A stretch of 43,637 nt of DNA from positions 72,835 to 116,471 of the forward strand of contig VGJO01000002.1 of assembly GCA_016867415.1 (NCBI GenBank), read 5' to 3'. The stretch's first letter is position 1. The number at the start of each line of letters is the position of its first letter. Below are positions 1 through 43,637 of the stretch, one piece after another. Both the position numbers and the translations under genes were made by a program. Under the pieces are notes generated by a model. The model did no database searches, was not told the DNA's origin, and saw only the letters and a program-made list of their open reading frames with translations. Source of the DNA: Candidatus Harrisonbacteria bacterium. Lineage in GTDB: Bacteria > Patescibacteriota > Minisyncoccia > UBA6257 > UBA11618.

Positions 1-2
1 CG

Positions 3-59
3 ATCGAAGAAGGCGTCGTCTCAAGAGACGAAAAAAACGGCAAATACCGCCTAGAATGA
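3..59 (+). CDS. ftsE: C-terminal end of probable cell-division ABC ATPase FtsE (partial, runs in from the window edge)
   Basis: Frame 3 reads IEEGVVSRDEKNGKYRLE*, which resembles FtsE C-termini; it lies directly upstream of ftsX. Confidence 0.55.
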   Translation: MEEGVVSRDEKNGKYRLE

Positions 60-82
60 AATTAAAAATAATGCAATAAATA

Positions 83-205
83 AAGCGAAGTACTTTTTCG
101 AGGAAATTTCGATTTTTCTTGTGAGTACGCACCGAAGCATACTAGGAAAGTCTGTGAGGAGCGAACGGAATAAAAAAATCGAAAGTTACCGAAAAATACG
201 AGCGC
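83..205 (+). repeat. ERIC/RPE-like palindromic element, copy 1 (subtype A)
   Basis: AAGCGAAGTA..TTTCGATTTTT..GAAGCATACTAGGAAAGTCTGTGAG..AAAAAATCGAAA..TACGAGCGC; nested inverted arms. Confidence 0.85.
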
Positions 206-218
206 CCTACCCTAAAAA

Positions 219-1130
219 ATGTTTACTACTCTTTTTAGACTCTTTAGATACGGCTCCCAAAATTTCTTAAGAAACAGCTGGCTCTCCGCCGGCACTATTT
301 CCATTCTTCTTCTCACTCTCCTTGTTTTCCAAGGTCTCCTTATCTTCCGCGTCTTGACTGCTATTGGTATCGATAGCCTAAAAAGCAAGATTGACATCAG
401 CGTCTACTTCAAAGTCGAGACCCCTGAGCCCGCCATCCTCGCCATCCGCGATCGGGTGGAAACCCTCGATAAAGTCGCCGAAGTGGAGTACGTCAGTCGC
501 GATAAAGCCCTGGAGCTCTTTAAGAAAAAATACGAAAACGACCCCTCGGTCACAAGCGCCTTGGCCGAGCTAAAAGACAATCCTTTGAGCGCCGCGGTCA
601 ATATCCAGGCTAAAAATCCCAATGACTATTCCGAAATCAGCACCTATCTCGAAAATCAAAAAGAATGGCAACCCTTCATCGAAAAAATCACCTACCGGCA
701 AAATCAGCTCGTCATTGACCGGCTCGCCAAGATCGTGGACACCACCGAAAAATTTGGCTTCATTCTCACCTTTCTCCTCTCTCTTGCCGCTATCCTAGTC
801 ACCTTCAACACCATCTCCCTCGTTATTTATTCCAATCGTGAAGAGCTCGGCATCATGCGCCTTGTCGGCGCCCCCGATTCCTTAATCGTCGGCCCCTATC
901 TTGTCACTTCTTTAATCTATTCTGCAATTGCCACCCTTCTCTCCACCATTCTCTTTTACCCGCTCATCAAATTCTCCTCTCCCTATCTCAAATTTTTCCT
1001 CTCCTCGACCGATCTTGAGAGCTACTACTTGAGCCACCTCTTCTCCTTGATGGGCTTCGCTCTCCTCTTTGGCTCAGTCCTCACTATCGTCTCCGCCCTT
1101 ATCGCCACCCAAAAATACCTCAAGATCTAA
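219..1130 (+). CDS. ftsX: Cell division permease FtsX
   Basis: RNSWLS N-terminal motif, TM1, extracellular domain with NPL motif, then NTI..IYSNREELGIMRLVGA and 3 more TMs. Confidence 0.92.
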   Translation: MFTTLFRLFRYGSQNFLRNSWLSAGTISILLLTLLVFQGLLIFRVLTAIGIDSLKSKIDISVYFKVETPEPAILAIRDRVETLDKVAEVEYVSRDKALELFKKKYENDPSVTSALAELKDNPLSAAVNIQAKNPNDYSEISTYLENQKEWQPFIEKITYRQNQLVIDRLAKIVDTTEKFGFILTFLLSLAAILVTFNTISLVIYSNREELGIMRLVGAPDSLIVGPYLVTSLIYSAIATLLSTILFYPLIKFSSPYLKFFLSSTDLESYYLSHLFSLMGFALLFGSVLTIVSALIATQKYLKI

Positions 1131-1137
1131 AAAGAAT

Positions 1138-2823
1138 TTATAAGTTCTTTTGTTTCTCTTTAATCTCATTAATAAGATCAATAGATCTTTTTCGGCTAGG
1201 ATTAAATTTATGATTAGGATTCTGCTTTATTGCCGTTTGTAAAATATCAATTCTGTGATTAAGGTCTTGCTCGCTCTCTTCAATTCCTTTTTGAATGTTA
1301 TTATATACCCTCTGCCACCAAGCCTTGCTCGCCGCATCTCCCGCATTCTCAATCCTTTCTTTAATATTAGCTAGTAAAATAGACTTATCATCATATGGCG
1401 GACCGAGTTCCTCAGAAGAGATATCCTTCGGAGTGCATACCGAAACCTTCTTATTAGGCCGAATTACCGCCACACAAAGATAGACATTATAACCATTTTG
1501 GTCTTTTCCACAATTTGGCCTATATCGATCAAATCCTCCTGGCTTAATCGGCCCCTTCACACATTCTCGCGCACTACTTACCATCGCAAGCCTGGGTCCC
1601 TGAGGTCCATATACTTTAGTGATAAAACCAACTACTTTACCAACTAACTTTCCATCTTTTTTAATATCTCCTGAAATTGCTCCATTATGCCGTCCCGCTT
1701 CGGTATTAGAAAACAAGACATCAGGACTAAATCGCACATCCAAAGGCGCCATATAATCACCCTTCTCCACTCCTAAAGAGGAAAGAGAAACAAAAAGATT
1801 CGGATCAATCTTTTTTACGTTTATTCCATATGAACCTGCTTTTTCGTACTCTCCCCAAGTATTGGTCGGATTGATCGCAGGAATGCTAACATTCGGCTCC
1901 TTATCAAAATCATAATCATCCCGAGCATCTACCACTTCTACCGGCCTATCAGAAACCGTCCACAAGTAACAAGCATCTACTTTCCCGGTTTTTGTATTTT
2001 TCCAAACCGCAAATCCATAAATATCCGCAAAAGCCGAGGTAAACTGATCGCTATCATTTTGCGCTCGCGGCACCGGAATAACGATATTCGCTCCAAAAGA
2101 TATTCCTAACTGATAATAAGTATTATCTCCACTCTGCTCCCCAGGTTTTCCCGGAGTTTCCACGCCACTTCCTCCTCCAAATCCCGTTTGAGGCGGAGTA
2201 GGTGGTGATACTTCTACTCCCTCTCCCTGAATAGAACCTAATTCAATTCGAAATTTATTTTCTTGCTGATATTGAATACCTGCCATATATGAACTTGAAC
2301 AAGTAACTGAAAAATATGACAAATACTGACCATTAGGCAGCTTATTAGAAGAAATGGCGTTCCAAGCTTCAGTTCTCCCAAAACCCACCCGTCCCTTAAT
2401 CAGGTTAGGATCATTATTGAAAGGACAACTCGATTGCTCTTTAGGAATAATCGCAGGTTTTGTTGGTAGTAAATTATGAATAAAACAAACCGCTCCGTTT
2501 TTAAGGCCAAACCTCACCCCATCAAGAGAAGCTGTATGAGAACAGTCTTTTTCCTTACATTGTGGAATAAAAACCAATTTCCCATGCTTATATTCTTCAA
2601 AGTAATCACTGCATCTATAAAGTTGTCTTCCTTCAATATTACCAAAATAAGTACATAAAATAATTTCGGAAGTGATTTCCATCTGTCCTGTTTCCGGATT
2701 CCGAATAAGTTTCTTAGTGAGAAGTGTTGTTGGTGGTCGAGATTGAGCAAGCGCAACTCCGCTAACTAAAAAAAGAAAAAGGGGAAGAAATTGCTTCACT
2801 TTATAAGTATACCAAAGAGACAT
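1138..2823 (-). CDS. Hypothetical secreted protein with Cys pairs (561 aa)
   Basis: Long ORF with a signal-peptide-like N-terminus (FLPLFLFLVSGVALA); no recognised motif. Confidence 0.7.
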   Translation of the reverse strand: MSLWYTYKVKQFLPLFLFLVSGVALAQSRPPTTLLTKKLIRNPETGQMEITSEIILCTYFGNIEGRQLYRCSDYFEEYKHGKLVFIPQCKEKDCSHTASLDGVRFGLKNGAVCFIHNLLPTKPAIIPKEQSSCPFNNDPNLIKGRVGFGRTEAWNAISSNKLPNGQYLSYFSVTCSSSYMAGIQYQQENKFRIELGSIQGEGVEVSPPTPPQTGFGGGSGVETPGKPGEQSGDNTYYQLGISFGANIVIPVPRAQNDSDQFTSAFADIYGFAVWKNTKTGKVDACYLWTVSDRPVEVVDARDDYDFDKEPNVSIPAINPTNTWGEYEKAGSYGINVKKIDPNLFVSLSSLGVEKGDYMAPLDVRFSPDVLFSNTEAGRHNGAISGDIKKDGKLVGKVVGFITKVYGPQGPRLAMVSSARECVKGPIKPGGFDRYRPNCGKDQNGYNVYLCVAVIRPNKKVSVCTPKDISSEELGPPYDDKSILLANIKERIENAGDAASKAWWQRVYNNIQKGIEESEQDLNHRIDILQTAIKQNPNHKFNPSRKRSIDLINEIKEKQKNL

Positions 2824-2843
2824 TACAAAAAATATTTTTTAAT

Positions 2844-3902
2844 TTAATACCGACAGCAAAAAACAGAAAGAGTCGAAGAGTAATCAATCGAAGATTCCGT
2901 CCGATCTTTAAAAAAAGTTCTAGCTAAGTAATAAGGAGTAGAAAAAATAAGATTCCATACAAAGGAGGCAATCTCTGAATTAGTACTCTTAAAGAAAACA
3001 AAAGTTGTACTATTTAAAGCAGTTGTCAGATTAGCATATGAATATGTCGCAGTAGTACACGACCCAGCGCTACTCGGCCAATCCGCCGCACTGCATACCC
3101 ACCAATTTTTTGGGCACGCTCGGCCTGCATTCTCCCAATGCGCCGTCATCTTAGAACGGGAAATTCGAAAAGTCTCCCCATTTACCGTCTTCGTGCATTC
3201 TCCCGCGGTATTTACCACTACATTTGCGTCAGTATTCTCCCCCCAAATCCGCTCAAATGTCCCCGAAAATCCGGTATTAGCCGTCCCCACTGTAAAATCA
3301 CTCGCGCTTGTCGTGCTATAAGCGGCATCCAGCTTCGTACCGGTAGTGGCGCTTAAAATATTTCCTAAAGCTAAAGATGTCGTCGGCACCGCAAGACTAA
3401 TCACCCCCGCCACACTTCGAGTAAACGGAAAAGTTTTCTTACTTGCGCCGATATAAAAATCCTGAGAAAACTTCAGTCCTCCTAAAATATCCAGTTTCCG
3501 AAGCGGCGTTGATGTTCCCACTCCTACATTTCCGCTTGAAAGAATAGTAAGTCTCGTCTGATCATTAGCAATAAGAGAAAAAGGCAAACTTGTCTCCGTC
3601 CCTACGAAGACAGAATTACCATCATTTTCCAATCGAACTGAATCACTTCCGGATTTCACTATTACTCGGACATTCCGATTAGTATCATTACCCGGAAAAA
3701 TCTCTACCGAAGATGTGTTTACACTTGTCACAAGCTGCAGCTTCCCCGACCCCGATCCCGGAGTCAGATTCCCCGGCCCACTCGCCTCCAGAAAGCTTTC
3801 TTTCTCTGATAACACTCCATAAAAAATAAGACCTAAAAAGAGAAAGAAAAGAACTATAAAACCGCCTCTTAACAATCGTTTCTTTTGCGTCTGTTTTTTC
3901 AT
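2844..3902 (-). CDS. Putative fibre-like surface adhesin, paralog A (GNVGVGTSTP motif, C-type-lectin-like tip)
   Basis: N-terminal TM, GNVGVGTSTP, WENAGRACPKNWWVC, terminal VFCC. Start set at ATG 3902, which overlaps the paralog B stop (TAATG). Confidence 0.75.
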   Translation of the reverse strand: MKKQTQKKRLLRGGFIVLFFLFLGLIFYGVLSEKESFLEASGPGNLTPGSGSGKLQLVTSVNTSSVEIFPGNDTNRNVRVIVKSGSDSVRLENDGNSVFVGTETSLPFSLIANDQTRLTILSSGNVGVGTSTPLRKLDILGGLKFSQDFYIGASKKTFPFTRSVAGVISLAVPTTSLALGNILSATTGTKLDAAYSTTSASDFTVGTANTGFSGTFERIWGENTDANVVVNTAGECTKTVNGETFRISRSKMTAHWENAGRACPKNWWVCSAADWPSSAGSCTTATYSYANLTTALNSTTFVFFKSTNSEIASFVWNLIFSTPYYLARTFFKDRTESSIDYSSTLSVFCCRY

Positions 3903-4999
3903 TAGTTTGATTGTTTTACTCGGCAACACCAAGGTGAGACCACATCACACACCTCACTTGTTGAAAGAGCTGCGTCCGTACCATCGCTTTTAATAGCCCG
4001 GCCATAAAATTTAGTTGCTGTCCCCAAACCTGAAAATTGCCCCTCTGCAATCCATGAAGCGTCCAGTGAAGTGATCGGCCGAATCTTACCGAGATTTGTC
4101 CCTGATCCATCCGCCTGACACTCAAAATACTGAGCTGAGGTCAAAGCAAACCCCGTCGCTCCCCCGCCCGTCCCGCAGTTCACCCCCGCCCGCTCCGTAG
4201 CCGAGCACACCCACCATCCCTTCGGACACCCCGCCTGCGCCCCCTCCCACCGCGTCGGCACCTTTGACCGCTTCATTTCAATAGTAACTCCGCGAATCGT
4301 ATTTTCACACGAGAGTCCGCCCGATCGGGAAATAAGATCCGCGGCTTCATCCGCTCGGCCAGTTCCCATCAGCCGATTCCGGCAATCTCCTGAAGTCGAG
4401 CAGGTATACCCCGGACTCGTCCGCAAAATGACCGACCCGCGCAAAAGCGCGTTCCCCCGCACATCGAGTGCCTTCCCTACTGTGAAAATATCCAGAGCAG
4501 TGCTTTGAAGAAAAAGTACATCAGTCGTCGTCACGCCCGTGATCTGCGTCTCCGCCGGCAAATTTTTCTTCCATGGCAAAGACAATATTCCACTATTATT
4601 AGAAAAAGTATCCGTCAAATTCAAATCCCCATTTACCGTCAAAGTTTTTCCCGGGGTACTACTCCCGATCCCCACTCGAGAATCAGCAAGAATTGATACT
4701 TGCTCCACCGCATTTGTAAGAATTCGCACCGCCTTTACCGCCTCCGTTCCAAAATACACCTTATCCACTCCATCTCCTGCATCCCTCACCACAAAAAATC
4801 CTCCCTTCGTTCCATTCCGGTGCGTGAGTAAAAAAGCAATATCTAAGGGCGATGAAAGCGACACATTGCTCCGCGCATTATTAATGACAAAAATCCCCGC
4901 TCCATTCGGCGGCGTAGTGCCGCTCGGCGGATCCGAATAGGCAAAAACCAATTGAGAAAAGATAAGAAATAAGAAGTTGATAAAAATAATCTTTTTCAT
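3902..4999 (-). CDS. Putative fibre-like surface adhesin, paralog B
   Basis: Signal peptide, SRVGIGSSTP, WEGAQAGCPKGWWVC, terminal PWCC. Start is 4999 or 5008. Confidence 0.75.
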   Translation of the reverse strand: MKKIIFINFLFLIFSQLVFAYSDPPSGTTPPNGAGIFVINNARSNVSLSSPLDIAFLLTHRNGTKGGFFVVRDAGDGVDKVYFGTEAVKAVRILTNAVEQVSILADSRVGIGSSTPGKTLTVNGDLNLTDTFSNNSGILSLPWKKNLPAETQITGVTTTDVLFLQSTALDIFTVGKALDVRGNALLRGSVILRTSPGYTCSTSGDCRNRLMGTGRADEAADLISRSGGLSCENTIRGVTIEMKRSKVPTRWEGAQAGCPKGWWVCSATERAGVNCGTGGGATGFALTSAQYFECQADGSGTNLGKIRPITSLDASWIAEGQFSGLGTATKFYGRAIKSDGTDAALSTSEVCDVVSPWCCRVKQSN

Positions 5000-5007
5000 A
5001 AAAAACA

Positions 5008-6117
5008 TCATAGGCCACAGCACCATACCGGCCGATAATTACATAACTCCCCGGCAAAATCTGTATTAGCCACTCTCGTACCTGATTCATTAATGAGCAC
5101 CCCCCGCCGATAAGCGCCACTTCCAGTATTATATCCTGCTCCGCCGGAGATCTGGTTTACGGAATCCAGCACCCAAGCATACCCACCGCCATTTGCCGCC
5201 GTCCGGCTCTCATAAAGCGTCAAGCCGTCACTTGCTCCCTTCTGAATACTGCTCGCCCCTAAATTACATCGGAGAATATTTGTTGTTACCGCTCCAGTAC
5301 CACAAGGGCCATAACCTGCTCCTGTCCCATTAGTATCCCGCTCACTCGCCTCACACACCCACCAATTTTTCGGGCATGCCGCCGCCGCGCCATCCCAAGC
5401 AGTCACCACTTTGGATCGCGACATCTTCACACTACCTTTCACACATTCTCCAGCCGAATCTACAAGAAAACTCTCAGGTACCCGTCCCTGTCCATAGGTA
5501 TGCGCTTCAGAGAGGGTCAACGTCCCTGCATATCTTACAAATCCCCCAGCATACAATGTATCCGAAATATTGGCGCCTCCCCCAATCACGAATTGCTGAG
5601 TCGCCGTAGAAAAACTACTTGTCCCCACCCCAAACGTATTTGACGGCACCTCAAGAATTATGCTCCTCGTATTCGTCGAGTAGGTAAATGGAAAATACTG
5701 CTTCACTCCCCGAATATAAAGATTCCCAGACTCCGCAAGCCCCACATCCCCCGAGACCTCAAGCGCCACGCTCGGCGTACTCGTCCCTATTCCCACATTC
5801 CCGTTTGGCAAGATTGTCAGTCGCTTCACTCCTGAAGTGATTAGAGAAAAAGGATGATTAGAAGTAGTCCCAAAGTACCCCCCTTTCCCAGCAACTATCC
5901 GCAAGCCCGCGCTCGCCCCAGCGCTTTTTACAAACATAAGACTCCCTGAAGCCGATGATAATGAAGAAAACGTCAGCCGCGAGTTCAAAGTATCTTCAAA
6001 ATATTGCATCACCGGTAGAAGATTCACCGAACTTGGATCCGCGCTCGGCGGCACGATCGCAAATGCCAAAAAAACCTGAAAGAAAAAGAAAAGAAAGAGA
6101 GAAGCAATAAGCCTCAT
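5008..6117 (-). CDS. Putative fibre-like surface adhesin, paralog C
   Basis: Signal peptide, GNVGIGTSTP, WDGAAAACPKNWWVC, terminal VWCC. Confidence 0.75.
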   Translation of the reverse strand: MRLIASLFLFFFFQVFLAFAIVPPSADPSSVNLLPVMQYFEDTLNSRLTFSSLSSASGSLMFVKSAGASAGLRIVAGKGGYFGTTSNHPFSLITSGVKRLTILPNGNVGIGTSTPSVALEVSGDVGLAESGNLYIRGVKQYFPFTYSTNTRSIILEVPSNTFGVGTSSFSTATQQFVIGGGANISDTLYAGGFVRYAGTLTLSEAHTYGQGRVPESFLVDSAGECVKGSVKMSRSKVVTAWDGAAAACPKNWWVCEASERDTNGTGAGYGPCGTGAVTTNILRCNLGASSIQKGASDGLTLYESRTAANGGGYAWVLDSVNQISGGAGYNTGSGAYRRGVLINESGTRVANTDFAGELCNYRPVWCCGL

Positions 6118-6185
6118 ATATTCCTTCTAAGTGTATCATAATCACCACTTAATTTTTTACTAAAAACTGCTATTATAATGAACAC

Positions 6186-6908
6186 ATGAAAGCTCTCAAC
6201 GACCCCTACGATAAACGCAATTGCTATCTTTCGCTTTTTCCCGGCGCTGGTGGTGATGACGCCAAAGATTTTTCCGAGATGCTTCTTTCCATGTACCGTA
6301 AATATGCCGAAAGTCGGGGTTGGAAAGTTCTTTTTGCCGATGACCGCGAGCTCTACATTCAAGGTGAATACGCCTACGGGTATCTAAAAAACGAATCCGG
6401 CGTCCATCGCCTCGTCCGCATCTCCCCCTTTTCTTCTAAAAAACTCCGGCACACCTCTTTCGCTTTAGTCGAAGTGATTCCCGAACTCCCCGAAATTGAC
6501 GCTCACAATTTTTCTATCCCTCCGGAAGACCTAAAAATCGAGCTCGCTCGCTCCTCCGGCCCCGGCGGCCAAAATGTAAATAAGCGCGAGACCGCCGTCC
6601 GGATCGTCCACCTGCCTACTGGCATTGCCGCGAGCTCCCAGATGGAACGCAGCCAGCCGCAAAATAAAGACCGCGCCCTCAGTATGGTCAAAGCAAAACT
6701 TCTCCGCCTTATGGAAGAGAAAAAAGCAAACGAATTAAGCAGTCTCCGCACTAAAGTCGCTCCCGAGTGGGGCAATCAGATCCGCTCCTATGTGCTCCAC
6801 CCCTACCAGCAAATCAAAGATCACCGCACCGGCGTAATCTCCCACCAACCCGACCGCGTCCTAGAAGGCGACCTCGACAAATTCCTCGAATCCGAACTCG
6901 AAAAATAA
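6186..6908 (+). CDS. prfB: Peptide chain release factor 2, lacking N-terminal domain 1
   Basis: SPF stop-recognition motif (VRISPF), GGQ (GPGGQNVNK), SQ..NK..A, WGNQIRSYV. Confidence 0.88.
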   Translation: MKALNDPYDKRNCYLSLFPGAGGDDAKDFSEMLLSMYRKYAESRGWKVLFADDRELYIQGEYAYGYLKNESGVHRLVRISPFSSKKLRHTSFALVEVIPELPEIDAHNFSIPPEDLKIELARSSGPGGQNVNKRETAVRIVHLPTGIAASSQMERSQPQNKDRALSMVKAKLLRLMEEKKANELSSLRTKVAPEWGNQIRSYVLHPYQQIKDHRTGVISHQPDRVLEGDLDKFLESELEK

Positions 6909-6996
6909 AAAAAATTACTTACAGATAAAGAAAAAAAGCGTAATCAAAATTATTTTTAGTCCTCCTACCCCCCACCTTTTTTATACTCCCCGCCAA

Positions 6997-7241
6997 TCAT
7001 CTTCCCACCCCGCCTTTATAGAAAAGATCTTCATTGATCTCCTGCCCAATAAGCCCCTTCTCTAATTCTGAAAAATCCACACTATCTACCTCCGCTCCAA
7101 ATTTATCCAAATCTGCCCGGCTCCGCCACCCATAAATATCTACAAAAAGTAAAAGGTAAAAAGAATAAGAAGCGACAAAATCACCAGTCCAAAAATCACC
7201 CATCGCTCCCTCGCAATTTTTTGCTCATTCTCCAAATCCAT
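6997..7241 (-). pseudogene. Small single-TM protein split by a 1-nt frameshift in a T5 run
   Basis: ATG 7241 gives MDLENEQKIARERWVIFGLVILSLLILFTFYF. One extra T at ~7144-7148 joins it to the 6997 ORF (81 aa). TATAAT lies 11 nt upstream. Confidence 0.45.
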
Positions 7242-7332
7242 GTCTAGAGTCAATTATAGCAAAATATGAATAAAAAAAGCCTTGTTAGTATTTATAATTT
7301 GAATTCACCATATAAAAAGTCGGAAATTATTC

Positions 7333-7406
7333 TGGAGCGGGATACGAGAATCGAACTCGCGCCTCAACCTTGGGAAGGTCGCGTACTGCCACTGTACTAA
7401 TCCCGC
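7333..7406 (-). tRNA. tRNA-Gly(CCC)
   Basis: GCGGGAT..anticodon loop TTCCCAA..GTTCGATT..CCCGCTCCA; 74 nt cloverleaf with CCA. Confidence 0.95.
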
Positions 7407-7457
7407 AAAAAAAGATTACTGATTGTAAAATAAATATAAAACAATCTCAATTATAAG

Positions 7458-7582
7458 ACGCGGGCTTTTTCGAGGAAATTTCGATTTTCTTTCTGAGTAT
7501 CGAGCGGAGCATAATAGGAAAGTCTGTGAGCGCGAAATGGAAGAAAAAAATCGAAATTAATGGAAGAAAAAAATCGAAATTA
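7458..7582 (+). repeat. ERIC/RPE-like element, copy 2 (right arm has a 23-bp tandem duplication)
   Basis: GGAGCATAATAGGAAAGTCTGTGAG core; ATGGAAGAAAAAAATCGAAATTA twice, at 7537-7582. Confidence 0.8.
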
Positions 7583-7601
7583 AAAGAAAAAGACAAAAGC
7601 T

Positions 7602-8171
7602 TTAATGGACTTCCCCTTGCGTCCAACTAAACCCCGGCGTCAAAAACAAAACTTTAGTTGCTAATTTTTTCTCTTTCAACCATTTCTCTGGATCTATCCC
7701 TTGAGTCACTAAATCTTTTTGCACCTCCTCCTGCATCACAAGTGGCAAAACCACTTGCTCTCGAAAATCTGACGGCGATAAGTGAAACATTGCTTCCACT
7801 GCTCCTAAGAGTCTAGGATCTTTTTGCACTTTGTCAATCTCTATCTCTATTTTTTCTTCATTTGACGCATTCTTTAGTGTGGCAAACTGATCTCGCACAA
7901 TAATCTCCTGAATAATCTTCTCCCATGTCATCTTGGGCAGATCTGCCTGCAACTTCTCAAAATTTTCCTTAGTCAAATCTGGAGTATTTTTATACGTAGC
8001 GTGAAGAGTGTTAAGATAACTATTTCCAAGGGCAAATGCCTGATCATATTCTCTCTTTGAAATAATTTCAGAACCTATGATCGCAAGTGGTAAATACCCG
8101 CTCCGTAAGACATAGAGAAATCCAAATCCAATCCCCAAAACCATCAAAAAAAGAGAGAAAAAAATACGCAT
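7602..8171 (-). CDS. Membrane-anchored protein, SurA N-terminal-like
   Basis: N-terminal TM, then LAIIGSEIISKREY and a helical body like CPR SurA-N proteins. Confidence 0.55.
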   Translation of the reverse strand: MRIFFSLFLMVLGIGFGFLYVLRSGYLPLAIIGSEIISKREYDQAFALGNSYLNTLHATYKNTPDLTKENFEKLQADLPKMTWEKIIQEIIVRDQFATLKNASNEEKIEIEIDKVQKDPRLLGAVEAMFHLSPSDFREQVVLPLVMQEEVQKDLVTQGIDPEKWLKEKKLATKVLFLTPGFSWTQGEVH

Positions 8172-8172
8172 A

Positions 8173-8436
8173 TTATTTTGAGCTAATGATTAAAGCACTC
8201 ACTCCTTTAGGTACTAGATTAAATCGTGATCGAATCTCTTTCTCTAAATTATAGTCATTTTTGTAATAATCAAGATCTGCCGATAAAATCTCCCCTTCTT
8301 CCTGAAGCTTATCTGCTTTCGCTCGTAAATTCGACACATCTGAATGCAAAGTTCCCGTAAGAAAATAAAGCCGAAAAAAACCAAACGATAATCCAAAAAT
8401 AACCATAAACAAGAAAAGGAGTAGAATCCATTTCAT
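8173..8436 (-). CDS. Septum formation initiator family (FtsB/DivIC-like)
   Basis: TM plus coiled coil plus LEKEIRSRFNLVPKG motif; 87 aa. Confidence 0.75.
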   Translation of the reverse strand: MKWILLLFLFMVIFGLSFGFFRLYFLTGTLHSDVSNLRAKADKLQEEGEILSADLDYYKNDYNLEKEIRSRFNLVPKGVSALIISSK

Positions 8437-8512
8437 ACCTCAAGTATAATTCCCACTCTAAAAAAACAAAATGGGCAAGGAAAAAATATCAAGTCACGTA
8501 AAATAAAAAATT

Positions 8513-8635
8513 AAGCGAAGTGATTTTTAACTTATTTTCGTTCTTCTTTTTGAGTGCACCCCGGAGCATACTAGGAAAGTCTGTGAGGAGCGAACGGAGA
8601 AAAAAGAATGAAAAGAAACCAAAAATAGAACAAGC
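8513..8635 (+). repeat. ERIC/RPE-like element, copy 3
   Basis: AAGCGAAGTG..GGAGCATACTAGGAAAGTCTGTGAGGAGCGAACGG.. Confidence 0.85.
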
Positions 8636-8640
8636 AGAAG

Positions 8641-8849
8641 CCAAATAAATCTTTGGCTCGAACCTCCTTCTCCAAAACAAATCAGTGCGCGCCAGCGCGC
8701 CGAATTTTGAGAATTCGCTTGCGAATTCAGGCGAAACAGCGTGGGCGTGTCTAGGGCACGCCCACACCATCTTTGACATTTCCGACAAAAGTCGGGTCTT
8801 GGAGTATCTTTACGACTTCGCTCGAACTTACTTTATCAAAAATTCCTGA
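8641..8849 (+). pseudogene. 3' fragment of a second, diverged large serine recombinase
   Basis: Reads AK*IFGSNLLLQNKSVRASAP..AWACLGHAH..RVLEYLYDFARTYFIKNS*; aligns with AKEIFGSNLVLANREARLRAP..HWAALRAAH..LILE of the recombinase at 10436. Confidence 0.8.
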
Positions 8850-9075
8850 CTTTCGGAAGCCCGCCGCTCGCCGCCGCAAAGCGGCGGCCTGCCTCGGAGA
8901 AAATTTTACTTCACATTTTTAATTTGCGCGCGTTACAAAAATTTCAATTAAAGGAGAAACAAAAACTTTCTGCTAGGCCCCTTTTGATGATATAAAAAAA
9001 TTCATAAGAAATAATCTTATGGTGATATGCATGTCATTATTCCAAAATATATAGTATATTAAGAATAATAGCTTT

Positions 9076-9573
9076 ATGATCACTCCCCAATTCTTATTAA
9101 TAGGAATTTCTTCTCTAGCAATTTTATTAACTTTAAGCATATTTGTTTTTGTTAAAAAACCTTCTTCATGGCTTTGTTTTATCATTGGGCCGATTATTGT
9201 TTTTTTGGGAATTATGACAACTTTGCTTTTTAATTCTGACATCAGTTTTTTTATGTTATTTGGTGCTATTTTATTATTTATTGTTATTTTGGTAGAAGGG
9301 TTTTGTTTGATGAAAATAATTAATGGAAAGGGCTATATTAAAGCTTTCTTAATTGACATAGCTTATACTCTTTTGACTATCTTTTTTGCTGCTCTAGGAC
9401 TTTATCTACATTTTATAATAAGTCAGCCTAAACCTAAAAGCGTTGACTGGGATCTTCCTTATTTGTTTATTTTCTGGCCCTATATAATTATTTTAACCAT
9501 TGTAATGAATGTTATTTTTCTAATTGTTGGTTTAGCGGTATCTACAAAGAATAACTCTGATGCAAAATATTAA
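9076..9573 (+). CDS. Hypothetical multi-TM membrane protein (cargo 1)
   Basis: About 5 hydrophobic segments; markedly AT-rich DNA. Confidence 0.7.
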   Translation: MITPQFLLIGISSLAILLTLSIFVFVKKPSSWLCFIIGPIIVFLGIMTTLLFNSDISFFMLFGAILLFIVILVEGFCLMKIINGKGYIKAFLIDIAYTLLTIFFAALGLYLHFIISQPKPKSVDWDLPYLFIFWPYIIILTIVMNVIFLIVGLAVSTKNNSDAKY

Positions 9574-9949
9574 AACAAAACCATTTATATTGATTTTAAG
9601 TGGTGTTATATTAGGATTATTTACTTCTTTAAGTGGAATTGGCAATTTTATTCTTTCAGCTATTACGGGTAAGTACACTTACTTATGGACCATACAAAGA
9701 TGGCTCGATATAACAAATGTTATAAAGTTTATATACAGCGACTCTTTGCTAATACCGATATCATCAATAATAGGATTCATTTTATGTATAGCTCTTATTT
9801 TCTTGTTGGTAGAAATTTCGAAACAGTTTAATAAAAAAATATTTATCGCCAGTACTTTGTTAGGGTTTGTAGGTATAATCCTTGGTTTAGGATTAGGCGG
9901 CATTCTTGTTATGATTGGAGGTATTCATGGACTAGTATACAAATCATAA
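9560..9949 (+). CDS. Hypothetical multi-TM membrane protein (cargo 2)
   Basis: Hydrophobic segments, Gly-rich TM hairpin (GIILGLGLGGILVMIGG); overlaps cargo 1. Confidence 0.7.
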   Translation: MQNIKTKPFILILSGVILGLFTSLSGIGNFILSAITGKYTYLWTIQRWLDITNVIKFIYSDSLLIPISSIIGFILCIALIFLLVEISKQFNKKIFIASTLLGFVGIILGLGLGGILVMIGGIHGLVYKS

Positions 9950-10010
9950 ATATTTTAACTATTTTTTCTTAAAATATTCCTTTCCTTTTTAGAAGAATTT
10001 TTTGGTGAGG

Positions 10011-10322
10011 CGCGCGCAATCAAAATGAGAGGTAAATTTTTCTGCGAGGCGGGCCGTCGCTTTGTGGCGGCGGGCGGCGGGCTTCCGAAAGTCAGGAATT
10101 TTTGATAAAGTAAGTTCGAGCGAAGTCGTAAAGATACTCCAAGATTAAACTTTCCGATTTTTGACCGACCATTTGATGGGCCGCCCGCAGGGCGGCCCAA
10201 TGGTTTTCCCCCGACAAATCCTCTCCGCTCGGCGCGCGCAGGCGCGCCTCGCGGTTGACCAAGACGAGGTTCGGAATCCAATGCAATTTTAAATATTTGC
10301 TTGCCCGACAAAAAGAATTTTT
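10011..10322 (-). repeat. Inverted, internally deleted mini-copy of the recombinase gene with attP-like junction and 3' flank
   Basis: 10137-10273 matches 11838-11974 (137 bp, 2 mismatches); 10074-10144 is identical to 8797-8867; three 15-17 nt blocks match LSR 10455-10469, 10822-10838 and 11777-11791. Confidence 0.9.
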
Positions 10323-10413
10323 ACTATAATGACCTTGTAACCAATCCGCAGAGTTGTCTTTTTTGATGGCCGTCTCTGTCAGTTCAAGGCAACTTGGATT
10401 GGTTACAGCAAGG
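10301..10413 (+). promoter_or_regulatory. Putative LSR promoter (TATAAT 10325-10330) followed by a long leader hairpin
   Basis: TGTAACCAATCC (10336-10347) pairs perfectly with GGATTGGTTACA (10396-10407); inner stems AGTTGTCTT/AAGGCAACT and TGATGG/CTGTCA. Confidence 0.55.
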
Positions 10414-10435
10414 ACGGCCTTTAAAGTTTATAACT

Positions 10436-12154
10436 ATGCAAAATTTATCCACGCAAAAATTCTTTTTGTATGCCCGCAAGTCCACCGATGTTGAAGATAA
10501 ACAGGTTTTGAGTATTGAGGCACAGATCACAGAATTGCTTGCCTTCGCCAAGCAAGAAAATCTTTTCGTCGTTGAGGAATTAGTTGAAAAACAGTCAGCC
10601 AAAATTCCGGGTAGACCGATTTTTAACGAAATGATGAAGCGCGTGGAGAATGGTGAAGCGAACGGAATTTTGGCCTGGCATCCCGACAGATTGGCGCGCA
10701 ATTCTGTTGACGATGGCAAGATAATTTACTTTTTGGACTGCGGGCATTTGGCAATGTTGAAATTTCCCACCTTTTGGTTTGAGAATACCAGCCAAGGAAA
10801 ATTTATGCTCAACATTGCCTTCGGGCAAAGCAAATATTATGTGGATTCTCTTTCCGAAAATACGAAACGAGGCTTGAGACAGAAGGTCAGGCGCGGCGAA
10901 TATCCTTCACTCGCTCCGATTGGTTATCTCAATGATCCACGAACAAAAACTGTTGTAGTGGACAAAAAGACCGCGCTCATCGTTCGCCGCGCCTTTGAAC
11001 TCTACGCGGAAGGCAATCAAACGCTCCAAGACATCGGAGAATATTTTGAGCAAAACCGCCTCGTTTCCAAAAGCGGAAAGAGAATCCACATCTCCAGAGC
11101 GACTTTTATCCTCTCTAACCCGTTTTACACCGGCCTATTCCGCTATGCTGACGAAATATACGAAGGCAAGCACGAGCCAATAGTGGCAAAGAAACTTTGG
11201 GACAAAGTGCAGGAAGTGATGAAGCAGAGAGGGCGTCCAAGACATAAAACGCAGATTGAACCAGAAGCATATTGCGGATTGTTGTCGTGTGGCTATTGCG
11301 ATATGCAAGTTACTGGCGAATACAGGGTGAAAACACAAAAGAATGGCACGCAACATTTCTATACTTACTACCACTGCACTAAGAAATCTAAAAGCATCAA
11401 ATGTCCCGAACCCCGTATTCGCCAAGAAGTCTTGGACGAGCAAATATCATCACTTCTGCAAAAAGTTTCTTTGCCACCGGATTGGGCGGAATACTTAAAT
11501 GAAAAACTTGAAAAAGACAAAAATGAATCCGCCCAATCCGTTTCTGCTTTTGTAGCAAAGAATGAAAAACGACTTGTTGAAATATCCCTTAAACTTCAGC
11601 GACTTCTTGATGGCTATTTGGAGCAGGACATAGACCGTGAAGTTTATCGTCAAGAAAAGGCAAAGTTATTGAGTGAGAAAAAGTCGCTGGAGGAGCAAAA
11701 CACCACTTTTCTACAAAAGCAGAAACATTGGCTCGAACCGATGCAAGAATGGATAAAAGTCTCAGGAAATCTGGAGAAAATTGCATTGGATAGCAACCTT
11801 TTTGGCAAAAAGGTTGCCGCCAAAGAAATCTTTGGCTCGAACCTTGTCTTGGCCAACCGCGAGGCGCGCCTGCGCGCGCCGAGCGGAGAGGATTTGTCGG
11901 GGGAAAACCATTGGGCCGCCCTGCGGGCGGCCCATCAAATGGTCGGTCAAAAATCGGAAAGTTTAATCTTGGAGCCGAAGGCGAGAGTCGAACTCGCGAC
12001 CTTTGCTTTACGAAAGCACTGCTCTACCACTGAGCTACTCCGGCATCGCCTCGCTGAAGCTTACAAGCGAAAGCGGGCCTTGCCTCGCCATAATATCGAG
12101 GCAGAAAAAATCTCTTATAAAATAACAAAAATCCCCCTTTCCGGCAAATTATAA
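10436..12154 (+). CDS. Large serine recombinase (resolvase, recombinase and Zn-ribbon domains); last 59 codons are antisense tRNA and flank sequence
   Basis: YARKST catalytic motif, WHPDRLARN, GLRQKVRRGEYPSLAPIGY, LSNPFYTG, GLLSCGYC..YYHC, coiled coil. ATG 10436 preferred over TTG 10394. Confidence 0.93.
   Translation: MQNLSTQKFFLYARKSTDVEDKQVLSIEAQITELLAFAKQENLFVVEELVEKQSAKIPGRPIFNEMMKRVENGEANGILAWHPDRLARNSVDDGKIIYFLDCGHLAMLKFPTFWFENTSQGKFMLNIAFGQSKYYVDSLSENTKRGLRQKVRRGEYPSLAPIGYLNDPRTKTVVVDKKTALIVRRAFELYAEGNQTLQDIGEYFEQNRLVSKSGKRIHISRATFILSNPFYTGLFRYADEIYEGKHEPIVAKKLWDKVQEVMKQRGRPRHKTQIEPEAYCGLLSCGYCDMQVTGEYRVKTQKNGTQHFYTYYHCTKKSKSIKCPEPRIRQEVLDEQISSLLQKVSLPPDWAEYLNEKLEKDKNESAQSVSAFVAKNEKRLVEISLKLQRLLDGYLEQDIDREVYRQEKAKLLSEKKSLEEQNTTFLQKQKHWLEPMQEWIKVSGNLEKIALDSNLFGKKVAAKEIFGSNLVLANREARLRAPSGEDLSGENHWAALRAAHQMVGQKSESLILEPKARVELATFALRKHCSTTELLRHRLAEAYKRKRALPRHNIEAEKISYKITKIPLSGKL
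11970..12044 (-). tRNA. tRNA-Thr(CGT)
   Basis: GCCGGAGTAGCTCAGTGGTAGAGC..TTCGTAA..GTTCGACT..TTCGGCTCCA; 75 nt. Confidence 0.95.
12047..12077. repeat. Short REP-like hairpin directly upstream of tRNA-Thr
   Basis: CGCCTCGCTGAAGCTTACAAGCGAAAGCGGG, an imperfect hairpin with G.A mismatches. Confidence 0.4.
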
Positions 12155-12196
12155 GTATATAAAAACAGCCCAGCTAAAAGGCTAGAAAGAATACTA

Positions 12197-12322
12197 ATTT
12201 CCGAGGATTTTTTTCCAAAGACAAGACATTTCAGAAAAATATGCGAGAGGCATACATAAGGGAAGTATGTCGACCAAATATTTTTCTGAAATAACACAGT
12301 ATTTGGGAAAAAAGACCAAAAA
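12197..12322 (+). repeat. ERIC/RPE-like element, copy 4 (subtype B)
   Basis: TTTTCCAAAGACAAGAC..GAGGCATACATAAGGGAAGTATGTCGAC..TATTTGGGAAAAAAGAC; inner arms TCAGAAAAATAT/ATATTTTTCTGA. Confidence 0.75.
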
Positions 12323-12323
12323 T

Positions 12324-14132
12324 TTATTTCTTCAATAACTCTTTAAATACAGATGGTGGTATCTCCACGCTATTTCCCGCTCCCTCCGCTCTCTCCTTCA
12401 TCTTCGCTTTTCCCTTCTGCTGCTTCTTCCAAAGCTTCATTTTTCTCGTCCGATCGCCTCCATACAAGTACCCCGTCACATCCTTACGCATCGCCGCCAC
12501 GTTTTCCCGAGCAATAATTTTCCCAAAGGCATAGGCCTGCACCGCCTGCACAAACTGCTGCTTCGGAAGCAAATCCTTAAGCCGCTCCACGGTCTGCCGC
12601 CCCTCTCGCTCCACCGCCTCTTTGGGCAACACTCGGGTCAGCCCCGGCACCACGTGCCCCGCCACCATGATCTCAAGCTTAGTGAGCTCGCTCTTCTCAA
12701 ATCCTACCACCTTGTACGTGAGCGACGCATAGCCATTGGTAATGGACTTCAATCTATCATCCAAATCGGAGATGAGGTCCGCAAGCGGCAATCGAGATGA
12801 AAGCAACAGTCTTCCTCCCAAATTTTTTGTATCAAATTCCGCAAACCGAAAAAATTGATTGAGTGACAAGACTCCCCCTACATACGACGCTGGAGTCACA
12901 ATCTCTACCTCGGCAATTGGCTCCCGCGCCTCCAAATAATCCGCTGGAAAATCCTTCGGGCTCTTGATCTGCACCTCCTCACCTTGGAGAGTCTTCACTC
13001 GATATTCCACTGATGGGAAGCTATGAGTAGTCTCCAAACCAAATTCATTTTGCAGCCGCTCCACGATAATCTCAAAGTGCAGCCGACCAAGAAAACCGCA
13101 CTTAAATCCTCGTCCCAAGAGCTCCGAGGTGTCCGGTTCAAAGACCACCGACGAGTCATTCAATCGAAGCTTCAAAAGGGCCGACTTCAAGTCATCATAT
13201 TCCTCCGCCTCCTGAGGATAAAAGGAGACGAAGACCACCGGCTGAGGCTCCGCATAGCCCGAAAGCGCATATTTTCCGTAGTCAACTTCGGTCATATCCT
13301 TAGTCACAACCGTATCTCCGATCTTAATCATTGATGGGTCTTTAATGCCGGTTACGATATAACCAATCTCCCCATTGCTAAGATCTGGCGTCGATTGTAA
13401 AGCGGGATAAAAAGCTCCCACCTCCTTCACTTTATGTTCAAAACCAGTCGCTAAGAAAAGCGCCTCTTGCCCCATCGAAAAACTTCCATCAAACACTCGA
13501 ATAAAAGCAATCACTCCTTTGTGTTCATCATATTTAGAATCAAAGACTAAAGCTCGCCCTCGAGAAATATCATCCACTCTCGGTGCCGGCACTTTCTTTA
13601 CTATTTCTGCAAGCAACTCTTCCACGCCCACACCAGTCTTGCCCGACACTCGTAAAATATTATTCAGATCACAATCTAAGAGTTCTGCGAGCTGCAGCGC
13701 CGCCTCGTCCGCGAGATCTTTATTAAGATCCACCTTCGACACCGCCCCAATGACGGTCAAACCCACGCGTCTTGCCGTCTCATAGTTTGCTAAAGTCTGC
13801 GCTTGGATCCCTTGCGTAGCGTCCACTAGAAGCACCGCCCCCTCCACCGCCGCCAAGGCCCGCGACACCTCATAGGAAAAGTCCGAATGTCCCGGCGTAT
13901 CAATAAGGTTCATCTCATACTCCTGATCCTCATAGGTATAGCTCATCCGCACCGGCGCCATCTTAATCGTGATTCCTCGCTCCCGCTCTGATTCCAAGCT
14001 ATCCAAAATCTGCGCCTTCATGAGCCGCTTCTCAATCGTCCCAGTCGTCTCAAGTAGCCGATCCGCCAAGGTCGACTTCCCATGATCCACGTGGGCAATA
14101 ATCACAAAATTCCGTATATTCTCCCGCTTCAT
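12324..14132 (-). CDS. lepA: Elongation factor 4
   Basis: IAHVDHGKSTLADR, ERERGITIK, DTPGHSDFSYEVSR, GFLGRLH, YGGDRTRKMKL. Confidence 0.97.
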   Translation of the reverse strand: MKRENIRNFVIIAHVDHGKSTLADRLLETTGTIEKRLMKAQILDSLESERERGITIKMAPVRMSYTYEDQEYEMNLIDTPGHSDFSYEVSRALAAVEGAVLLVDATQGIQAQTLANYETARRVGLTVIGAVSKVDLNKDLADEAALQLAELLDCDLNNILRVSGKTGVGVEELLAEIVKKVPAPRVDDISRGRALVFDSKYDEHKGVIAFIRVFDGSFSMGQEALFLATGFEHKVKEVGAFYPALQSTPDLSNGEIGYIVTGIKDPSMIKIGDTVVTKDMTEVDYGKYALSGYAEPQPVVFVSFYPQEAEEYDDLKSALLKLRLNDSSVVFEPDTSELLGRGFKCGFLGRLHFEIIVERLQNEFGLETTHSFPSVEYRVKTLQGEEVQIKSPKDFPADYLEAREPIAEVEIVTPASYVGGVLSLNQFFRFAEFDTKNLGGRLLLSSRLPLADLISDLDDRLKSITNGYASLTYKVVGFEKSELTKLEIMVAGHVVPGLTRVLPKEAVEREGRQTVERLKDLLPKQQFVQAVQAYAFGKIIARENVAAMRKDVTGYLYGGDRTRKMKLWKKQQKGKAKMKERAEGAGNSVEIPPSVFKELLKK

Positions 14133-14373
14133 ACCCTAAAAAGTCCCTATATTCTAAAATATTCAACAAAAATAGGCAAAAAAACATTCCCCACCGCTCA
14201 AGATATCAAAAATATGCAAGAATTATTGAAAATCAACTATCCGAAACCATAGAGCTGTTGGGAAACTGATCTGTTTATCCTGATGAAAGACTGAGAAGAC
14301 AAATCAACCCAACCTTCTCGATCTTCATCGCCACCCCTTGCGGAGTTTTTATTGTTCAAAAAATCCGAAAAGG

Positions 14374-14400
14374 AAAAACCGCCCATACAGGCGGCTTTCT
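14374..14400 (-). terminator. Rho-independent terminator
   Basis: Minus strand AAAGCCGCC-TGTAT-GGGCGGTTTTT followed by T-rich sequence. Confidence 0.7.
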
Positions 14401-14452
14401 CTCTTAATAAAAAAAGGGAATTGGTTTTAGTGAGCGGAAAGGGCAAAAGGAC

Positions 14453-14576
14453 ATAGGATCTTGTCCGTAGGATTTCGTCCTTTTTTATAATAAGACCTCA
14501 ACCTCCTCCCGCAGGAAGAGACACTATTGATCCCAGGTGTTTTGTCTTGAGTCGAAATCGAAGAGCAAGATCCTAC
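14453..14576 (-). ncRNA. Candidate structured ncRNA (6S-like architecture)
   Basis: Closing stem GTAGGATCTTG/CAAGATCCTAT, stem GATTTCG/CGAAATC, A-rich bubble, AAGAC/GTCTT, apical hairpins; TATAGT -10 at 14581-14586; terminator downstream; no ORF. Confidence 0.45.
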
Positions 14577-14611
14577 ATTCACTATACACCTGAAAATAAA
14601 TTTGCTTGTGG

Positions 14612-14647
14612 ATAAAAATATTCCAAATTAATTTGGAATATTTTTAT
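14612..14647. other. Perfect loopless 36-bp palindrome
   Basis: ATAAAAATATTCCAAATT|AATTTGGAATATTTTTAT. Confidence 0.9.
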
Positions 14648-14664
14648 AAGGTAACTAAAAAAAA

Positions 14665-15267
14665 TTAAACACCAAAATTGGCATCATAAAGCACCGTTTC
14701 AGCAAACAGGCGGTAATTATGAAGTTCATTATCAGTAAACCACAGTGCAATCTCCGCCGCCGCCTCTACTGGATCCCCCGAAGCGTGAATCAAGTTTCTC
14801 ACCGATCGGCCATCCGTGTCCGATACCTGATAGGAATCAATCGTGTAATCGCCGCGAATAGTCCCCACGTCCGAAGACAAGGGTTCGGTCGCACCGGTAA
14901 TCTTTCGCACCACACCCACTGCATGCATCCCCTGCCACACCATAGCGACTACCGGACCCGAAGTCATATACTTCTTAAGATGTGAAAGTACCTTATCCGC
15001 AAGCACAATCGGATCCATCGAAGGTGGGGTTGCACCCTTTTTCTCATAAGCTTTAATTGTCTTCTCTCCTACATTTTTCTTCCATTCGGAATTCACTGTA
15101 TAGTGCTTTTCCACCATCTCCGGCGTCGCCAAAGCCATCTTGAGCGCCACAAGCTTCAATCCGCTTCGTTCAAACCTTTTAATAATCTCACCAATTAAAG
15201 TCCGCTGGATCCCATCTGGCTTAATAATCACTAAAGTCTTTTCCTTCTTCACTGCTTCAATATCCAT
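14665..15267 (-). CDS. ndk: Nucleoside diphosphate kinase (long form)
   Basis: TLVIIKPDGIQR, GTIRGDY, RNLIHASGD active-site His. Confidence 0.95.
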   Translation of the reverse strand: MDIEAVKKEKTLVIIKPDGIQRTLIGEIIKRFERSGLKLVALKMALATPEMVEKHYTVNSEWKKNVGEKTIKAYEKKGATPPSMDPIVLADKVLSHLKKYMTSGPVVAMVWQGMHAVGVVRKITGATEPLSSDVGTIRGDYTIDSYQVSDTDGRSVRNLIHASGDPVEAAAEIALWFTDNELHNYRLFAETVLYDANFGV

Positions 15268-15328
15268 ACTAAATATATTTTCTTTATTTTTATTTTATAA
15301 ATTCGTCAATGACAGATTCGTGGCACTA

Positions 15329-15461
15329 GGAAGATTTTCCAAGGATTTTTTTCCAAAGACAAGGCACGAGTGAGCAACACTCGCGAGGCATACATAGTGG
15401 GTATATGTCGAGCGAGGAAGCGGAGCGATCAACGCAATATTTGGGAAAAAAGACTGTAAAA
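15329..15461 (+). repeat. ERIC/RPE-like element, copy 5 (subtype B)
   Basis: TTTTCCAAAGACAAGGCACG..GAGGCATACATAGTGGGTATATGTCGAG..CGATCAACGCAATATTTGGGAAAAAAGAC. Confidence 0.75.
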
Positions 15462-16862
15462 TTAATCATCAATCTTTACCCCCAGCTCTCGCAACTGCTC
15501 AGGCCTCACCTTGCTGGGCGCGGACATCATAATGTCTCTTCCATCCCCCGTCTTTGGAAAAGCAATTACTTCGCGGATATTTGGCTCATTCTCAAGAATC
15601 ATCATCAATCGATCAATTCCTGGCGCCACGCCTCCATGCGGCGGTACGCCATACTGAAATGCAGTGAGAATATGACCAAATTTATCCTGAATCTCTTCTT
15701 TGCTATTCCCCATGACCTCAAACACTCGCGACAAGAGCTTCGGATCATGAATTCGAATCGATCCACCACCAATCTCATAACCATTCAGAACAAAGTCATA
15801 CTGCATCGCGAGAATTTCCCCTGGATCAGTAGCAAACTTTTCATCAAAATCCGCTACACTCTCTACCTTTGGCTGGGTGAAAGGATGATGTACCGCATCC
15901 CACCGCTTCTCTCTCTCCTTCCACTCAAACATCGGAAAGTCCACCACAAACGCAAACGCCAGTTCATCTGGATCATTTTTATCTTTCCGTAAATCCGGCT
16001 TATCCGAGCCATACTTTTCCATCGCCTCTTTGTACGACAAGCGAGGAAATGGGGTTTGCATAATCTTCTTATGCGGATATAGATCTTTTACAATCTTTGT
16101 ATAAAGCTCTTCGAGGAGCTGCATCACCTCCTCTGGGGTAGTAAAACTCATTTCAATATCAAGCTGGGTAAACTCCGGCTGGCGATCACCTCGCGTATCC
16201 TCATCACGAAAACATCGAGCAATCTGAAAATATCGCTCCATCCCGCCTACCATGAGAAGCTGCTTATACTGCTGCGGTGACTGGGGCAACGCGTAAAAAC
16301 TCCCTTTCTCCAGTCGTGATGGCACGAGATAGTCGCGCGCTCCTTCGGGCGTTGATTTAGAAATAATCGGCGTCTCGATCTCGACAAATGATTTATCAGT
16401 GAGATACTGGCGAATAAGCGAAATCACCTTGTGCCGGTTGCGCAGATTTTTCTGCAATCGAGCCCGCCGCAAGTCAAGGTATCGATACTTCAGACGATGC
16501 TCTTCGCCAATCTCTTTCCCATCAGTATCCACAGCAATCGGCAATGTTTCCGCTTCATTGATCACTCGCACCGTCTTGACGCCCACCTCCCACTGCCCAC
16601 TCGCAATATCTTTATTCACAAGCTTTTCTGGTCGTTTATTCACCACACCAGTAATCTCAATCACCCACTCCGGCCGCACTGTGTTCATCGTGGCAAAAGC
16701 CTCCGCCTCTCCAGAAAAAGTCACTGCCTGACATAGACCCGATCGATCTCGAAAATCAATAAAAATTAATTTTCCATGATCCCGTCTCGTATGCACCCAG
16801 CCCAAAAGCCGGATCTCCCGACCCTCATGAGCGCCAATGTCCCCCGCCAAAACCCTCTCCAT
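15462..16862 (-). CDS. aspS: Aspartate--tRNA ligase, short form without GAD insert
   Basis: RRDHGKLIFIDFRD, RLKYRYLDLRR, STPEGARDYLVPSR, ALPQSPQQYKQLLM, FRDED.RGDRQPEFTQLD, PPHGG.APGIDR. Confidence 0.96.
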   Translation of the reverse strand: MERVLAGDIGAHEGREIRLLGWVHTRRDHGKLIFIDFRDRSGLCQAVTFSGEAEAFATMNTVRPEWVIEITGVVNKRPEKLVNKDIASGQWEVGVKTVRVINEAETLPIAVDTDGKEIGEEHRLKYRYLDLRRARLQKNLRNRHKVISLIRQYLTDKSFVEIETPIISKSTPEGARDYLVPSRLEKGSFYALPQSPQQYKQLLMVGGMERYFQIARCFRDEDTRGDRQPEFTQLDIEMSFTTPEEVMQLLEELYTKIVKDLYPHKKIMQTPFPRLSYKEAMEKYGSDKPDLRKDKNDPDELAFAFVVDFPMFEWKEREKRWDAVHHPFTQPKVESVADFDEKFATDPGEILAMQYDFVLNGYEIGGGSIRIHDPKLLSRVFEVMGNSKEEIQDKFGHILTAFQYGVPPHGGVAPGIDRLMMILENEPNIREVIAFPKTGDGRDIMMSAPSKVRPEQLRELGVKIDD

Positions 16863-16895
16863 ACTAATAAAATCTATAATTAATTACTCAAAATA

Positions 16896-16935
16896 TTAGC
16901 AAAAATAAGAGGTTGATACAACTTATTTTTGCTAA
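16896..16935. promoter_or_regulatory. 14-bp perfect inverted repeat with 12-bp spacer between efp and aspS
   Basis: TTAGCAAAAATAAG-N12-CTTATTTTTGCTAA. Confidence 0.6.
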
Positions 16936-16956
16936 CTCATACAAATATCTTCAATT

Positions 16957-17078
16957 CCGCGAAATAATTTTGGAGAATTTTTCGATTTTCTTTTTGAGCA
17001 GCGAGCAGAGCATACTAGGAAAGTCTATGAGCACGTAGCACAGAAAAAAAATCGAAAAAGACCCAAAAGTACGAGCGC
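16957..17078 (+). repeat. ERIC/RPE-like element, copy 6
   Basis: CCGCGAAATA..AGAGCATACTAGGAAAGTCTATGAG..AAAATCGAAAAAGACCCAAAAGTACGAGCGC. Confidence 0.85.
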
Positions 17079-17088
17079 TAAAAAAAGA

Positions 17089-17661
17089 TTATTTTCCCTT
17101 CTCTACCCTTTCTACGTACTCCCCCGTTTCTGTGTTTACTAATACAGTATCCCCAGTACTGATAAACAGCGGCGCCGTCACCTTTGCCCCTGTCTCAAGC
17201 TCGATTAATTTTCGTCCACCACCCGAAGTATCTCCTCGATCATTTGGCGGCGCTTCCTTCACTTTAAATTCCATTTTGATCGGCATGTTGATGGAAATAA
17301 TCCGGTCATTGATCTTCATGGCCGTCATCTCTGTATTTGGCTTGAAAAACTGCCCCCGCTCGCCCACCACATCGCTTTTTAAAGAAAATCGCTTCGCCGG
17401 ATCCTTAGGATCAGAGAAAAAATATTCATCCCGATGATTATAAAGAAACTTCATCGGCTCTTTTTCCACCTCCGCTTCTTCAAAGCTTTCGCTCTGGTGA
17501 ATGTTGCGCTCGGTAATCTTACCGTTTAACAAATTTTTAAACTTTGCCTGCACTACCGCCTTGCGCTGCTGCATCCGCAAAAATGCCGTTTCCAAAACCT
17601 CATACGGCTGATCGTCAATAAGCAATACTTGTCCTTTCTTTAATTCTGTATAGCTAAGCAT
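17089..17661 (-). CDS. efp: Elongation factor P
   Basis: ELKKGQVLLIDDQPYEV, KFKNLLNG, LETGAKVTAPLFISTGDTVLVNTETGEYVER. Confidence 0.93.
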   Translation of the reverse strand: MLSYTELKKGQVLLIDDQPYEVLETAFLRMQQRKAVVQAKFKNLLNGKITERNIHQSESFEEAEVEKEPMKFLYNHRDEYFFSDPKDPAKRFSLKSDVVGERGQFFKPNTEMTAMKINDRIISINMPIKMEFKVKEAPPNDRGDTSGGGRKLIELETGAKVTAPLFISTGDTVLVNTETGEYVERVEKGK

Positions 17662-17847
17662 GATAAATAAAAATAATTATTGAAATAATAGCAAAATAAT
17701 GTTAAAATGTCAAACATAAAAGAATTTAAAGGAATATATCTGCGTTACATTCTGTGCAGGATTCTTGGGCAAGCCTCCACTATTATTTAGCTTATTCAAA
17801 AGGAATAAAATAGAAGAATCAGAAAAGAATATAACAAAGAGAAAGAT

Positions 17848-17942
17848 AAGCGAGGTTTCCCGTTTCTTTTGAGGACAAGACCGGAGCATACTGAGTGGTA
17901 GTATGCGAGGACTTACCGGAGAAAAAAACGGGAAAATTCGCC
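17848..17942 (+). repeat. ERIC/RPE-like element, copy 7 (shorter)
   Basis: AAGCGAGGTTTCCCGTTTC..GGAGCATACTGAGTGGTAGTATGCGAG..AAACGGGAAAATTCGC. Confidence 0.75.
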
Positions 17943-17962
17943 AAAAAGACAAGATCGCAACA

Positions 17963-19069
17963 ATGCAAAAAAAACGAAAGAAAGTTTTTGTTATGTTAAG
18001 TGGCGGAGTCGATTCCTCTGTCAGCGCCCTTCTATTACAAAAACAAGGCTTCGAAGTCATAGCCTGCCACATCAAGGGCTACAACGTGGACGGCTGTGGC
18101 GCCTATGAAGCCGCCGATGCCGCTCGCATTGCCGCTCATCTCAATCTTCCTTTTTATATAGTGAACCTTGAGAAAGAATATAAAAAAATCATTGTCGATA
18201 AAATGCTCGAGGATTACAAGCAGGGCATCACCCCCAATCCTGACTCCGCCTGCAATACGCTTATTAAATTCGGCCTTTTCTATAAGAAGGCTCGTGCTTT
18301 AGGCGCCAATTTTGTCGCTACGGGCCACTACGCCAACACGCAATCAATCCATCGTTCTGGTAAAAAAGTATTCTTAATCAAGCGCGCCAAAGATAAGAAT
18401 AAAGATCAAAGTTATTTTCTTTCTGGTCTCTCACCTGAGGTACTGGAGCATACTCTCTTCCCTCTGGGAAATCTAGAAAAAGACGAGGTGAGAAAAATAG
18501 CCAAAAAATCCGGCCTTTTCACCGCTACCAAAAAAGACTCTCAAGGAATGTGTTTTTTAGGCCAGTTTGATTTCAAAGAGTTTTTAAAAAATAATCTTGG
18601 CACAAAAGTTGGCTCCATAATAGATGAAGAAGGAAACAATATCGGCAGTCATGATGGCGCCCATCTCTACACGATTGGCGAACGCAAAGGCCTAAAAATA
18701 GGCGGGCAAAAATCTACTGCTCGAAAAAGTGCTAAAGGTACTCTCCACCTCCCCTATTATGTCGGCAAAAAAGATATAGAAAAAAATCAGCTTCTTGTCC
18801 TCCAAGATAAAAATCATCCTCTCCTCAAAAAAAAAGAAATTATTCTCAAAAATCTCCGCTTTCATGATCCTTTCTATAAAAGAAAAAAGGAAAGTGAAGT
18901 TTTTGCCCAAATCCGTTATCGAAGCGATGTTAAAAAAGCCCGGATTATTCAACAAAAAGACTCCTCTCTTCTCCGCTTCATTTCTCCCGTAGCCTTTCCT
19001 TCTTCCGGCCAAATAGCTGTTTTTTATAACAAAAAATACCAGTTAATAGGAAATGGGATAATAATCTAA
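17963..19069 (+). CDS. mnmA: tRNA 2-thiouridine(34) synthase MnmA
   Basis: SGGVDSSV, TPNPDSACN, ATGHY, KDQSYFL, DSQGMCF, TIGERKGL. ATG 17963 preferred because 17903 lies inside a repeat. Confidence 0.93.
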   Translation: MQKKRKKVFVMLSGGVDSSVSALLLQKQGFEVIACHIKGYNVDGCGAYEAADAARIAAHLNLPFYIVNLEKEYKKIIVDKMLEDYKQGITPNPDSACNTLIKFGLFYKKARALGANFVATGHYANTQSIHRSGKKVFLIKRAKDKNKDQSYFLSGLSPEVLEHTLFPLGNLEKDEVRKIAKKSGLFTATKKDSQGMCFLGQFDFKEFLKNNLGTKVGSIIDEEGNNIGSHDGAHLYTIGERKGLKIGGQKSTARKSAKGTLHLPYYVGKKDIEKNQLLVLQDKNHPLLKKKEIILKNLRFHDPFYKRKKESEVFAQIRYRSDVKKARIIQQKDSSLLRFISPVAFPSSGQIAVFYNKKYQLIGNGIII

Positions 19070-19076
19070 ATCCTTC

Positions 19077-20441
19077 TTAATCACGGTATATTCCTGGTAG
19101 TATTATCCTTCTATTATTCTGCGATTTTCTGACCCTCCAATAAAAATCAATCCATGCTTTAATTCCTTGTTCATCAATTTCACATTCATCATATTTTTTA
19201 TATTTACCATTTTCCCCGGCTTTAGCACAACAAACCATTTCAGTTGGTGAATTATCAGTTGGTGAATTAAAATTATTATTCGTGCAAGAAAAAGGCTTTG
19301 TCATTCTATCATCTATAGTTCCTAAAGCTAAAAAAGCTCGTATTTTATCTCCATCTTCTTTTGGTAAATTATCTAATTTTGGTAAAATATCTAATTTTGT
19401 TAAAATATCTAAAATCTCCTTAGGATTACTATTTTTAAGTTTTTCGGATATTTTTCCTAGCGTCATTTGATTTTCAGAAGGATTATCACGAGAATAAATA
19501 TTCCCAACACATTCTTTTTTTTCTAATTCTTCACAAATTATAGGTTCACATTTACAGTCTTTCTCTTCCTCTTCTTGACATTCTTTCCATTGATTTCCAT
19601 TTTTTCCACTATCAAAACAACAAATTCCTCTTCCTTGATGATCCGTCCCATCAGCATCTTTTATAAGACATTTATAGCTCTCATTGATACTCGAACATTC
19701 AGCAAAAGATTTTTTTTGTTCATCAGGCATTTCTTTATAATCTGGATTACTCCCTAAGCAATAAGGCCATTTTATAGTAGATGAATTGGAGTTGGGGCCG
19801 CAAGAAATAGTGACAAAAGTTGCCCCAATTAATTTCCGATCGCAAACCGACCCCTGTTTAATTATAATGGAATTAAGACCTTGGGGACCGGAAAAAATTA
19901 TTTCTCTATTTTCATTTTGGGCTAATTGACAAATATATTTTTTTAATTCTCCTAGATTGCTTTCATCTAAGGCAAAACAACTCCCAGTTGTAATACAATA
20001 TGGCGCATCACCTCGTCGGGCAAATCCTGCTATATATTTCCAGGGTTTTCCAAACGGCGTACTATGGCTAATATTCTGTACAGAAAAGCGTTTTTTAAAA
20101 CGATTAAGACAGGAGTTTATACAATCTTCAACTCTTTCTCCTTCATCTTTATTACATTTAATTTGGCAATAAGCTTTTGCATAATCTTTTGCCTTTTTTA
20201 TGTCAGAAAGTCCTACTATTCCACACTCATTGTTATTCTCGTTCTCTTCAGGACAGATTTTACGGCAGTCCTCTTTATCTCTGTCATTTTCAAATACGCA
20301 CAATGTAAATGTAACTTCATTTTCTCCTTCATCAGCCTTCAAAAAAATATTTTTATTTAAAAATAGACTAAAAATAATAATTATAATAATTATAACTAAA
20401 AAAAAACTGATTCTTTTCCGAAAAAAATTATTTCTTCTCAT
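19077..20441 (-). CDS. Cysteine-rich secreted or membrane-anchored hypothetical protein (454 aa, 27 Cys)
   Basis: N-terminal hydrophobic stretch, many Cys, AT-rich DNA; start overlaps the end of the ATPase gene. Confidence 0.7.
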   Translation of the reverse strand: MRRNNFFRKRISFFLVIIIIIIIFSLFLNKNIFLKADEGENEVTFTLCVFENDRDKEDCRKICPEENENNNECGIVGLSDIKKAKDYAKAYCQIKCNKDEGERVEDCINSCLNRFKKRFSVQNISHSTPFGKPWKYIAGFARRGDAPYCITTGSCFALDESNLGELKKYICQLAQNENREIIFSGPQGLNSIIIKQGSVCDRKLIGATFVTISCGPNSNSSTIKWPYCLGSNPDYKEMPDEQKKSFAECSSINESYKCLIKDADGTDHQGRGICCFDSGKNGNQWKECQEEEEKDCKCEPIICEELEKKECVGNIYSRDNPSENQMTLGKISEKLKNSNPKEILDILTKLDILPKLDNLPKEDGDKIRAFLALGTIDDRMTKPFSCTNNNFNSPTDNSPTEMVCCAKAGENGKYKKYDECEIDEQGIKAWIDFYWRVRKSQNNRRIILPGIYRD

Positions 20442-22353
20442 TCTTTTTTATTGCTTGATGAATAAGAGACTTAAGCGAAGTAAAATCCACTTTCTTTTCC
20501 TCTATCTCCGGCTCATCCTCTTCTTTTTCTCCCATCTCTTCAATCGGTGCCAAAAGTTGGCTCTTTTCTTGAGATGAAACGAGGGGAGGAGAAAAAACCG
20601 TCGCCTCTTTCTTAATCGGATGGAGAGATTTATTTCCTTGATCCATCTTACCGCTCCCTGCTATTTCACGCAAAATATCCGCCGCTACCTCATCAAATAT
20701 ATTTTTTGATTGTGCTAAAGCTTCTGGAAGAATCACTGTTTTTCCCTCTTCCCTTTTTTTCTCCCAGATTTCTTCTTTACGAATTTCCGGCCGACCCTCA
20801 ATTCGCTCCTCCTCTTTTTTTAAAAAAGGTTTTTCAAATTGTGGCATTTCCTTTCGAGGATAAAAATCGGTTATTTGTCTCTCTTTCATCTGCATCCTTT
20901 GCCTGCTTTGACTGCCTCTATTCATCGGTCCCAGATTACTATTTTCTTCTGGTCTCTTTTTTAAAAAATCACCATTTTCATTTCTATTTATCCGTCTTTC
21001 CCCCTTCACTTCACGAAGCGGTTTTTCCTGTTTCTTATTAAAAATATTTTTTTGATTTTCTTGATTAGTCGGCATCCACTCGCTCGCAATCTGACTATCT
21101 ACATTAGCTTTCGGCACTCCGTACACCCGCCGGGTGTTTTGAAGAATCACATCATGGTAATTTACCTTCGGCTTCGGCGGTGGTGGTAGAGTGATAGCCG
21201 CAAATGGCCGAGAGGCCACACCATCAATCATGAGCTTGATATAGACGTTATAGCGATCAAGATTGACCAAATCATTCGCCATAAATTCCGGCTCAAATTC
21301 TTTTTCGACAAATTCCGCGTCCGTTGCCCCAATGCGGAAAATAACCATCGTTCCCACATTACCAAAAATCGCCGACCTCACCGTACTCTTCCCTTCTTCA
21401 TCGAGCTGATTCAAATATTGATTCGCCAAGATAAGCGACAAACGATATTTTCTTGCCTCAGAAAGAATGGTAGAAAAAGACTCCGTCGCAAAGTTTTGAA
21501 ATTCATCAACATAAAGATAAAAGTCCCGCCGACTTGATTCCGGAATATCCACCCGACTCATTGCCGCAAGCTGAAGCTTGGTAATCACCATTGCTCCTAA
21601 AAGCGCCGAATTATCCTCTCCAATCTTTCCTTTGGAAAGATTGAAGATCATGATCTTTCCCTCATCCATCGCTTTCCGCATATTAATCGTCGAGTGCGAT
21701 TGACCAAGAATATTACGAATGAGTGGATTGCTCACAAACTGTCCCACTTTGTTTTGAATCGCCGCCGTCGCCTCCGTCTCAAATTTCTGGCTATACGCCG
21801 CAAATTCCTTCGTCCAGAAAGATTTGATTACTGGATCCTTCAAGTCCTTCACAATATCTGCTCGGTATTCTTTGTCATTGAGCATTCTCTGAATTCCAAG
21901 AAGTGTCGTCCCCGGCGTCTCAAGTAGCGCGAGAAGAGTATTATTCAAAATATATTGCATTCTCGCCGACCAGGCATCAGCCCAGATTTTTTTAAATACA
22001 CCCATCATGGATGAGGCCACCAAGTGGCGAAAATCTGCCGACACCGACTCAAGCGGATTAAAAGCGATCGGATACTGCATATCCGACGGATCGAAATAAA
22101 TAACATCATTAAGACGATGCTCTGGAATATATTCGAGTAATCGCTCCGCCGATTCACCATGCGGATCTAAAAAAGCGATTCCATTGCCCGCCGTAATATC
22201 ATTAATCGCCTGATTTTCCAAGAATGTTGACTTCCCTACACCAGTTTTTCCCAGCACATACACATGTCTTCGCCTATCATCAAGCTTGATTCCAAAAGCC
22301 CGTCTTACTCCCCGGAAATTAGTCTCCCCCAAGACTGTAATCTTCTCCTGCAT
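20428..22353 (-). CDS. VirD4/VirB4/HerA-like P-loop ATPase (CPR 'type IV secretion DNA-binding domain' family)
   Basis: RRRHVYVLGKTGVGKST, LDPHG, LYVDEFQNF, SEARKYRLSLILANQY, FGNVGTMVIFRIG. Start set at ATG 22353. Confidence 0.85.
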   Translation of the reverse strand: MQEKITVLGETNFRGVRRAFGIKLDDRRRHVYVLGKTGVGKSTFLENQAINDITAGNGIAFLDPHGESAERLLEYIPEHRLNDVIYFDPSDMQYPIAFNPLESVSADFRHLVASSMMGVFKKIWADAWSARMQYILNNTLLALLETPGTTLLGIQRMLNDKEYRADIVKDLKDPVIKSFWTKEFAAYSQKFETEATAAIQNKVGQFVSNPLIRNILGQSHSTINMRKAMDEGKIMIFNLSKGKIGEDNSALLGAMVITKLQLAAMSRVDIPESSRRDFYLYVDEFQNFATESFSTILSEARKYRLSLILANQYLNQLDEEGKSTVRSAIFGNVGTMVIFRIGATDAEFVEKEFEPEFMANDLVNLDRYNVYIKLMIDGVASRPFAAITLPPPPKPKVNYHDVILQNTRRVYGVPKANVDSQIASEWMPTNQENQKNIFNKKQEKPLREVKGERRINRNENGDFLKKRPEENSNLGPMNRGSQSRQRMQMKERQITDFYPRKEMPQFEKPFLKKEEERIEGRPEIRKEEIWEKKREEGKTVILPEALAQSKNIFDEVAADILREIAGSGKMDQGNKSLHPIKKEATVFSPPLVSSQEKSQLLAPIEEMGEKEEDEPEIEEKKVDFTSLKSLIHQAIKKNEKK

Positions 22354-22395
22354 ACTCTTTATAAAATACCACACTTTTAATCTGCAATAAAAAAA

Positions 22396-22600
22396 GCCCT
22401 GCACCATTTTTATGCGAGGAATAGTCCTGTACCAGACAGTGCAGAGCAAAGGACAAAAACTAAAGATCAAAAACCAAAAGCTCCAAGCCTGAAGAGTCAA
22501 AGCTACTTGCGGAAGGCAAACCAATCGTTCTGGTCGTTGAAGTAGCTGACCCAAGCCAGGCGTGCCCCGCGTCGCCCCAGCACATATTGCATGTCCGCAC
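22396..22600 (-). pseudogene. Probable 3' relic of a DGR-target-like gene (VR-like end, heptamer tract, hairpin)
   Basis: VRTCNMCWGDAGHAWLG/VSYFNDQNDWFAFRK* with a 1-nt frameshift; ~7-nt periodic nCTTTG tract after the stop; 10-bp stem at 22396-22447. Confidence 0.45.
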
Positions 22601-22721
22601 CCGCAAGATTTTTCGAATATATTTCAATTTTCTTTGCGAGCAGCGAATGGAGCATACTGGATCTGAATGTGTAAGCACACAGCGCAACAAAAAAATGAAA
22701 ATAACTGAAAAAGACCAGTGC
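22601..22721 (+). repeat. ERIC/RPE-like element, copy 8
   Basis: CCGCAAGATTTTTCG..GGAGCATACTGGATCTGAATGTGTAAGCACACAGCGC..GAAAAAGACCAGTGC. Confidence 0.8.
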
Positions 22722-22725
22722 CTCT

Positions 22726-24012
22726 CTACGTAGGTAAATTTGTTGGAGGTGTGCCACGGCGAAAATCGATGCTCTGCAACCCTGGCGCCACCACAATCTC
22801 CGTCGGGAAATGATAAAGGGAGGCAAGCTCCTCCGTATTTAAGACAGGTAACTTTTTCTCTGGTCGCCGCCTGATATACCCCTCATACAAATTTCGCTTC
22901 TTAGAATGCAGTCGCCGGCTCTTTTCAAATTCCATATGCTTGAAATGACCTCGTAAGATCGGAAGAGTGTCCATATTTGGTTTAAAGCCATTAAGATTCA
23001 ATGAATTATATTGGCGAAATATCGACATCATGGCGGAAATATTTCCGCCATTAAAAGAAGTTTTTGAAGCGATATAAAGAAACCGAATCTCCGTCTCAAA
23101 GCCCAGCTTAGCAATCTTCTCCTCAATCGCTCGCACTCGTTCTTTTTCTCCGTCAGTCATCCAGGCCAAATTAACCTTCTCTTCTTCTTTTGGCTTCTCT
23201 TCCTCAAACTTCACCTCAAAGGTAAAAGGGAATTTGAGAATTACTTTAATAAACTCCCAGACCTCTTGGGTAAAACTTTTTTTCTTTTTCTTTGTCGCCT
23301 TGCGATTGATCACCTTATCCCGCTCCTCCTCCGCATTCTTTTTCCACTCATCGCCCGTCGGCTTCAAAATCATCTGAAACCAAATCCGTTCATCCCCAGA
23401 AAGACGTGACATTAATTCCAAGAGAGTCGAGATCGTATCGATCTTCTCTTCCGGCTCCCGTAAATCAAAATTTTTATAGGTATTTATTGGATAGGCATTA
23501 TCCGCCGCGAGTACAATATCCGCGCCAAAAAGATCATACTTCGAATTAGGCACTACAACTGGAAGCTCTTTTGTATAATCATCCACCTTCTCGATCTCCG
23601 CGTCCGGATATTCGGCATACACCGCCGACTCAAACATCGGCCGATACTTCTCCTGGATCCGAGCATACATCGAAACTCCCATCGCATCTCCCACAATCTC
23701 AAAGGAATGAGCATCCTCCGACTTTCCTACAATATTTTTATCCCACCAATCAAAACCAAAGGAATATGTGGAGTGCATAGCCGCAAAAATACGCTCCATC
23801 GATTGCGGCGTCCTCTTCACATCCCGTGGTGTCCGAATCCGCAAAAGCACCCACTTTAAGCCTCTCGCATAAAAAAACTTATTTCCTCCTACAAACAACC
23901 GCCACCACCAAGAAATAGCAATCGCAGGCAAAATAATCCACCAGATCCGCTGGAAGATTACCCCCATCAAATACCCTATCTGCTCAAAAAACGCCTGGAC
24001 CGACAGCTCCAT
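22726..24012 (-). CDS. Conserved hypothetical membrane-anchored partner of the ATPase
   Basis: N-terminal TM, SFEIVG, AEYPDAEIEKVDDY, YPINTY, W.QMILKP, LNTEELASLYHFP; a pattern recalled from CPR proteins upstream of such ATPases. Confidence 0.75.
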   Translation of the reverse strand: MELSVQAFFEQIGYLMGVIFQRIWWIILPAIAISWWWRLFVGGNKFFYARGLKWVLLRIRTPRDVKRTPQSMERIFAAMHSTYSFGFDWWDKNIVGKSEDAHSFEIVGDAMGVSMYARIQEKYRPMFESAVYAEYPDAEIEKVDDYTKELPVVVPNSKYDLFGADIVLAADNAYPINTYKNFDLREPEEKIDTISTLLELMSRLSGDERIWFQMILKPTGDEWKKNAEEERDKVINRKATKKKKKSFTQEVWEFIKVILKFPFTFEVKFEEEKPKEEEKVNLAWMTDGEKERVRAIEEKIAKLGFETEIRFLYIASKTSFNGGNISAMMSIFRQYNSLNLNGFKPNMDTLPILRGHFKHMEFEKSRRLHSKKRNLYEGYIRRRPEKKLPVLNTEELASLYHFPTEIVVAPGLQSIDFRRGTPPTNLPT

Positions 24013-24060
24013 ACCTATCTTATAATCACCTTCTATTATATCTCATTTCCTCCACTTAAT

Positions 24061-24088
24061 AAAAAACACCCTTCAAAGAGTGTTTTTT
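24061..24088. terminator. Probable terminator
   Basis: AAAAAACAC-N10-GTGTTTTTT. Confidence 0.45.
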
Positions 24089-24177
24089 AAAGATTTCAGA
24101 ATCACCGTAAATAATAAAATTATTCTGAAGCATTACAGAATTTTCCGATTTTCTTTCGTCACATCAGCACCTAACAT

Positions 24178-24301
24178 AAGCGAAGTAATTTTGAGTTTAT
24201 TTTCGTTCTTCTTTTTCAAAAAGCCACCGGAGCATACTACGGGAAATATGCGAGGAGGATTTTTGGAAAAAAGAATAAAAAGAAGCCAAAAGTACGAGCG
24301 C
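24178..24301 (+). repeat. ERIC/RPE-like element, copy 9
   Basis: AAGCGAAGTAATTTTG..GGAGCATACTACGGGAAATATGCGAG..CCAAAAGTACGAGCGC. Confidence 0.85.
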
Positions 24302-24308
24302 TAATCAA

Positions 24309-25349
24309 CTAGGCTTCGCGGATTTGATATTTCCCTTCTATATTCCGTTGAAAGTACTTCTTATCCTGTAAATTCAAAATTAATGTATTCTCCTTAAACA
24401 TCCGCTCCTCAAGCACAAGCTTGATGAGATTGCGAGACGTCTGGGGCCCATTCTTCTTCAAGACCTGAGTGATCACCTCTCGTGCCGTACCCGCCATAAT
24501 ATTAAATTCCTTAAGTCCATATGTACCCCGGCCCACAAGCACAAATCGATCATCTTTAATAAGTTCGTTATGCACCGTCTGCGCGTTCGTCTTCTTATTT
24601 GGTCGAATTTCGTTAATCCGCTCGGTAAGCTCGATAAAGTGGAGTGGCTTACCATTTTTGCGAAGTACGAGATAAGCCCAGTCGCGAGAGGTCTTTGGCA
24701 CTATCTCCGACCACTCAGAAAGACCGAAATCATTATAGACATTATGAGCAAACTTCTTAGAAATACCCAAATAATTGGTAACTAAAGTATCTGAATAATG
24801 AAAACCATTCTTTGCATCAGAAAAGACTACTTCAAATTGATTAGACGAAAGTACCTCGCTCTTCCGATTCTTGATATTCTGATATATTCGCTCAATTACC
24901 TCATCCGCCTTAGTTATATTCTCCTTTGTAAGATACCAAAAAGCATTAAAATCATTGTCTTCTGGATGGAAAGAAAACCTTCCCGAACCCTCCATAATAA
25001 ACGCTACTTTATTTTCATACGTAGCCGGAGTCGAGGAAAAAAGTGAATCTTGAAAGTCATTCTTAAGATCTGCATTCGATCGGACGCCATGAAAGGTGGT
25101 CAAATGGTCATAAATAAAGGCAACCACTTTAGCAAGTTCTCCCTTCTCAAAACCCGGCTTAATCTGAGTCAAAGCCAAAGCTTCGACCTGACGAATTCTT
25201 TCTCTCGTGACATTATATTTGTCTCCGATAGCTGCCAAAGTCATAGGATCTCCAGTTTCTAAGCCAAATCTACCAATAATCACATCCCGCTGTCGGGGTG
25301 AAAGATCAGCAAGAAGTCCTTCGATTATTATATCTATATTGCACTTCAT
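24309..25349 (-). CDS. Sigma-70 region 4 plus RNAP-delta/HARE-like HTH domain protein
   Basis: LSPRQRDVIIGRFGL..TLAAIGDKYNVTRERIRQVE; C-terminal AYLVLRKNGKPLHF..VHNELIKDDRFVLVGRGTYGL. Confidence 0.8.
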   Translation of the reverse strand: MKCNIDIIIEGLLADLSPRQRDVIIGRFGLETGDPMTLAAIGDKYNVTRERIRQVEALALTQIKPGFEKGELAKVVAFIYDHLTTFHGVRSNADLKNDFQDSLFSSTPATYENKVAFIMEGSGRFSFHPEDNDFNAFWYLTKENITKADEVIERIYQNIKNRKSEVLSSNQFEVVFSDAKNGFHYSDTLVTNYLGISKKFAHNVYNDFGLSEWSEIVPKTSRDWAYLVLRKNGKPLHFIELTERINEIRPNKKTNAQTVHNELIKDDRFVLVGRGTYGLKEFNIMAGTAREVITQVLKKNGPQTSRNLIKLVLEERMFKENTLILNLQDKKYFQRNIEGKYQIREA

Positions 25350-25448
25350 AACTTTTTAGTATCCCTTAGATATTTATTTAATTTTACCATACCTTTATTA
25401 TACGGTCAATAGATATAAATCTATTTAAATTTCGGTCTTATGAATGAT

Positions 25449-26339
25449 TCATAGACGACGTTTTTCCATTATAGTAAGCAATGAACTGGCCAAAAAAATG
25501 GAGGAATATGTCCCAAAAAATACTCCCACGAGAATAGTTAGTGAGAAATAAAAGAGAGATGCTGGTCCAAAAAAGACAAGTGCCAGCAAAGTAAAGATGA
25601 GAGTCAGAGAAGTATTAATCGAACGAGCTAAAGTCTCATTCAAACTGGTATTCACAATCTCTGAAAAACTTTTCCCGCTCATTCGGTGAAGATTCTCCCG
25701 AGTTCTATCAATCACAACAATCGTGTCATGTACAGAAAAACCAATAATCGCAAGAATCGCCACCACAATCGTCACCCCCACTTCTACCCCTCGCGTATGG
25801 CCAAGATATGCTAGAAGTCCCAAAGGAATAATCACATCATGAAAAAGAGTGAGAATTGTCACGAAAGCGTAGGTAAAGACCGAGACTTTCCCCGTTGCTT
25901 TCCGAAAAGCAAAGGAGACATAAAGAGAGATTACAAAAAGTACGAGAAAAAAAGCAATAAAAGAGTTCGTTCTCAGCTCTTCCCCCACCGCTGGTCCAAA
26001 AGACTCATACCGGACCTCCTCTACCTTACCAAACTTCGCGCTAAGATCGGTAAGGATTTTTTTATGATCCGCTTCCGAAAGTTCAGCTGTCCGTAAGGTA
26101 TATACTTTATTAGTTAGATCCTGAACAACAGTAATATCTTCTCGCTTCAGATCCTTCTCTAAAAATATCCGGACCGTCTCCGCTTGCACCTCATCCTCCA
26201 TCCGAACGCTCATAATCGAACCGCCAGCAAAATCAATTCCTTCCTTGATTCCATAGCCAAAAATGGCAAAAAGAGAAAGGATAACCAGAAGAAGAGAAAA
26301 ACCAAAGTACCAATTCCGATATCTAATTATTTGCAACAT
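25449..26339 (-). CDS. secF: Protein translocase subunit SecF
   Basis: GIDFAGGS, FGPAVGEEL, LFHDV, GFSVHDTIVVIDRTREN, LARSINTS, GTYSSIF. Confidence 0.95.
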   Translation of the reverse strand: MLQIIRYRNWYFGFSLLLVILSLFAIFGYGIKEGIDFAGGSIMSVRMEDEVQAETVRIFLEKDLKREDITVVQDLTNKVYTLRTAELSEADHKKILTDLSAKFGKVEEVRYESFGPAVGEELRTNSFIAFFLVLFVISLYVSFAFRKATGKVSVFTYAFVTILTLFHDVIIPLGLLAYLGHTRGVEVGVTIVVAILAIIGFSVHDTIVVIDRTRENLHRMSGKSFSEIVNTSLNETLARSINTSLTLIFTLLALVFFGPASLFYFSLTILVGVFFGTYSSIFLASSLLTIMEKRRL

Positions 26340-26346
26340 AGTTTTT

Positions 26347-27606
26347 TTATTTTTCTATCGTGACTCGTAATATATTTCTCGTAACATTAATCGCTGAAAA
26401 CATTGAGATTAAGACACCAATAAGAAGAGTTAACGCAAAACCTTTCACAAAACCAGTCGTAAAGTAGTAGAGAACAAGAGAAGTGATGATAGTCGTAATA
26501 TTCGAGTCCCGAATAGAAAACCAAGCTCTCCGAAAGCCTTCATCCAAAGCATTAAGCTTAGAAAGCCCTCGCTTCGATTCCTCTTTAGCTCGCTCAAAGA
26601 TGAGAATATTAGCGTCCACCGCCATCCCAATAGAAAGGATAAAACCGGCGATACCCGACAAGCTCATAGTGACGCCAAAGAGTTTTAATACTAAAAGATT
26701 AAGAACAATATAAACAAGAAGTGCTATCGAAGTCACTACTCCAAAAAACTGGTAATAAAAAATCATAAAGAGGACTACGAGAAGCGTTCCAATAAGCCCC
26801 GCCCAAAGAATTTGCCGCAACGAACTAAGGCCAAGCGAAGCGCCAATAGTTTCTTGTGACACGAGTTTTACCGGCGCCGGCAAAGCTCCTGCATTAAATC
26901 GCTCTACAATCTGCCTCGCTTCAGCGATGGTAAAATTACCGGTAATCTGCGCCTGCCCACCTGAAATCTTCTCCTGGACCGTAGGCATTTGAATCAAGCT
27001 TCCATCAAGAAAGACAGCGATCGGCTTTCCTACATTCTTTGCGGTAATTTGCTCAAAAAGAGTTGCTCCTTCGTTATCAAACTTGAGAGATATTAATGGT
27101 CGTCGCGTCACCTGATCAAAAGCAAGATTCGCTCCTTTAATATATCGGCCAGAAAGCGCCGTGGGAGCAAAATCATTTACCTCTCCTTTTTCATCTAACT
27201 TCACTTCGGAAAAAGTAAGAAGCGGCGTCTCTCCAATCTGCTGAATCGCTTTTTCCACATCTGTGATACCGGCAAGCTCGACGGTCAGCCGATCTTTATT
27301 TGCATCTTTTGTAAGATACACCTGCGGCTCCGCCACGCCAAAAAGATTTACTCGTCGCTCGATCACATCTCGAAGGCCATTTAAGACCGAGGTTCGATCT
27401 TCGCTTGCTACCGACGAAGTGTCAACCTCGTAGACCAAGTGTGCTCCCCCAATAAGATCGAGCCCCAGCCGCCATGGCCGAAAAGAAAATTGCTTATCAA
27501 AGAGACCAGGAATAATAAAGTAGAGTCCGAAGACAGTGATCACTAAAAGTCCCACGAGAAAACCAATCGGTTTATTTTTCATATGATATGAAATGTAAGC
27601 TATCAT
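26347..27606 (-). CDS. secD: Protein translocase subunit SecD
   Basis: LGLDLIGG, IERRVNLFGVAEP, AGALPAP, IGASLG, GMAVDANILIFER, IRDSN, VKGFA. Start may be 27582. Confidence 0.95.
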   Translation of the reverse strand: MIAYISYHMKNKPIGFLVGLLVITVFGLYFIIPGLFDKQFSFRPWRLGLDLIGGAHLVYEVDTSSVASEDRTSVLNGLRDVIERRVNLFGVAEPQVYLTKDANKDRLTVELAGITDVEKAIQQIGETPLLTFSEVKLDEKGEVNDFAPTALSGRYIKGANLAFDQVTRRPLISLKFDNEGATLFEQITAKNVGKPIAVFLDGSLIQMPTVQEKISGGQAQITGNFTIAEARQIVERFNAGALPAPVKLVSQETIGASLGLSSLRQILWAGLIGTLLVVLFMIFYYQFFGVVTSIALLVYIVLNLLVLKLFGVTMSLSGIAGFILSIGMAVDANILIFERAKEESKRGLSKLNALDEGFRRAWFSIRDSNITTIITSLVLYYFTTGFVKGFALTLLIGVLISMFSAINVTRNILRVTIEK

Positions 27607-27739
27607 ATTTCTTGCGAAAGTGGCAAATTCTTGTTACTATACACTCCACTTTCCTTTTGTTTTTTAAAAGATAAAATAAAAGATTCTTTAAGGAATTTTT
27701 AGGGAATTTTGAAATCAGCACAAAATACACAACGCAAAA

Positions 27740-27862
27740 AAGCGAAGTAATTTTGGAGGATTTTTCGATTTTCTTTTCGAGCAGCGAGCGGAGCATACTC
27801 CAGAAAGTCTGTGAGCACACAGCGCAGAAAAAAAATCAAAAAAGACCCAAAAATACTAGCGC
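27740..27862 (+). repeat. ERIC/RPE-like element, copy 10
   Basis: AAGCGAAGTAATTTTGG..GGAGCATACTCCAGAAAGTCTGTGAGCACACAGCGC..CCAAAAATACTAGCGC. Confidence 0.85.
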
Positions 27863-27874
27863 AAGCGCTCGCAA

Positions 27875-27952
27875 GCCCTGATAGCTCAGCCTGGTTAGAG
27901 CACCTGCCTTTTAAGCAGAGGGTCGAAGGTTCGAATCCTTCTCAGGGCACCA
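27875..27952 (+). tRNA. tRNA-Lys(TTT)
   Basis: GCCCTGA/TCAGGGC acceptor, CTTTTAA loop, GTTCGAATC, CCA end. Confidence 0.93.
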
Positions 27953-27983
27953 AAAAGAAAAAAATATGTATCCCCAGAGATCA

Positions 27984-29093
27984 TTAATCCTCTATCTCTT
28001 CTCTAAGATCATCTAAAAGTTTTTTTGCCTTTACTGAGATCTTTTTCGGCACCTTGATCTCAAAAGTGATTACCAAATCGCCTCTCTTCTTAGAAAAAGT
28101 TCCTTGGCCTAATTTCGGCATCCCTTCATGAGGCACCCGGAGTTCAGTATTTAAAGCAGTCTCCTGAGGTGATGGGACTTTAATAGTTTTTTTATCAAGA
28201 GTCTCTATGAGAAGTTCTTTCTTTAAAAGAATATCAAGAATGCTGACTGGCACCTTCACCCGCAAATCATCTCCTTCCACAGAGAAACGCGCGTGCGAGA
28301 TAAGATCAATTTTTACGTACAAATCTCCCGCCTCCGCGCCGCGAGCACCCGCCTCTCCCTCATGAGCAATCTTTATTATTTGCCCCGAATGAATTCCTGG
28401 TACAATTCGCACCAACACTTCCTTCTTCGCCTTTACTCGGCCATCTCCCGAACATTTTTTGCAAACCTTGTTAGGAATCTGACCCGTACCCTGACACCGA
28501 TCACATTCTCGAATCTGAGAAATATTGCCAAAAAATCCGCTCTTCGTTTCCCGAATATCTCCTTTCCCGCCGCACTTCTCACACTTAGTAAATCCCTCTT
28601 TAGCAAAATTTCCCGCTCCCTCACACTCGCCACACTTCACATACGTTTCATATGCCAGTTTTTTCTCAGTACCGGAAAATACCTCCTCGAGCGTAAGGAG
28701 CATTGAAGCCGAAAGATCCGCCCCTCTATGATACGTTTTCCGGCGCTTTACCCCCATTCCTTCAAAAATCCCTTCAAAAATATCCGAAAAATTTCCTAAG
28801 TCCTCAAACTGCGATGGATCAAACTGGAAACCAAATCCATTTTGAGAAAAACCAAAGCCACTGGGATTAAATCCCGCTCCTTGAGAAAAAGCCCCAGAGC
28901 CAAACTGATCATATTGCCGGCGCTTATCCACGCTCGAAAGTATCTGATAGGCCTCATTCACCTCCTTAAATCGAGCCTCATTCCCTCCCGGTCGATCTGG
29001 ATGATACTGATGCGCTAGCCTTCGAAAAGCCTTTTTAATATCATCTGGGCTAGCTGCCTTATCAACTCCTAAAATTTTATAATAATCCTTCAT
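27984..29093 (-). CDS. dnaJ: Chaperone DnaJ
   Basis: J domain with HPD, G/F-rich region, four CxxCxGxG repeats. Confidence 0.97.
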
Positions 29094-29111
29094 TTAATTG
29101 ACAAAATTTTT

Positions 29112-30041
29112 CTAAATGGATACTACCTCCTTATCTACTTTAGTGACGCTAATATACATAAACTTGGTCCAAAAAAGCAACTTTACGAGTACATACCCTA
29201 AAAGCCCGATTAAAAAGTGAAAAAGAAAGGCAAATCCCGAAAAAAAGAGAAAGGCGAGCACTCCAAGCCACGCCACACCCGTCTCCTTGATTTGATCCGG
29301 CGCTTTCTTGAGTGCGCCATTGATCATTAAGGATACCGTCTCCGAAATCGTCCGCGAATAATCAATCTGCCGCTCCGCCACACTCGAAAATGCCTGCCGG
29401 AGATTTTCCGACGTTCCTGAGACATCCGCTCTCGGCCCGTACACCCGCGCCACAAAGTTAGGCAAGAAATCTTTGAGTCGCAAGTCCGGTGAAAATTCCG
29501 GCATAAATCGGGAGATACTTGGTGAAAGCGGGGAAAGAATCGTTTCAATCGCCGATGGCGACACCTCAGTCTTTGTAAGCGAAATCCCCGAGACATAAAT
29601 CCCAATCACAAAAATCAAATTTCCCAAAAATAATGCCGGGGTCACGCTCCGCGAAAAGTCAAAAAAATCAAAAGTTATTTGCCGATTAAGCACTCGTCGA
29701 GTCGCGTAGGCCGCATAGATGAGAGTCAATAAAAATACCCCCGCCGCGCCAAAAAACATTCCCGGTCGATAGAGTGGAAATCCCGCCGTCCCAAAAAAGA
29801 AAAATGTCCAAAAATAAAGCGCCGCGAGCGGCAAGGTGTAGCGAAAATCTTTAAGACACAAAAATCCGATCCCTAAAATAGCGACCGAAAGCATGGCCAC
29901 TAGGCCTGCAAGAGAGACCAAGTCCAGTCGAGAATAAAATGCCGCCTGCTCAAACAGATACCCAAAAACCCCCGCCATCCCCGCGGTCAAAAGATAAATA
30001 ACAAGAATTTTCCACCGTGCTTTTTCCATATTCACCTGCAT
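29112..30041 (-). CDS. Hypothetical multi-TM membrane protein
   Basis: About 7 hydrophobic segments; lies between dnaK and dnaJ. Confidence 0.75.
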   Translation of the reverse strand: MQVNMEKARWKILVIYLLTAGMAGVFGYLFEQAAFYSRLDLVSLAGLVAMLSVAILGIGFLCLKDFRYTLPLAALYFWTFFFFGTAGFPLYRPGMFFGAAGVFLLTLIYAAYATRRVLNRQITFDFFDFSRSVTPALFLGNLIFVIGIYVSGISLTKTEVSPSAIETILSPLSPSISRFMPEFSPDLRLKDFLPNFVARVYGPRADVSGTSENLRQAFSSVAERQIDYSRTISETVSLMINGALKKAPDQIKETGVAWLGVLAFLFFSGFAFLFHFLIGLLGYVLVKLLFWTKFMYISVTKVDKEVVSI

Positions 30042-30084
30042 ACTTTTATTTTACCAAATTTTTTTATCCCCTTCCCTTGTTCCA

Positions 30085-30111
30085 GTCATTCCAGACTCCG
30101 ATCTGGAATCT
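30085..30111. repeat. dRS3/REP-like solo palindrome
   Basis: GTCATTCCAGA-CTCCGA-TCTGGAATCT. Confidence 0.5.
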
Positions 30112-30174
30112 ATAAAAAATTCTTTACTCCTTCCCTTTCTAGATTATAAAAAACCTTATTTTACTTATTATTTA

Positions 30175-30193
30175 TCCTGAGTGTACCGAAGGA
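30175..30193. repeat. REP-like mini-hairpin
   Basis: TCCTGAG-TGTAC-CGAAGGA with G.A mismatches. Confidence 0.35.
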
Positions 30194-30279
30194 CTTGACA
30201 CATCTATTTTTAGGTAATCAACTTTTTCTCTTTTTAGGAGATCAATAATGACTTCCGTTCTTAAAAGTCTGGATCTGCG

Positions 30280-30307
30280 AAAACTCCGGGCCACCCCGGA
30301 GTTTTTT
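30280..30307 (-). terminator. Terminator after dnaK
   Basis: AAAACTCCGG-N6-CCGGAGTTTT, 10 nt past the stop. Confidence 0.8.
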
Positions 30308-30316
30308 CTTATCTTT

Positions 30317-32182
30317 TTAATTCGTTTGATTTTCCCCTTCCTGTGGCGGCTGCTCTGGTGTCGGTCCTTCTTTAGCCTGCTGATCCTTATACATCAGTTC
30401 CCCAATCTTCTGGCTCGCGGCGAGTACTCCCTCAATCTCTTTTTTTATGACCTCCATATCTCCCCCATCCTTCACCTGCCTGAGTGACTGGAGCTTCGCC
30501 TCCACATCAGTCTTCACGCTCGCCTCCACCTTATCGCCATACTCCTTAAGCGCCTTCTCCGTTGAGTAGATCAGAGTCTCCGCTTGATTACGGATTTCAG
30601 TCAGTTCCCGCTTCTTCTTATCTTCCGTAGCATGAAGCTCCGCTTCTTTTTTAAGCCGCTCCACATCCTCTTTCGAGAGATTAGACGACGCCTCAATCCG
30701 CACCGACTGACTCTTCCCCGAAGCCTTATCCTTCGCCGAAACGGAAAGAATACCGTTCGCATCAATATCAAAGGCCACCTCTACCTGCGGCACGCCCCGC
30801 GGCGCGGGCGGAATTCCTTCGAGAATAAATCGGCCAAGCTCCTTGTTGTCCGCCGCCATCTCGCGCTCTCCCTGCAATATGCGGATCTCCACCGAAGTCT
30901 GCGAATCTGCCGCCGTCGAAAAAACCTGCGTCTTCGCAGTCGGTATGGTCGTATTTTTTTCTATAAGCTTAGTAAATACTCCTCCTAAAGTTTCGATACC
31001 GAGAGATAAAGGGGTCACATCAAGAAGGAGTACATCCTTCACATCTCCCTGCAAAATTCCCGCTTGGATAGCGGCTCCAATCGCCACCACCTCGTCCGGA
31101 TTAATATCCCGATGCGGCTCTTTGCCAAACGCTTCTTTTACCAGTCGCTGGATGAGCGGCATTCTCGTCTGCCCACCCACCATCACAATTTCATTAATGT
31201 CCGAAATTTGGAATCCCGCCTCCTTCACTACCTGCAGAGTAATCTCAATCGATCGCTTCACCTCCACTCCTACCAAATCTTCCAGCTTCGCCCGACTCAG
31301 TTTGAAGAGCAGATGTTTAGGTCCTGAAGCATCGGAAGTGATATAAGGAAGATTAATTTCCGTCTCCTGAGAAGTAGAAAGTTCATGTTTCGCCCGCTCA
31401 CCCGCCTCGCGCAAGCGCTGCATCGCGAGTGGATCCTTCGAGATATCCACCCCCTCCTGCTTCATGTACTCCGCGGCTACATAATCATTGATCTTCTTGT
31501 CAAAATCATCCCCGCCAAGGTGCGTGTCTCCTCCCGTGGCTTTCACCTCCACCGTATTGTCCCCGATCTCGAGCACTGATACGTCAAATGTCCCTCCGCC
31601 AAAGTCATACACGACAATCTTTTCATTCTTCTGCCGATCCATACCATAGGCAAGAGCCGCCGCCGTCGGCTCATTGATGATCCGGCGTACGGTAAAGCCG
31701 GCAATCTCACCCGCATTCTTTGTCGCCTGCCGCTGACTGTCATCAAAATATGCCGGTACGGTAATAATCACCTCGGTAATTGTCTCGCCAATCTTTGCCT
31801 CCGCATCCGCCTTGAGCTTCTGGAGAACCATCGCCGAGATTTCCTCCGGCTTATACCAATTTTCTCCCATCTTCACCTCCACGCCCCCCGTCGCCGTCTC
31901 GCGAATATCATAGGGCAGCCACTTTTTATCCGACTGCACCTCCGCATCCGAAAATTTCCGGCCAATCAACCGTTTGATCGAGTAGAGCGTATTCTTTGGA
32001 TTAGTGATCGACTGCCGCTTGCCCAAAAGTCCCACGAGCCGCTCATTATTTTTATTGAGCGCCACAATCGAGGGCGTCGTCCGATTCCCCTCCTGATTTT
32101 CCAAAACGCGTGGTTGCCCCGCCTCCACGATCGCCATCGCCGAATTAGTTGTTCCTAAGTCAATTCCTAATATTTTTGCCAT
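30317..32182 (-). CDS. dnaK: Chaperone DnaK
   Basis: [49 protein letters not shown]. Confidence 0.98.
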
Positions 32183-32242
32183 ATGTTTGAAATAAATACG
32201 TTAAAAATTGTAATGAGAAATTTGAAATGAATCAATAAATAA

Positions 32243-32743
32243 TCATTCGGAGACTTTCACCCTCGCCGGCCGGATCACTTTCTCTCCCATCCGATAGCCA
32301 GAGTCCAATATCTCAACAATAGTATCCGAAGGTCCCTCTGTCTTTACCACCCCTACGGCTTCCTGAAGTACCGGATTAAAGACTTCTCCGATCTTCGCCT
32401 CGATTCTCTCTACCCCGCTTCTTTTAAAAACCTCAGTCAGTTGCGCCTTAATCATCTCCACCCCCCGCACCACTTCCCGATCGGCGGTTTTAGTGATAGC
32501 AAGAAGCGCTAATTCAAAACTATCTAGCACTGTAATAAGTTCCCGGATTAGTCCTTCACTCATCATCCGCCCAAGATGCTCGACTCGCTCGGCCTCTTCC
32601 CGCTGATAATTAACAAAATCCGCCTTTGCCCGTTTCCAACCATTCAGATATTCCTGGTTCTTGTCTTCTAATTCAATCACTTTCTTCTTTAAATCCTCAA
32701 GTTCTTTGGAAAAATCATCCTGATTATGTACTACTTCGTCCAT
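32243..32743 (-). CDS. grpE: Nucleotide exchange factor GrpE
   Basis: WKRAKADFVNYQR, FNPVLQEAV, GY....VIRPARVKV. Confidence 0.93.
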   Translation of the reverse strand: MDEVVHNQDDFSKELEDLKKKVIELEDKNQEYLNGWKRAKADFVNYQREEAERVEHLGRMMSEGLIRELITVLDSFELALLAITKTADREVVRGVEMIKAQLTEVFKRSGVERIEAKIGEVFNPVLQEAVGVVKTEGPSDTIVEILDSGYRMGEKVIRPARVKVSE

Positions 32744-32887
32744 ATGTAATAAGAAAAAAATAATAACACATTTTTATTTATGATACTAGTAAATAAAAAC
32801 CTGCCTCTACATTCCTCTCTCTCACTGAAAAAATGCAAAAAGCAGGTTAAGCCGCTCCCTTGCGAAAACGACTACATTCTCTTAACC

Positions 32888-33292
32888 CTACCACCACTGC
32901 GAACGACATCGCCTCGGAAAACCTAAAAAAGGTTGTGGCTGAAGCCAGGGCATCTGTGGCGGACACCTCGGCTGTTGTTGCCACAATCCACATTGAGTCT
33001 GTTGAAAGCCTCCCCAGCCCATATCTCCATTCCATTGAGGCGGCATCCCACCCCATCCACCCATTTGATAATTAGGCTGCTGATAGAAATAAGGCTGACA
33101 GGGCGAATAACTGCCATATCCTCCAAGAAATCCACCACCACCAAAAGAAGATGGCGATCCGGTCTGGATCTGATATGGAATTGCTCTAATAGATTGAATG
33201 GTTTGTGCCACAATCTGCGTAATGAGCGGCGCCCCACCAAACAAGAGAAAAATAAACCCCCAAAACCACGGACTCTTGAAGACATTCCCCAT
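32888..33292 (-). CDS. Small membrane-anchored G/Q/P/W/Y-rich low-complexity protein
   Basis: N-terminal hydrophobic helix then a low-complexity tail; near-consensus promoter upstream. Confidence 0.6.
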   Translation of the reverse strand: MGNVFKSPWFWGFIFLLFGGAPLITQIVAQTIQSIRAIPYQIQTGSPSSFGGGGFLGGYGSYSPCQPYFYQQPNYQMGGWGGMPPQWNGDMGWGGFQQTQCGLWQQQPRCPPQMPWLQPQPFLGFPRRCRSQWW

Positions 33293-33375
33293 TGCTTTTT
33301 TCCCTCCTTTTCCTTGGTATGTGATTCTCTAGTTTCCCTGCGCGTGCAAGAGAATAAATTCAAAGTACATTTGTA

Positions 33376-33404
33376 AGTATAGCACCTTATAAAAACTTTG
33401 TCAA
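33376..33404 (-). promoter_or_regulatory. Near-consensus sigma70 promoter
   Basis: TTGACA-17 bp-TATACT on the minus strand. Confidence 0.8.
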
Positions 33405-33441
33405 AGAAAATTAAAAAGATTCAAAGATCATTAGTCATTAA

Positions 33442-33472
33442 TGCAAAACCGCCCCCGGGGGGCGGTTTTGCA
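33442..33472. terminator. GC-rich, almost loopless palindrome downstream of recR
   Basis: TGCAAAACCGCCCCC/GGGGGGCGGTTTTGCA. Confidence 0.6.
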
Positions 33473-33562
33473 AAACATATAACAGTGAGTCACCTGAACT
33501 CTCACCAATTACAGAATACCAAAAGTAAAAATATGCCGTCAACCAAGTTATCCACAGAAAAA

Positions 33563-34156
33563 TCACCGCCTGTTTTTCAAAGAATGTGCCAAAGTATCTG
33601 GATCCGCAAACTCAATCTCTCCTCCCGTCGGTAGTCCTCGGCCCAATCGAGTAATTTTCTTTGTATGACTTTTCGCATACTCTTCTATCCGTTCTGCTGC
33701 AAGCTCTCCATACATGGTCTGATTGACCGCAATAATTATTTCCAAAGCTCCTCCTCGTTCTTTAAGAAACGACAGAAGTGAATTAAGTCGAATTTTTTGC
33801 TCAATTGAAAGTTCTGAGTCCCGCCTCACTTCTCCCAAAATCAAATATCGTCCTCGGTATATCTGCGCCTTCTCAATCGACAAGGCATCCGTCTCTCGCT
33901 CCACAATAGTCACTGTCAGCTGATCCCGAGTCTCATCCCCGCAAATAGCACAAAAAGCTCCTTCTCGTTCATGAGTAAGAAAGCACTGCGTGCACGTCCG
34001 CAATTCGGTAAGACGCAGTATTGCTCGAGCCAATTCCGTAATCCTCACCTTTCCTAATGAACTAATAAAATAAGCAATCCGCAAAGCCTGCCTTGGCCCA
34101 ATCCCCGGCAGTTCCTGCAACGCTTCCTGAAGTCTCCTAAGCGGCTCACTCACCAT
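33563..34156 (-). CDS. recR: Recombination protein RecR
   Basis: LPGIGPRQA, C4 zinc finger, TOPRIM (IVERETD), ITRLGRGLPTGGEIEFAD..TL..SL..RR. Confidence 0.93.
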   Translation of the reverse strand: MVSEPLRRLQEALQELPGIGPRQALRIAYFISSLGKVRITELARAILRLTELRTCTQCFLTHEREGAFCAICGDETRDQLTVTIVERETDALSIEKAQIYRGRYLILGEVRRDSELSIEQKIRLNSLLSFLKERGGALEIIIAVNQTMYGELAAERIEEYAKSHTKKITRLGRGLPTGGEIEFADPDTLAHSLKNRR

Positions 34157-34267
34157 AATTACTGATTATATAATTTCACATGAACCTTTGTCAGTCCCAC
34201 AAAGTAATCTTAGAAAAAAATAAATACAATTTATTAAAACAATATTAAGTAGATATTAATGGCAATT

Positions 34268-34390
34268 CCGCGAAGTAATTTTGGAAGATTTTTTGATTTT
34301 CTTTTTAAATAGTGAAGGAAACAATACTGGACTAAGTCTGTGAGCACGCAGCGCAGAAAAAAATAGAAAAAAACCCAAAAGTAAGAGCGT
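34268..34390 (+). repeat. ERIC/RPE-like element, copy 11
   Basis: CCGCGAAGTAATTTTGG..ATACTGGACTAAGTCTGTGAGCACGCAGCGC..CCAAAAGTAAGAGCGT. Confidence 0.8.
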
Positions 34391-34397
34391 CTTCTCG

Positions 34398-35765
34398 CTA
34401 AAAACCGTGTGTTGGAGAGCTCGACACCGCCCCATGAAACTTATCAATCTCCCGAAAAGAAACCTGATCCTTATGAAATTTAAGATCTACCGTCCCTAAG
34501 GGTCCATTGCGGTGCTTTGCAATAATGATCTGAGTCGTATTTTCCTCTGTCGGATCTGGATTGATCTTATCCCGATCCGGCCGGTAGATAAACATCACCA
34601 CATCTGCATCCTGCTCAATTGATCCTGAATCACGCAAGTCCGAGAGCTTTGGTATTCGGACTTCCCGCTGCTCCACCGCACGCGAAAGCTGTGCCAAAGC
34701 AAGAATTGGCACATTAAGCTCTCTTGCAATCCCTTTAAGTCCTCGCGACACCTCAGTTATCTGCGCCACCACGTTATCGCTATCCGTCCGCGGCTTAACA
34801 AGTTGTAGATAATCTACTATAAGAAGCGACAATCCATGCTCGATCTGCAATCGGCGCGCCATGCTTCGCATCTGAAGAATGGTCGGGCTTGGCGTATCAT
34901 CAATATAAATCGGCACTCCATGAAGTTTATCCAAAGCCATTTGAATGAGTTCAAAATCATGTTCGGTTCTAAGTTGCCCAGTCCGAAGCTGCCACAAAGG
35001 CACGCCTGCGACGGAAGAAACAATTCGGTCATAGACCTGATCCTTGCTCATTTCAAGAGAAAAAATTCCCACTGGTTTTTTTTCCAAAAGCGCCACGTTC
35101 CGAGCCACGTCCAGCGCAAAAGTTGTCTTTCCGACCGACGGTCGCGCCCCCAGAATGACTAAATCCGATGGTTGCAAACCAGAAAGCAAACCATCAATCC
35201 CAGAAAAACCCGTGGGCACGCCTCGGAATCTTCCTTCCCCGCTATGTAATCGCTCAATTCTTTCATATACCCCATGAAGCTCTTCAGAAATAGAAGAAAA
35301 CCGGTGCGTCACCGACCGCTGCGAAATAGCAAAAATTTTCTGCTCCACACTATCCAAAATCGTCTCCACCTCATCCTTTGGATGAAAAGCTACCTCCTGC
35401 GTCTCCGCTCCCAAAGTAATCAAGTCTCGTAAAGTCTTCTTATCCTTGACAATCTTCGCGTAGTGCTCAACGTGTGCTGTTGTCGGCACTCGCTCAAGCA
35501 GGTCAGAAATAAAAACCGCTCCTCCCACTTCCTCGAGCCACCCTCGCTCTTTGAGACCATTCGTGACCGAAAGCGCATCCACTGGCTCCCCTTTTTCCGT
35601 GAGTCGCAAAATAACCTCAAAAATTTTATTATGGATTGGCTTATAAAAATCCCCCAATTGAATAAAATCAAAGACCTTCAAAATCGCTTCCTTATCGAGC
35701 ATCATCGCCCCTAAGACCGATTCCTCCGCCTCAATAGATTGTGGTGGGATCCGAAGAGTCGCCAT
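34398..35765 (-). CDS. dnaB: Replicative DNA helicase
   Basis: PPQSIEAEESVLG, GARPSVGKT, VDYLQL, LAQLSR, LSDLRDSGSIEQDAD, IAKHRNGP. ATG 35765 preferred. Confidence 0.97.
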   Translation of the reverse strand: MATLRIPPQSIEAEESVLGAMMLDKEAILKVFDFIQLGDFYKPIHNKIFEVILRLTEKGEPVDALSVTNGLKERGWLEEVGGAVFISDLLERVPTTAHVEHYAKIVKDKKTLRDLITLGAETQEVAFHPKDEVETILDSVEQKIFAISQRSVTHRFSSISEELHGVYERIERLHSGEGRFRGVPTGFSGIDGLLSGLQPSDLVILGARPSVGKTTFALDVARNVALLEKKPVGIFSLEMSKDQVYDRIVSSVAGVPLWQLRTGQLRTEHDFELIQMALDKLHGVPIYIDDTPSPTILQMRSMARRLQIEHGLSLLIVDYLQLVKPRTDSDNVVAQITEVSRGLKGIARELNVPILALAQLSRAVEQREVRIPKLSDLRDSGSIEQDADVVMFIYRPDRDKINPDPTEENTTQIIIAKHRNGPLGTVDLKFHKDQVSFREIDKFHGAVSSSPTHGF

Positions 35766-35891
35766 TGTCCCACCATTATCCTCCCCCAAAATAATTCCCG
35801 CAAGATTGACAATCCGATTAATAAAAATCCCAGGTAATGTATTCCCCGGGATAAAAAAGAAAAGAATTGAAATTTACTGAAAAAGATCAGC

Positions 35892-36203
35892 TTATACCAC
35901 AGAGGTAATCTCTATCTCAGTCTGCCACTGCCGATGTCCTTTCTTCGTCGCCCGTCTCGTCTTTGAGCTATATTTATAAACAATCAATTTCTTCGCCCGA
36001 TCAGTTTTCACAATTTTCCCGGTCACCTTCACTCCGGAGACATATGGCTTCCCTACCTCCACTCGATCCCCATCCACTAAAAGCAATACTTTATCAAAAA
36101 TAACCTCCGCTCCCGAGTCCCCTGCAATCTTCTCAATTTTTATTTTCTTTTGAGGCTCCACTCGATACTGCTTTCCTCCCGCCTCGATTACCGCGTACTT
36201 CAT
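35892..36203 (-). CDS. rplU: 50S ribosomal protein bL21
   Basis: MKYAVIEAGGKQYRV..GKPYV..KGHRQWQT. Confidence 0.96.
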   Translation of the reverse strand: MKYAVIEAGGKQYRVEPQKKIKIEKIAGDSGAEVIFDKVLLLVDGDRVEVGKPYVSGVKVTGKIVKTDRAKKLIVYKYSSKTRRATKKGHRQWQTEIEITSVV

Positions 36204-36207
36204 GAAT

Positions 36208-36537
36208 TTAATTAACGCTAATGATAACAAAAACTTGAATAAATAGCAAGATCACCAGAAGAAAACTCGTAACTCCCAAAAATAAGCTTAAAATCCGCTC
36301 TCGAAAGTAGCAAAAAAAGGCTAAACCCAAGTTAAGGATACTGAGCCCCAACCCCATTATTGCCATCTCATAGAGCAAATTTCGAGAAGAAAGGAAAGTC
36401 ACATCGGATCGCTGTTTAAAATAAACAAGCAGTAGTCCCGAAATGTCCTGCAAATACACGAAAAGAAATCCAAAAACAAAAAGAAGCACCGCCGCCGCCC
36501 CTAAAAACCAATAAAAAAATTTTGGATATCCCAACAT
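36208..36537 (-). CDS. Small 3-TM membrane protein
   Basis: Three hydrophobic segments; abuts rplU. Confidence 0.65.
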   Translation of the reverse strand: MLGYPKFFYWFLGAAAVLLFVFGFLFVYLQDISGLLLVYFKQRSDVTFLSSRNLLYEMAIMGLGLSILNLGLAFFCYFRERILSLFLGVTSFLLVILLFIQVFVIISVN

Positions 36538-37175
36538 AATCTACGTCCTATAATACTTGAATCCGACAAAAAAACGCTAGTCTCCTCTAAAAAGTAATTA
36601 AAAAAGAGATATCTCAAGTGGGCAAGCCCAAAGAGCCAAGCCTCTCCCTCCTGCAATTGACTAATGAATAATTTTTTATTATAAAAATAATGCTCATTAA
36701 AAACTTCCGGCACCAAATAAAAAACTGCGATCCGTGAAAAAACCTTCAATCTTCTAAAACTTTCTCTTCAGGTGTAGAAACTACAGCAAGTAAAAACCTG
36801 CTTCTTTTTTTCCACACCCCCCTTCTTCAGGAGTAGAAAAGTGATCCGCTAAAAATCCGAGAAGCTTCTCTGTTCTCTTCTTCTTTAGTTTGGGAAAATC
36901 GTAGTTCTGAAAAAAGACTTGAATCTTCTCGAACTTCCCTCTTCAAGCGGGTAAAACACGTCAACTAAAAAACAAGTCCTTTTTTACCCGCTTTCCCATT
37001 CCCTGCATCATATGGTACAGGGAATTTTTTATTATTTTTTTCAAACTTAAAGTCAGAGACCAAGTAAAAAGTATAGCCACGCGTAAATAATTTCTGAAGA
37101 TTTTTTCTAAATAACTAGCGGCCTTTGAGCATCCTGCTAAATAAGATACTTCTATAGACATTGCGTTAAAGTCAG

Positions 37176-37296
37176 ATTTCGGAAGATTTTTTGGCAAAAA
37201 CAAGACACGAATGAACATTCAACCAAAATGTACTTCGGTGGGTACTTCACGGGAGAGGGCAGAGAGAGTAACGCAATTATTCCCAAAAAAGACTTG
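37176..37296 (+). repeat. ERIC/RPE-like element, copy 12 (subtype B, degenerate core)
   Basis: GGAAGATTTTTTGGCAAAAACAAGACACG..GTACTTCGGTGGGTAC..TAACGCAATTATTCCCAAAAAAGACT; flanks match copy 5. Confidence 0.65.
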
Positions 37297-37303
37297 AAAG
37301 CTG

Positions 37304-37378
37304 TGCTCTCAAGGGGATTCGAACCCCTGTTTTCGCCGTGAGAGGGCGACGTCCTAGACCGGGCTAGACGATGAGAGC
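37304..37378 (-). tRNA. tRNA-Glu(CTC), CCA not encoded
   Basis: GCTCTCA..CTCTCAC loop..GTTCGAATC..TGAGAGC-A, followed by CAG. Confidence 0.93.
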
Positions 37379-37393
37379 ATATTTATATGCTAT

Positions 37394-38632
37394 TTAATTT
37401 TCAAATGACTCTACCATCTTCTCTAGCCCTACTGATCTCGACCCCTTCACAAACAGCATATCTCCTTTCTTTATTTTTTTTATCACTAATTCTTTGGCTT
37501 CCTTCACTGTCTTTACTTCAAAAATATCCTTCTCCGCCATCCCTCCTTTCCTAGCTCCTTTTACAATTTCCGAAGCCATCTCCGCTCCGACAACAACGAT
37601 CATTGTAAACACATTTGCCGCCATCTGTCCAACAAATCGATGTGCTTCTGCCGCCGCTTCCCCTAATTCTTTCATTTCTCCCAAAACCGCTATCTTTCTT
37701 TTTGCAAATATTTTTTCGACTCCTAAGATAGCAAGCTGCATGGCAATAGGTGAGGCATTATATGCTTCATCAACGAGAAGAATATCCTGATAACTGACAA
37801 AAACTCTCCCTCTTCCCGTCATCGGCCGAAAAAGTTCGAGACGCGTCGCCGCCTCTACTGTATTACCTTGAAGAGCCTCTACTAAAGAAAGGGCGGCGAG
37901 TACCGACAAAATATGAGCCTCTGAATATGCTCCCGTAATTTTAATCGGAATTACTCGCCGACCAATCTCCACTTTAAATGAAACCATCACCTCTACCCCC
38001 TCTCGCATGACTTCATAATGAATCCCTCGTACCGCCGCTCCCTCTCCGTACCCGTAGGTAATCACCTTCGCCTTGCTCTTCTTTGCAATCCGTCTTAGCG
38101 CCTCATCATCGCCATTAATAATCAAAGTATCATTCTTAGAAAGCACGTTTGCCAAACGCCCTTTCTCCACAATCACTCCTTCCCGACCATCTGGATAATT
38201 TCCCATATGCACTGGCTGCGCTCCGATTGCGGTCAGAACCGAAATCTGCGGCTTCACTATTCTAAGTAATTTTTCAATATCTCCCGGCCGATCCGCTCCA
38301 TACTCCAAAATAAGAATCTTCGGATATTTCGAATGAAAAAAAATAAGCCGAGCAAGTCCTTCAAGCACTATAAGCATCCATGATCCTACCCCTCTTGGCT
38401 CCCGTTCCGAAAGAATTGTAAGCGGCAATCCAAGCTCTGTATTATAATTCTTTTTCGTCCGTCGCACTACACCGAATTCATTTCCCAAAAGTGCTAAGTA
38501 CATTGCTTCCTTTGCTGAAGTTTTTCCTGCACTTCCGGAAACCGCCACAATAAGCGGTTTATACCGGAGAATAAGAAGCCGGGCCAATCCAGCCAATATT
38601 TTTTCCAAAAAAAATCTTCCTACTTGCTTCAT
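37394..38632 (-). CDS. murF: UDP-MurNAc-tripeptide--D-Ala-D-Ala ligase
   Basis: VSGSAGKTSAKE, NYNTELGLPLT, LEYGAD, GRG, DEAYNASP, LGEMKELG, VKGSRSVGLE. Confidence 0.92.
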   Translation of the reverse strand: MKQVGRFFLEKILAGLARLLILRYKPLIVAVSGSAGKTSAKEAMYLALLGNEFGVVRRTKKNYNTELGLPLTILSEREPRGVGSWMLIVLEGLARLIFFHSKYPKILILEYGADRPGDIEKLLRIVKPQISVLTAIGAQPVHMGNYPDGREGVIVEKGRLANVLSKNDTLIINGDDEALRRIAKKSKAKVITYGYGEGAAVRGIHYEVMREGVEVMVSFKVEIGRRVIPIKITGAYSEAHILSVLAALSLVEALQGNTVEAATRLELFRPMTGRGRVFVSYQDILLVDEAYNASPIAMQLAILGVEKIFAKRKIAVLGEMKELGEAAAEAHRFVGQMAANVFTMIVVVGAEMASEIVKGARKGGMAEKDIFEVKTVKEAKELVIKKIKKGDMLFVKGSRSVGLEKMVESFEN

Positions 38633-38646
38633 TCTTGTGAAATAAT

Positions 38647-40308
38647 TTAAATATTCGGCGGCACATCCGCGTATGATAGGAGAAACTGCATCATCTCCTG
38701 AAAGACTGGCACCGCCGTCACTCCCGCTAAAGGCGCCCCTAAAGGCTCGTCAATTCGAGTCATAACAATATACCTAGGTGCCTCAGCCGGTGCAAACCCC
38801 ACATATGTATTAATCACCTCTTTGGTATACCCCCCATTTTCAAAATCCGGCTTCTGCGCCGTCCCCGTTTTGCCTGCTACGGAATACCCAGAAATCTGCG
38901 CTAGTCTCCCCTCCCGCACTGCTTCCTTCATCATCTTGGTTATCTCTGTCGCCACTTGCTCACTGATCACTCGTTCTTTTTTCGCTGTTTCCGCCTGCCC
39001 ATTTTTAATATTCGGCATAATCATCACTCCATGATTAGCAATCACATTGACTGCCTTTAAAAGAGCAATCGGAGTCAGCGCTATTCCCTGACCAAACGAT
39101 GCCGCCGCAAGATCAAATCCAGATCCTTTCTCTATATTTGAAACCTGACTTCGCACTTCATCAGCAAAAGGCAAGCCGCTTTTTTCCTTCAGTCCAAATT
39201 TCTCTATATATTCCACAAAACGCTTTTTTCCCAATTTATTCGCCGCAAACGCACTTCCCGTATTAAGCGAGTGGGAAATGACATAGGTCATATCCACATT
39301 TCCGTGCGCCTTTAGATCCCAGTTGCGAATAATATTCTCCGCAAACTGAAGCTTACCAGTGTCCTCATAATGAGTCTTTGAAGTAATCACGCCCGCATCT
39401 AATGCCGCCGCCATGGTAATCACTTTAAAAATTGATCCTGGTTCATAAATTGCCTGATATATCGGATTTAAAAAATGAGCTACTGGACTCTTGCTATAAT
39501 GATTCGGATCAAAATCCGGATAACTTGCCATTGCCCGAATCATCCCCGTTGAAGGCTCCATTACTAATAAAAGACCTGACTTTGCCCGTGATTCCGCTAC
39601 CCCCTTAGCTAAGATAGCCTCCGCCCGCTCCTGAATATTTTTATCAATAGTAAGAAAAATATCTTCTCCCTGTTTCCCTGATATCACCTTACCTCTCACT
39701 GATTGAAATGGCTCCCCCGCCAATACCTCTTCAAAATTTCCCTCCACGCCATATTTACCTGTCTTTCGAAGAGATTCAGCCGATGGCGCTACAAATCCCA
39801 AAAGATGCGCCGCTAATCGGGAGAAAGGGTATACTCGACCCTCTTCCTCTCCAACATAAATTCCCGCTAAAGCCAGATTCTCCACTGTCGCCGCTTCTTC
39901 CTCAGTTATTTTTTTCTTGATAAGCCGATATGTCGCTTTTTGATTAGATAAAAGATTCTCCACCTCCTCTGAAGGGAGTCCTAAAGCTACGGAAAGATTC
40001 GCCGCTGTTTCTATTACATCTTCCACTTCATTCGGCACTGCAAAAATTACTCGAGCGGATGTATTCACCGCTACTGGTATCTGCTCCCCCGCCTTATCAA
40101 TAAAAAAAATCTTTCCACGGTGCGGCTCAAAAAATCCCGCAATTGCGATTTTTTTATCGCTAATCCCCCAAGCCCGAGCCGATTTTTTGCAAAGACCAAC
40201 AAAATTTCCTTCCTTCACTATTTGCAGGCAATAAAAATTCCACGATAAATATCCATAAAGAAAAAGAAAGAAAACAATTAACGCACTGATACGTCCGCGA
40301 CCTCCCAT
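38647..40308 (-). CDS. ftsI: Class B penicillin-binding protein (FtsI/PBP2 family)
   Basis: HRGKIF, YPFSRLAAHLLGFV, EPGSIFK (SxxK), SLN, AGKTGTAQ; dcw context. Confidence 0.9.
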   Translation of the reverse strand: MGGRGRISALIVFFLFLYGYLSWNFYCLQIVKEGNFVGLCKKSARAWGISDKKIAIAGFFEPHRGKIFFIDKAGEQIPVAVNTSARVIFAVPNEVEDVIETAANLSVALGLPSEEVENLLSNQKATYRLIKKKITEEEAATVENLALAGIYVGEEEGRVYPFSRLAAHLLGFVAPSAESLRKTGKYGVEGNFEEVLAGEPFQSVRGKVISGKQGEDIFLTIDKNIQERAEAILAKGVAESRAKSGLLLVMEPSTGMIRAMASYPDFDPNHYSKSPVAHFLNPIYQAIYEPGSIFKVITMAAALDAGVITSKTHYEDTGKLQFAENIIRNWDLKAHGNVDMTYVISHSLNTGSAFAANKLGKKRFVEYIEKFGLKEKSGLPFADEVRSQVSNIEKGSGFDLAAASFGQGIALTPIALLKAVNVIANHGVMIMPNIKNGQAETAKKERVISEQVATEITKMMKEAVREGRLAQISGYSVAGKTGTAQKPDFENGGYTKEVINTYVGFAPAEAPRYIVMTRIDEPLGAPLAGVTAVPVFQEMMQFLLSYADVPPNI

Positions 40309-40622
40309 TCCTTCGAAACTGCAAGCTTTCCAACACGCTCCGGCTTTCCATAGCCTAAAGCTTCGACCTTAGACAAAAGATACTTCGAATCAGTCACTTC
40401 ATACATTTCGCTCCGCATTTTGGAATTTTCTGCTTCTATTCCATCAATCTGAATGGAAAGCGAAGAAAGCTCTCCTCGAGTTTTGACAAGGAGGCTATAA
40501 GCATAAATATCGGCGATACCGACAATAAGTAAAATGAAAAACAAAAGCCCAATAAAACCTGGCAGATGCAATGTGGTTTCTTTTTTATAAGTGCGTAAGT
40601 GAGACATAGTTATGACTGTCAT
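40278..40622 (-). CDS. FtsL-like cell division protein
   Basis: Single TM plus coiled coil between rsmH and ftsI. Confidence 0.65.
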   Translation of the reverse strand: MTVITMSHLRTYKKETTLHLPGFIGLLFFILLIVGIADIYAYSLLVKTRGELSSLSIQIDGIEAENSKMRSEMYEVTDSKYLLSKVEALGYGKPERVGKLAVSKEWEVADVSVR

Positions 40623-40686
40623 ATGTTTATGTTTAGGTGATAAATATTTGTAAAAAATACAGGTAATGAATCCGATTTCTAGAAAA

Positions 40687-41562
40687 TTAAAATCGAATTG
40701 CCCGCAGCTTGGCCGATCGTGCCTTCGGATTTTTAAAAATTTCTACCTCCGTTGCTTCGATCGGCTTTTTGGTGAGAATTGTGGCCGAGAATTTTTTACC
40801 AAAATCCCGAAAATGGTTTTTTACTATCCGGTCTTCCAGCGAGTGAAAAGAAATGATGACTACCCGACCGCCCGGATTCATGATGGTCGGCAAAGCATTG
40901 AGTAACGTTGTGAGACGATAAAGCTCCTTATTAGCGTAAATCCGAAGCGCCTGGAAAGTCCTTGTTGCCGGATGAATTCGGCCCCGTTCGTAGCCAGATC
41001 CTACTGCTTTCCGGATTATTTCCGCTAATTGCAAAGAGCTAAGAATTGACTGTTTTTTTCCTTCCTCTTTGATCGCTCTAGCGATCTTTCGAGAATATCT
41101 TTCCTCCCCATACTCATAGATGATATCTGCGAGTTCTTCTTCTTTCAGATTTCGCAAGATCTCGTAGACTGGCATCTCTCTATCGGAATAAGTCATAAGA
41201 AGCGGTTCATCCCTAAGAAAAGAAAATCCTCTGCCGGAATTTTCCATCTCATCAGTAGAAAAGCCTAGGTCGAGAAGCAAGCCATCTACCTTAGGGATTG
41301 AAAGTTCTGTGAGAATACTCGCCACTTCGGAAAAACTTCCTTCTATGCAAATTGTTTTTGGAAGATTTCCTCTACAAAGCGCCACCGCCTCCGGATTAAG
41401 ATCGCAGGCAACCAGTTTACCCGCCTCTCCTAATCGCGCTTGAATCTCCTTTGCGTGGCCGCCTCCGCCATACGTCCCATCTATCATTACTTCCCCCTCC
41501 TTCGGATCCAGATAGTAAAGGACTTCCTCCATCAAGACTGGCACATGAATCGTCTCTTTCAT
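40687..41562 (-). CDS. rsmH: 16S rRNA m4C1402 methyltransferase
   Basis: HVPVLMEE, DGTYGGGGH, DLGFS, HPATRTFQALRI, ISFHSLEDRIVK, NPKARSAKLR. Confidence 0.96.
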   Translation of the reverse strand: MKETIHVPVLMEEVLYYLDPKEGEVMIDGTYGGGGHAKEIQARLGEAGKLVACDLNPEAVALCRGNLPKTICIEGSFSEVASILTELSIPKVDGLLLDLGFSTDEMENSGRGFSFLRDEPLLMTYSDREMPVYEILRNLKEEELADIIYEYGEERYSRKIARAIKEEGKKQSILSSLQLAEIIRKAVGSGYERGRIHPATRTFQALRIYANKELYRLTTLLNALPTIMNPGGRVVIISFHSLEDRIVKNHFRDFGKKFSATILTKKPIEATEVEIFKNPKARSAKLRAIRF

Positions 41563-41568
41563 TCGAAA

Positions 41569-42000
41569 CTATATGGAAAAACCTTCAAGATTTTCAGCAA
41601 TTGCTTCTGCCGATTTTTCTGTTTCTGCCTGATACTTCCCCCACGTCTCCGAACTCCACACTTCAAGCCGGTTATAAAGACCTGCAATTACCGCTTCCTT
41701 TCGGACGCCTGCATATTCACGTAAGTATTCTGGTAAAAGAACTCGCCCTTGACTATCAAGTGAGACCTCCATCGCTCCCGAAAGCATATGTCGAGCAAAA
41801 GCTCGAGCATCACCCTTCGTGATCGGAAGACTCATCAGTTTTTCGGCAATATTTTGCCACTCAGTCATTGGGTAGATAAAGAGACAGCCATCAAGACCTC
41901 GGGTAACCACCGCCCCGGAAGTAAATGCTCCCCGAAACTTCTGCGGAATAGCCATTCGTCCCTTCTCATCCAATGTGTGTTGATATTCGCCAATAAACAT
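41569..42000 (-). CDS. mraZ: Division/cell-wall cluster repressor MraZ
   Basis: MFIGEYQHTLDEKGR, LDSQGRVLLP, GLYNRLEVWS. Confidence 0.96.
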   Translation of the reverse strand: MFIGEYQHTLDEKGRMAIPQKFRGAFTSGAVVTRGLDGCLFIYPMTEWQNIAEKLMSLPITKGDARAFARHMLSGAMEVSLDSQGRVLLPEYLREYAGVRKEAVIAGLYNRLEVWSSETWGKYQAETEKSAEAIAENLEGFSI

Positions 42001-42030
42001 TTCGTTCTGAAATGAATAATTTTTTAAAAG

Positions 42031-42132
42031 TTATCCACAGATTTCCACCTTTTCCCCACTTTTATCCACAATTCTCCACTTCCACTCCATTCTACCCCAC
42101 CTCTCCCCCACGTCAATACGAGACTTATCCAC
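42031..42132 (-). promoter_or_regulatory. mraZ promoter with an array of GTGG (MraZ-box) repeats
   Basis: CCAC/CCAT on + at 42035, 42045, 42056, 42066, 42076, 42087, 42097, 42108 and 42129; TTGACG-16-TAGAAT inside the array. Confidence 0.85.
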
Positions 42133-42349
42133 TAATAATTTTTTATTTATAAAGAGAAGTAGATTTTGAGAAAAATCCTTAAAAAAACAACGGAGTGCTA
42201 ACAAAAAGCAAACTGAAATGAGGAGTTTTTTTAAGGTTTGAAGCAAAATACAGCCGCTATGAAAAAATAAATTATCGATGGATAGGTCTTCTGTAAAAAA
42301 AATAAAAAACTAGCCAAAAAAGCCAATTTAAAGAAAAAAATATTTTCTT

Positions 42350-43090
42350 TTAAAGCAATTCTTCCAATTCTTTCTTTAATTGAAAAAATTCAGAGGAGTT
42401 CTTAAGTTCATGCCGCCGTGGTCGCGGAAATGAAATAACAAATTCTTTTTTAATCTTCATTGGTCGCGAGGAAAGCACAATCACCCGATCTGCCAAAAAT
42501 ACTGCCTCTTCCACATCATGCGTCACAAAAAGAATTAATTTCTTTTCTTTTTCCCACACTTCTGTAAGAAATTCCTGCATCTTTGATCGTGTCTGGGAAT
42601 CAAGCGCCCCAAAAGGCTCATCCATAAGAAGCGTTGTTGGTTGATTTGCAAGTGTCCGTGCAATCGCCACTCGCTGCTGCATCCCCCCCGAAAGGTTCTT
42701 CGGATAAAAATCGGCAAATCCAGTAAGTCCCGTCACCTCAAGATATTTCTCTATTATTTTTTTCTGCTCTTCTTTACCCGCGCCGTTCATCTTCGGTCCA
42801 AAAGCAATATTTTCTGCTACCGTAAGCCATGGAAATAATGTAAAAGACTGAAAAACCATTCCCCGATCCTTCCCTGGCCCAGTCACTTTCTTTCCATGCA
42901 CCACAATCTCTCCCCCATTAATCTCCGAAAGCCCGGCAATCATCCGAAGTAAAGTGCTTTTTCCACAGCCGGAAGGCCCTAAAAGAGCTATAAACTCCGC
43001 CTCCTTCGTTTTTAATGAAAAGTCTCGAAAGACTTCTGACTCTTCGCCATTATGCTCAAATTTCTTTTCAGCTTTTTCTACAGTAAGCAT
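42350..43090 (-). CDS. NitT/TauT-family ABC transporter ATP-binding protein
   Basis: GPSGCGKST, LFPWLTV, LSGGMQQR, LLMDEPFGALD, VTHDVEEAV. Confidence 0.92.
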   Translation of the reverse strand: MLTVEKAEKKFEHNGEESEVFRDFSLKTKEAEFIALLGPSGCGKSTLLRMIAGLSEINGGEIVVHGKKVTGPGKDRGMVFQSFTLFPWLTVAENIAFGPKMNGAGKEEQKKIIEKYLEVTGLTGFADFYPKNLSGGMQQRVAIARTLANQPTTLLMDEPFGALDSQTRSKMQEFLTEVWEKEKKLILFVTHDVEEAVFLADRVIVLSSRPMKIKKEFVISFPRPRRHELKNSSEFFQLKKELEELL

Positions 43091-43103
43091 AATTTGATTA
43101 AAT

Positions 43104-43637
43104 TTACTGAGCTATCCACGGAAAAAAATTTTTATACGTATATTTGAAAAAATAATCAGTAAAAATTCCTAAAGCTCCAATGGTAATAATCACTACAAAG
43201 ATATTGTCAGTCCTAAGATACCGCTGTGACTGAATCATGAGGTGTCCAAGTCCTGATGACGCCCCAATAATCTCCGCTACAGTCACAAAGGACCACGCCG
43301 CCCCAATCATAATTCGAAAACTATCCCAAATTCCCGGATAGGCCGCAGGTAGTATCACCGAAAAAATAACCTCTCTCGGACTCGCTCCCAAAGTTTGCGC
43401 CGCTTCCATAAGATCTCGTCGGGTATTCTTCACAATATCTGCAATAAGAAGCGCGAGATATGGCGCTATTCCCAAAAAAAGCATGATGAGTTTCTGAGTC
43501 TCTGCTACTCCAAACCAGATAATAGTAAGTGGCACAAACGCCGCTGGTGGAATATAACGAATAAAGGCAATCAAAGGTTCAATCAACGCTTCAAACCGCT
43601 TAGAAAGAGCAAGCAATACACCTAAAGGAATAGAAAC
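43104..43637 (-). CDS. NitT/TauT-family ABC permease (5' part lies outside the window)
   Basis: RYIPPAAFVPL, EAAQTLGAS..I..VILPAA, AWSFVTVAE, SSGLG. Confidence 0.88.
   Translation of the reverse strand, partial: VSIPLGVLLALSKRFEALIEPLIAFIRYIPPAAFVPLTIIWFGVAETQKLIMLFLGIAPYLALLIADIVKNTRRDLMEAAQTLGASPREVIFSVILPAAYPGIWDSFRIMIGAAWSFVTVAEIIGASSGLGHLMIQSQRYLRTDNIFVVIITIGALGIFTDYFFKYTYKNFFPWIAQ

Follow-up and report, generated by a model that had tools for sequence, protein, structure and literature searches.

Two families of hairpin-forming palindromic repeats in a freshwater Patescibacteria lineage

The recurrence of small palindromic elements along a 43,637-nt stretch of a Patescibacteria genome (the whole stretch analysed, hereafter the window) raises the question as to whether they are relatives of known repeats such as ERIC, and whether they are mobile DNA or structures maintained by the host. 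A sequence-only reading had described 12 intergenic copies of one ERIC/RPE-like family, and all 12 indeed carry the element, on the + strand and between genes. The repeat is real, however alignment and modelling give two families, so that the 12 copies of one family are really 9 + 3. Family A comprises 9 copies of ~124 nt whose scores of 88-137 bits hold by construction, as the covariance model was built from these same copies; independent support comes from the rest of the window, which never exceeds 20 bits, and from the reverse strand of the copies, which scores at most 44 bits. The 3 copies of family B (~130 nt) are mutually alignable and reach 16 bits or nothing with the A model (nhmmer 2.9 bits). 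B is thus a sister family of A, the two having in common only architecture, orientation, niche and short motifs. The family ends that had been quoted (GCGAAGTA..TACGAGCGC) were verified in the sequence, as were the cores (GAGCATAC..GTCTGTGAG and GGCATACATA..GTATGTCGA), with the sole exception of copy 37176, from which the B core is missing. The copies, with covariance model scores in bits and folding given as minimum free energy (MFE) or z against shuffles, are as follows.

83..207, +: family A, between ftsE (stop 59) and ftsX (start 219); 126.6 bits; MFE -35.9, z -4.3. The only copy within a + strand operon (FtsE by gene call, FtsX by Pfam).
7456..7600, +: family A, right end 1 nt from the stop of a SurA-like gene (7602); 116 bits. 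The right arm is tandemly duplicated and the left end lies 51 nt upstream of tRNA-Gly (-).
8513..8636, +: family A, within a 93-aa ORF (8489-8770, -); 123 bits. Alone among the 12, this copy does not reach a gene boundary on the right; the ORF, annotated as a gene in public assemblies, has no Pfam match and is probably spurious.
12190..12322, +: family B, 1 nt after the lepA stop (12324); MFE -37.2, z -6.5. Located 152 nt upstream of tRNA-Thr (-).
15329..15460, +: family B, 1 nt after the aspS stop (15462); z -3.1.
16957..17080, +: family A, 10 nt after the efp stop (17089); 132.7 bits.
17848..17958, +: family A, a divergent copy between the divergently oriented efp and mnmA; 88.5 bits; MFE -38.4, z -5.1. 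The likely start of mnmA (ATG 17963) follows 4 nt beyond the right end, and promoter-like sites lie to the left.
22599..22723, +: family A, 3 nt after the stop of a DUF8128 gene (22726); 99 bits. Further downstream on the - strand, beyond the copy, is a terminator-like hairpin with a T-run.
24178..24303, +: family A, 7 nt after the stop of a sigma-r4/HARE-HTH gene (24309); 112 bits. Read on the - strand, a canonical terminator comes next, then a -10 box.
27740..27864, +: family A, between the secD start (27606, -) and tRNA-Lys (+, 27875); 136.5 bits. The 5' end of tRNA-Lys is 12 nt beyond the right end.
34268..34392, +: family A, 6 nt after the dnaB stop (34398), with a degraded apical core; 101.9 bits; z 0.0.
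37176..37299, +: family B, 3 nt beyond the tRNA-Glu (-) 3' end; z +0.8, a poor fold. Its ends are conserved while the core has diverged.
24137..24157, +: possible left-arm remnant, 20 nt left of copy 24178, 95% identical to the left arm of 16957; nhmmer E 1.1, not significant.
35859..35891, +: possible remnant of a right arm, adjoining the rplU stop (35892), 83% match; nhmmer E 0.41, not significant.
42152..42259, +: possible degenerate relative with A-like outer ends and core remnants; 19.7 bits, E 0.08; z -2.3. The polarity of the inner arms is swapped (5' A-tract, 3' T-tract).

Together the elements account for 3.4% of the window and for roughly a quarter of the DNA between its genes, a density of dozens of non-coding units of ~125 bases per 100 kb. 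Contigs of the same species hold 7 more copies, 6 of family A (one a weak match cut by the locus end) and 1 of family B, oriented as in the window and including one between rplJ and rplL and one after rplL.

Most copies fold far above shuffled sequences (z -3 to -7.8), and modelling indicates that every copy can form one hairpin of ~50 bp with a fixed irregular geometry, either as RNA or as single-stranded DNA. Its outer stem segments are GCG, AGTA and TTTTGG; inward of these follow a T-tract/A-tract stem, a 2-3-2 bp helix split by a conserved pair of A.A mismatches, an internal loop of G.A/A.G and a 7-bp apical stem in which GCATACT pairs with AGTMTGY. Over the 44 stem positions pairing is kept in 85.9% of stem cells, against 41-55% when the partners are slid by 1-3 columns, and 20 of the 44 pairs are altered on both sides, values reached by none of 500 shuffles. 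Five purine-purine mismatches (A46.A87, A50.A83, G54.A80, A55.G79 and G42.A92) are themselves conserved in 11-13 of 14 copies. The structure, mismatches included, has been conserved through compensatory change despite a mean pairwise identity of only 64% (range 48-92%), with a nearly invariant apical motif and covarying stems. Mismatches of the G.U type and of the A.C type are equally common (28 and 30), so that the folding strand cannot be named.

The position of the copies beside genes is equally constrained. About 7 right ends had been placed within ~2-20 nt of a stop codon or tRNA 3' end, an understatement, as in 11 of the 12 window copies the right end comes within 1-13 nt of where a gene or tRNA begins or ends; the median gap is 4 nt on the right and 135 nt on the left (Wilcoxon p = 0.001), and the product of the uniform-placement probabilities is 10^-15.6. 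Each of the four tRNA genes has a copy at most 150 nt away, as had been noticed. Most copies come immediately after a stop codon or the 3' end of a tRNA and precede the real terminator, and a few lie between promoter and start codon or inside an operon. Canonical terminators and then promoters are found to the left of several copies, which places these in transcribed 3' or 5' untranslated DNA. The flanking genes (ftsE, efp, dnaB, rplJ, rplL, aspS, lepA, a tRNA and others) have no functional theme.

All 19 copies share one orientation over ~58 kb of uniform GC skew. As the three copies beside + strand genes (ftsX, mnmA and tRNA-Lys) are also + oriented, orientation tracks the chromosome strand and not the transcript, gene direction and replication direction being confounded across nearly the whole region. 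A search of the flanks for target-site duplications or a conserved flanking dinucleotide found neither. The sequence-only reading had also reported that no transposase is present, which holds for classical transposases as well as for RAYT and IS200-type genes in the ~58 kb examined, but passes over a large serine recombinase (10436-12154) that, with a Xer-like tyrosine recombinase, makes up the recombinases of this region.

Core patterns were scanned against 185,579 species genomes, the JGI metagenomes and IMG/VR. Outside this species these gave single chance matches only (10 genome, 17 metagenome and 0 viral contigs), none of which scored with the covariance model, and Rfam contains no match. 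Seven loci of syntenic relatives (~105 kb; AspRS ~70% identical) likewise contain no match, and several of their corresponding gene junctions, sigma/DUF8128/virD4 and lactamase/aspS/ndk, are only 0-52 nt long and too short for a copy. The family is thus confined to one freshwater Patescibacteria species in all collections searched. The description of a dense, non-coding family in a Patescibacteria genome, one with no transposase inside it, is borne out, and its absence from syntenic relatives fits a lineage-specific non-autonomous element. The closest database relative, with ~71% AspRS identity, is too distant for dating when single sites were gained or lost, and there is no presence/absence polymorphism among the sampled strains, which are 99.7-100% identical.

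The proposed kinship with ERIC is not supported. RPEs insert in frame in genes, and no such insertion was seen here. ERIC (~127 bp, also IRU or RU-1) does resemble the family in being a single long imperfect palindrome of this size, non-coding, present in tens of copies and strictly intergenic, in transcribed regions at gene 3' ends, where it is expected to affect how stable the flanking mRNA is or how it is processed (PMC3184786). Copy 8513, and no other, gives a gapped alignment with the ERIC core in which 41 of 54 positions agree; its score is 36, where with shuffled ERIC the best of 14 copies reaches 19.7 +/- 2.3, and the mean score across all copies is slightly raised. However, a blastn search with one copy returned nothing at E <= 10 from 5,426 E. 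coli genomes (28 Gb), nhmmer of ERIC against the window gave E = 13, the family HMM misses the ERIC core, and pattern scans found 0 copies in other sequenced species. ERIC-type MITEs carry TA flanks and target duplications (PMC3184786) while the copies here have neither, lie on one strand only, have T/A-tract-rich arms and reside in a Patescibacteria species, not an enterobacterium. Horizontal transfer of a true ERIC or RPE homologue is accordingly extremely unlikely, and the repeats resemble ERIC only in size, architecture and niche. The reading as a single ERIC-like family is therefore partly refuted on its own terms, as the copies split into two families and show no ERIC core similarity at the family level.

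Other small repeats offer further parallels. Integron attC sites and the Vibrio cholerae repeats (VCR, ~125 bp) are also ~125-nt imperfect palindromes lying directly after ORFs in one orientation, and it is the folded single strand that is recognised, its structure and unpaired bases counting for more than its sequence; here, though, the flanking genes are conserved syntenic housekeeping genes and not cassettes, no RYYYAAC/GTTRRRY core sites occur in those copy sequences that were read, and there is no integron integrase. Correia/NEMIS elements of Neisseria, whose RNA hairpins are RNase III substrates, and MITEs such as RUP, Nezha and Chunjie share dispersal, intergenic location, a length of 100-160 bp, terminal complementarity, co-transcription and long RNA hairpins, but our repeats show no TA target duplication, no promoter-like hexamers at their ends and no related full-length insertion sequence. 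REPINs, hairpin-forming units linked to RAYT transposases, are similarly ~100-nt extragenic non-autonomous units with no target duplication, a hairpin conserved within the genome and a predicted fold in ssDNA or mRNA (PMC3116915). Here, by contrast, the best conserved parts are the apex and the T/A stems and not two terminal REPs of 20-40 nt, the GTAG or CGTC tag (PMC3733652) is absent and no RAYT gene was seen in 58 kb.

Given their position right after stop codons and their strong hairpins, the copies might be signals for ordinary transcription, repeated through re-use of either an intrinsic terminator of unusual length or a promoter module. We consider this very improbable, since on both strands a T-rich arm precedes and an A-rich arm follows the hairpin, so that no U-run follows, and genuine GC-hairpin-plus-T-run terminators and TTGACA/TATAAT promoters stand separately to the left. 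Consensus scanning found no recurring promoter or terminator inside the copies of the scanned stretch, the sole exception being one weak terminator-like match in B copy 15329, and some copies lie inside operons (ftsEX, rplJL). A site acting as duplex or cruciform DNA, its phased T/A tracts binding an architectural or replication-linked protein as BIME or Correia elements do with IHF or gyrase, and its polarity reflecting replication direction, would suit the co-orientation of all copies, the tract-rich arms and the balance of G.U-type and A.C-type mismatches, which is expected where neither single strand is privileged. It is nonetheless an improbable reading: conserved mismatches and bulges matter only in a self-folded strand, the arms being unpaired with each other in ordinary duplex, the T-tracts lack regular 10-11 bp phasing, no candidate binding protein is known, and relatives do without the element.

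A possible but rather doubtful alternative is that the repeats are not selfish DNA but a host cis-acting structured RNA, or structured single strand, in which hairpins in 3' UTRs and leaders would be recognised by a double-strand RNase or an RNA-binding regulator, selected copy by copy as a lineage-specific post-transcriptional module over many housekeeping genes. It would account for structure and mismatch identity persisting under sequence drift, for the invariant apex above covarying stems, for copies always lying on the transcribed side of terminators and promoters, tight to a coding or tRNA boundary, and for the absence of transposition signatures (target duplications, polymorphism). It sits poorly with syntenic relatives that run the same genes wholly without the element, with neighbours lacking a theme, and with an orientation fixed to the chromosome strand, so that transcripts carry either sense; nor does G.U exceed A.C, which leaves no strand-specific RNA signal, and the possible decayed fragments and the degraded core of copy 34268 suggest turnover.

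The reading we prefer, at about even chances, is of two related families of non-coding imperfect palindromes that are non-autonomous, structure-constrained, recognised in trans as hairpins and co-transcribed with their host genes. Families A and B would have multiplied within one freshwater Patescibacteria lineage, moved by an enzyme specific for the folded hairpin; missing target duplications and a uniform strand orientation point to single-strand transfer of the HUH/RAYT or IS200 type, and away from a MITE moved by cut-and-paste. Co-transcription, 3'-end location and effects on mRNA stability are published for ERIC and other MITEs (PMC3184786). Once inserted, the copies here would likewise be co-transcribed with the host gene, and the hairpin on the host mRNA may act as a 3'-end barrier or as a processing site for a double-strand RNase, as for ERIC, REP and Correia elements. 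Against this reading stand the missing target duplications, transposase genes and presence/absence polymorphism, the confounding of gene and replication direction, and the age and divergence of copies that nevertheless keep their pairing and particular mismatches, a pattern that selfish spread explains no better, and perhaps less well, than a host function with selection on each resident copy. The repeats are a new, lineage-specific addition to the small palindromic repeats already known (ERIC, REPIN, MITE-like) and not a relative of ERIC.

An element was present at all 12 positions named by the sequence-only reading, every one of them on the + strand, and a repeat finder run without prior information recovers the repeat family. 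Nine of these copies, named here by their left (lower) coordinate, form family A (83, 7456, 8513, 16957, 17848, 22599, 24178, 27740 and 34268; about 124 nt). A covariance model built from them (R1) scores its nine source copies at 88-137 bits, as it must by construction, and independently of model building it stays below 20 bits everywhere else in the window; on the opposite strand of the family A loci it reaches at most 44 bits. The other three copies (12190, 15329 and 37176; about 130 nt) receive 16 bits or nothing from R1 and no more than 2.9 bits from nhmmer. They align with one another and with a fourth copy on a neighbouring contig, and since they are mutually alignable and barely seen by R1 we treat them as a sister family, B, so that what had been proposed as a single family is split in two. 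Common to both are the orientation, the niche, the T-tract/A-tract design, the left-terminal motif TTTTGGAGGATTTTT and the apical motif GAGGCATAC..GTATGTCGA. With lengths of 109-143 nt the elements take up about 3.4% of this core-gene region and roughly one quarter of the DNA between its genes. The original observation is confirmed and refined, and the sequence-only reading was right in kind in describing a dense, non-autonomous palindromic repeat.

Only the four tRNA genes of the window pass the gathering threshold in Rfam 15, no Rfam family reaching it at the elements, and relaxed scans with one A and one B copy returned generic hairpin (miRNA-precursor) matches only, far below threshold. 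A third repeat family was not found in the remaining intergenic DNA of the window, which holds local palindromes and terminators only, and an arm-only HMM search for decayed arm fragments gave a few suggestive matches beside full copies (24137, 27690 and 35861), none of them significant. At copy 7456 the right arm is tandemly duplicated (7534-7600, GGAAGAAAAAAATCGAAATTAA repeated twice). A perfect 36-nt palindrome, AAAAATATTCCAAATTAATTTGGAATATTTTT (14612-14647), lies 18 nt past the stop codon of ndk, sharing its 559-nt spacer with a canonical terminator; it resembles two outer element arms joined and is possibly a collapsed copy.

Most copies fold into a single long hairpin on either strand, with fold z-scores mostly between -3 and -7.8 relative to dinucleotide shuffles and a few degraded copies falling outside this range. 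Mean pairwise identity among the A copies is 64% (range 48-92%), and alignment of 14 distinct copies to the model, a step that the sequence-only reading had proposed, shows that they share a covarying 44-pair hairpin. Standard pairs occupy 85.9% of the cells in this proposed structure compared with 41-55% when partners are slid by 1-3 columns, both sides have changed at 20 of the 44 pairs (69 cells), and none of 500 column shuffles reached any observed measure. Pairing reaches 75% in the outer helix (columns 3-18 with 113-128), whose ends are GCGAAGTA..TACGAGCGC, and the apex GGAGCATACT..AGTCTGTGAG is almost invariant. Conserved mismatches (A.A at columns 46/87 and 50/83, G.A at 54/80 and 42/92, and A.G at 55/79) are kept in 11-13 of the 14 copies, with neighbouring base pairs covarying. 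As read from the alignment this pattern is more in keeping with a protein-recognised folded nucleic acid than with inverted repeats in neutral decay. The counts of G.U-type and A.C-type mismatches are balanced (28 vs 30, one conserved apical G.T being set aside) and therefore the data do not indicate which strand folds.

The genes of the window are an ordinary core, including ftsX, a short prfB-like gene, lepA, ndk, aspS, efp, mnmA, secDF, dnaJ, dnaK, grpE, recR, dnaB, rplU and the mraZ/rsmH/PBP/Mur cluster, almost all of them on the - strand. Relatives of its AspRS come from Patescibacteria only, the closest at 71% identity. Freshwater lake metagenome contigs, 99.7-100% identical to the window and encoding proteins identical to those of the window, extend the region to about 58 kb, which together with two short contigs makes up the same-species sequence covered. 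The extra copies in the extended region are oriented as in the window. Copies on these contigs and at L024, a separate same-species contig locus, are as follows.

Copies of the element in same-species sequence
Same-species contigs, after the LTD-domain gene: family A copy
Same-species contigs, after the lactamase_B gene: family A copy
Same-species contigs, between rplJ and rplL: family A copy
Same-species contigs, after rplL: family A copy
Same-species contigs, after the SLFN/AlbA_2 gene: family B copy
L024, directly 3' of a small membrane-protein gene: one clear copy
L024, cut by the locus end: weak second match

Comparison of these 99.7-100% identical strains revealed no insertion polymorphism and one SNP within an element. 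Several further features of the window were recorded. The release-factor gene at 6186-6908 encodes 240 aa only and is without the usual N-terminal part, its PCRF match beginning at profile position 91, and the gap to the upstream gene is only 68 nt. Four consecutive large ORFs without a Pfam domain (561, 352-362, 374 and 369 aa) occupy 1138-6117 (-), across which GC is locally up to 0.51. To the left of family B copy 37176 lies a gene-free stretch of about 640 nt (36538-37175) with several local hairpins and no Rfam match.

All copies are intergenic and their placement within the spacer is asymmetric. Of the 12 window copies, 11 have their right end at 1-13 nt from a gene or tRNA boundary, and the gap on the left is larger (median 135 nt; Wilcoxon p = 0.001, 12 window copies); copies on other contigs with a readable right flank are equally tight at the right end, some overlapping the stop codon. 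For eight window copies the right boundary is a 3' end (seven - strand stop codons and the 3' end of tRNA-Glu) and in another three a + strand gene begins there (ftsX, mnmA with its likely ATG at 17963, and tRNA-Lys). Reading onward on the - strand from several copies (24178, 22599, 16957 and 34268) we find canonical GC-hairpin-plus-T-run terminators and, beyond the copies, TTGACA/TATAAT-type promoters of the next gene, giving the order stop, element, terminator, promoter, next gene; at + strand genes the order is promoter, element, start. From these positions we infer that the elements occupy the transcribed, untranslated part of the spacer. The tight right gap would follow from such a location, with all functional sites to the left, and from a deletion-prone small genome that retains no spare bases on the right side.

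The elements themselves were rejected as intrinsic terminators because an A-rich arm and not a U-run follows the hairpin on both strands. A promoter or terminator role was likewise discarded since there is no consensus match, the true terminators lie elsewhere and copies lie within the ftsEX and rplJL operons; over the stretch scanned, a consensus search put no more than one weak terminator-like site within the copies. At L024 707-930 (-) a tRNA gene that has a bidirectional terminator of textbook form (AAAAAATCGCGCC..GGCGCGATTTTTTT) stands immediately before the element copy, which shows ordinary intrinsic terminators to be in use in this organism besides the repeats.

The element is open in several frames, and public gene calls already run ORFs through copies, so that an element model would improve annotation. 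A 93-aa ORF at 8489-8770 (-), listed as a gene in public assemblies, spans copy 8513-8636, has neither homologues nor domains and was probably called in error because of the repeat. The listed start of the mnmA ORF (17903) falls inside an element and the Pfam domain begins at residue 26; as the in-frame ATG at 17963 gives the usual N-terminus, this is probably the true start.

All 19 copies share one orientation across a region of uniform GC skew. Three copies beside + strand genes are not flipped, which suggests that orientation follows the chromosome strand and not transcript sense, a reading drawn from these three cases as gene and replication direction are confounded elsewhere. Inspection of the flanks of 14 copies found no target-site duplication or direct repeat at any copy and no conserved flanking dinucleotide, the left dinucleotides being AA, CC, AC or GC and the right flanks unrelated. 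The uniform polarity together with the absence of a target duplication and of a flanking dinucleotide argues against a cut-and-paste MITE. Single-strand, hairpin-recognising HUH systems (IS200/IS605, REP/REPIN-RAYT) yield such polarity without duplication (PMC3116915). No autonomous insertion sequence with element ends was seen in the region of about 58 kb and the two short contigs, nor was a RAYT (Y1 HUH) gene flanked by repeats seen in the same-species sequence covered, where the only recombinases are a large serine recombinase and an Xer-like recombinase (L024). The former lies in a segment (8788-12154) bracketed by two pairs of long inverted repeats.

Features of the serine-recombinase segment
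8788-8941 / 10000-10153: inverted repeat pair, 88-92%
10137-10273 / 11838-11974: inverted repeat pair, 99%
10436-12154, + strand: large serine recombinase gene with Resolvase, Recombinase and Zn-ribbon domains

The repeat at 11838-11974 overlaps the 3' end of the recombinase gene and the 3' end of tRNA-Thr, and the whole looks like an invertible or integrated segment. No inversion of it was seen, three assemblies being identical there, and a suspected inversion between assemblies proved to be a difference in gene calls only, the sequences being identical. Upstream of mraZ and beside an AT-rich stretch is a DnaA-box-like cluster (42031-42133) containing TTATCCACA twice and TTATCCACT once; near-matches to the DnaA box number 24 in the whole window against 8.8 expected. 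There is no GC skew switch at 42.0-42.1 kb and the cluster is probably not the origin of replication.

Outside the species the family was sought with a degenerate core pattern, one that 6-7 of the nine A copies fit. It gave 10 matches in GTDB species representatives (185,579 species), 19 in the JGI metagenome set, from which most contigs of this species are evidently absent, and zero in IMG/VR. The only loci among these that score with R1 are two metagenome loci, both on same-species contigs and from the same lake samples, and all remaining matches were dismissed as single chance matches that fail to score. Seven loci from related genera (about 105 kb) contained no match, no analogous repeat and no large hairpin. 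Four of the seven preserve the gene order dnaJ-secD-secF-sigma/HARE-DUF8128-virD4...aspS-ndk-lepA, and their sigma/DUF8128/virD4 junctions measure 16-52 nt compared with 296-372 nt with elements here; the distance from aspS to the next gene is 0-100 nt in relatives compared with 209 nt (aspS to ndk) here. Orthologous junctions are empty at several sites in syntenic relatives, which are only about 70% identical in AspRS. This absence from relatives and the pattern scans indicate a family specific to this lineage, and the search of other Patescibacteria envisaged by the sequence-only reading finds the element confined to this species in the collections scanned. A six-frame peptide search with 13 A copies against a collection of 5.8 billion proteins gave no match at E <= 10, low-complexity words swamping the candidate list, and full-text literature searches returned no description of such repeats in Patescibacteria or CPR.

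Kinship with ERIC, suggested at the outset from size and core, was rejected at the family level. The ERIC core (GTGAATCCCCAGGAGCTTACATAAGTAAGTGACTGGGGTGAGCG) was taken from the standard ERIC primers and confirmed at 100% identity in 5,426 of 5,426 complete E. coli genomes; blastn of the element against these genomes finds nothing, nhmmer with an ERIC copy against the window gave E = 13 and the family HMM does not match the ERIC core. Copy 8513, and no other, can be aligned to the core, with 41 of 54 positions matching and five gaps (score 36 against 19.7 +/- 2.3 for shuffles), a curiosity that possibly reflects convergence in a GC-rich apical hairpin. Like ERIC (about 127 bp) the elements are imperfect palindromes, intergenic and apparently transcribed, but ERIC-type elements have TIRs with 5'-TA-3' flanks and target duplications (PMC3184786), whereas the present elements have neither TA flanks nor a target duplication. 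They possess terminal inverted repeats as a generic MITE does but are without its target-site duplication.

A REP measures 20-40 nt and bears a GTAG or CGTC tag (PMC3733652), and a REPIN consists of two inverted REPs with a spacer (PMC3733652, PMC3116915); in contrast, our element is a single 124-nt hairpin whose conservation peaks at the apex and not in two terminal REPs, with no consistent GTAG or CGTC at either end. Integron attC sites, which go with cassette genes and an IntI integrase, are alike in following ORFs, in their uniform orientation and in depending on structure more than on sequence, but their RYYYAAC..GTTRRRY core motifs (R''/R') do not occur in the copy ends that were read and the neighbours here are syntenic housekeeping genes and not cassettes. 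The RPE of Rickettsia is a palindromic element inserted in frame in protein-coding or RNA genes. Our elements are all intergenic with no in-frame insertion in genes, so the likeness to RPE originally proposed is not upheld, the comparison having been made by insertion site.

The element belongs to a known class of repeat, and what is unusual is its structural conservation, its strict polarity and a host phylum in which repeats would not be anticipated. Most likely, at about even weight, is a lineage-specific repeat that would have spread within the lineage by a hairpin-dependent route and now resides in UTRs, with a probable influence of the hairpin on mRNA ends. The main rival explanation, to which we give less weight, is that the host has a use for the copies and they are retained for that reason. 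We think it unlikely that the hairpins are, instead of passive selfish DNA, the cis part of a system particular to this lineage, with its own protein reading the conserved apex together with the A.A and G.A mismatches. Such a system, at the same low weight, could be an as yet undescribed route of single-strand mobilisation in Patescibacteria, strictly strand-polar and leaving no target duplication, or a post-transcriptional module, by now domesticated, through which a minimal genome processes or stabilises the mRNAs of many of its core genes.

Genomes of Patescibacteria are small, tightly packed and usually described as repeat-poor. Contrary to this picture roughly a quarter of the intergenic DNA of a core region is here a hairpin repeat, from which syntenic relatives are entirely free. 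The family is a clear example of compensatory change preserving a structure, specific mismatches included, and it bears on the old question of whether ERIC- and REPIN-like elements are selfish, useful or both.

Follow-up and report, generated by a model that had tools for sequence, protein, structure and literature searches.

We propose that the 186 bp at positions 10137-10322 of the window (the entire 43,637-nucleotide stretch of DNA analyzed here) form the inner half of an inverted attP-type site, referred to as site 2, that lies inside an integrative element encoding a large serine recombinase (LSR), a reading that we hold at a probability of roughly 0.65. The element extends from 8797 to 11974 (~3.2 kb) and is inserted in the 3' end of a tRNA-Thr(CGU) gene of a Patescibacteria chromosome. 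The initial annotation had described the 186 bp as a condensed copy of the recombinase gene built from four ordered pieces, and all four were recovered in place, including the T and TC letters at their junctions. On the minus strand, block A (10308-10322) corresponds to gene positions +19 to +33 (10455-10469 inverted, 15/15), block B (10292-10307) to +386 to +402 (10822-10838 inverted, one A missing; TCGGGCAAAGCAAATATT versus TCGGGC-AAGCAAATATT) and block C (10276-10290) to +1341 to +1355 (11777-11791 inverted, 15/15), and the remainder is a 137-nt repeat in which 10137-10273, read in reverse complement, matches 11838-11974 at all but 2 positions (E = 1.7e-70). Each block 15-mer alone gives E = 0.018 against the whole 43.6-kb window, and chance or low complexity is excluded by these low E-values together with the presence of three collinear, abutting blocks next to the 137-nt match. 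A direct-orientation control likewise excludes chance matches, as exact matches of at least 12 nt between the block region and the gene number 165 in inverted versus 7 in direct orientation over 96 loci.

The nature of the mini-copy is revealed by a second inverted repeat. The repeat had been taken to end at 10137, whereas a 123-nt match (10022-10144 versus 8797-8919, 93.5% identity) carries on past that point and abuts the 137-nt repeat with an 8-nt overlap, which points to an internal attP as the structure that both repeats share. An inverted copy of the 3' end of the gene is found at ~96 of 160 related Patescibacteria loci, representing several classes and many independent assemblies, and the full three-site layout described below is present in 29. 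The search for similar mini-copies beside homologous LSRs, which the initial annotation had proposed, therefore gave a positive answer, with the same blocks kept. In relatives the blocks correspond to the same positions of the gene and co-vary with it, each locus having 1.71 block matches to its own gene versus 0.60 to the genes of other loci, and the 1-nt deletion in block B is common to the window and two other loci (L001 and L082).

Layout of the element and its attachment sites

One core is common to three sites. Site 1 consists of flank, core and T'' arm (8797-8965), site 2 of inverted D' arm, core and T' arm (10273 down to ~9980) and site 3 of LSR, D arm, core and tRNA (11838-12044), and as judged from their arrangement sites 1, 2 and 3 show the pattern of attL, attP and attR, respectively. 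The first core copy (TCTTGGAG, 8797-8804, plus strand) forms the attL-type junction at the left end of the element, with the crossover probably in GAG at 8802-8804, and the third (11967-11974, plus strand) forms the attR-type junction at the right end, with the crossover probably in GAG at 11972-11974, which are tRNA positions ~72-74. The T'' arm (8805-8965, plus strand), an inverted counterpart of T', appears to supply the P' half of attP, in which a stretch encoding YLYDFARTYFIKNS* (8805-8849) precedes a GC-rich hairpin. The T' arm of site 2 (9980-10136, minus strand) likewise contains a spare native LSR end (YLYDFARTYFIKNS*, 10136 to 10092) and a hairpin. The likeness of T'' and T' is weaker for ~45 nt beyond the 123-nt match, the P' arm motifs TTTACRAC and GCTCGAAC are conserved, and the same tail as in T' terminates many homologous LSRs. 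The D' arm (10137-10273, minus strand, with its core at 10137-10144) repeats, in inverted orientation, the 45 LSR codons that precede the crossover and is the putative P arm of the internal attP; on the plus strand it contains a terminator-like hairpin and T run (10177-10199) upstream of the LSR promoter. Its partner D (11838-11974, plus strand) comprises the last 45 conserved LSR codons and, read on the minus strand, gives the tRNA-Thr its CCA end, trailer and terminator hairpin (11934-11912). Site 2 thus holds an intact spare consisting of the last 45 codons, the core, the native tail with its stop, and the hairpin. The earlier suggestion of a sequence retained as a second attP gains support from the comparison, as D'-core-T' is an intact attP-type junction in all 29 loci.

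The target is the tRNA-Thr(CGU) gene itself (11970-12044, minus strand; ARAGORN; Rfam tRNA, 66.7 bits), which overlaps the end of the 137-nt repeat by 5 nt, and the acceptor 3' strand and T arm of this tRNA would form the B' half-site. A TCGAAC motif lies 4 nt farther from the core in T' than in the tRNA, a spacing difference that fits P-type versus B-type half-sites. GAG is our candidate for the crossover position, from which the symmetry center of the attP half-site motifs (TT, 11969-11970) differs by 2-3 nt. The triad of sites in the 29 related loci, the window included, has cores of 3-15 nt with a minimal core of 3 nt (GAG, GTG or GCG), site 1 is flanked by native tRNA trailers, terminators or the next tRNA, and the tRNAs are still callable beside the integrated elements. 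We had first regarded site 1 of the window as a simple attR with host DNA on its left, and this was revised when its flank proved to be the 3'-end remnant of another LSR gene. This remnant, D'' (8640-8796, plus strand), was identified by alignment and translation as the decayed end of a different, older gene; it reads ..AK*IFGSNLLLQNKSVRASAPNFENSLANSGETAWACLGHAHTIFDISDKSRV- and is nearly identical to the C-terminus of a homologue (hit P0082). The window is alone among the 29 loci in this respect, the 28 others having a host trailer, and the position of D'' beside site 1 indicates that the element was inserted into an already occupied tRNA site.

Between the inverted T arms lies a cargo segment (8966-9979, plus strand; 27% G+C) with two hydrophobic ORFs (9076-9573 and 9560-9949), neither of which has a Pfam match. 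Cargo is hypervariable across the 29 loci (1.0-4.6 kb), its 131 ORFs falling into 122 clusters, and no accessory, directionality-factor or replication gene is widely shared among them. The ends of the element, at sites 1 and 3, are direct copies of the core with differing arms and its inverted repeats are internal, not terminal, so that it is not a terminal-inverted-repeat transposon. Several copies of the LSR element are often present per genome, for example two (L012 and L049) on one contig. A full-text literature search found no description of this element family or of its layout.

The recombinase, its exchangeable end and the leader

The window protein is a large serine recombinase with a resolvase domain, a recombinase domain and a zinc ribbon with coiled coil. 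Specifically, its N-terminal region matches the resolvase catalytic domain (Pfam PF00239, E = 1.2e-19, residues 10-155) with the catalytic serine motif YARKST at residues 12-17 and aligns to structures 3g13 and 3guv, and it also matches PF07508 (Recombinase, 5.9e-15) and PF13408 (Zn_ribbon_recom, 3.5e-08). The LSR aligns in addition to the A118 integrase (4kis) and the SPbeta integrase (9dxh), and the AlphaFold model of a homologue with a native tail contains long helices at residues 344-391 and 397-448. At least 8000 LSR homologues were found. The ORF in its present form (10436-12154, plus strand) comprises 513 conserved residues (to 11974) followed by 59 read-through codons over the antisense strand of the tRNA-Thr gene. 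The crossover lies within the reading frame ~14 codons before the native stop, and in the integrated ORF the conserved C-terminal tail (LYDxARTYF; the last 14 residues) is replaced by this read-through. Homologues accordingly have tails of two classes, either the native ..LE-YLYDxARTYFIKNS* or an antisense-tRNA read-through, and in 109 of 161 LSRs the end of the ORF enters a minus-strand tRNA, of which 18 isotypes are represented. The native tail is a confidently predicted helix in the homologue model (residues 507-525, pLDDT 80-87) and the crossover falls inside it. Its codons vary in a manner that points to selection at the protein level, with Arg encoded by CGA or AGA, Thr by ACN and Phe by TTT or TTC, and with one position occupied only by Tyr, Phe or His.

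The two pairs of arms flank different parts of the element, D' and D the LSR gene and T'' and T' the variable cargo, and each pair is homogenized within its locus. In most of the ~96 loci D' is 97-100% identical to its partner D; the two share 98-100% identity within a locus versus 82-90% between close relatives, and entire D modules can be exchanged in both copies together, a comparison that shows D and D' to evolve in concert. Two loci (L161 and L162) contain the same element at 98.5-99.7% identity but differ in the orientation of the LSR segment with respect to a shared 139-aa cargo gene, one having the native tail and the other a tRNA-Thr tail, and at three loci (L006, L010 and L069) the tRNA lies directly upstream and adjoins D'. 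These alignments show that the LSR gene and the cargo are invertible through the repeat pairs, both orientations being known between assemblies only. The inverted arrangement, state B, was seen at 3 loci and on a few native-tail contigs versus 109 cases of state A, in which the LSR reads into the tRNA, so flipping is infrequent or counter-selected. The native-tail LSRs are mostly on short contigs, and in one 2.5-kb contig (L110) the LSR segment is enclosed by two perfect inverted copies of 476 nt. The ends of many contigs in the sample lie in or next to these repeats, which suggests that short-read assemblies break there.

The short blocks were said to overlap the LSR promoter, and the consensus scan agrees with this. 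The best match in 8600-12300 (10/12) is a predicted promoter TTGCCC-18 nt-TATAAT at 10301-10330 on the plus strand, with its -35 element (TTGCCC, 10301-10306) in the plus-strand counterpart of block B (B') and its spacer in that of block A (A'), and a -10 box TATAAT or TATACT, often with an upstream TG, is conserved after A' in relatives. Downstream lies a conserved leader with predicted pseudoknot topology (10336-10421, plus strand), formed by stems P1 (10336-10347 / 10396-10407), P2 (10352-10356 / 10390-10394) and P3 (~10368-10375 / 10412-10419). Over 22 sequences, pairing reaches 98% in P1, where 7 of 10 pairs show double-sided changes, and 96% in P3, where 6 of 12 do so and which also has invariant U-G pairs; 0 of 500 shuffles reached these values, and the conserved U-G pairs on the plus strand point to an RNA structure. 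No Rfam family corresponds to it, and only two tRNAs score above the gathering threshold in 7200-12400. The giant palindrome that the initial annotation had centered on a hairpin near 10372 consequently finds no support, since that hairpin is stem P1 of this separate leader; for the same reason we ruled out the hairpin at 10336-10407 as a further block of the gene copy.

Origin of the blocks, proposed mechanism and alternatives

The LSR gene is itself unusually self-complementary. Nested exact inverted repeats close four domains within 10472-11817, these being stems Ia (10472-10483 / 10735-10745) and Ib (10750-10760 / 10809-10819), II (10839-10856 / 11074-11091), III (11101-11111 / 11751-11761) and IV (11793-11804 / 11806-11817), and the stem-closed domains are joined by linkers that correspond to blocks A, B and C and to the D arm. 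Inverted pairs of 10 nt or longer number 15 in the gene, compared with 1.3 in codon-shuffled versions, and the gene is an outlier within the 43-kb window; repeat density is 4.6 per kb in the LSR gene versus 0.8-1.2 per kb in cargo and host, and the repeats are conserved with compensatory changes over 68 genes. They show no wobble preference, with G-T at 4.8% and A-C at 5.7%, the proportions also seen in shifted controls. An RNA-level structure of the ORF repeats was rejected on this ground and because the helices stop abruptly and resume past a mismatch at 59 of ~1950 ends; RNA-level pairing of D' and D was rejected as well, as the strand-specific transitions that give G-U pairs display no asymmetry (62 versus 55). 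A stem base lies directly next to the 3' end of a block in 28-44% of cases (1-4% expected by chance), whereas 5' starts abut stems in 3% versus 4% at random, and stem arms are underrepresented in the blocks (14%, random 29%). These values come from a boundary-distance test of block ends against stems that we used in place of a greedy tiling test, by which, overly strictly, 9% of the deleted intervals are fully tiled by exact stem-closed domains versus 0.1-0.9% at random. Junctions between the blocks lie at microhomologies. Blocks that are linkers with ends at stem bases fit snap-back or template-switch copying, and the fold-back origin with trimming by deletion or template switching that had been suggested earlier is favored by both the junctions and the missing parts, which are the stem-closed domains. 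Each locus matches its own gene, so a purely mutational origin would have to recur or go together with conversion.

Based on these features, we put forward a hypothetical cycle for the element. Integration would exchange the C-terminal tail, a predicted helix, and so disable or alter the recombinase, while inversion across D and D' would join the full gene to T' and restore the native enzyme. The inversion could rely on homologous recombination between the 137-bp arms, or the LSR itself could recombine site 2 with site 3; site 3 still has the tRNA half-site, which is seemingly all that a target needs. D and D' would give the tRNA its CCA end, trailer and terminator in either orientation and would also shield the LSR promoter from upstream transcription. 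A spare attP would presumably offer an advantage over a single one, or its use may lie in the free form of the element discussed below. The short blocks, we propose, are what was left of the inverted gene copy after polymerase or hairpin-mediated deletion skipped each stem-closed domain; the same template switching, with the gene as donor, would keep them matched to the gene, and they would have been recruited as the -35 element and spacer of the LSR promoter.

The mechanism can be extended to an element that works as single-stranded DNA and reprograms its own integrase, a joint reading that we regard as a long shot. During a single-stranded stage, such as natural transformation, a double-stranded attP would arise by folding of the two inverted D-core-T copies onto each other and the LSR gene would collapse into four hairpin domains, with the blocks pairing to the linkers and rebuilding a double-stranded promoter from which the integrase could be expressed on the incoming strand. 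The tail swap would then be a built-in switch of activity or directionality that operates without a separate factor and is reset by inversion with the spare end.

Several other explanations have to be weighed against an internal attP. In a possible but less probable one, which overlaps with our preferred explanation and is not exclusive of it, site 2 belongs to a free form of the element, a small circle in which two inverted D-core-T (attP) copies separate an LSR half from a cargo half; integration by either copy would leave the other as site 2, a chromosomal passenger whose function (flip-flop, copy control or orientation choice) would be exerted before integration. Joining sites 1 and 3 of any of the 29 loci necessarily gives such a circle, both arrangements relative to the cargo exist, and the enclosed LSR segment of L110 and the short contigs of native-tail LSRs are in keeping with it, but neither a circular contig nor a circle junction was recovered and the cargo is without a replication gene. 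Furthermore, random use of two identical attP sites predicts equal states where 109 versus 3 were seen, and to our knowledge attP x attP recombination is not known for LSRs such as the phiC31 and Bxb1 integrases. That the structure is a functionless one-off fold-back duplication, randomly trimmed, or a chimeric misassembly has, by comparison, a negligible chance. In the window alone it does look like deletion debris and T'' and T' have diverged to 93.5%, yet the same layout is present in ~96 independent public assemblies from several Patescibacteria classes, the homologous elements carry the same blocks at the same gene positions with the bias toward inverted matches noted above, and L001 and L082 have the same deletion in block B. 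The comparative data on related loci thus refute the accident that the initial annotation had allowed for, and the possible assembly error with it.

A more doubtful alternative is that the blocks and internal repeats are functional pairing elements of the minus strand in single-stranded form, in which D' with D and T'' with T' would form duplex arms and the blocks would rebuild a double-stranded -35 element and spacer for RNA polymerase or for priming of the complementary strand, in the manner of the F-plasmid Frpo site and the single-strand origins of phage M13 and plasmids. In its favor are the coincidence of the blocks with the predicted -35 element and spacer, their position in linkers and depletion from stem arms, the restriction of the conserved, compensated repeats to the LSR gene, and a strictly Watson-Crick pairing that fits DNA over RNA. 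It is weakened by the finding that only 3' block ends abut stems, which polymerase stalling explains better than a designed continuous helix, by a -10 box that has no partner block, by an unstructured cargo and by the Saccharibacteria-type relatives, in which D' is kept and the blocks are absent, making the blocks dispensable for the core mechanism. Where blocks and gene differ, moreover, the mini-copy has nearly always changed from GC to AT, as AT-biased decay would produce, and not in a wobble-compatible way. In a variant of this explanation, transcription of the mini-copy's plus strand would yield a mosaic antisense RNA directed at those linkers of the LSR mRNA that are accessible. The antisense or guide-like role raised at the outset, for which IS10 RNA-OUT and the IS110 bridge RNA would be precedents, found no evidence here: a terminator-like hairpin lies upstream of the blocks, the blocks themselves precede the transcription start predicted near 10337, the scan found no promoter-like site to drive their plus strand, and there is no G-U signal. 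Nor does a coding function fare well, and we judge it very improbable that the mini-copy encodes a small protein (ORF 10092-10286, minus strand, TTG start, 64 aa) that modulates the recombinase or serves as directionality factor. Its frame is open through D' and T', giving the last 45 LSR residues with the native tail, and that C-terminal region has two predicted helices, but there is no ATG, the promoter scan found no minus-strand promoter upstream of the ORF, and D' equals D at all codon positions, which fits homogenization at the DNA level. Blocks A, B and C are in other frames than D', and for that reason we also discarded an in-frame 'mini-LSR' protein running through A-B-C-D'.

Relation to known systems and significance

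The internal attP that we propose has counterparts in several systems, none of which it matches in full. The large serine integrases of phages and ICEs (phiC31, Bxb1, A118 and SPbeta SprA) have the same domain set as the window LSR, together with short att sites, P- and B-type half-sites and hybrid attL and attR sites. Here, in contrast, insertion is into the generic 3' end of many tRNA genes, the recombinase ORF contains attP, an intact inverted attP stays within the integrated element, there is no evident directionality factor, and the cargo consists of 1-4.6 kb of unrelated genes. The SSV1-type (fusellovirus) integrases of Sulfolobus also have attP in the integrase gene and a tRNA target, so that integration alters the gene, and both properties recur here; those enzymes, however, are tyrosine recombinases of archaeal viruses whose gene is cut into two large parts, whereas in this serine recombinase only the last ~14 codons are swapped and a spare end is kept inverted. 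The yeast 2-micron plasmid (Flp/FRT) encodes a tyrosine recombinase, replicates autonomously and uses inversion for copy amplification. It and other amphimeric genomes resemble the element in having two long homogenized inverted repeats with a recombinase target and two flippable halves, but the element is seen integrated, has no replication gene and has one repeat copy split by integration.

Inversion systems offer a further likeness. Hin, Gin and Cin are small serine invertases that use an enhancer, Fis and 26-bp sites, and shufflons rely on the tyrosine recombinase Rci and 19-bp sites; the recombinase gene lies in (Hin) or beside the invertible segment, and C-terminal ends are exchanged in Gin, Cin and shufflons. 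The variable protein in those cases is a tail fiber or pilin and not, as here, the recombinase itself, and Hin and Gin are ~190-aa recombinases with a C-terminal HTH, compared with an LSR of at least 513 conserved residues and repeats of 115-350 bp. Template-switch mutagenesis at quasi-palindromes and hairpin-mediated deletion (Ripley; Glickman and Ripley) are familiar as sources of sporadic mutations. They too produce short exact inverted patches, junctions at microhomologies or stem bases and correction of one arm from the other, and what differs here is a position-conserved, family-wide outcome that overlaps a predicted promoter. A further parallel is offered by the tycheposons of Prochlorococcus, small cargo elements at tRNA genes of streamlined genomes, a minority of which encode an LSR while 910 of 937 use tyrosine recombinases and many have replication genes (10.1101/2020.12.28.424599). 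They share with the present elements the integration of small cargo carriers at tRNAs in streamlined genomes, and in a text search of that report neither an inverted attP inside the element nor an exchange of gene ends nor a patchwork copy came up (10.1101/2020.12.28.424599).

A coding gene under strong constraint for exact DNA self-complementarity, accompanied by a condensed copy that records its folded domains, raises the question of single-stranded DNA and templated mutagenesis. An integrase that rewrites its own C-terminus and whose spare end is restorable may represent a switch of activity or directionality without a separate factor, and one that recognizes the generic tRNA 3' end (T arm and acceptor end) in 18 isotypes may be worth considering as a multi-site enzyme or for portable landing pads. 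Provided that the architecture functions as we infer, the elements would constitute a very abundant family of minimal mobile elements in Patescibacteria, whose routes of gene exchange are poorly known, delivering hypervariable cargo of 1-4.6 kb beside tRNA genes.

The mini-copy and the three sites of the element

The initial annotation described 10137-10322 as a patchwork mini-copy of the large serine recombinase (LSR) gene (ATG 10436), and self-comparison of the window and alignment reproduce it: on the minus strand from 10322, block A equals 10455-10469 (15/15), block B equals 10822-10838 with one A deleted, block C equals 11777-11791 (15/15), and 137 nt then match 11838-11974 with 2 mismatches. 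Each 15-mer block has E = 0.018 against the whole window, and since the three blocks are collinear and abutting beside the 137-nt match, chance is far excluded. The end of the gene, D (11838-11974), and its inverted copy, D' (10137-10273), form one of two inverted pairs. The second, T' (10022-10144) and T'' (8797-8919), is 123 nt long, 93.5% identical, and shares 8 nt, CTCCAAGA, with the 137-nt arm. When the three places are aligned, they prove to be three sites with one common core: site 1 (8797-8965, plus strand) reads left flank, core, T''; site 2 (10273 down to ~9980, minus strand) reads D', core, T'; and site 3 (11838-12044, plus strand) reads D, core, antisense tRNA. The tRNA is a minus-strand tRNA-Thr(CGU) at 11970-12044, the last 5 nt of which overlap the end of the 137-nt repeat. 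The LSR ORF has no stop at the repeat end and continues across the antisense tRNA to 12154, and on the mini-copy strand the D' frame extends through T', ending ...SLILE-YLYDFARTYFIKNS*.

The protein has the Resolvase, Recombinase and Zn_ribbon_recom domains of a large serine recombinase, is homologous to the A118 and SPbeta integrases, and has at least 8000 homologues, largely in Patescibacteria. Past a conserved ...LE, the homologue C-termini fall into two classes, a tail (Y/H/R)LYDxARTYFIKNS*, as in T' of the window, and peptides like ..GIEP....CSTN, which are antisense tRNA; the crossover therefore lies inside the LSR ORF, ~14 codons ahead of the native stop. The element is a site-specific integrative one with a bona fide LSR as its enzyme; D-core-T is its attP form and D-core-tRNA its integrated form. 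Chromosomal genes adjoin the element, one for LepA and others that match DivIC-like and SurA-N-like domains weakly, below threshold. Between tRNA-Thr and lepA lies an imperfect inverted repeat of 28 nt (12228-12292, 79% complementary, 9-nt loop), and two ~80-nt hairpin-forming direct repeats (7470-7560 and 8530-8610, common motif GAGCATA(A/C)TAGGAAAGTCTGTGAG) bracket the DivIC-like and SurA-N-like genes, one beside tRNA-Gly and the other immediately left of an LSR remnant; against Rfam these repeats gave weak sub-threshold matches only.

That remnant, D'' (8640-8796), comprises ~55 codons from the end of another, different LSR, with an in-frame TAA, is nearly identical to the end of the homologue P0082, and is joined via the core to the T'' arm. 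Among 29 loci with enough flank it occurs in the window only. The present element thus inserted where an older one already sat, which is sequence evidence for serial insertion at one tRNA and suggests that a tRNA half-site is enough as a target.

The native tail appears to matter at the protein level, judging from codon variation and a structure model. In 44 distinct T arms, Arg is encoded by CGA/AGA, Thr by ACC/ACT/ACA/ACG and Phe by TTT/TTC, and one position varies solely among Tyr, Phe and His. The AlphaFold model of P0043, a native-tail homologue (mean pLDDT 77), has past the coiled coil a beta-hairpin at FGSNL, a disordered stretch, a helix at 491-500 and a confident terminal helix at 507-525. 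The crossover is located within this last helix, so integration swaps part of a conserved structural element, and we infer that the swap would disable or change the enzyme.

tRNA targets and repeat exchange among relatives

We compared the window with 80 genome loci and 80 metagenome loci. The LSR 3' end enters a minus-strand tRNA in 109 of 161 LSRs (the 160 loci and the window), covering 18 isotypes. Mini-copies do recur beside homologous LSRs, as an inverted 3'-end copy lies 45-330 nt upstream of the gene in ~96 loci, most of these copies measuring 115-170 nt and matching the partner at 97-100% identity. Where the flank is long enough (29 loci), the first inverted pair is adjoined by a second of 150-430 nt, which has 3-15 nt in common with it and encloses 1.0-4.6 kb of cargo, and in 29/29 the three sites are a classical attL, attP and attR triad. 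The shared core is sometimes only GAG, GTG or GCG, complementary to tRNA positions ~72-74, and the left flanks of site 1 are hairpin terminators or the next tRNA, that is, the displaced native trailer. The T arm has the conserved motifs TTTACRAC and GCTCGAAC; the tRNA arm carries GGAATCGAACC, its TCGAAC lying 4 nt nearer the core than in the T arm, the geometry that would be expected for P-type versus B-type half-sites.

A single LSR lineage (L022, L027, L035, L038, L044, L112, L115, L117, L119; 87-94% nucleotide identity, same D type) is found at Ile, Arg, Gly, Glu, Ala, Leu and Lys tRNAs, with D arms nearly identical among L035, L044, L112, L117 and L119. One lineage at seven tRNA types makes the target a generic tRNA 3' end, and the enzyme seems to recognize the common T-arm and acceptor end and not one gene. 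Four loci (L053, L065, L104, L142) each hold two diverged LSR copies, 66-75% identical over aligned stretches where detected, placed tail-to-tail or in tandem around tRNA clusters. Many public contigs (L001, L005, L009, L014, L024, L036, L038 and others) stop either in the LSR-flanking repeats or no more than a few hundred bases away, which suggests that short-read assembly of Patescibacteria genomes breaks at these elements.

Between D and D' of one locus identity is 98-100%, between close relatives 82-90%, and the two copies change together: the gene bodies of L023 and L118 are 95.5% identical, yet both D copies are replaced (51% identity), and those of L083 and L085 are 95% identical with D arms at 82%. 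This joint change suggests that the gene end is exchanged as a module at the conserved ..KEIFGSNL boundary. The homologues P0030 and P0020 have the LSR and D region in common and different tails. Their contigs (L161 and L162), from two different assemblies, are 98.5-99.7% identical and differ in the orientation of the LSR segment with respect to the 139-aa cargo gene they share, with the order cargo, T', D', LSR, D, tRNA-Thr in L162 and LSR, D, core, T', cargo in L161. Three more loci have a tRNA immediately upstream, adjoining D', and in L110 the LSR segment is flanked by two perfect 476-nt inverted copies. These arrangements indicate that the D/D' repeats are recombinationally active. At 109 versus 3, the tRNA-proximal orientation greatly outnumbers the other, so either the segment seldom flips or the other state does not last. 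Where the two align, the LSR of L108 (1448-1546) shows 100% identity to the one in L085, and it seems to be missing ~100 nt immediately before the D arm; this may be a full gene that underwent a deletion at the same site at which the mini-copy is condensed.

Predicted terminator and promoter, and the leader

D gives the tRNA, on the tRNA strand, a CCA end and a trailer, together with a strong hairpin of terminator type (11934-11912, followed by a T run). This hairpin is repeated in D' (10177-10199, plus strand) upstream of the predicted LSR promoter, so in either orientation the tRNA would have a proper 3' flank and the LSR would be insulated from upstream transcription. The best promoter match in the region, TTGCCC-18-TATAAT (10301-10330), overlaps blocks B and A, in agreement with the earlier proposal that the short blocks overlap a putative LSR promoter, and a -10 box after block A' is also seen in relatives. 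The blocks would therefore lie upstream of the predicted transcription start, supplying the -35 box and spacer.

The hairpin at ~10372, previously taken as the centre of a giant palindrome, belongs instead to a conserved leader of pseudoknot topology (10336-10421) upstream of the LSR start. Its helices P1 and P3 are 98% and 96% paired, with numerous compensatory changes in each, and on the plus strand P3 contains invariant U-G pairs, as would be expected of RNA. The leader occurs in three sequence classes of the same topology, matches no family in an Rfam search, and is absent from short-spacer relatives (e.g., L117, L010).

Proposed origin of the short blocks in a hairpin-rich gene

Between D' and the LSR start, the spacers of 96 loci together contain 165 inverted but only 7 direct matches to the gene of the same locus, counting exact matches of 12 nt or longer. 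Relatives keep the same blocks, with matches at the window's gene positions ~+0-35, +370-400, +640-660 (some lineages) and +1305-1355; block extents vary by lineage, and Saccharibacteria-type relatives have none. Block C differs in sequence among loci (AAAATTGCATTGGAT in the window, AAAATCGCACGGGA in L016, AAATTGCTTCTGAT in L022, TAAAATCGTGTGCGAG in L054) and is identical between gene and mini-copy inside each of the four. With 1.71 spacer matches per locus to the own gene versus 0.60 to other loci's genes, the blocks track their own gene. Where a block departs from its gene, the gene almost always has GC and the block AT, which marks the gene as the master copy from which the block drifts.

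The LSR gene is itself rich in inverted repeats. The window's gene has 15 exact nested pairs of at least 10 nt versus 1.3 in codon shuffles, and a 1540-nt frame holds 7-10 pairs over the LSR versus 0-3 elsewhere in the 43-kb window. Repeats of 10-19 nt are ~5x denser in the LSR coding region (window 10436-11837; L001-L160) than in cargo or host, the densities in the 29 loci being 4.6 per kb for the LSR body, 1.2 for cargo and 0.8-0.9 for host DNA, and individual pairs keep their position in as many as 53 of the 142 distinct genes. When 68 genes are aligned, pairing in the 14 helices of the window is 74% versus 39-46% with the partner slid, with 643 double-sided changes versus 201-271 slid and 305 shuffled, and 0/500 shuffles reach the observed values. 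The helices have no wobble preference (G-T 4.8%, A-C 5.7%, proportions as in controls) and end abruptly, which together argue for a constraint or process acting on Watson-Crick DNA complementarity, in contrast to the leader with its invariant U-G pairs.

In the window these helices close four domains. Counted from the ATG, block A (+19-33) precedes domains Ia (+36 to +310) and Ib (+314 to +383), block B (+386-402) precedes domains II (+403 to +655) and III (+665 to +1325), and block C (+1341-1355) precedes domain IV (+1357 to +1381), with the D arm from +1399 onward; by this order, the mini-copy is the LSR gene without its stem-closed domains. Domain IV is a perfect 12-bp palindrome (11793-11817) that encodes S-N-L-F-G-K-K-V-A via mutually reverse-complementary codons and falls exactly within the segment absent between block C and D'. 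It is conserved with compensatory changes (helix 14) and lies at the same position in relatives, e.g., L161 1481-1538.

Family-wide, 28% of block 3' ends have a stem arm starting within the next 1 nt and 44% within the next 3 nt, versus 1% and 4% at random; stems are not in excess near block 5' starts (3% versus 4%). Such one-sided proximity fits a stalling polymerase; the alternative, that the blocks are a pairing platform for continuous helices, fits this polarity less well, although some pairing function in a single-stranded stage is still conceivable. We propose that a polymerase copying in the sense direction would stall at the base of a stem and re-anneal a few to ~15 nt past it, by snap-back or template-switch synthesis, or that hairpin-mediated deletion would occur at microhomologies (CTTTTTG, AAATA). 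We thus read the blocks as by-products of making and correcting a spare copy, later recruited into the promoter.

A full-text literature search found no description of this LSR element family. As in SSV-type tyrosine integrases, attP lies within the integrase ORF, and because an intact inverted attP is kept inside the integrated element, the integrase gene and the cargo each lie between long homogenised inverted repeats, an arrangement that recalls the 2-micron plasmid and Hin. The attP inside the integrase ORF, the generic tRNA 3'-end target, the intact inverted attP retained after integration, and the hairpin-rich gene with its condensed relic are unusual, and several features of the element deserve experiments.
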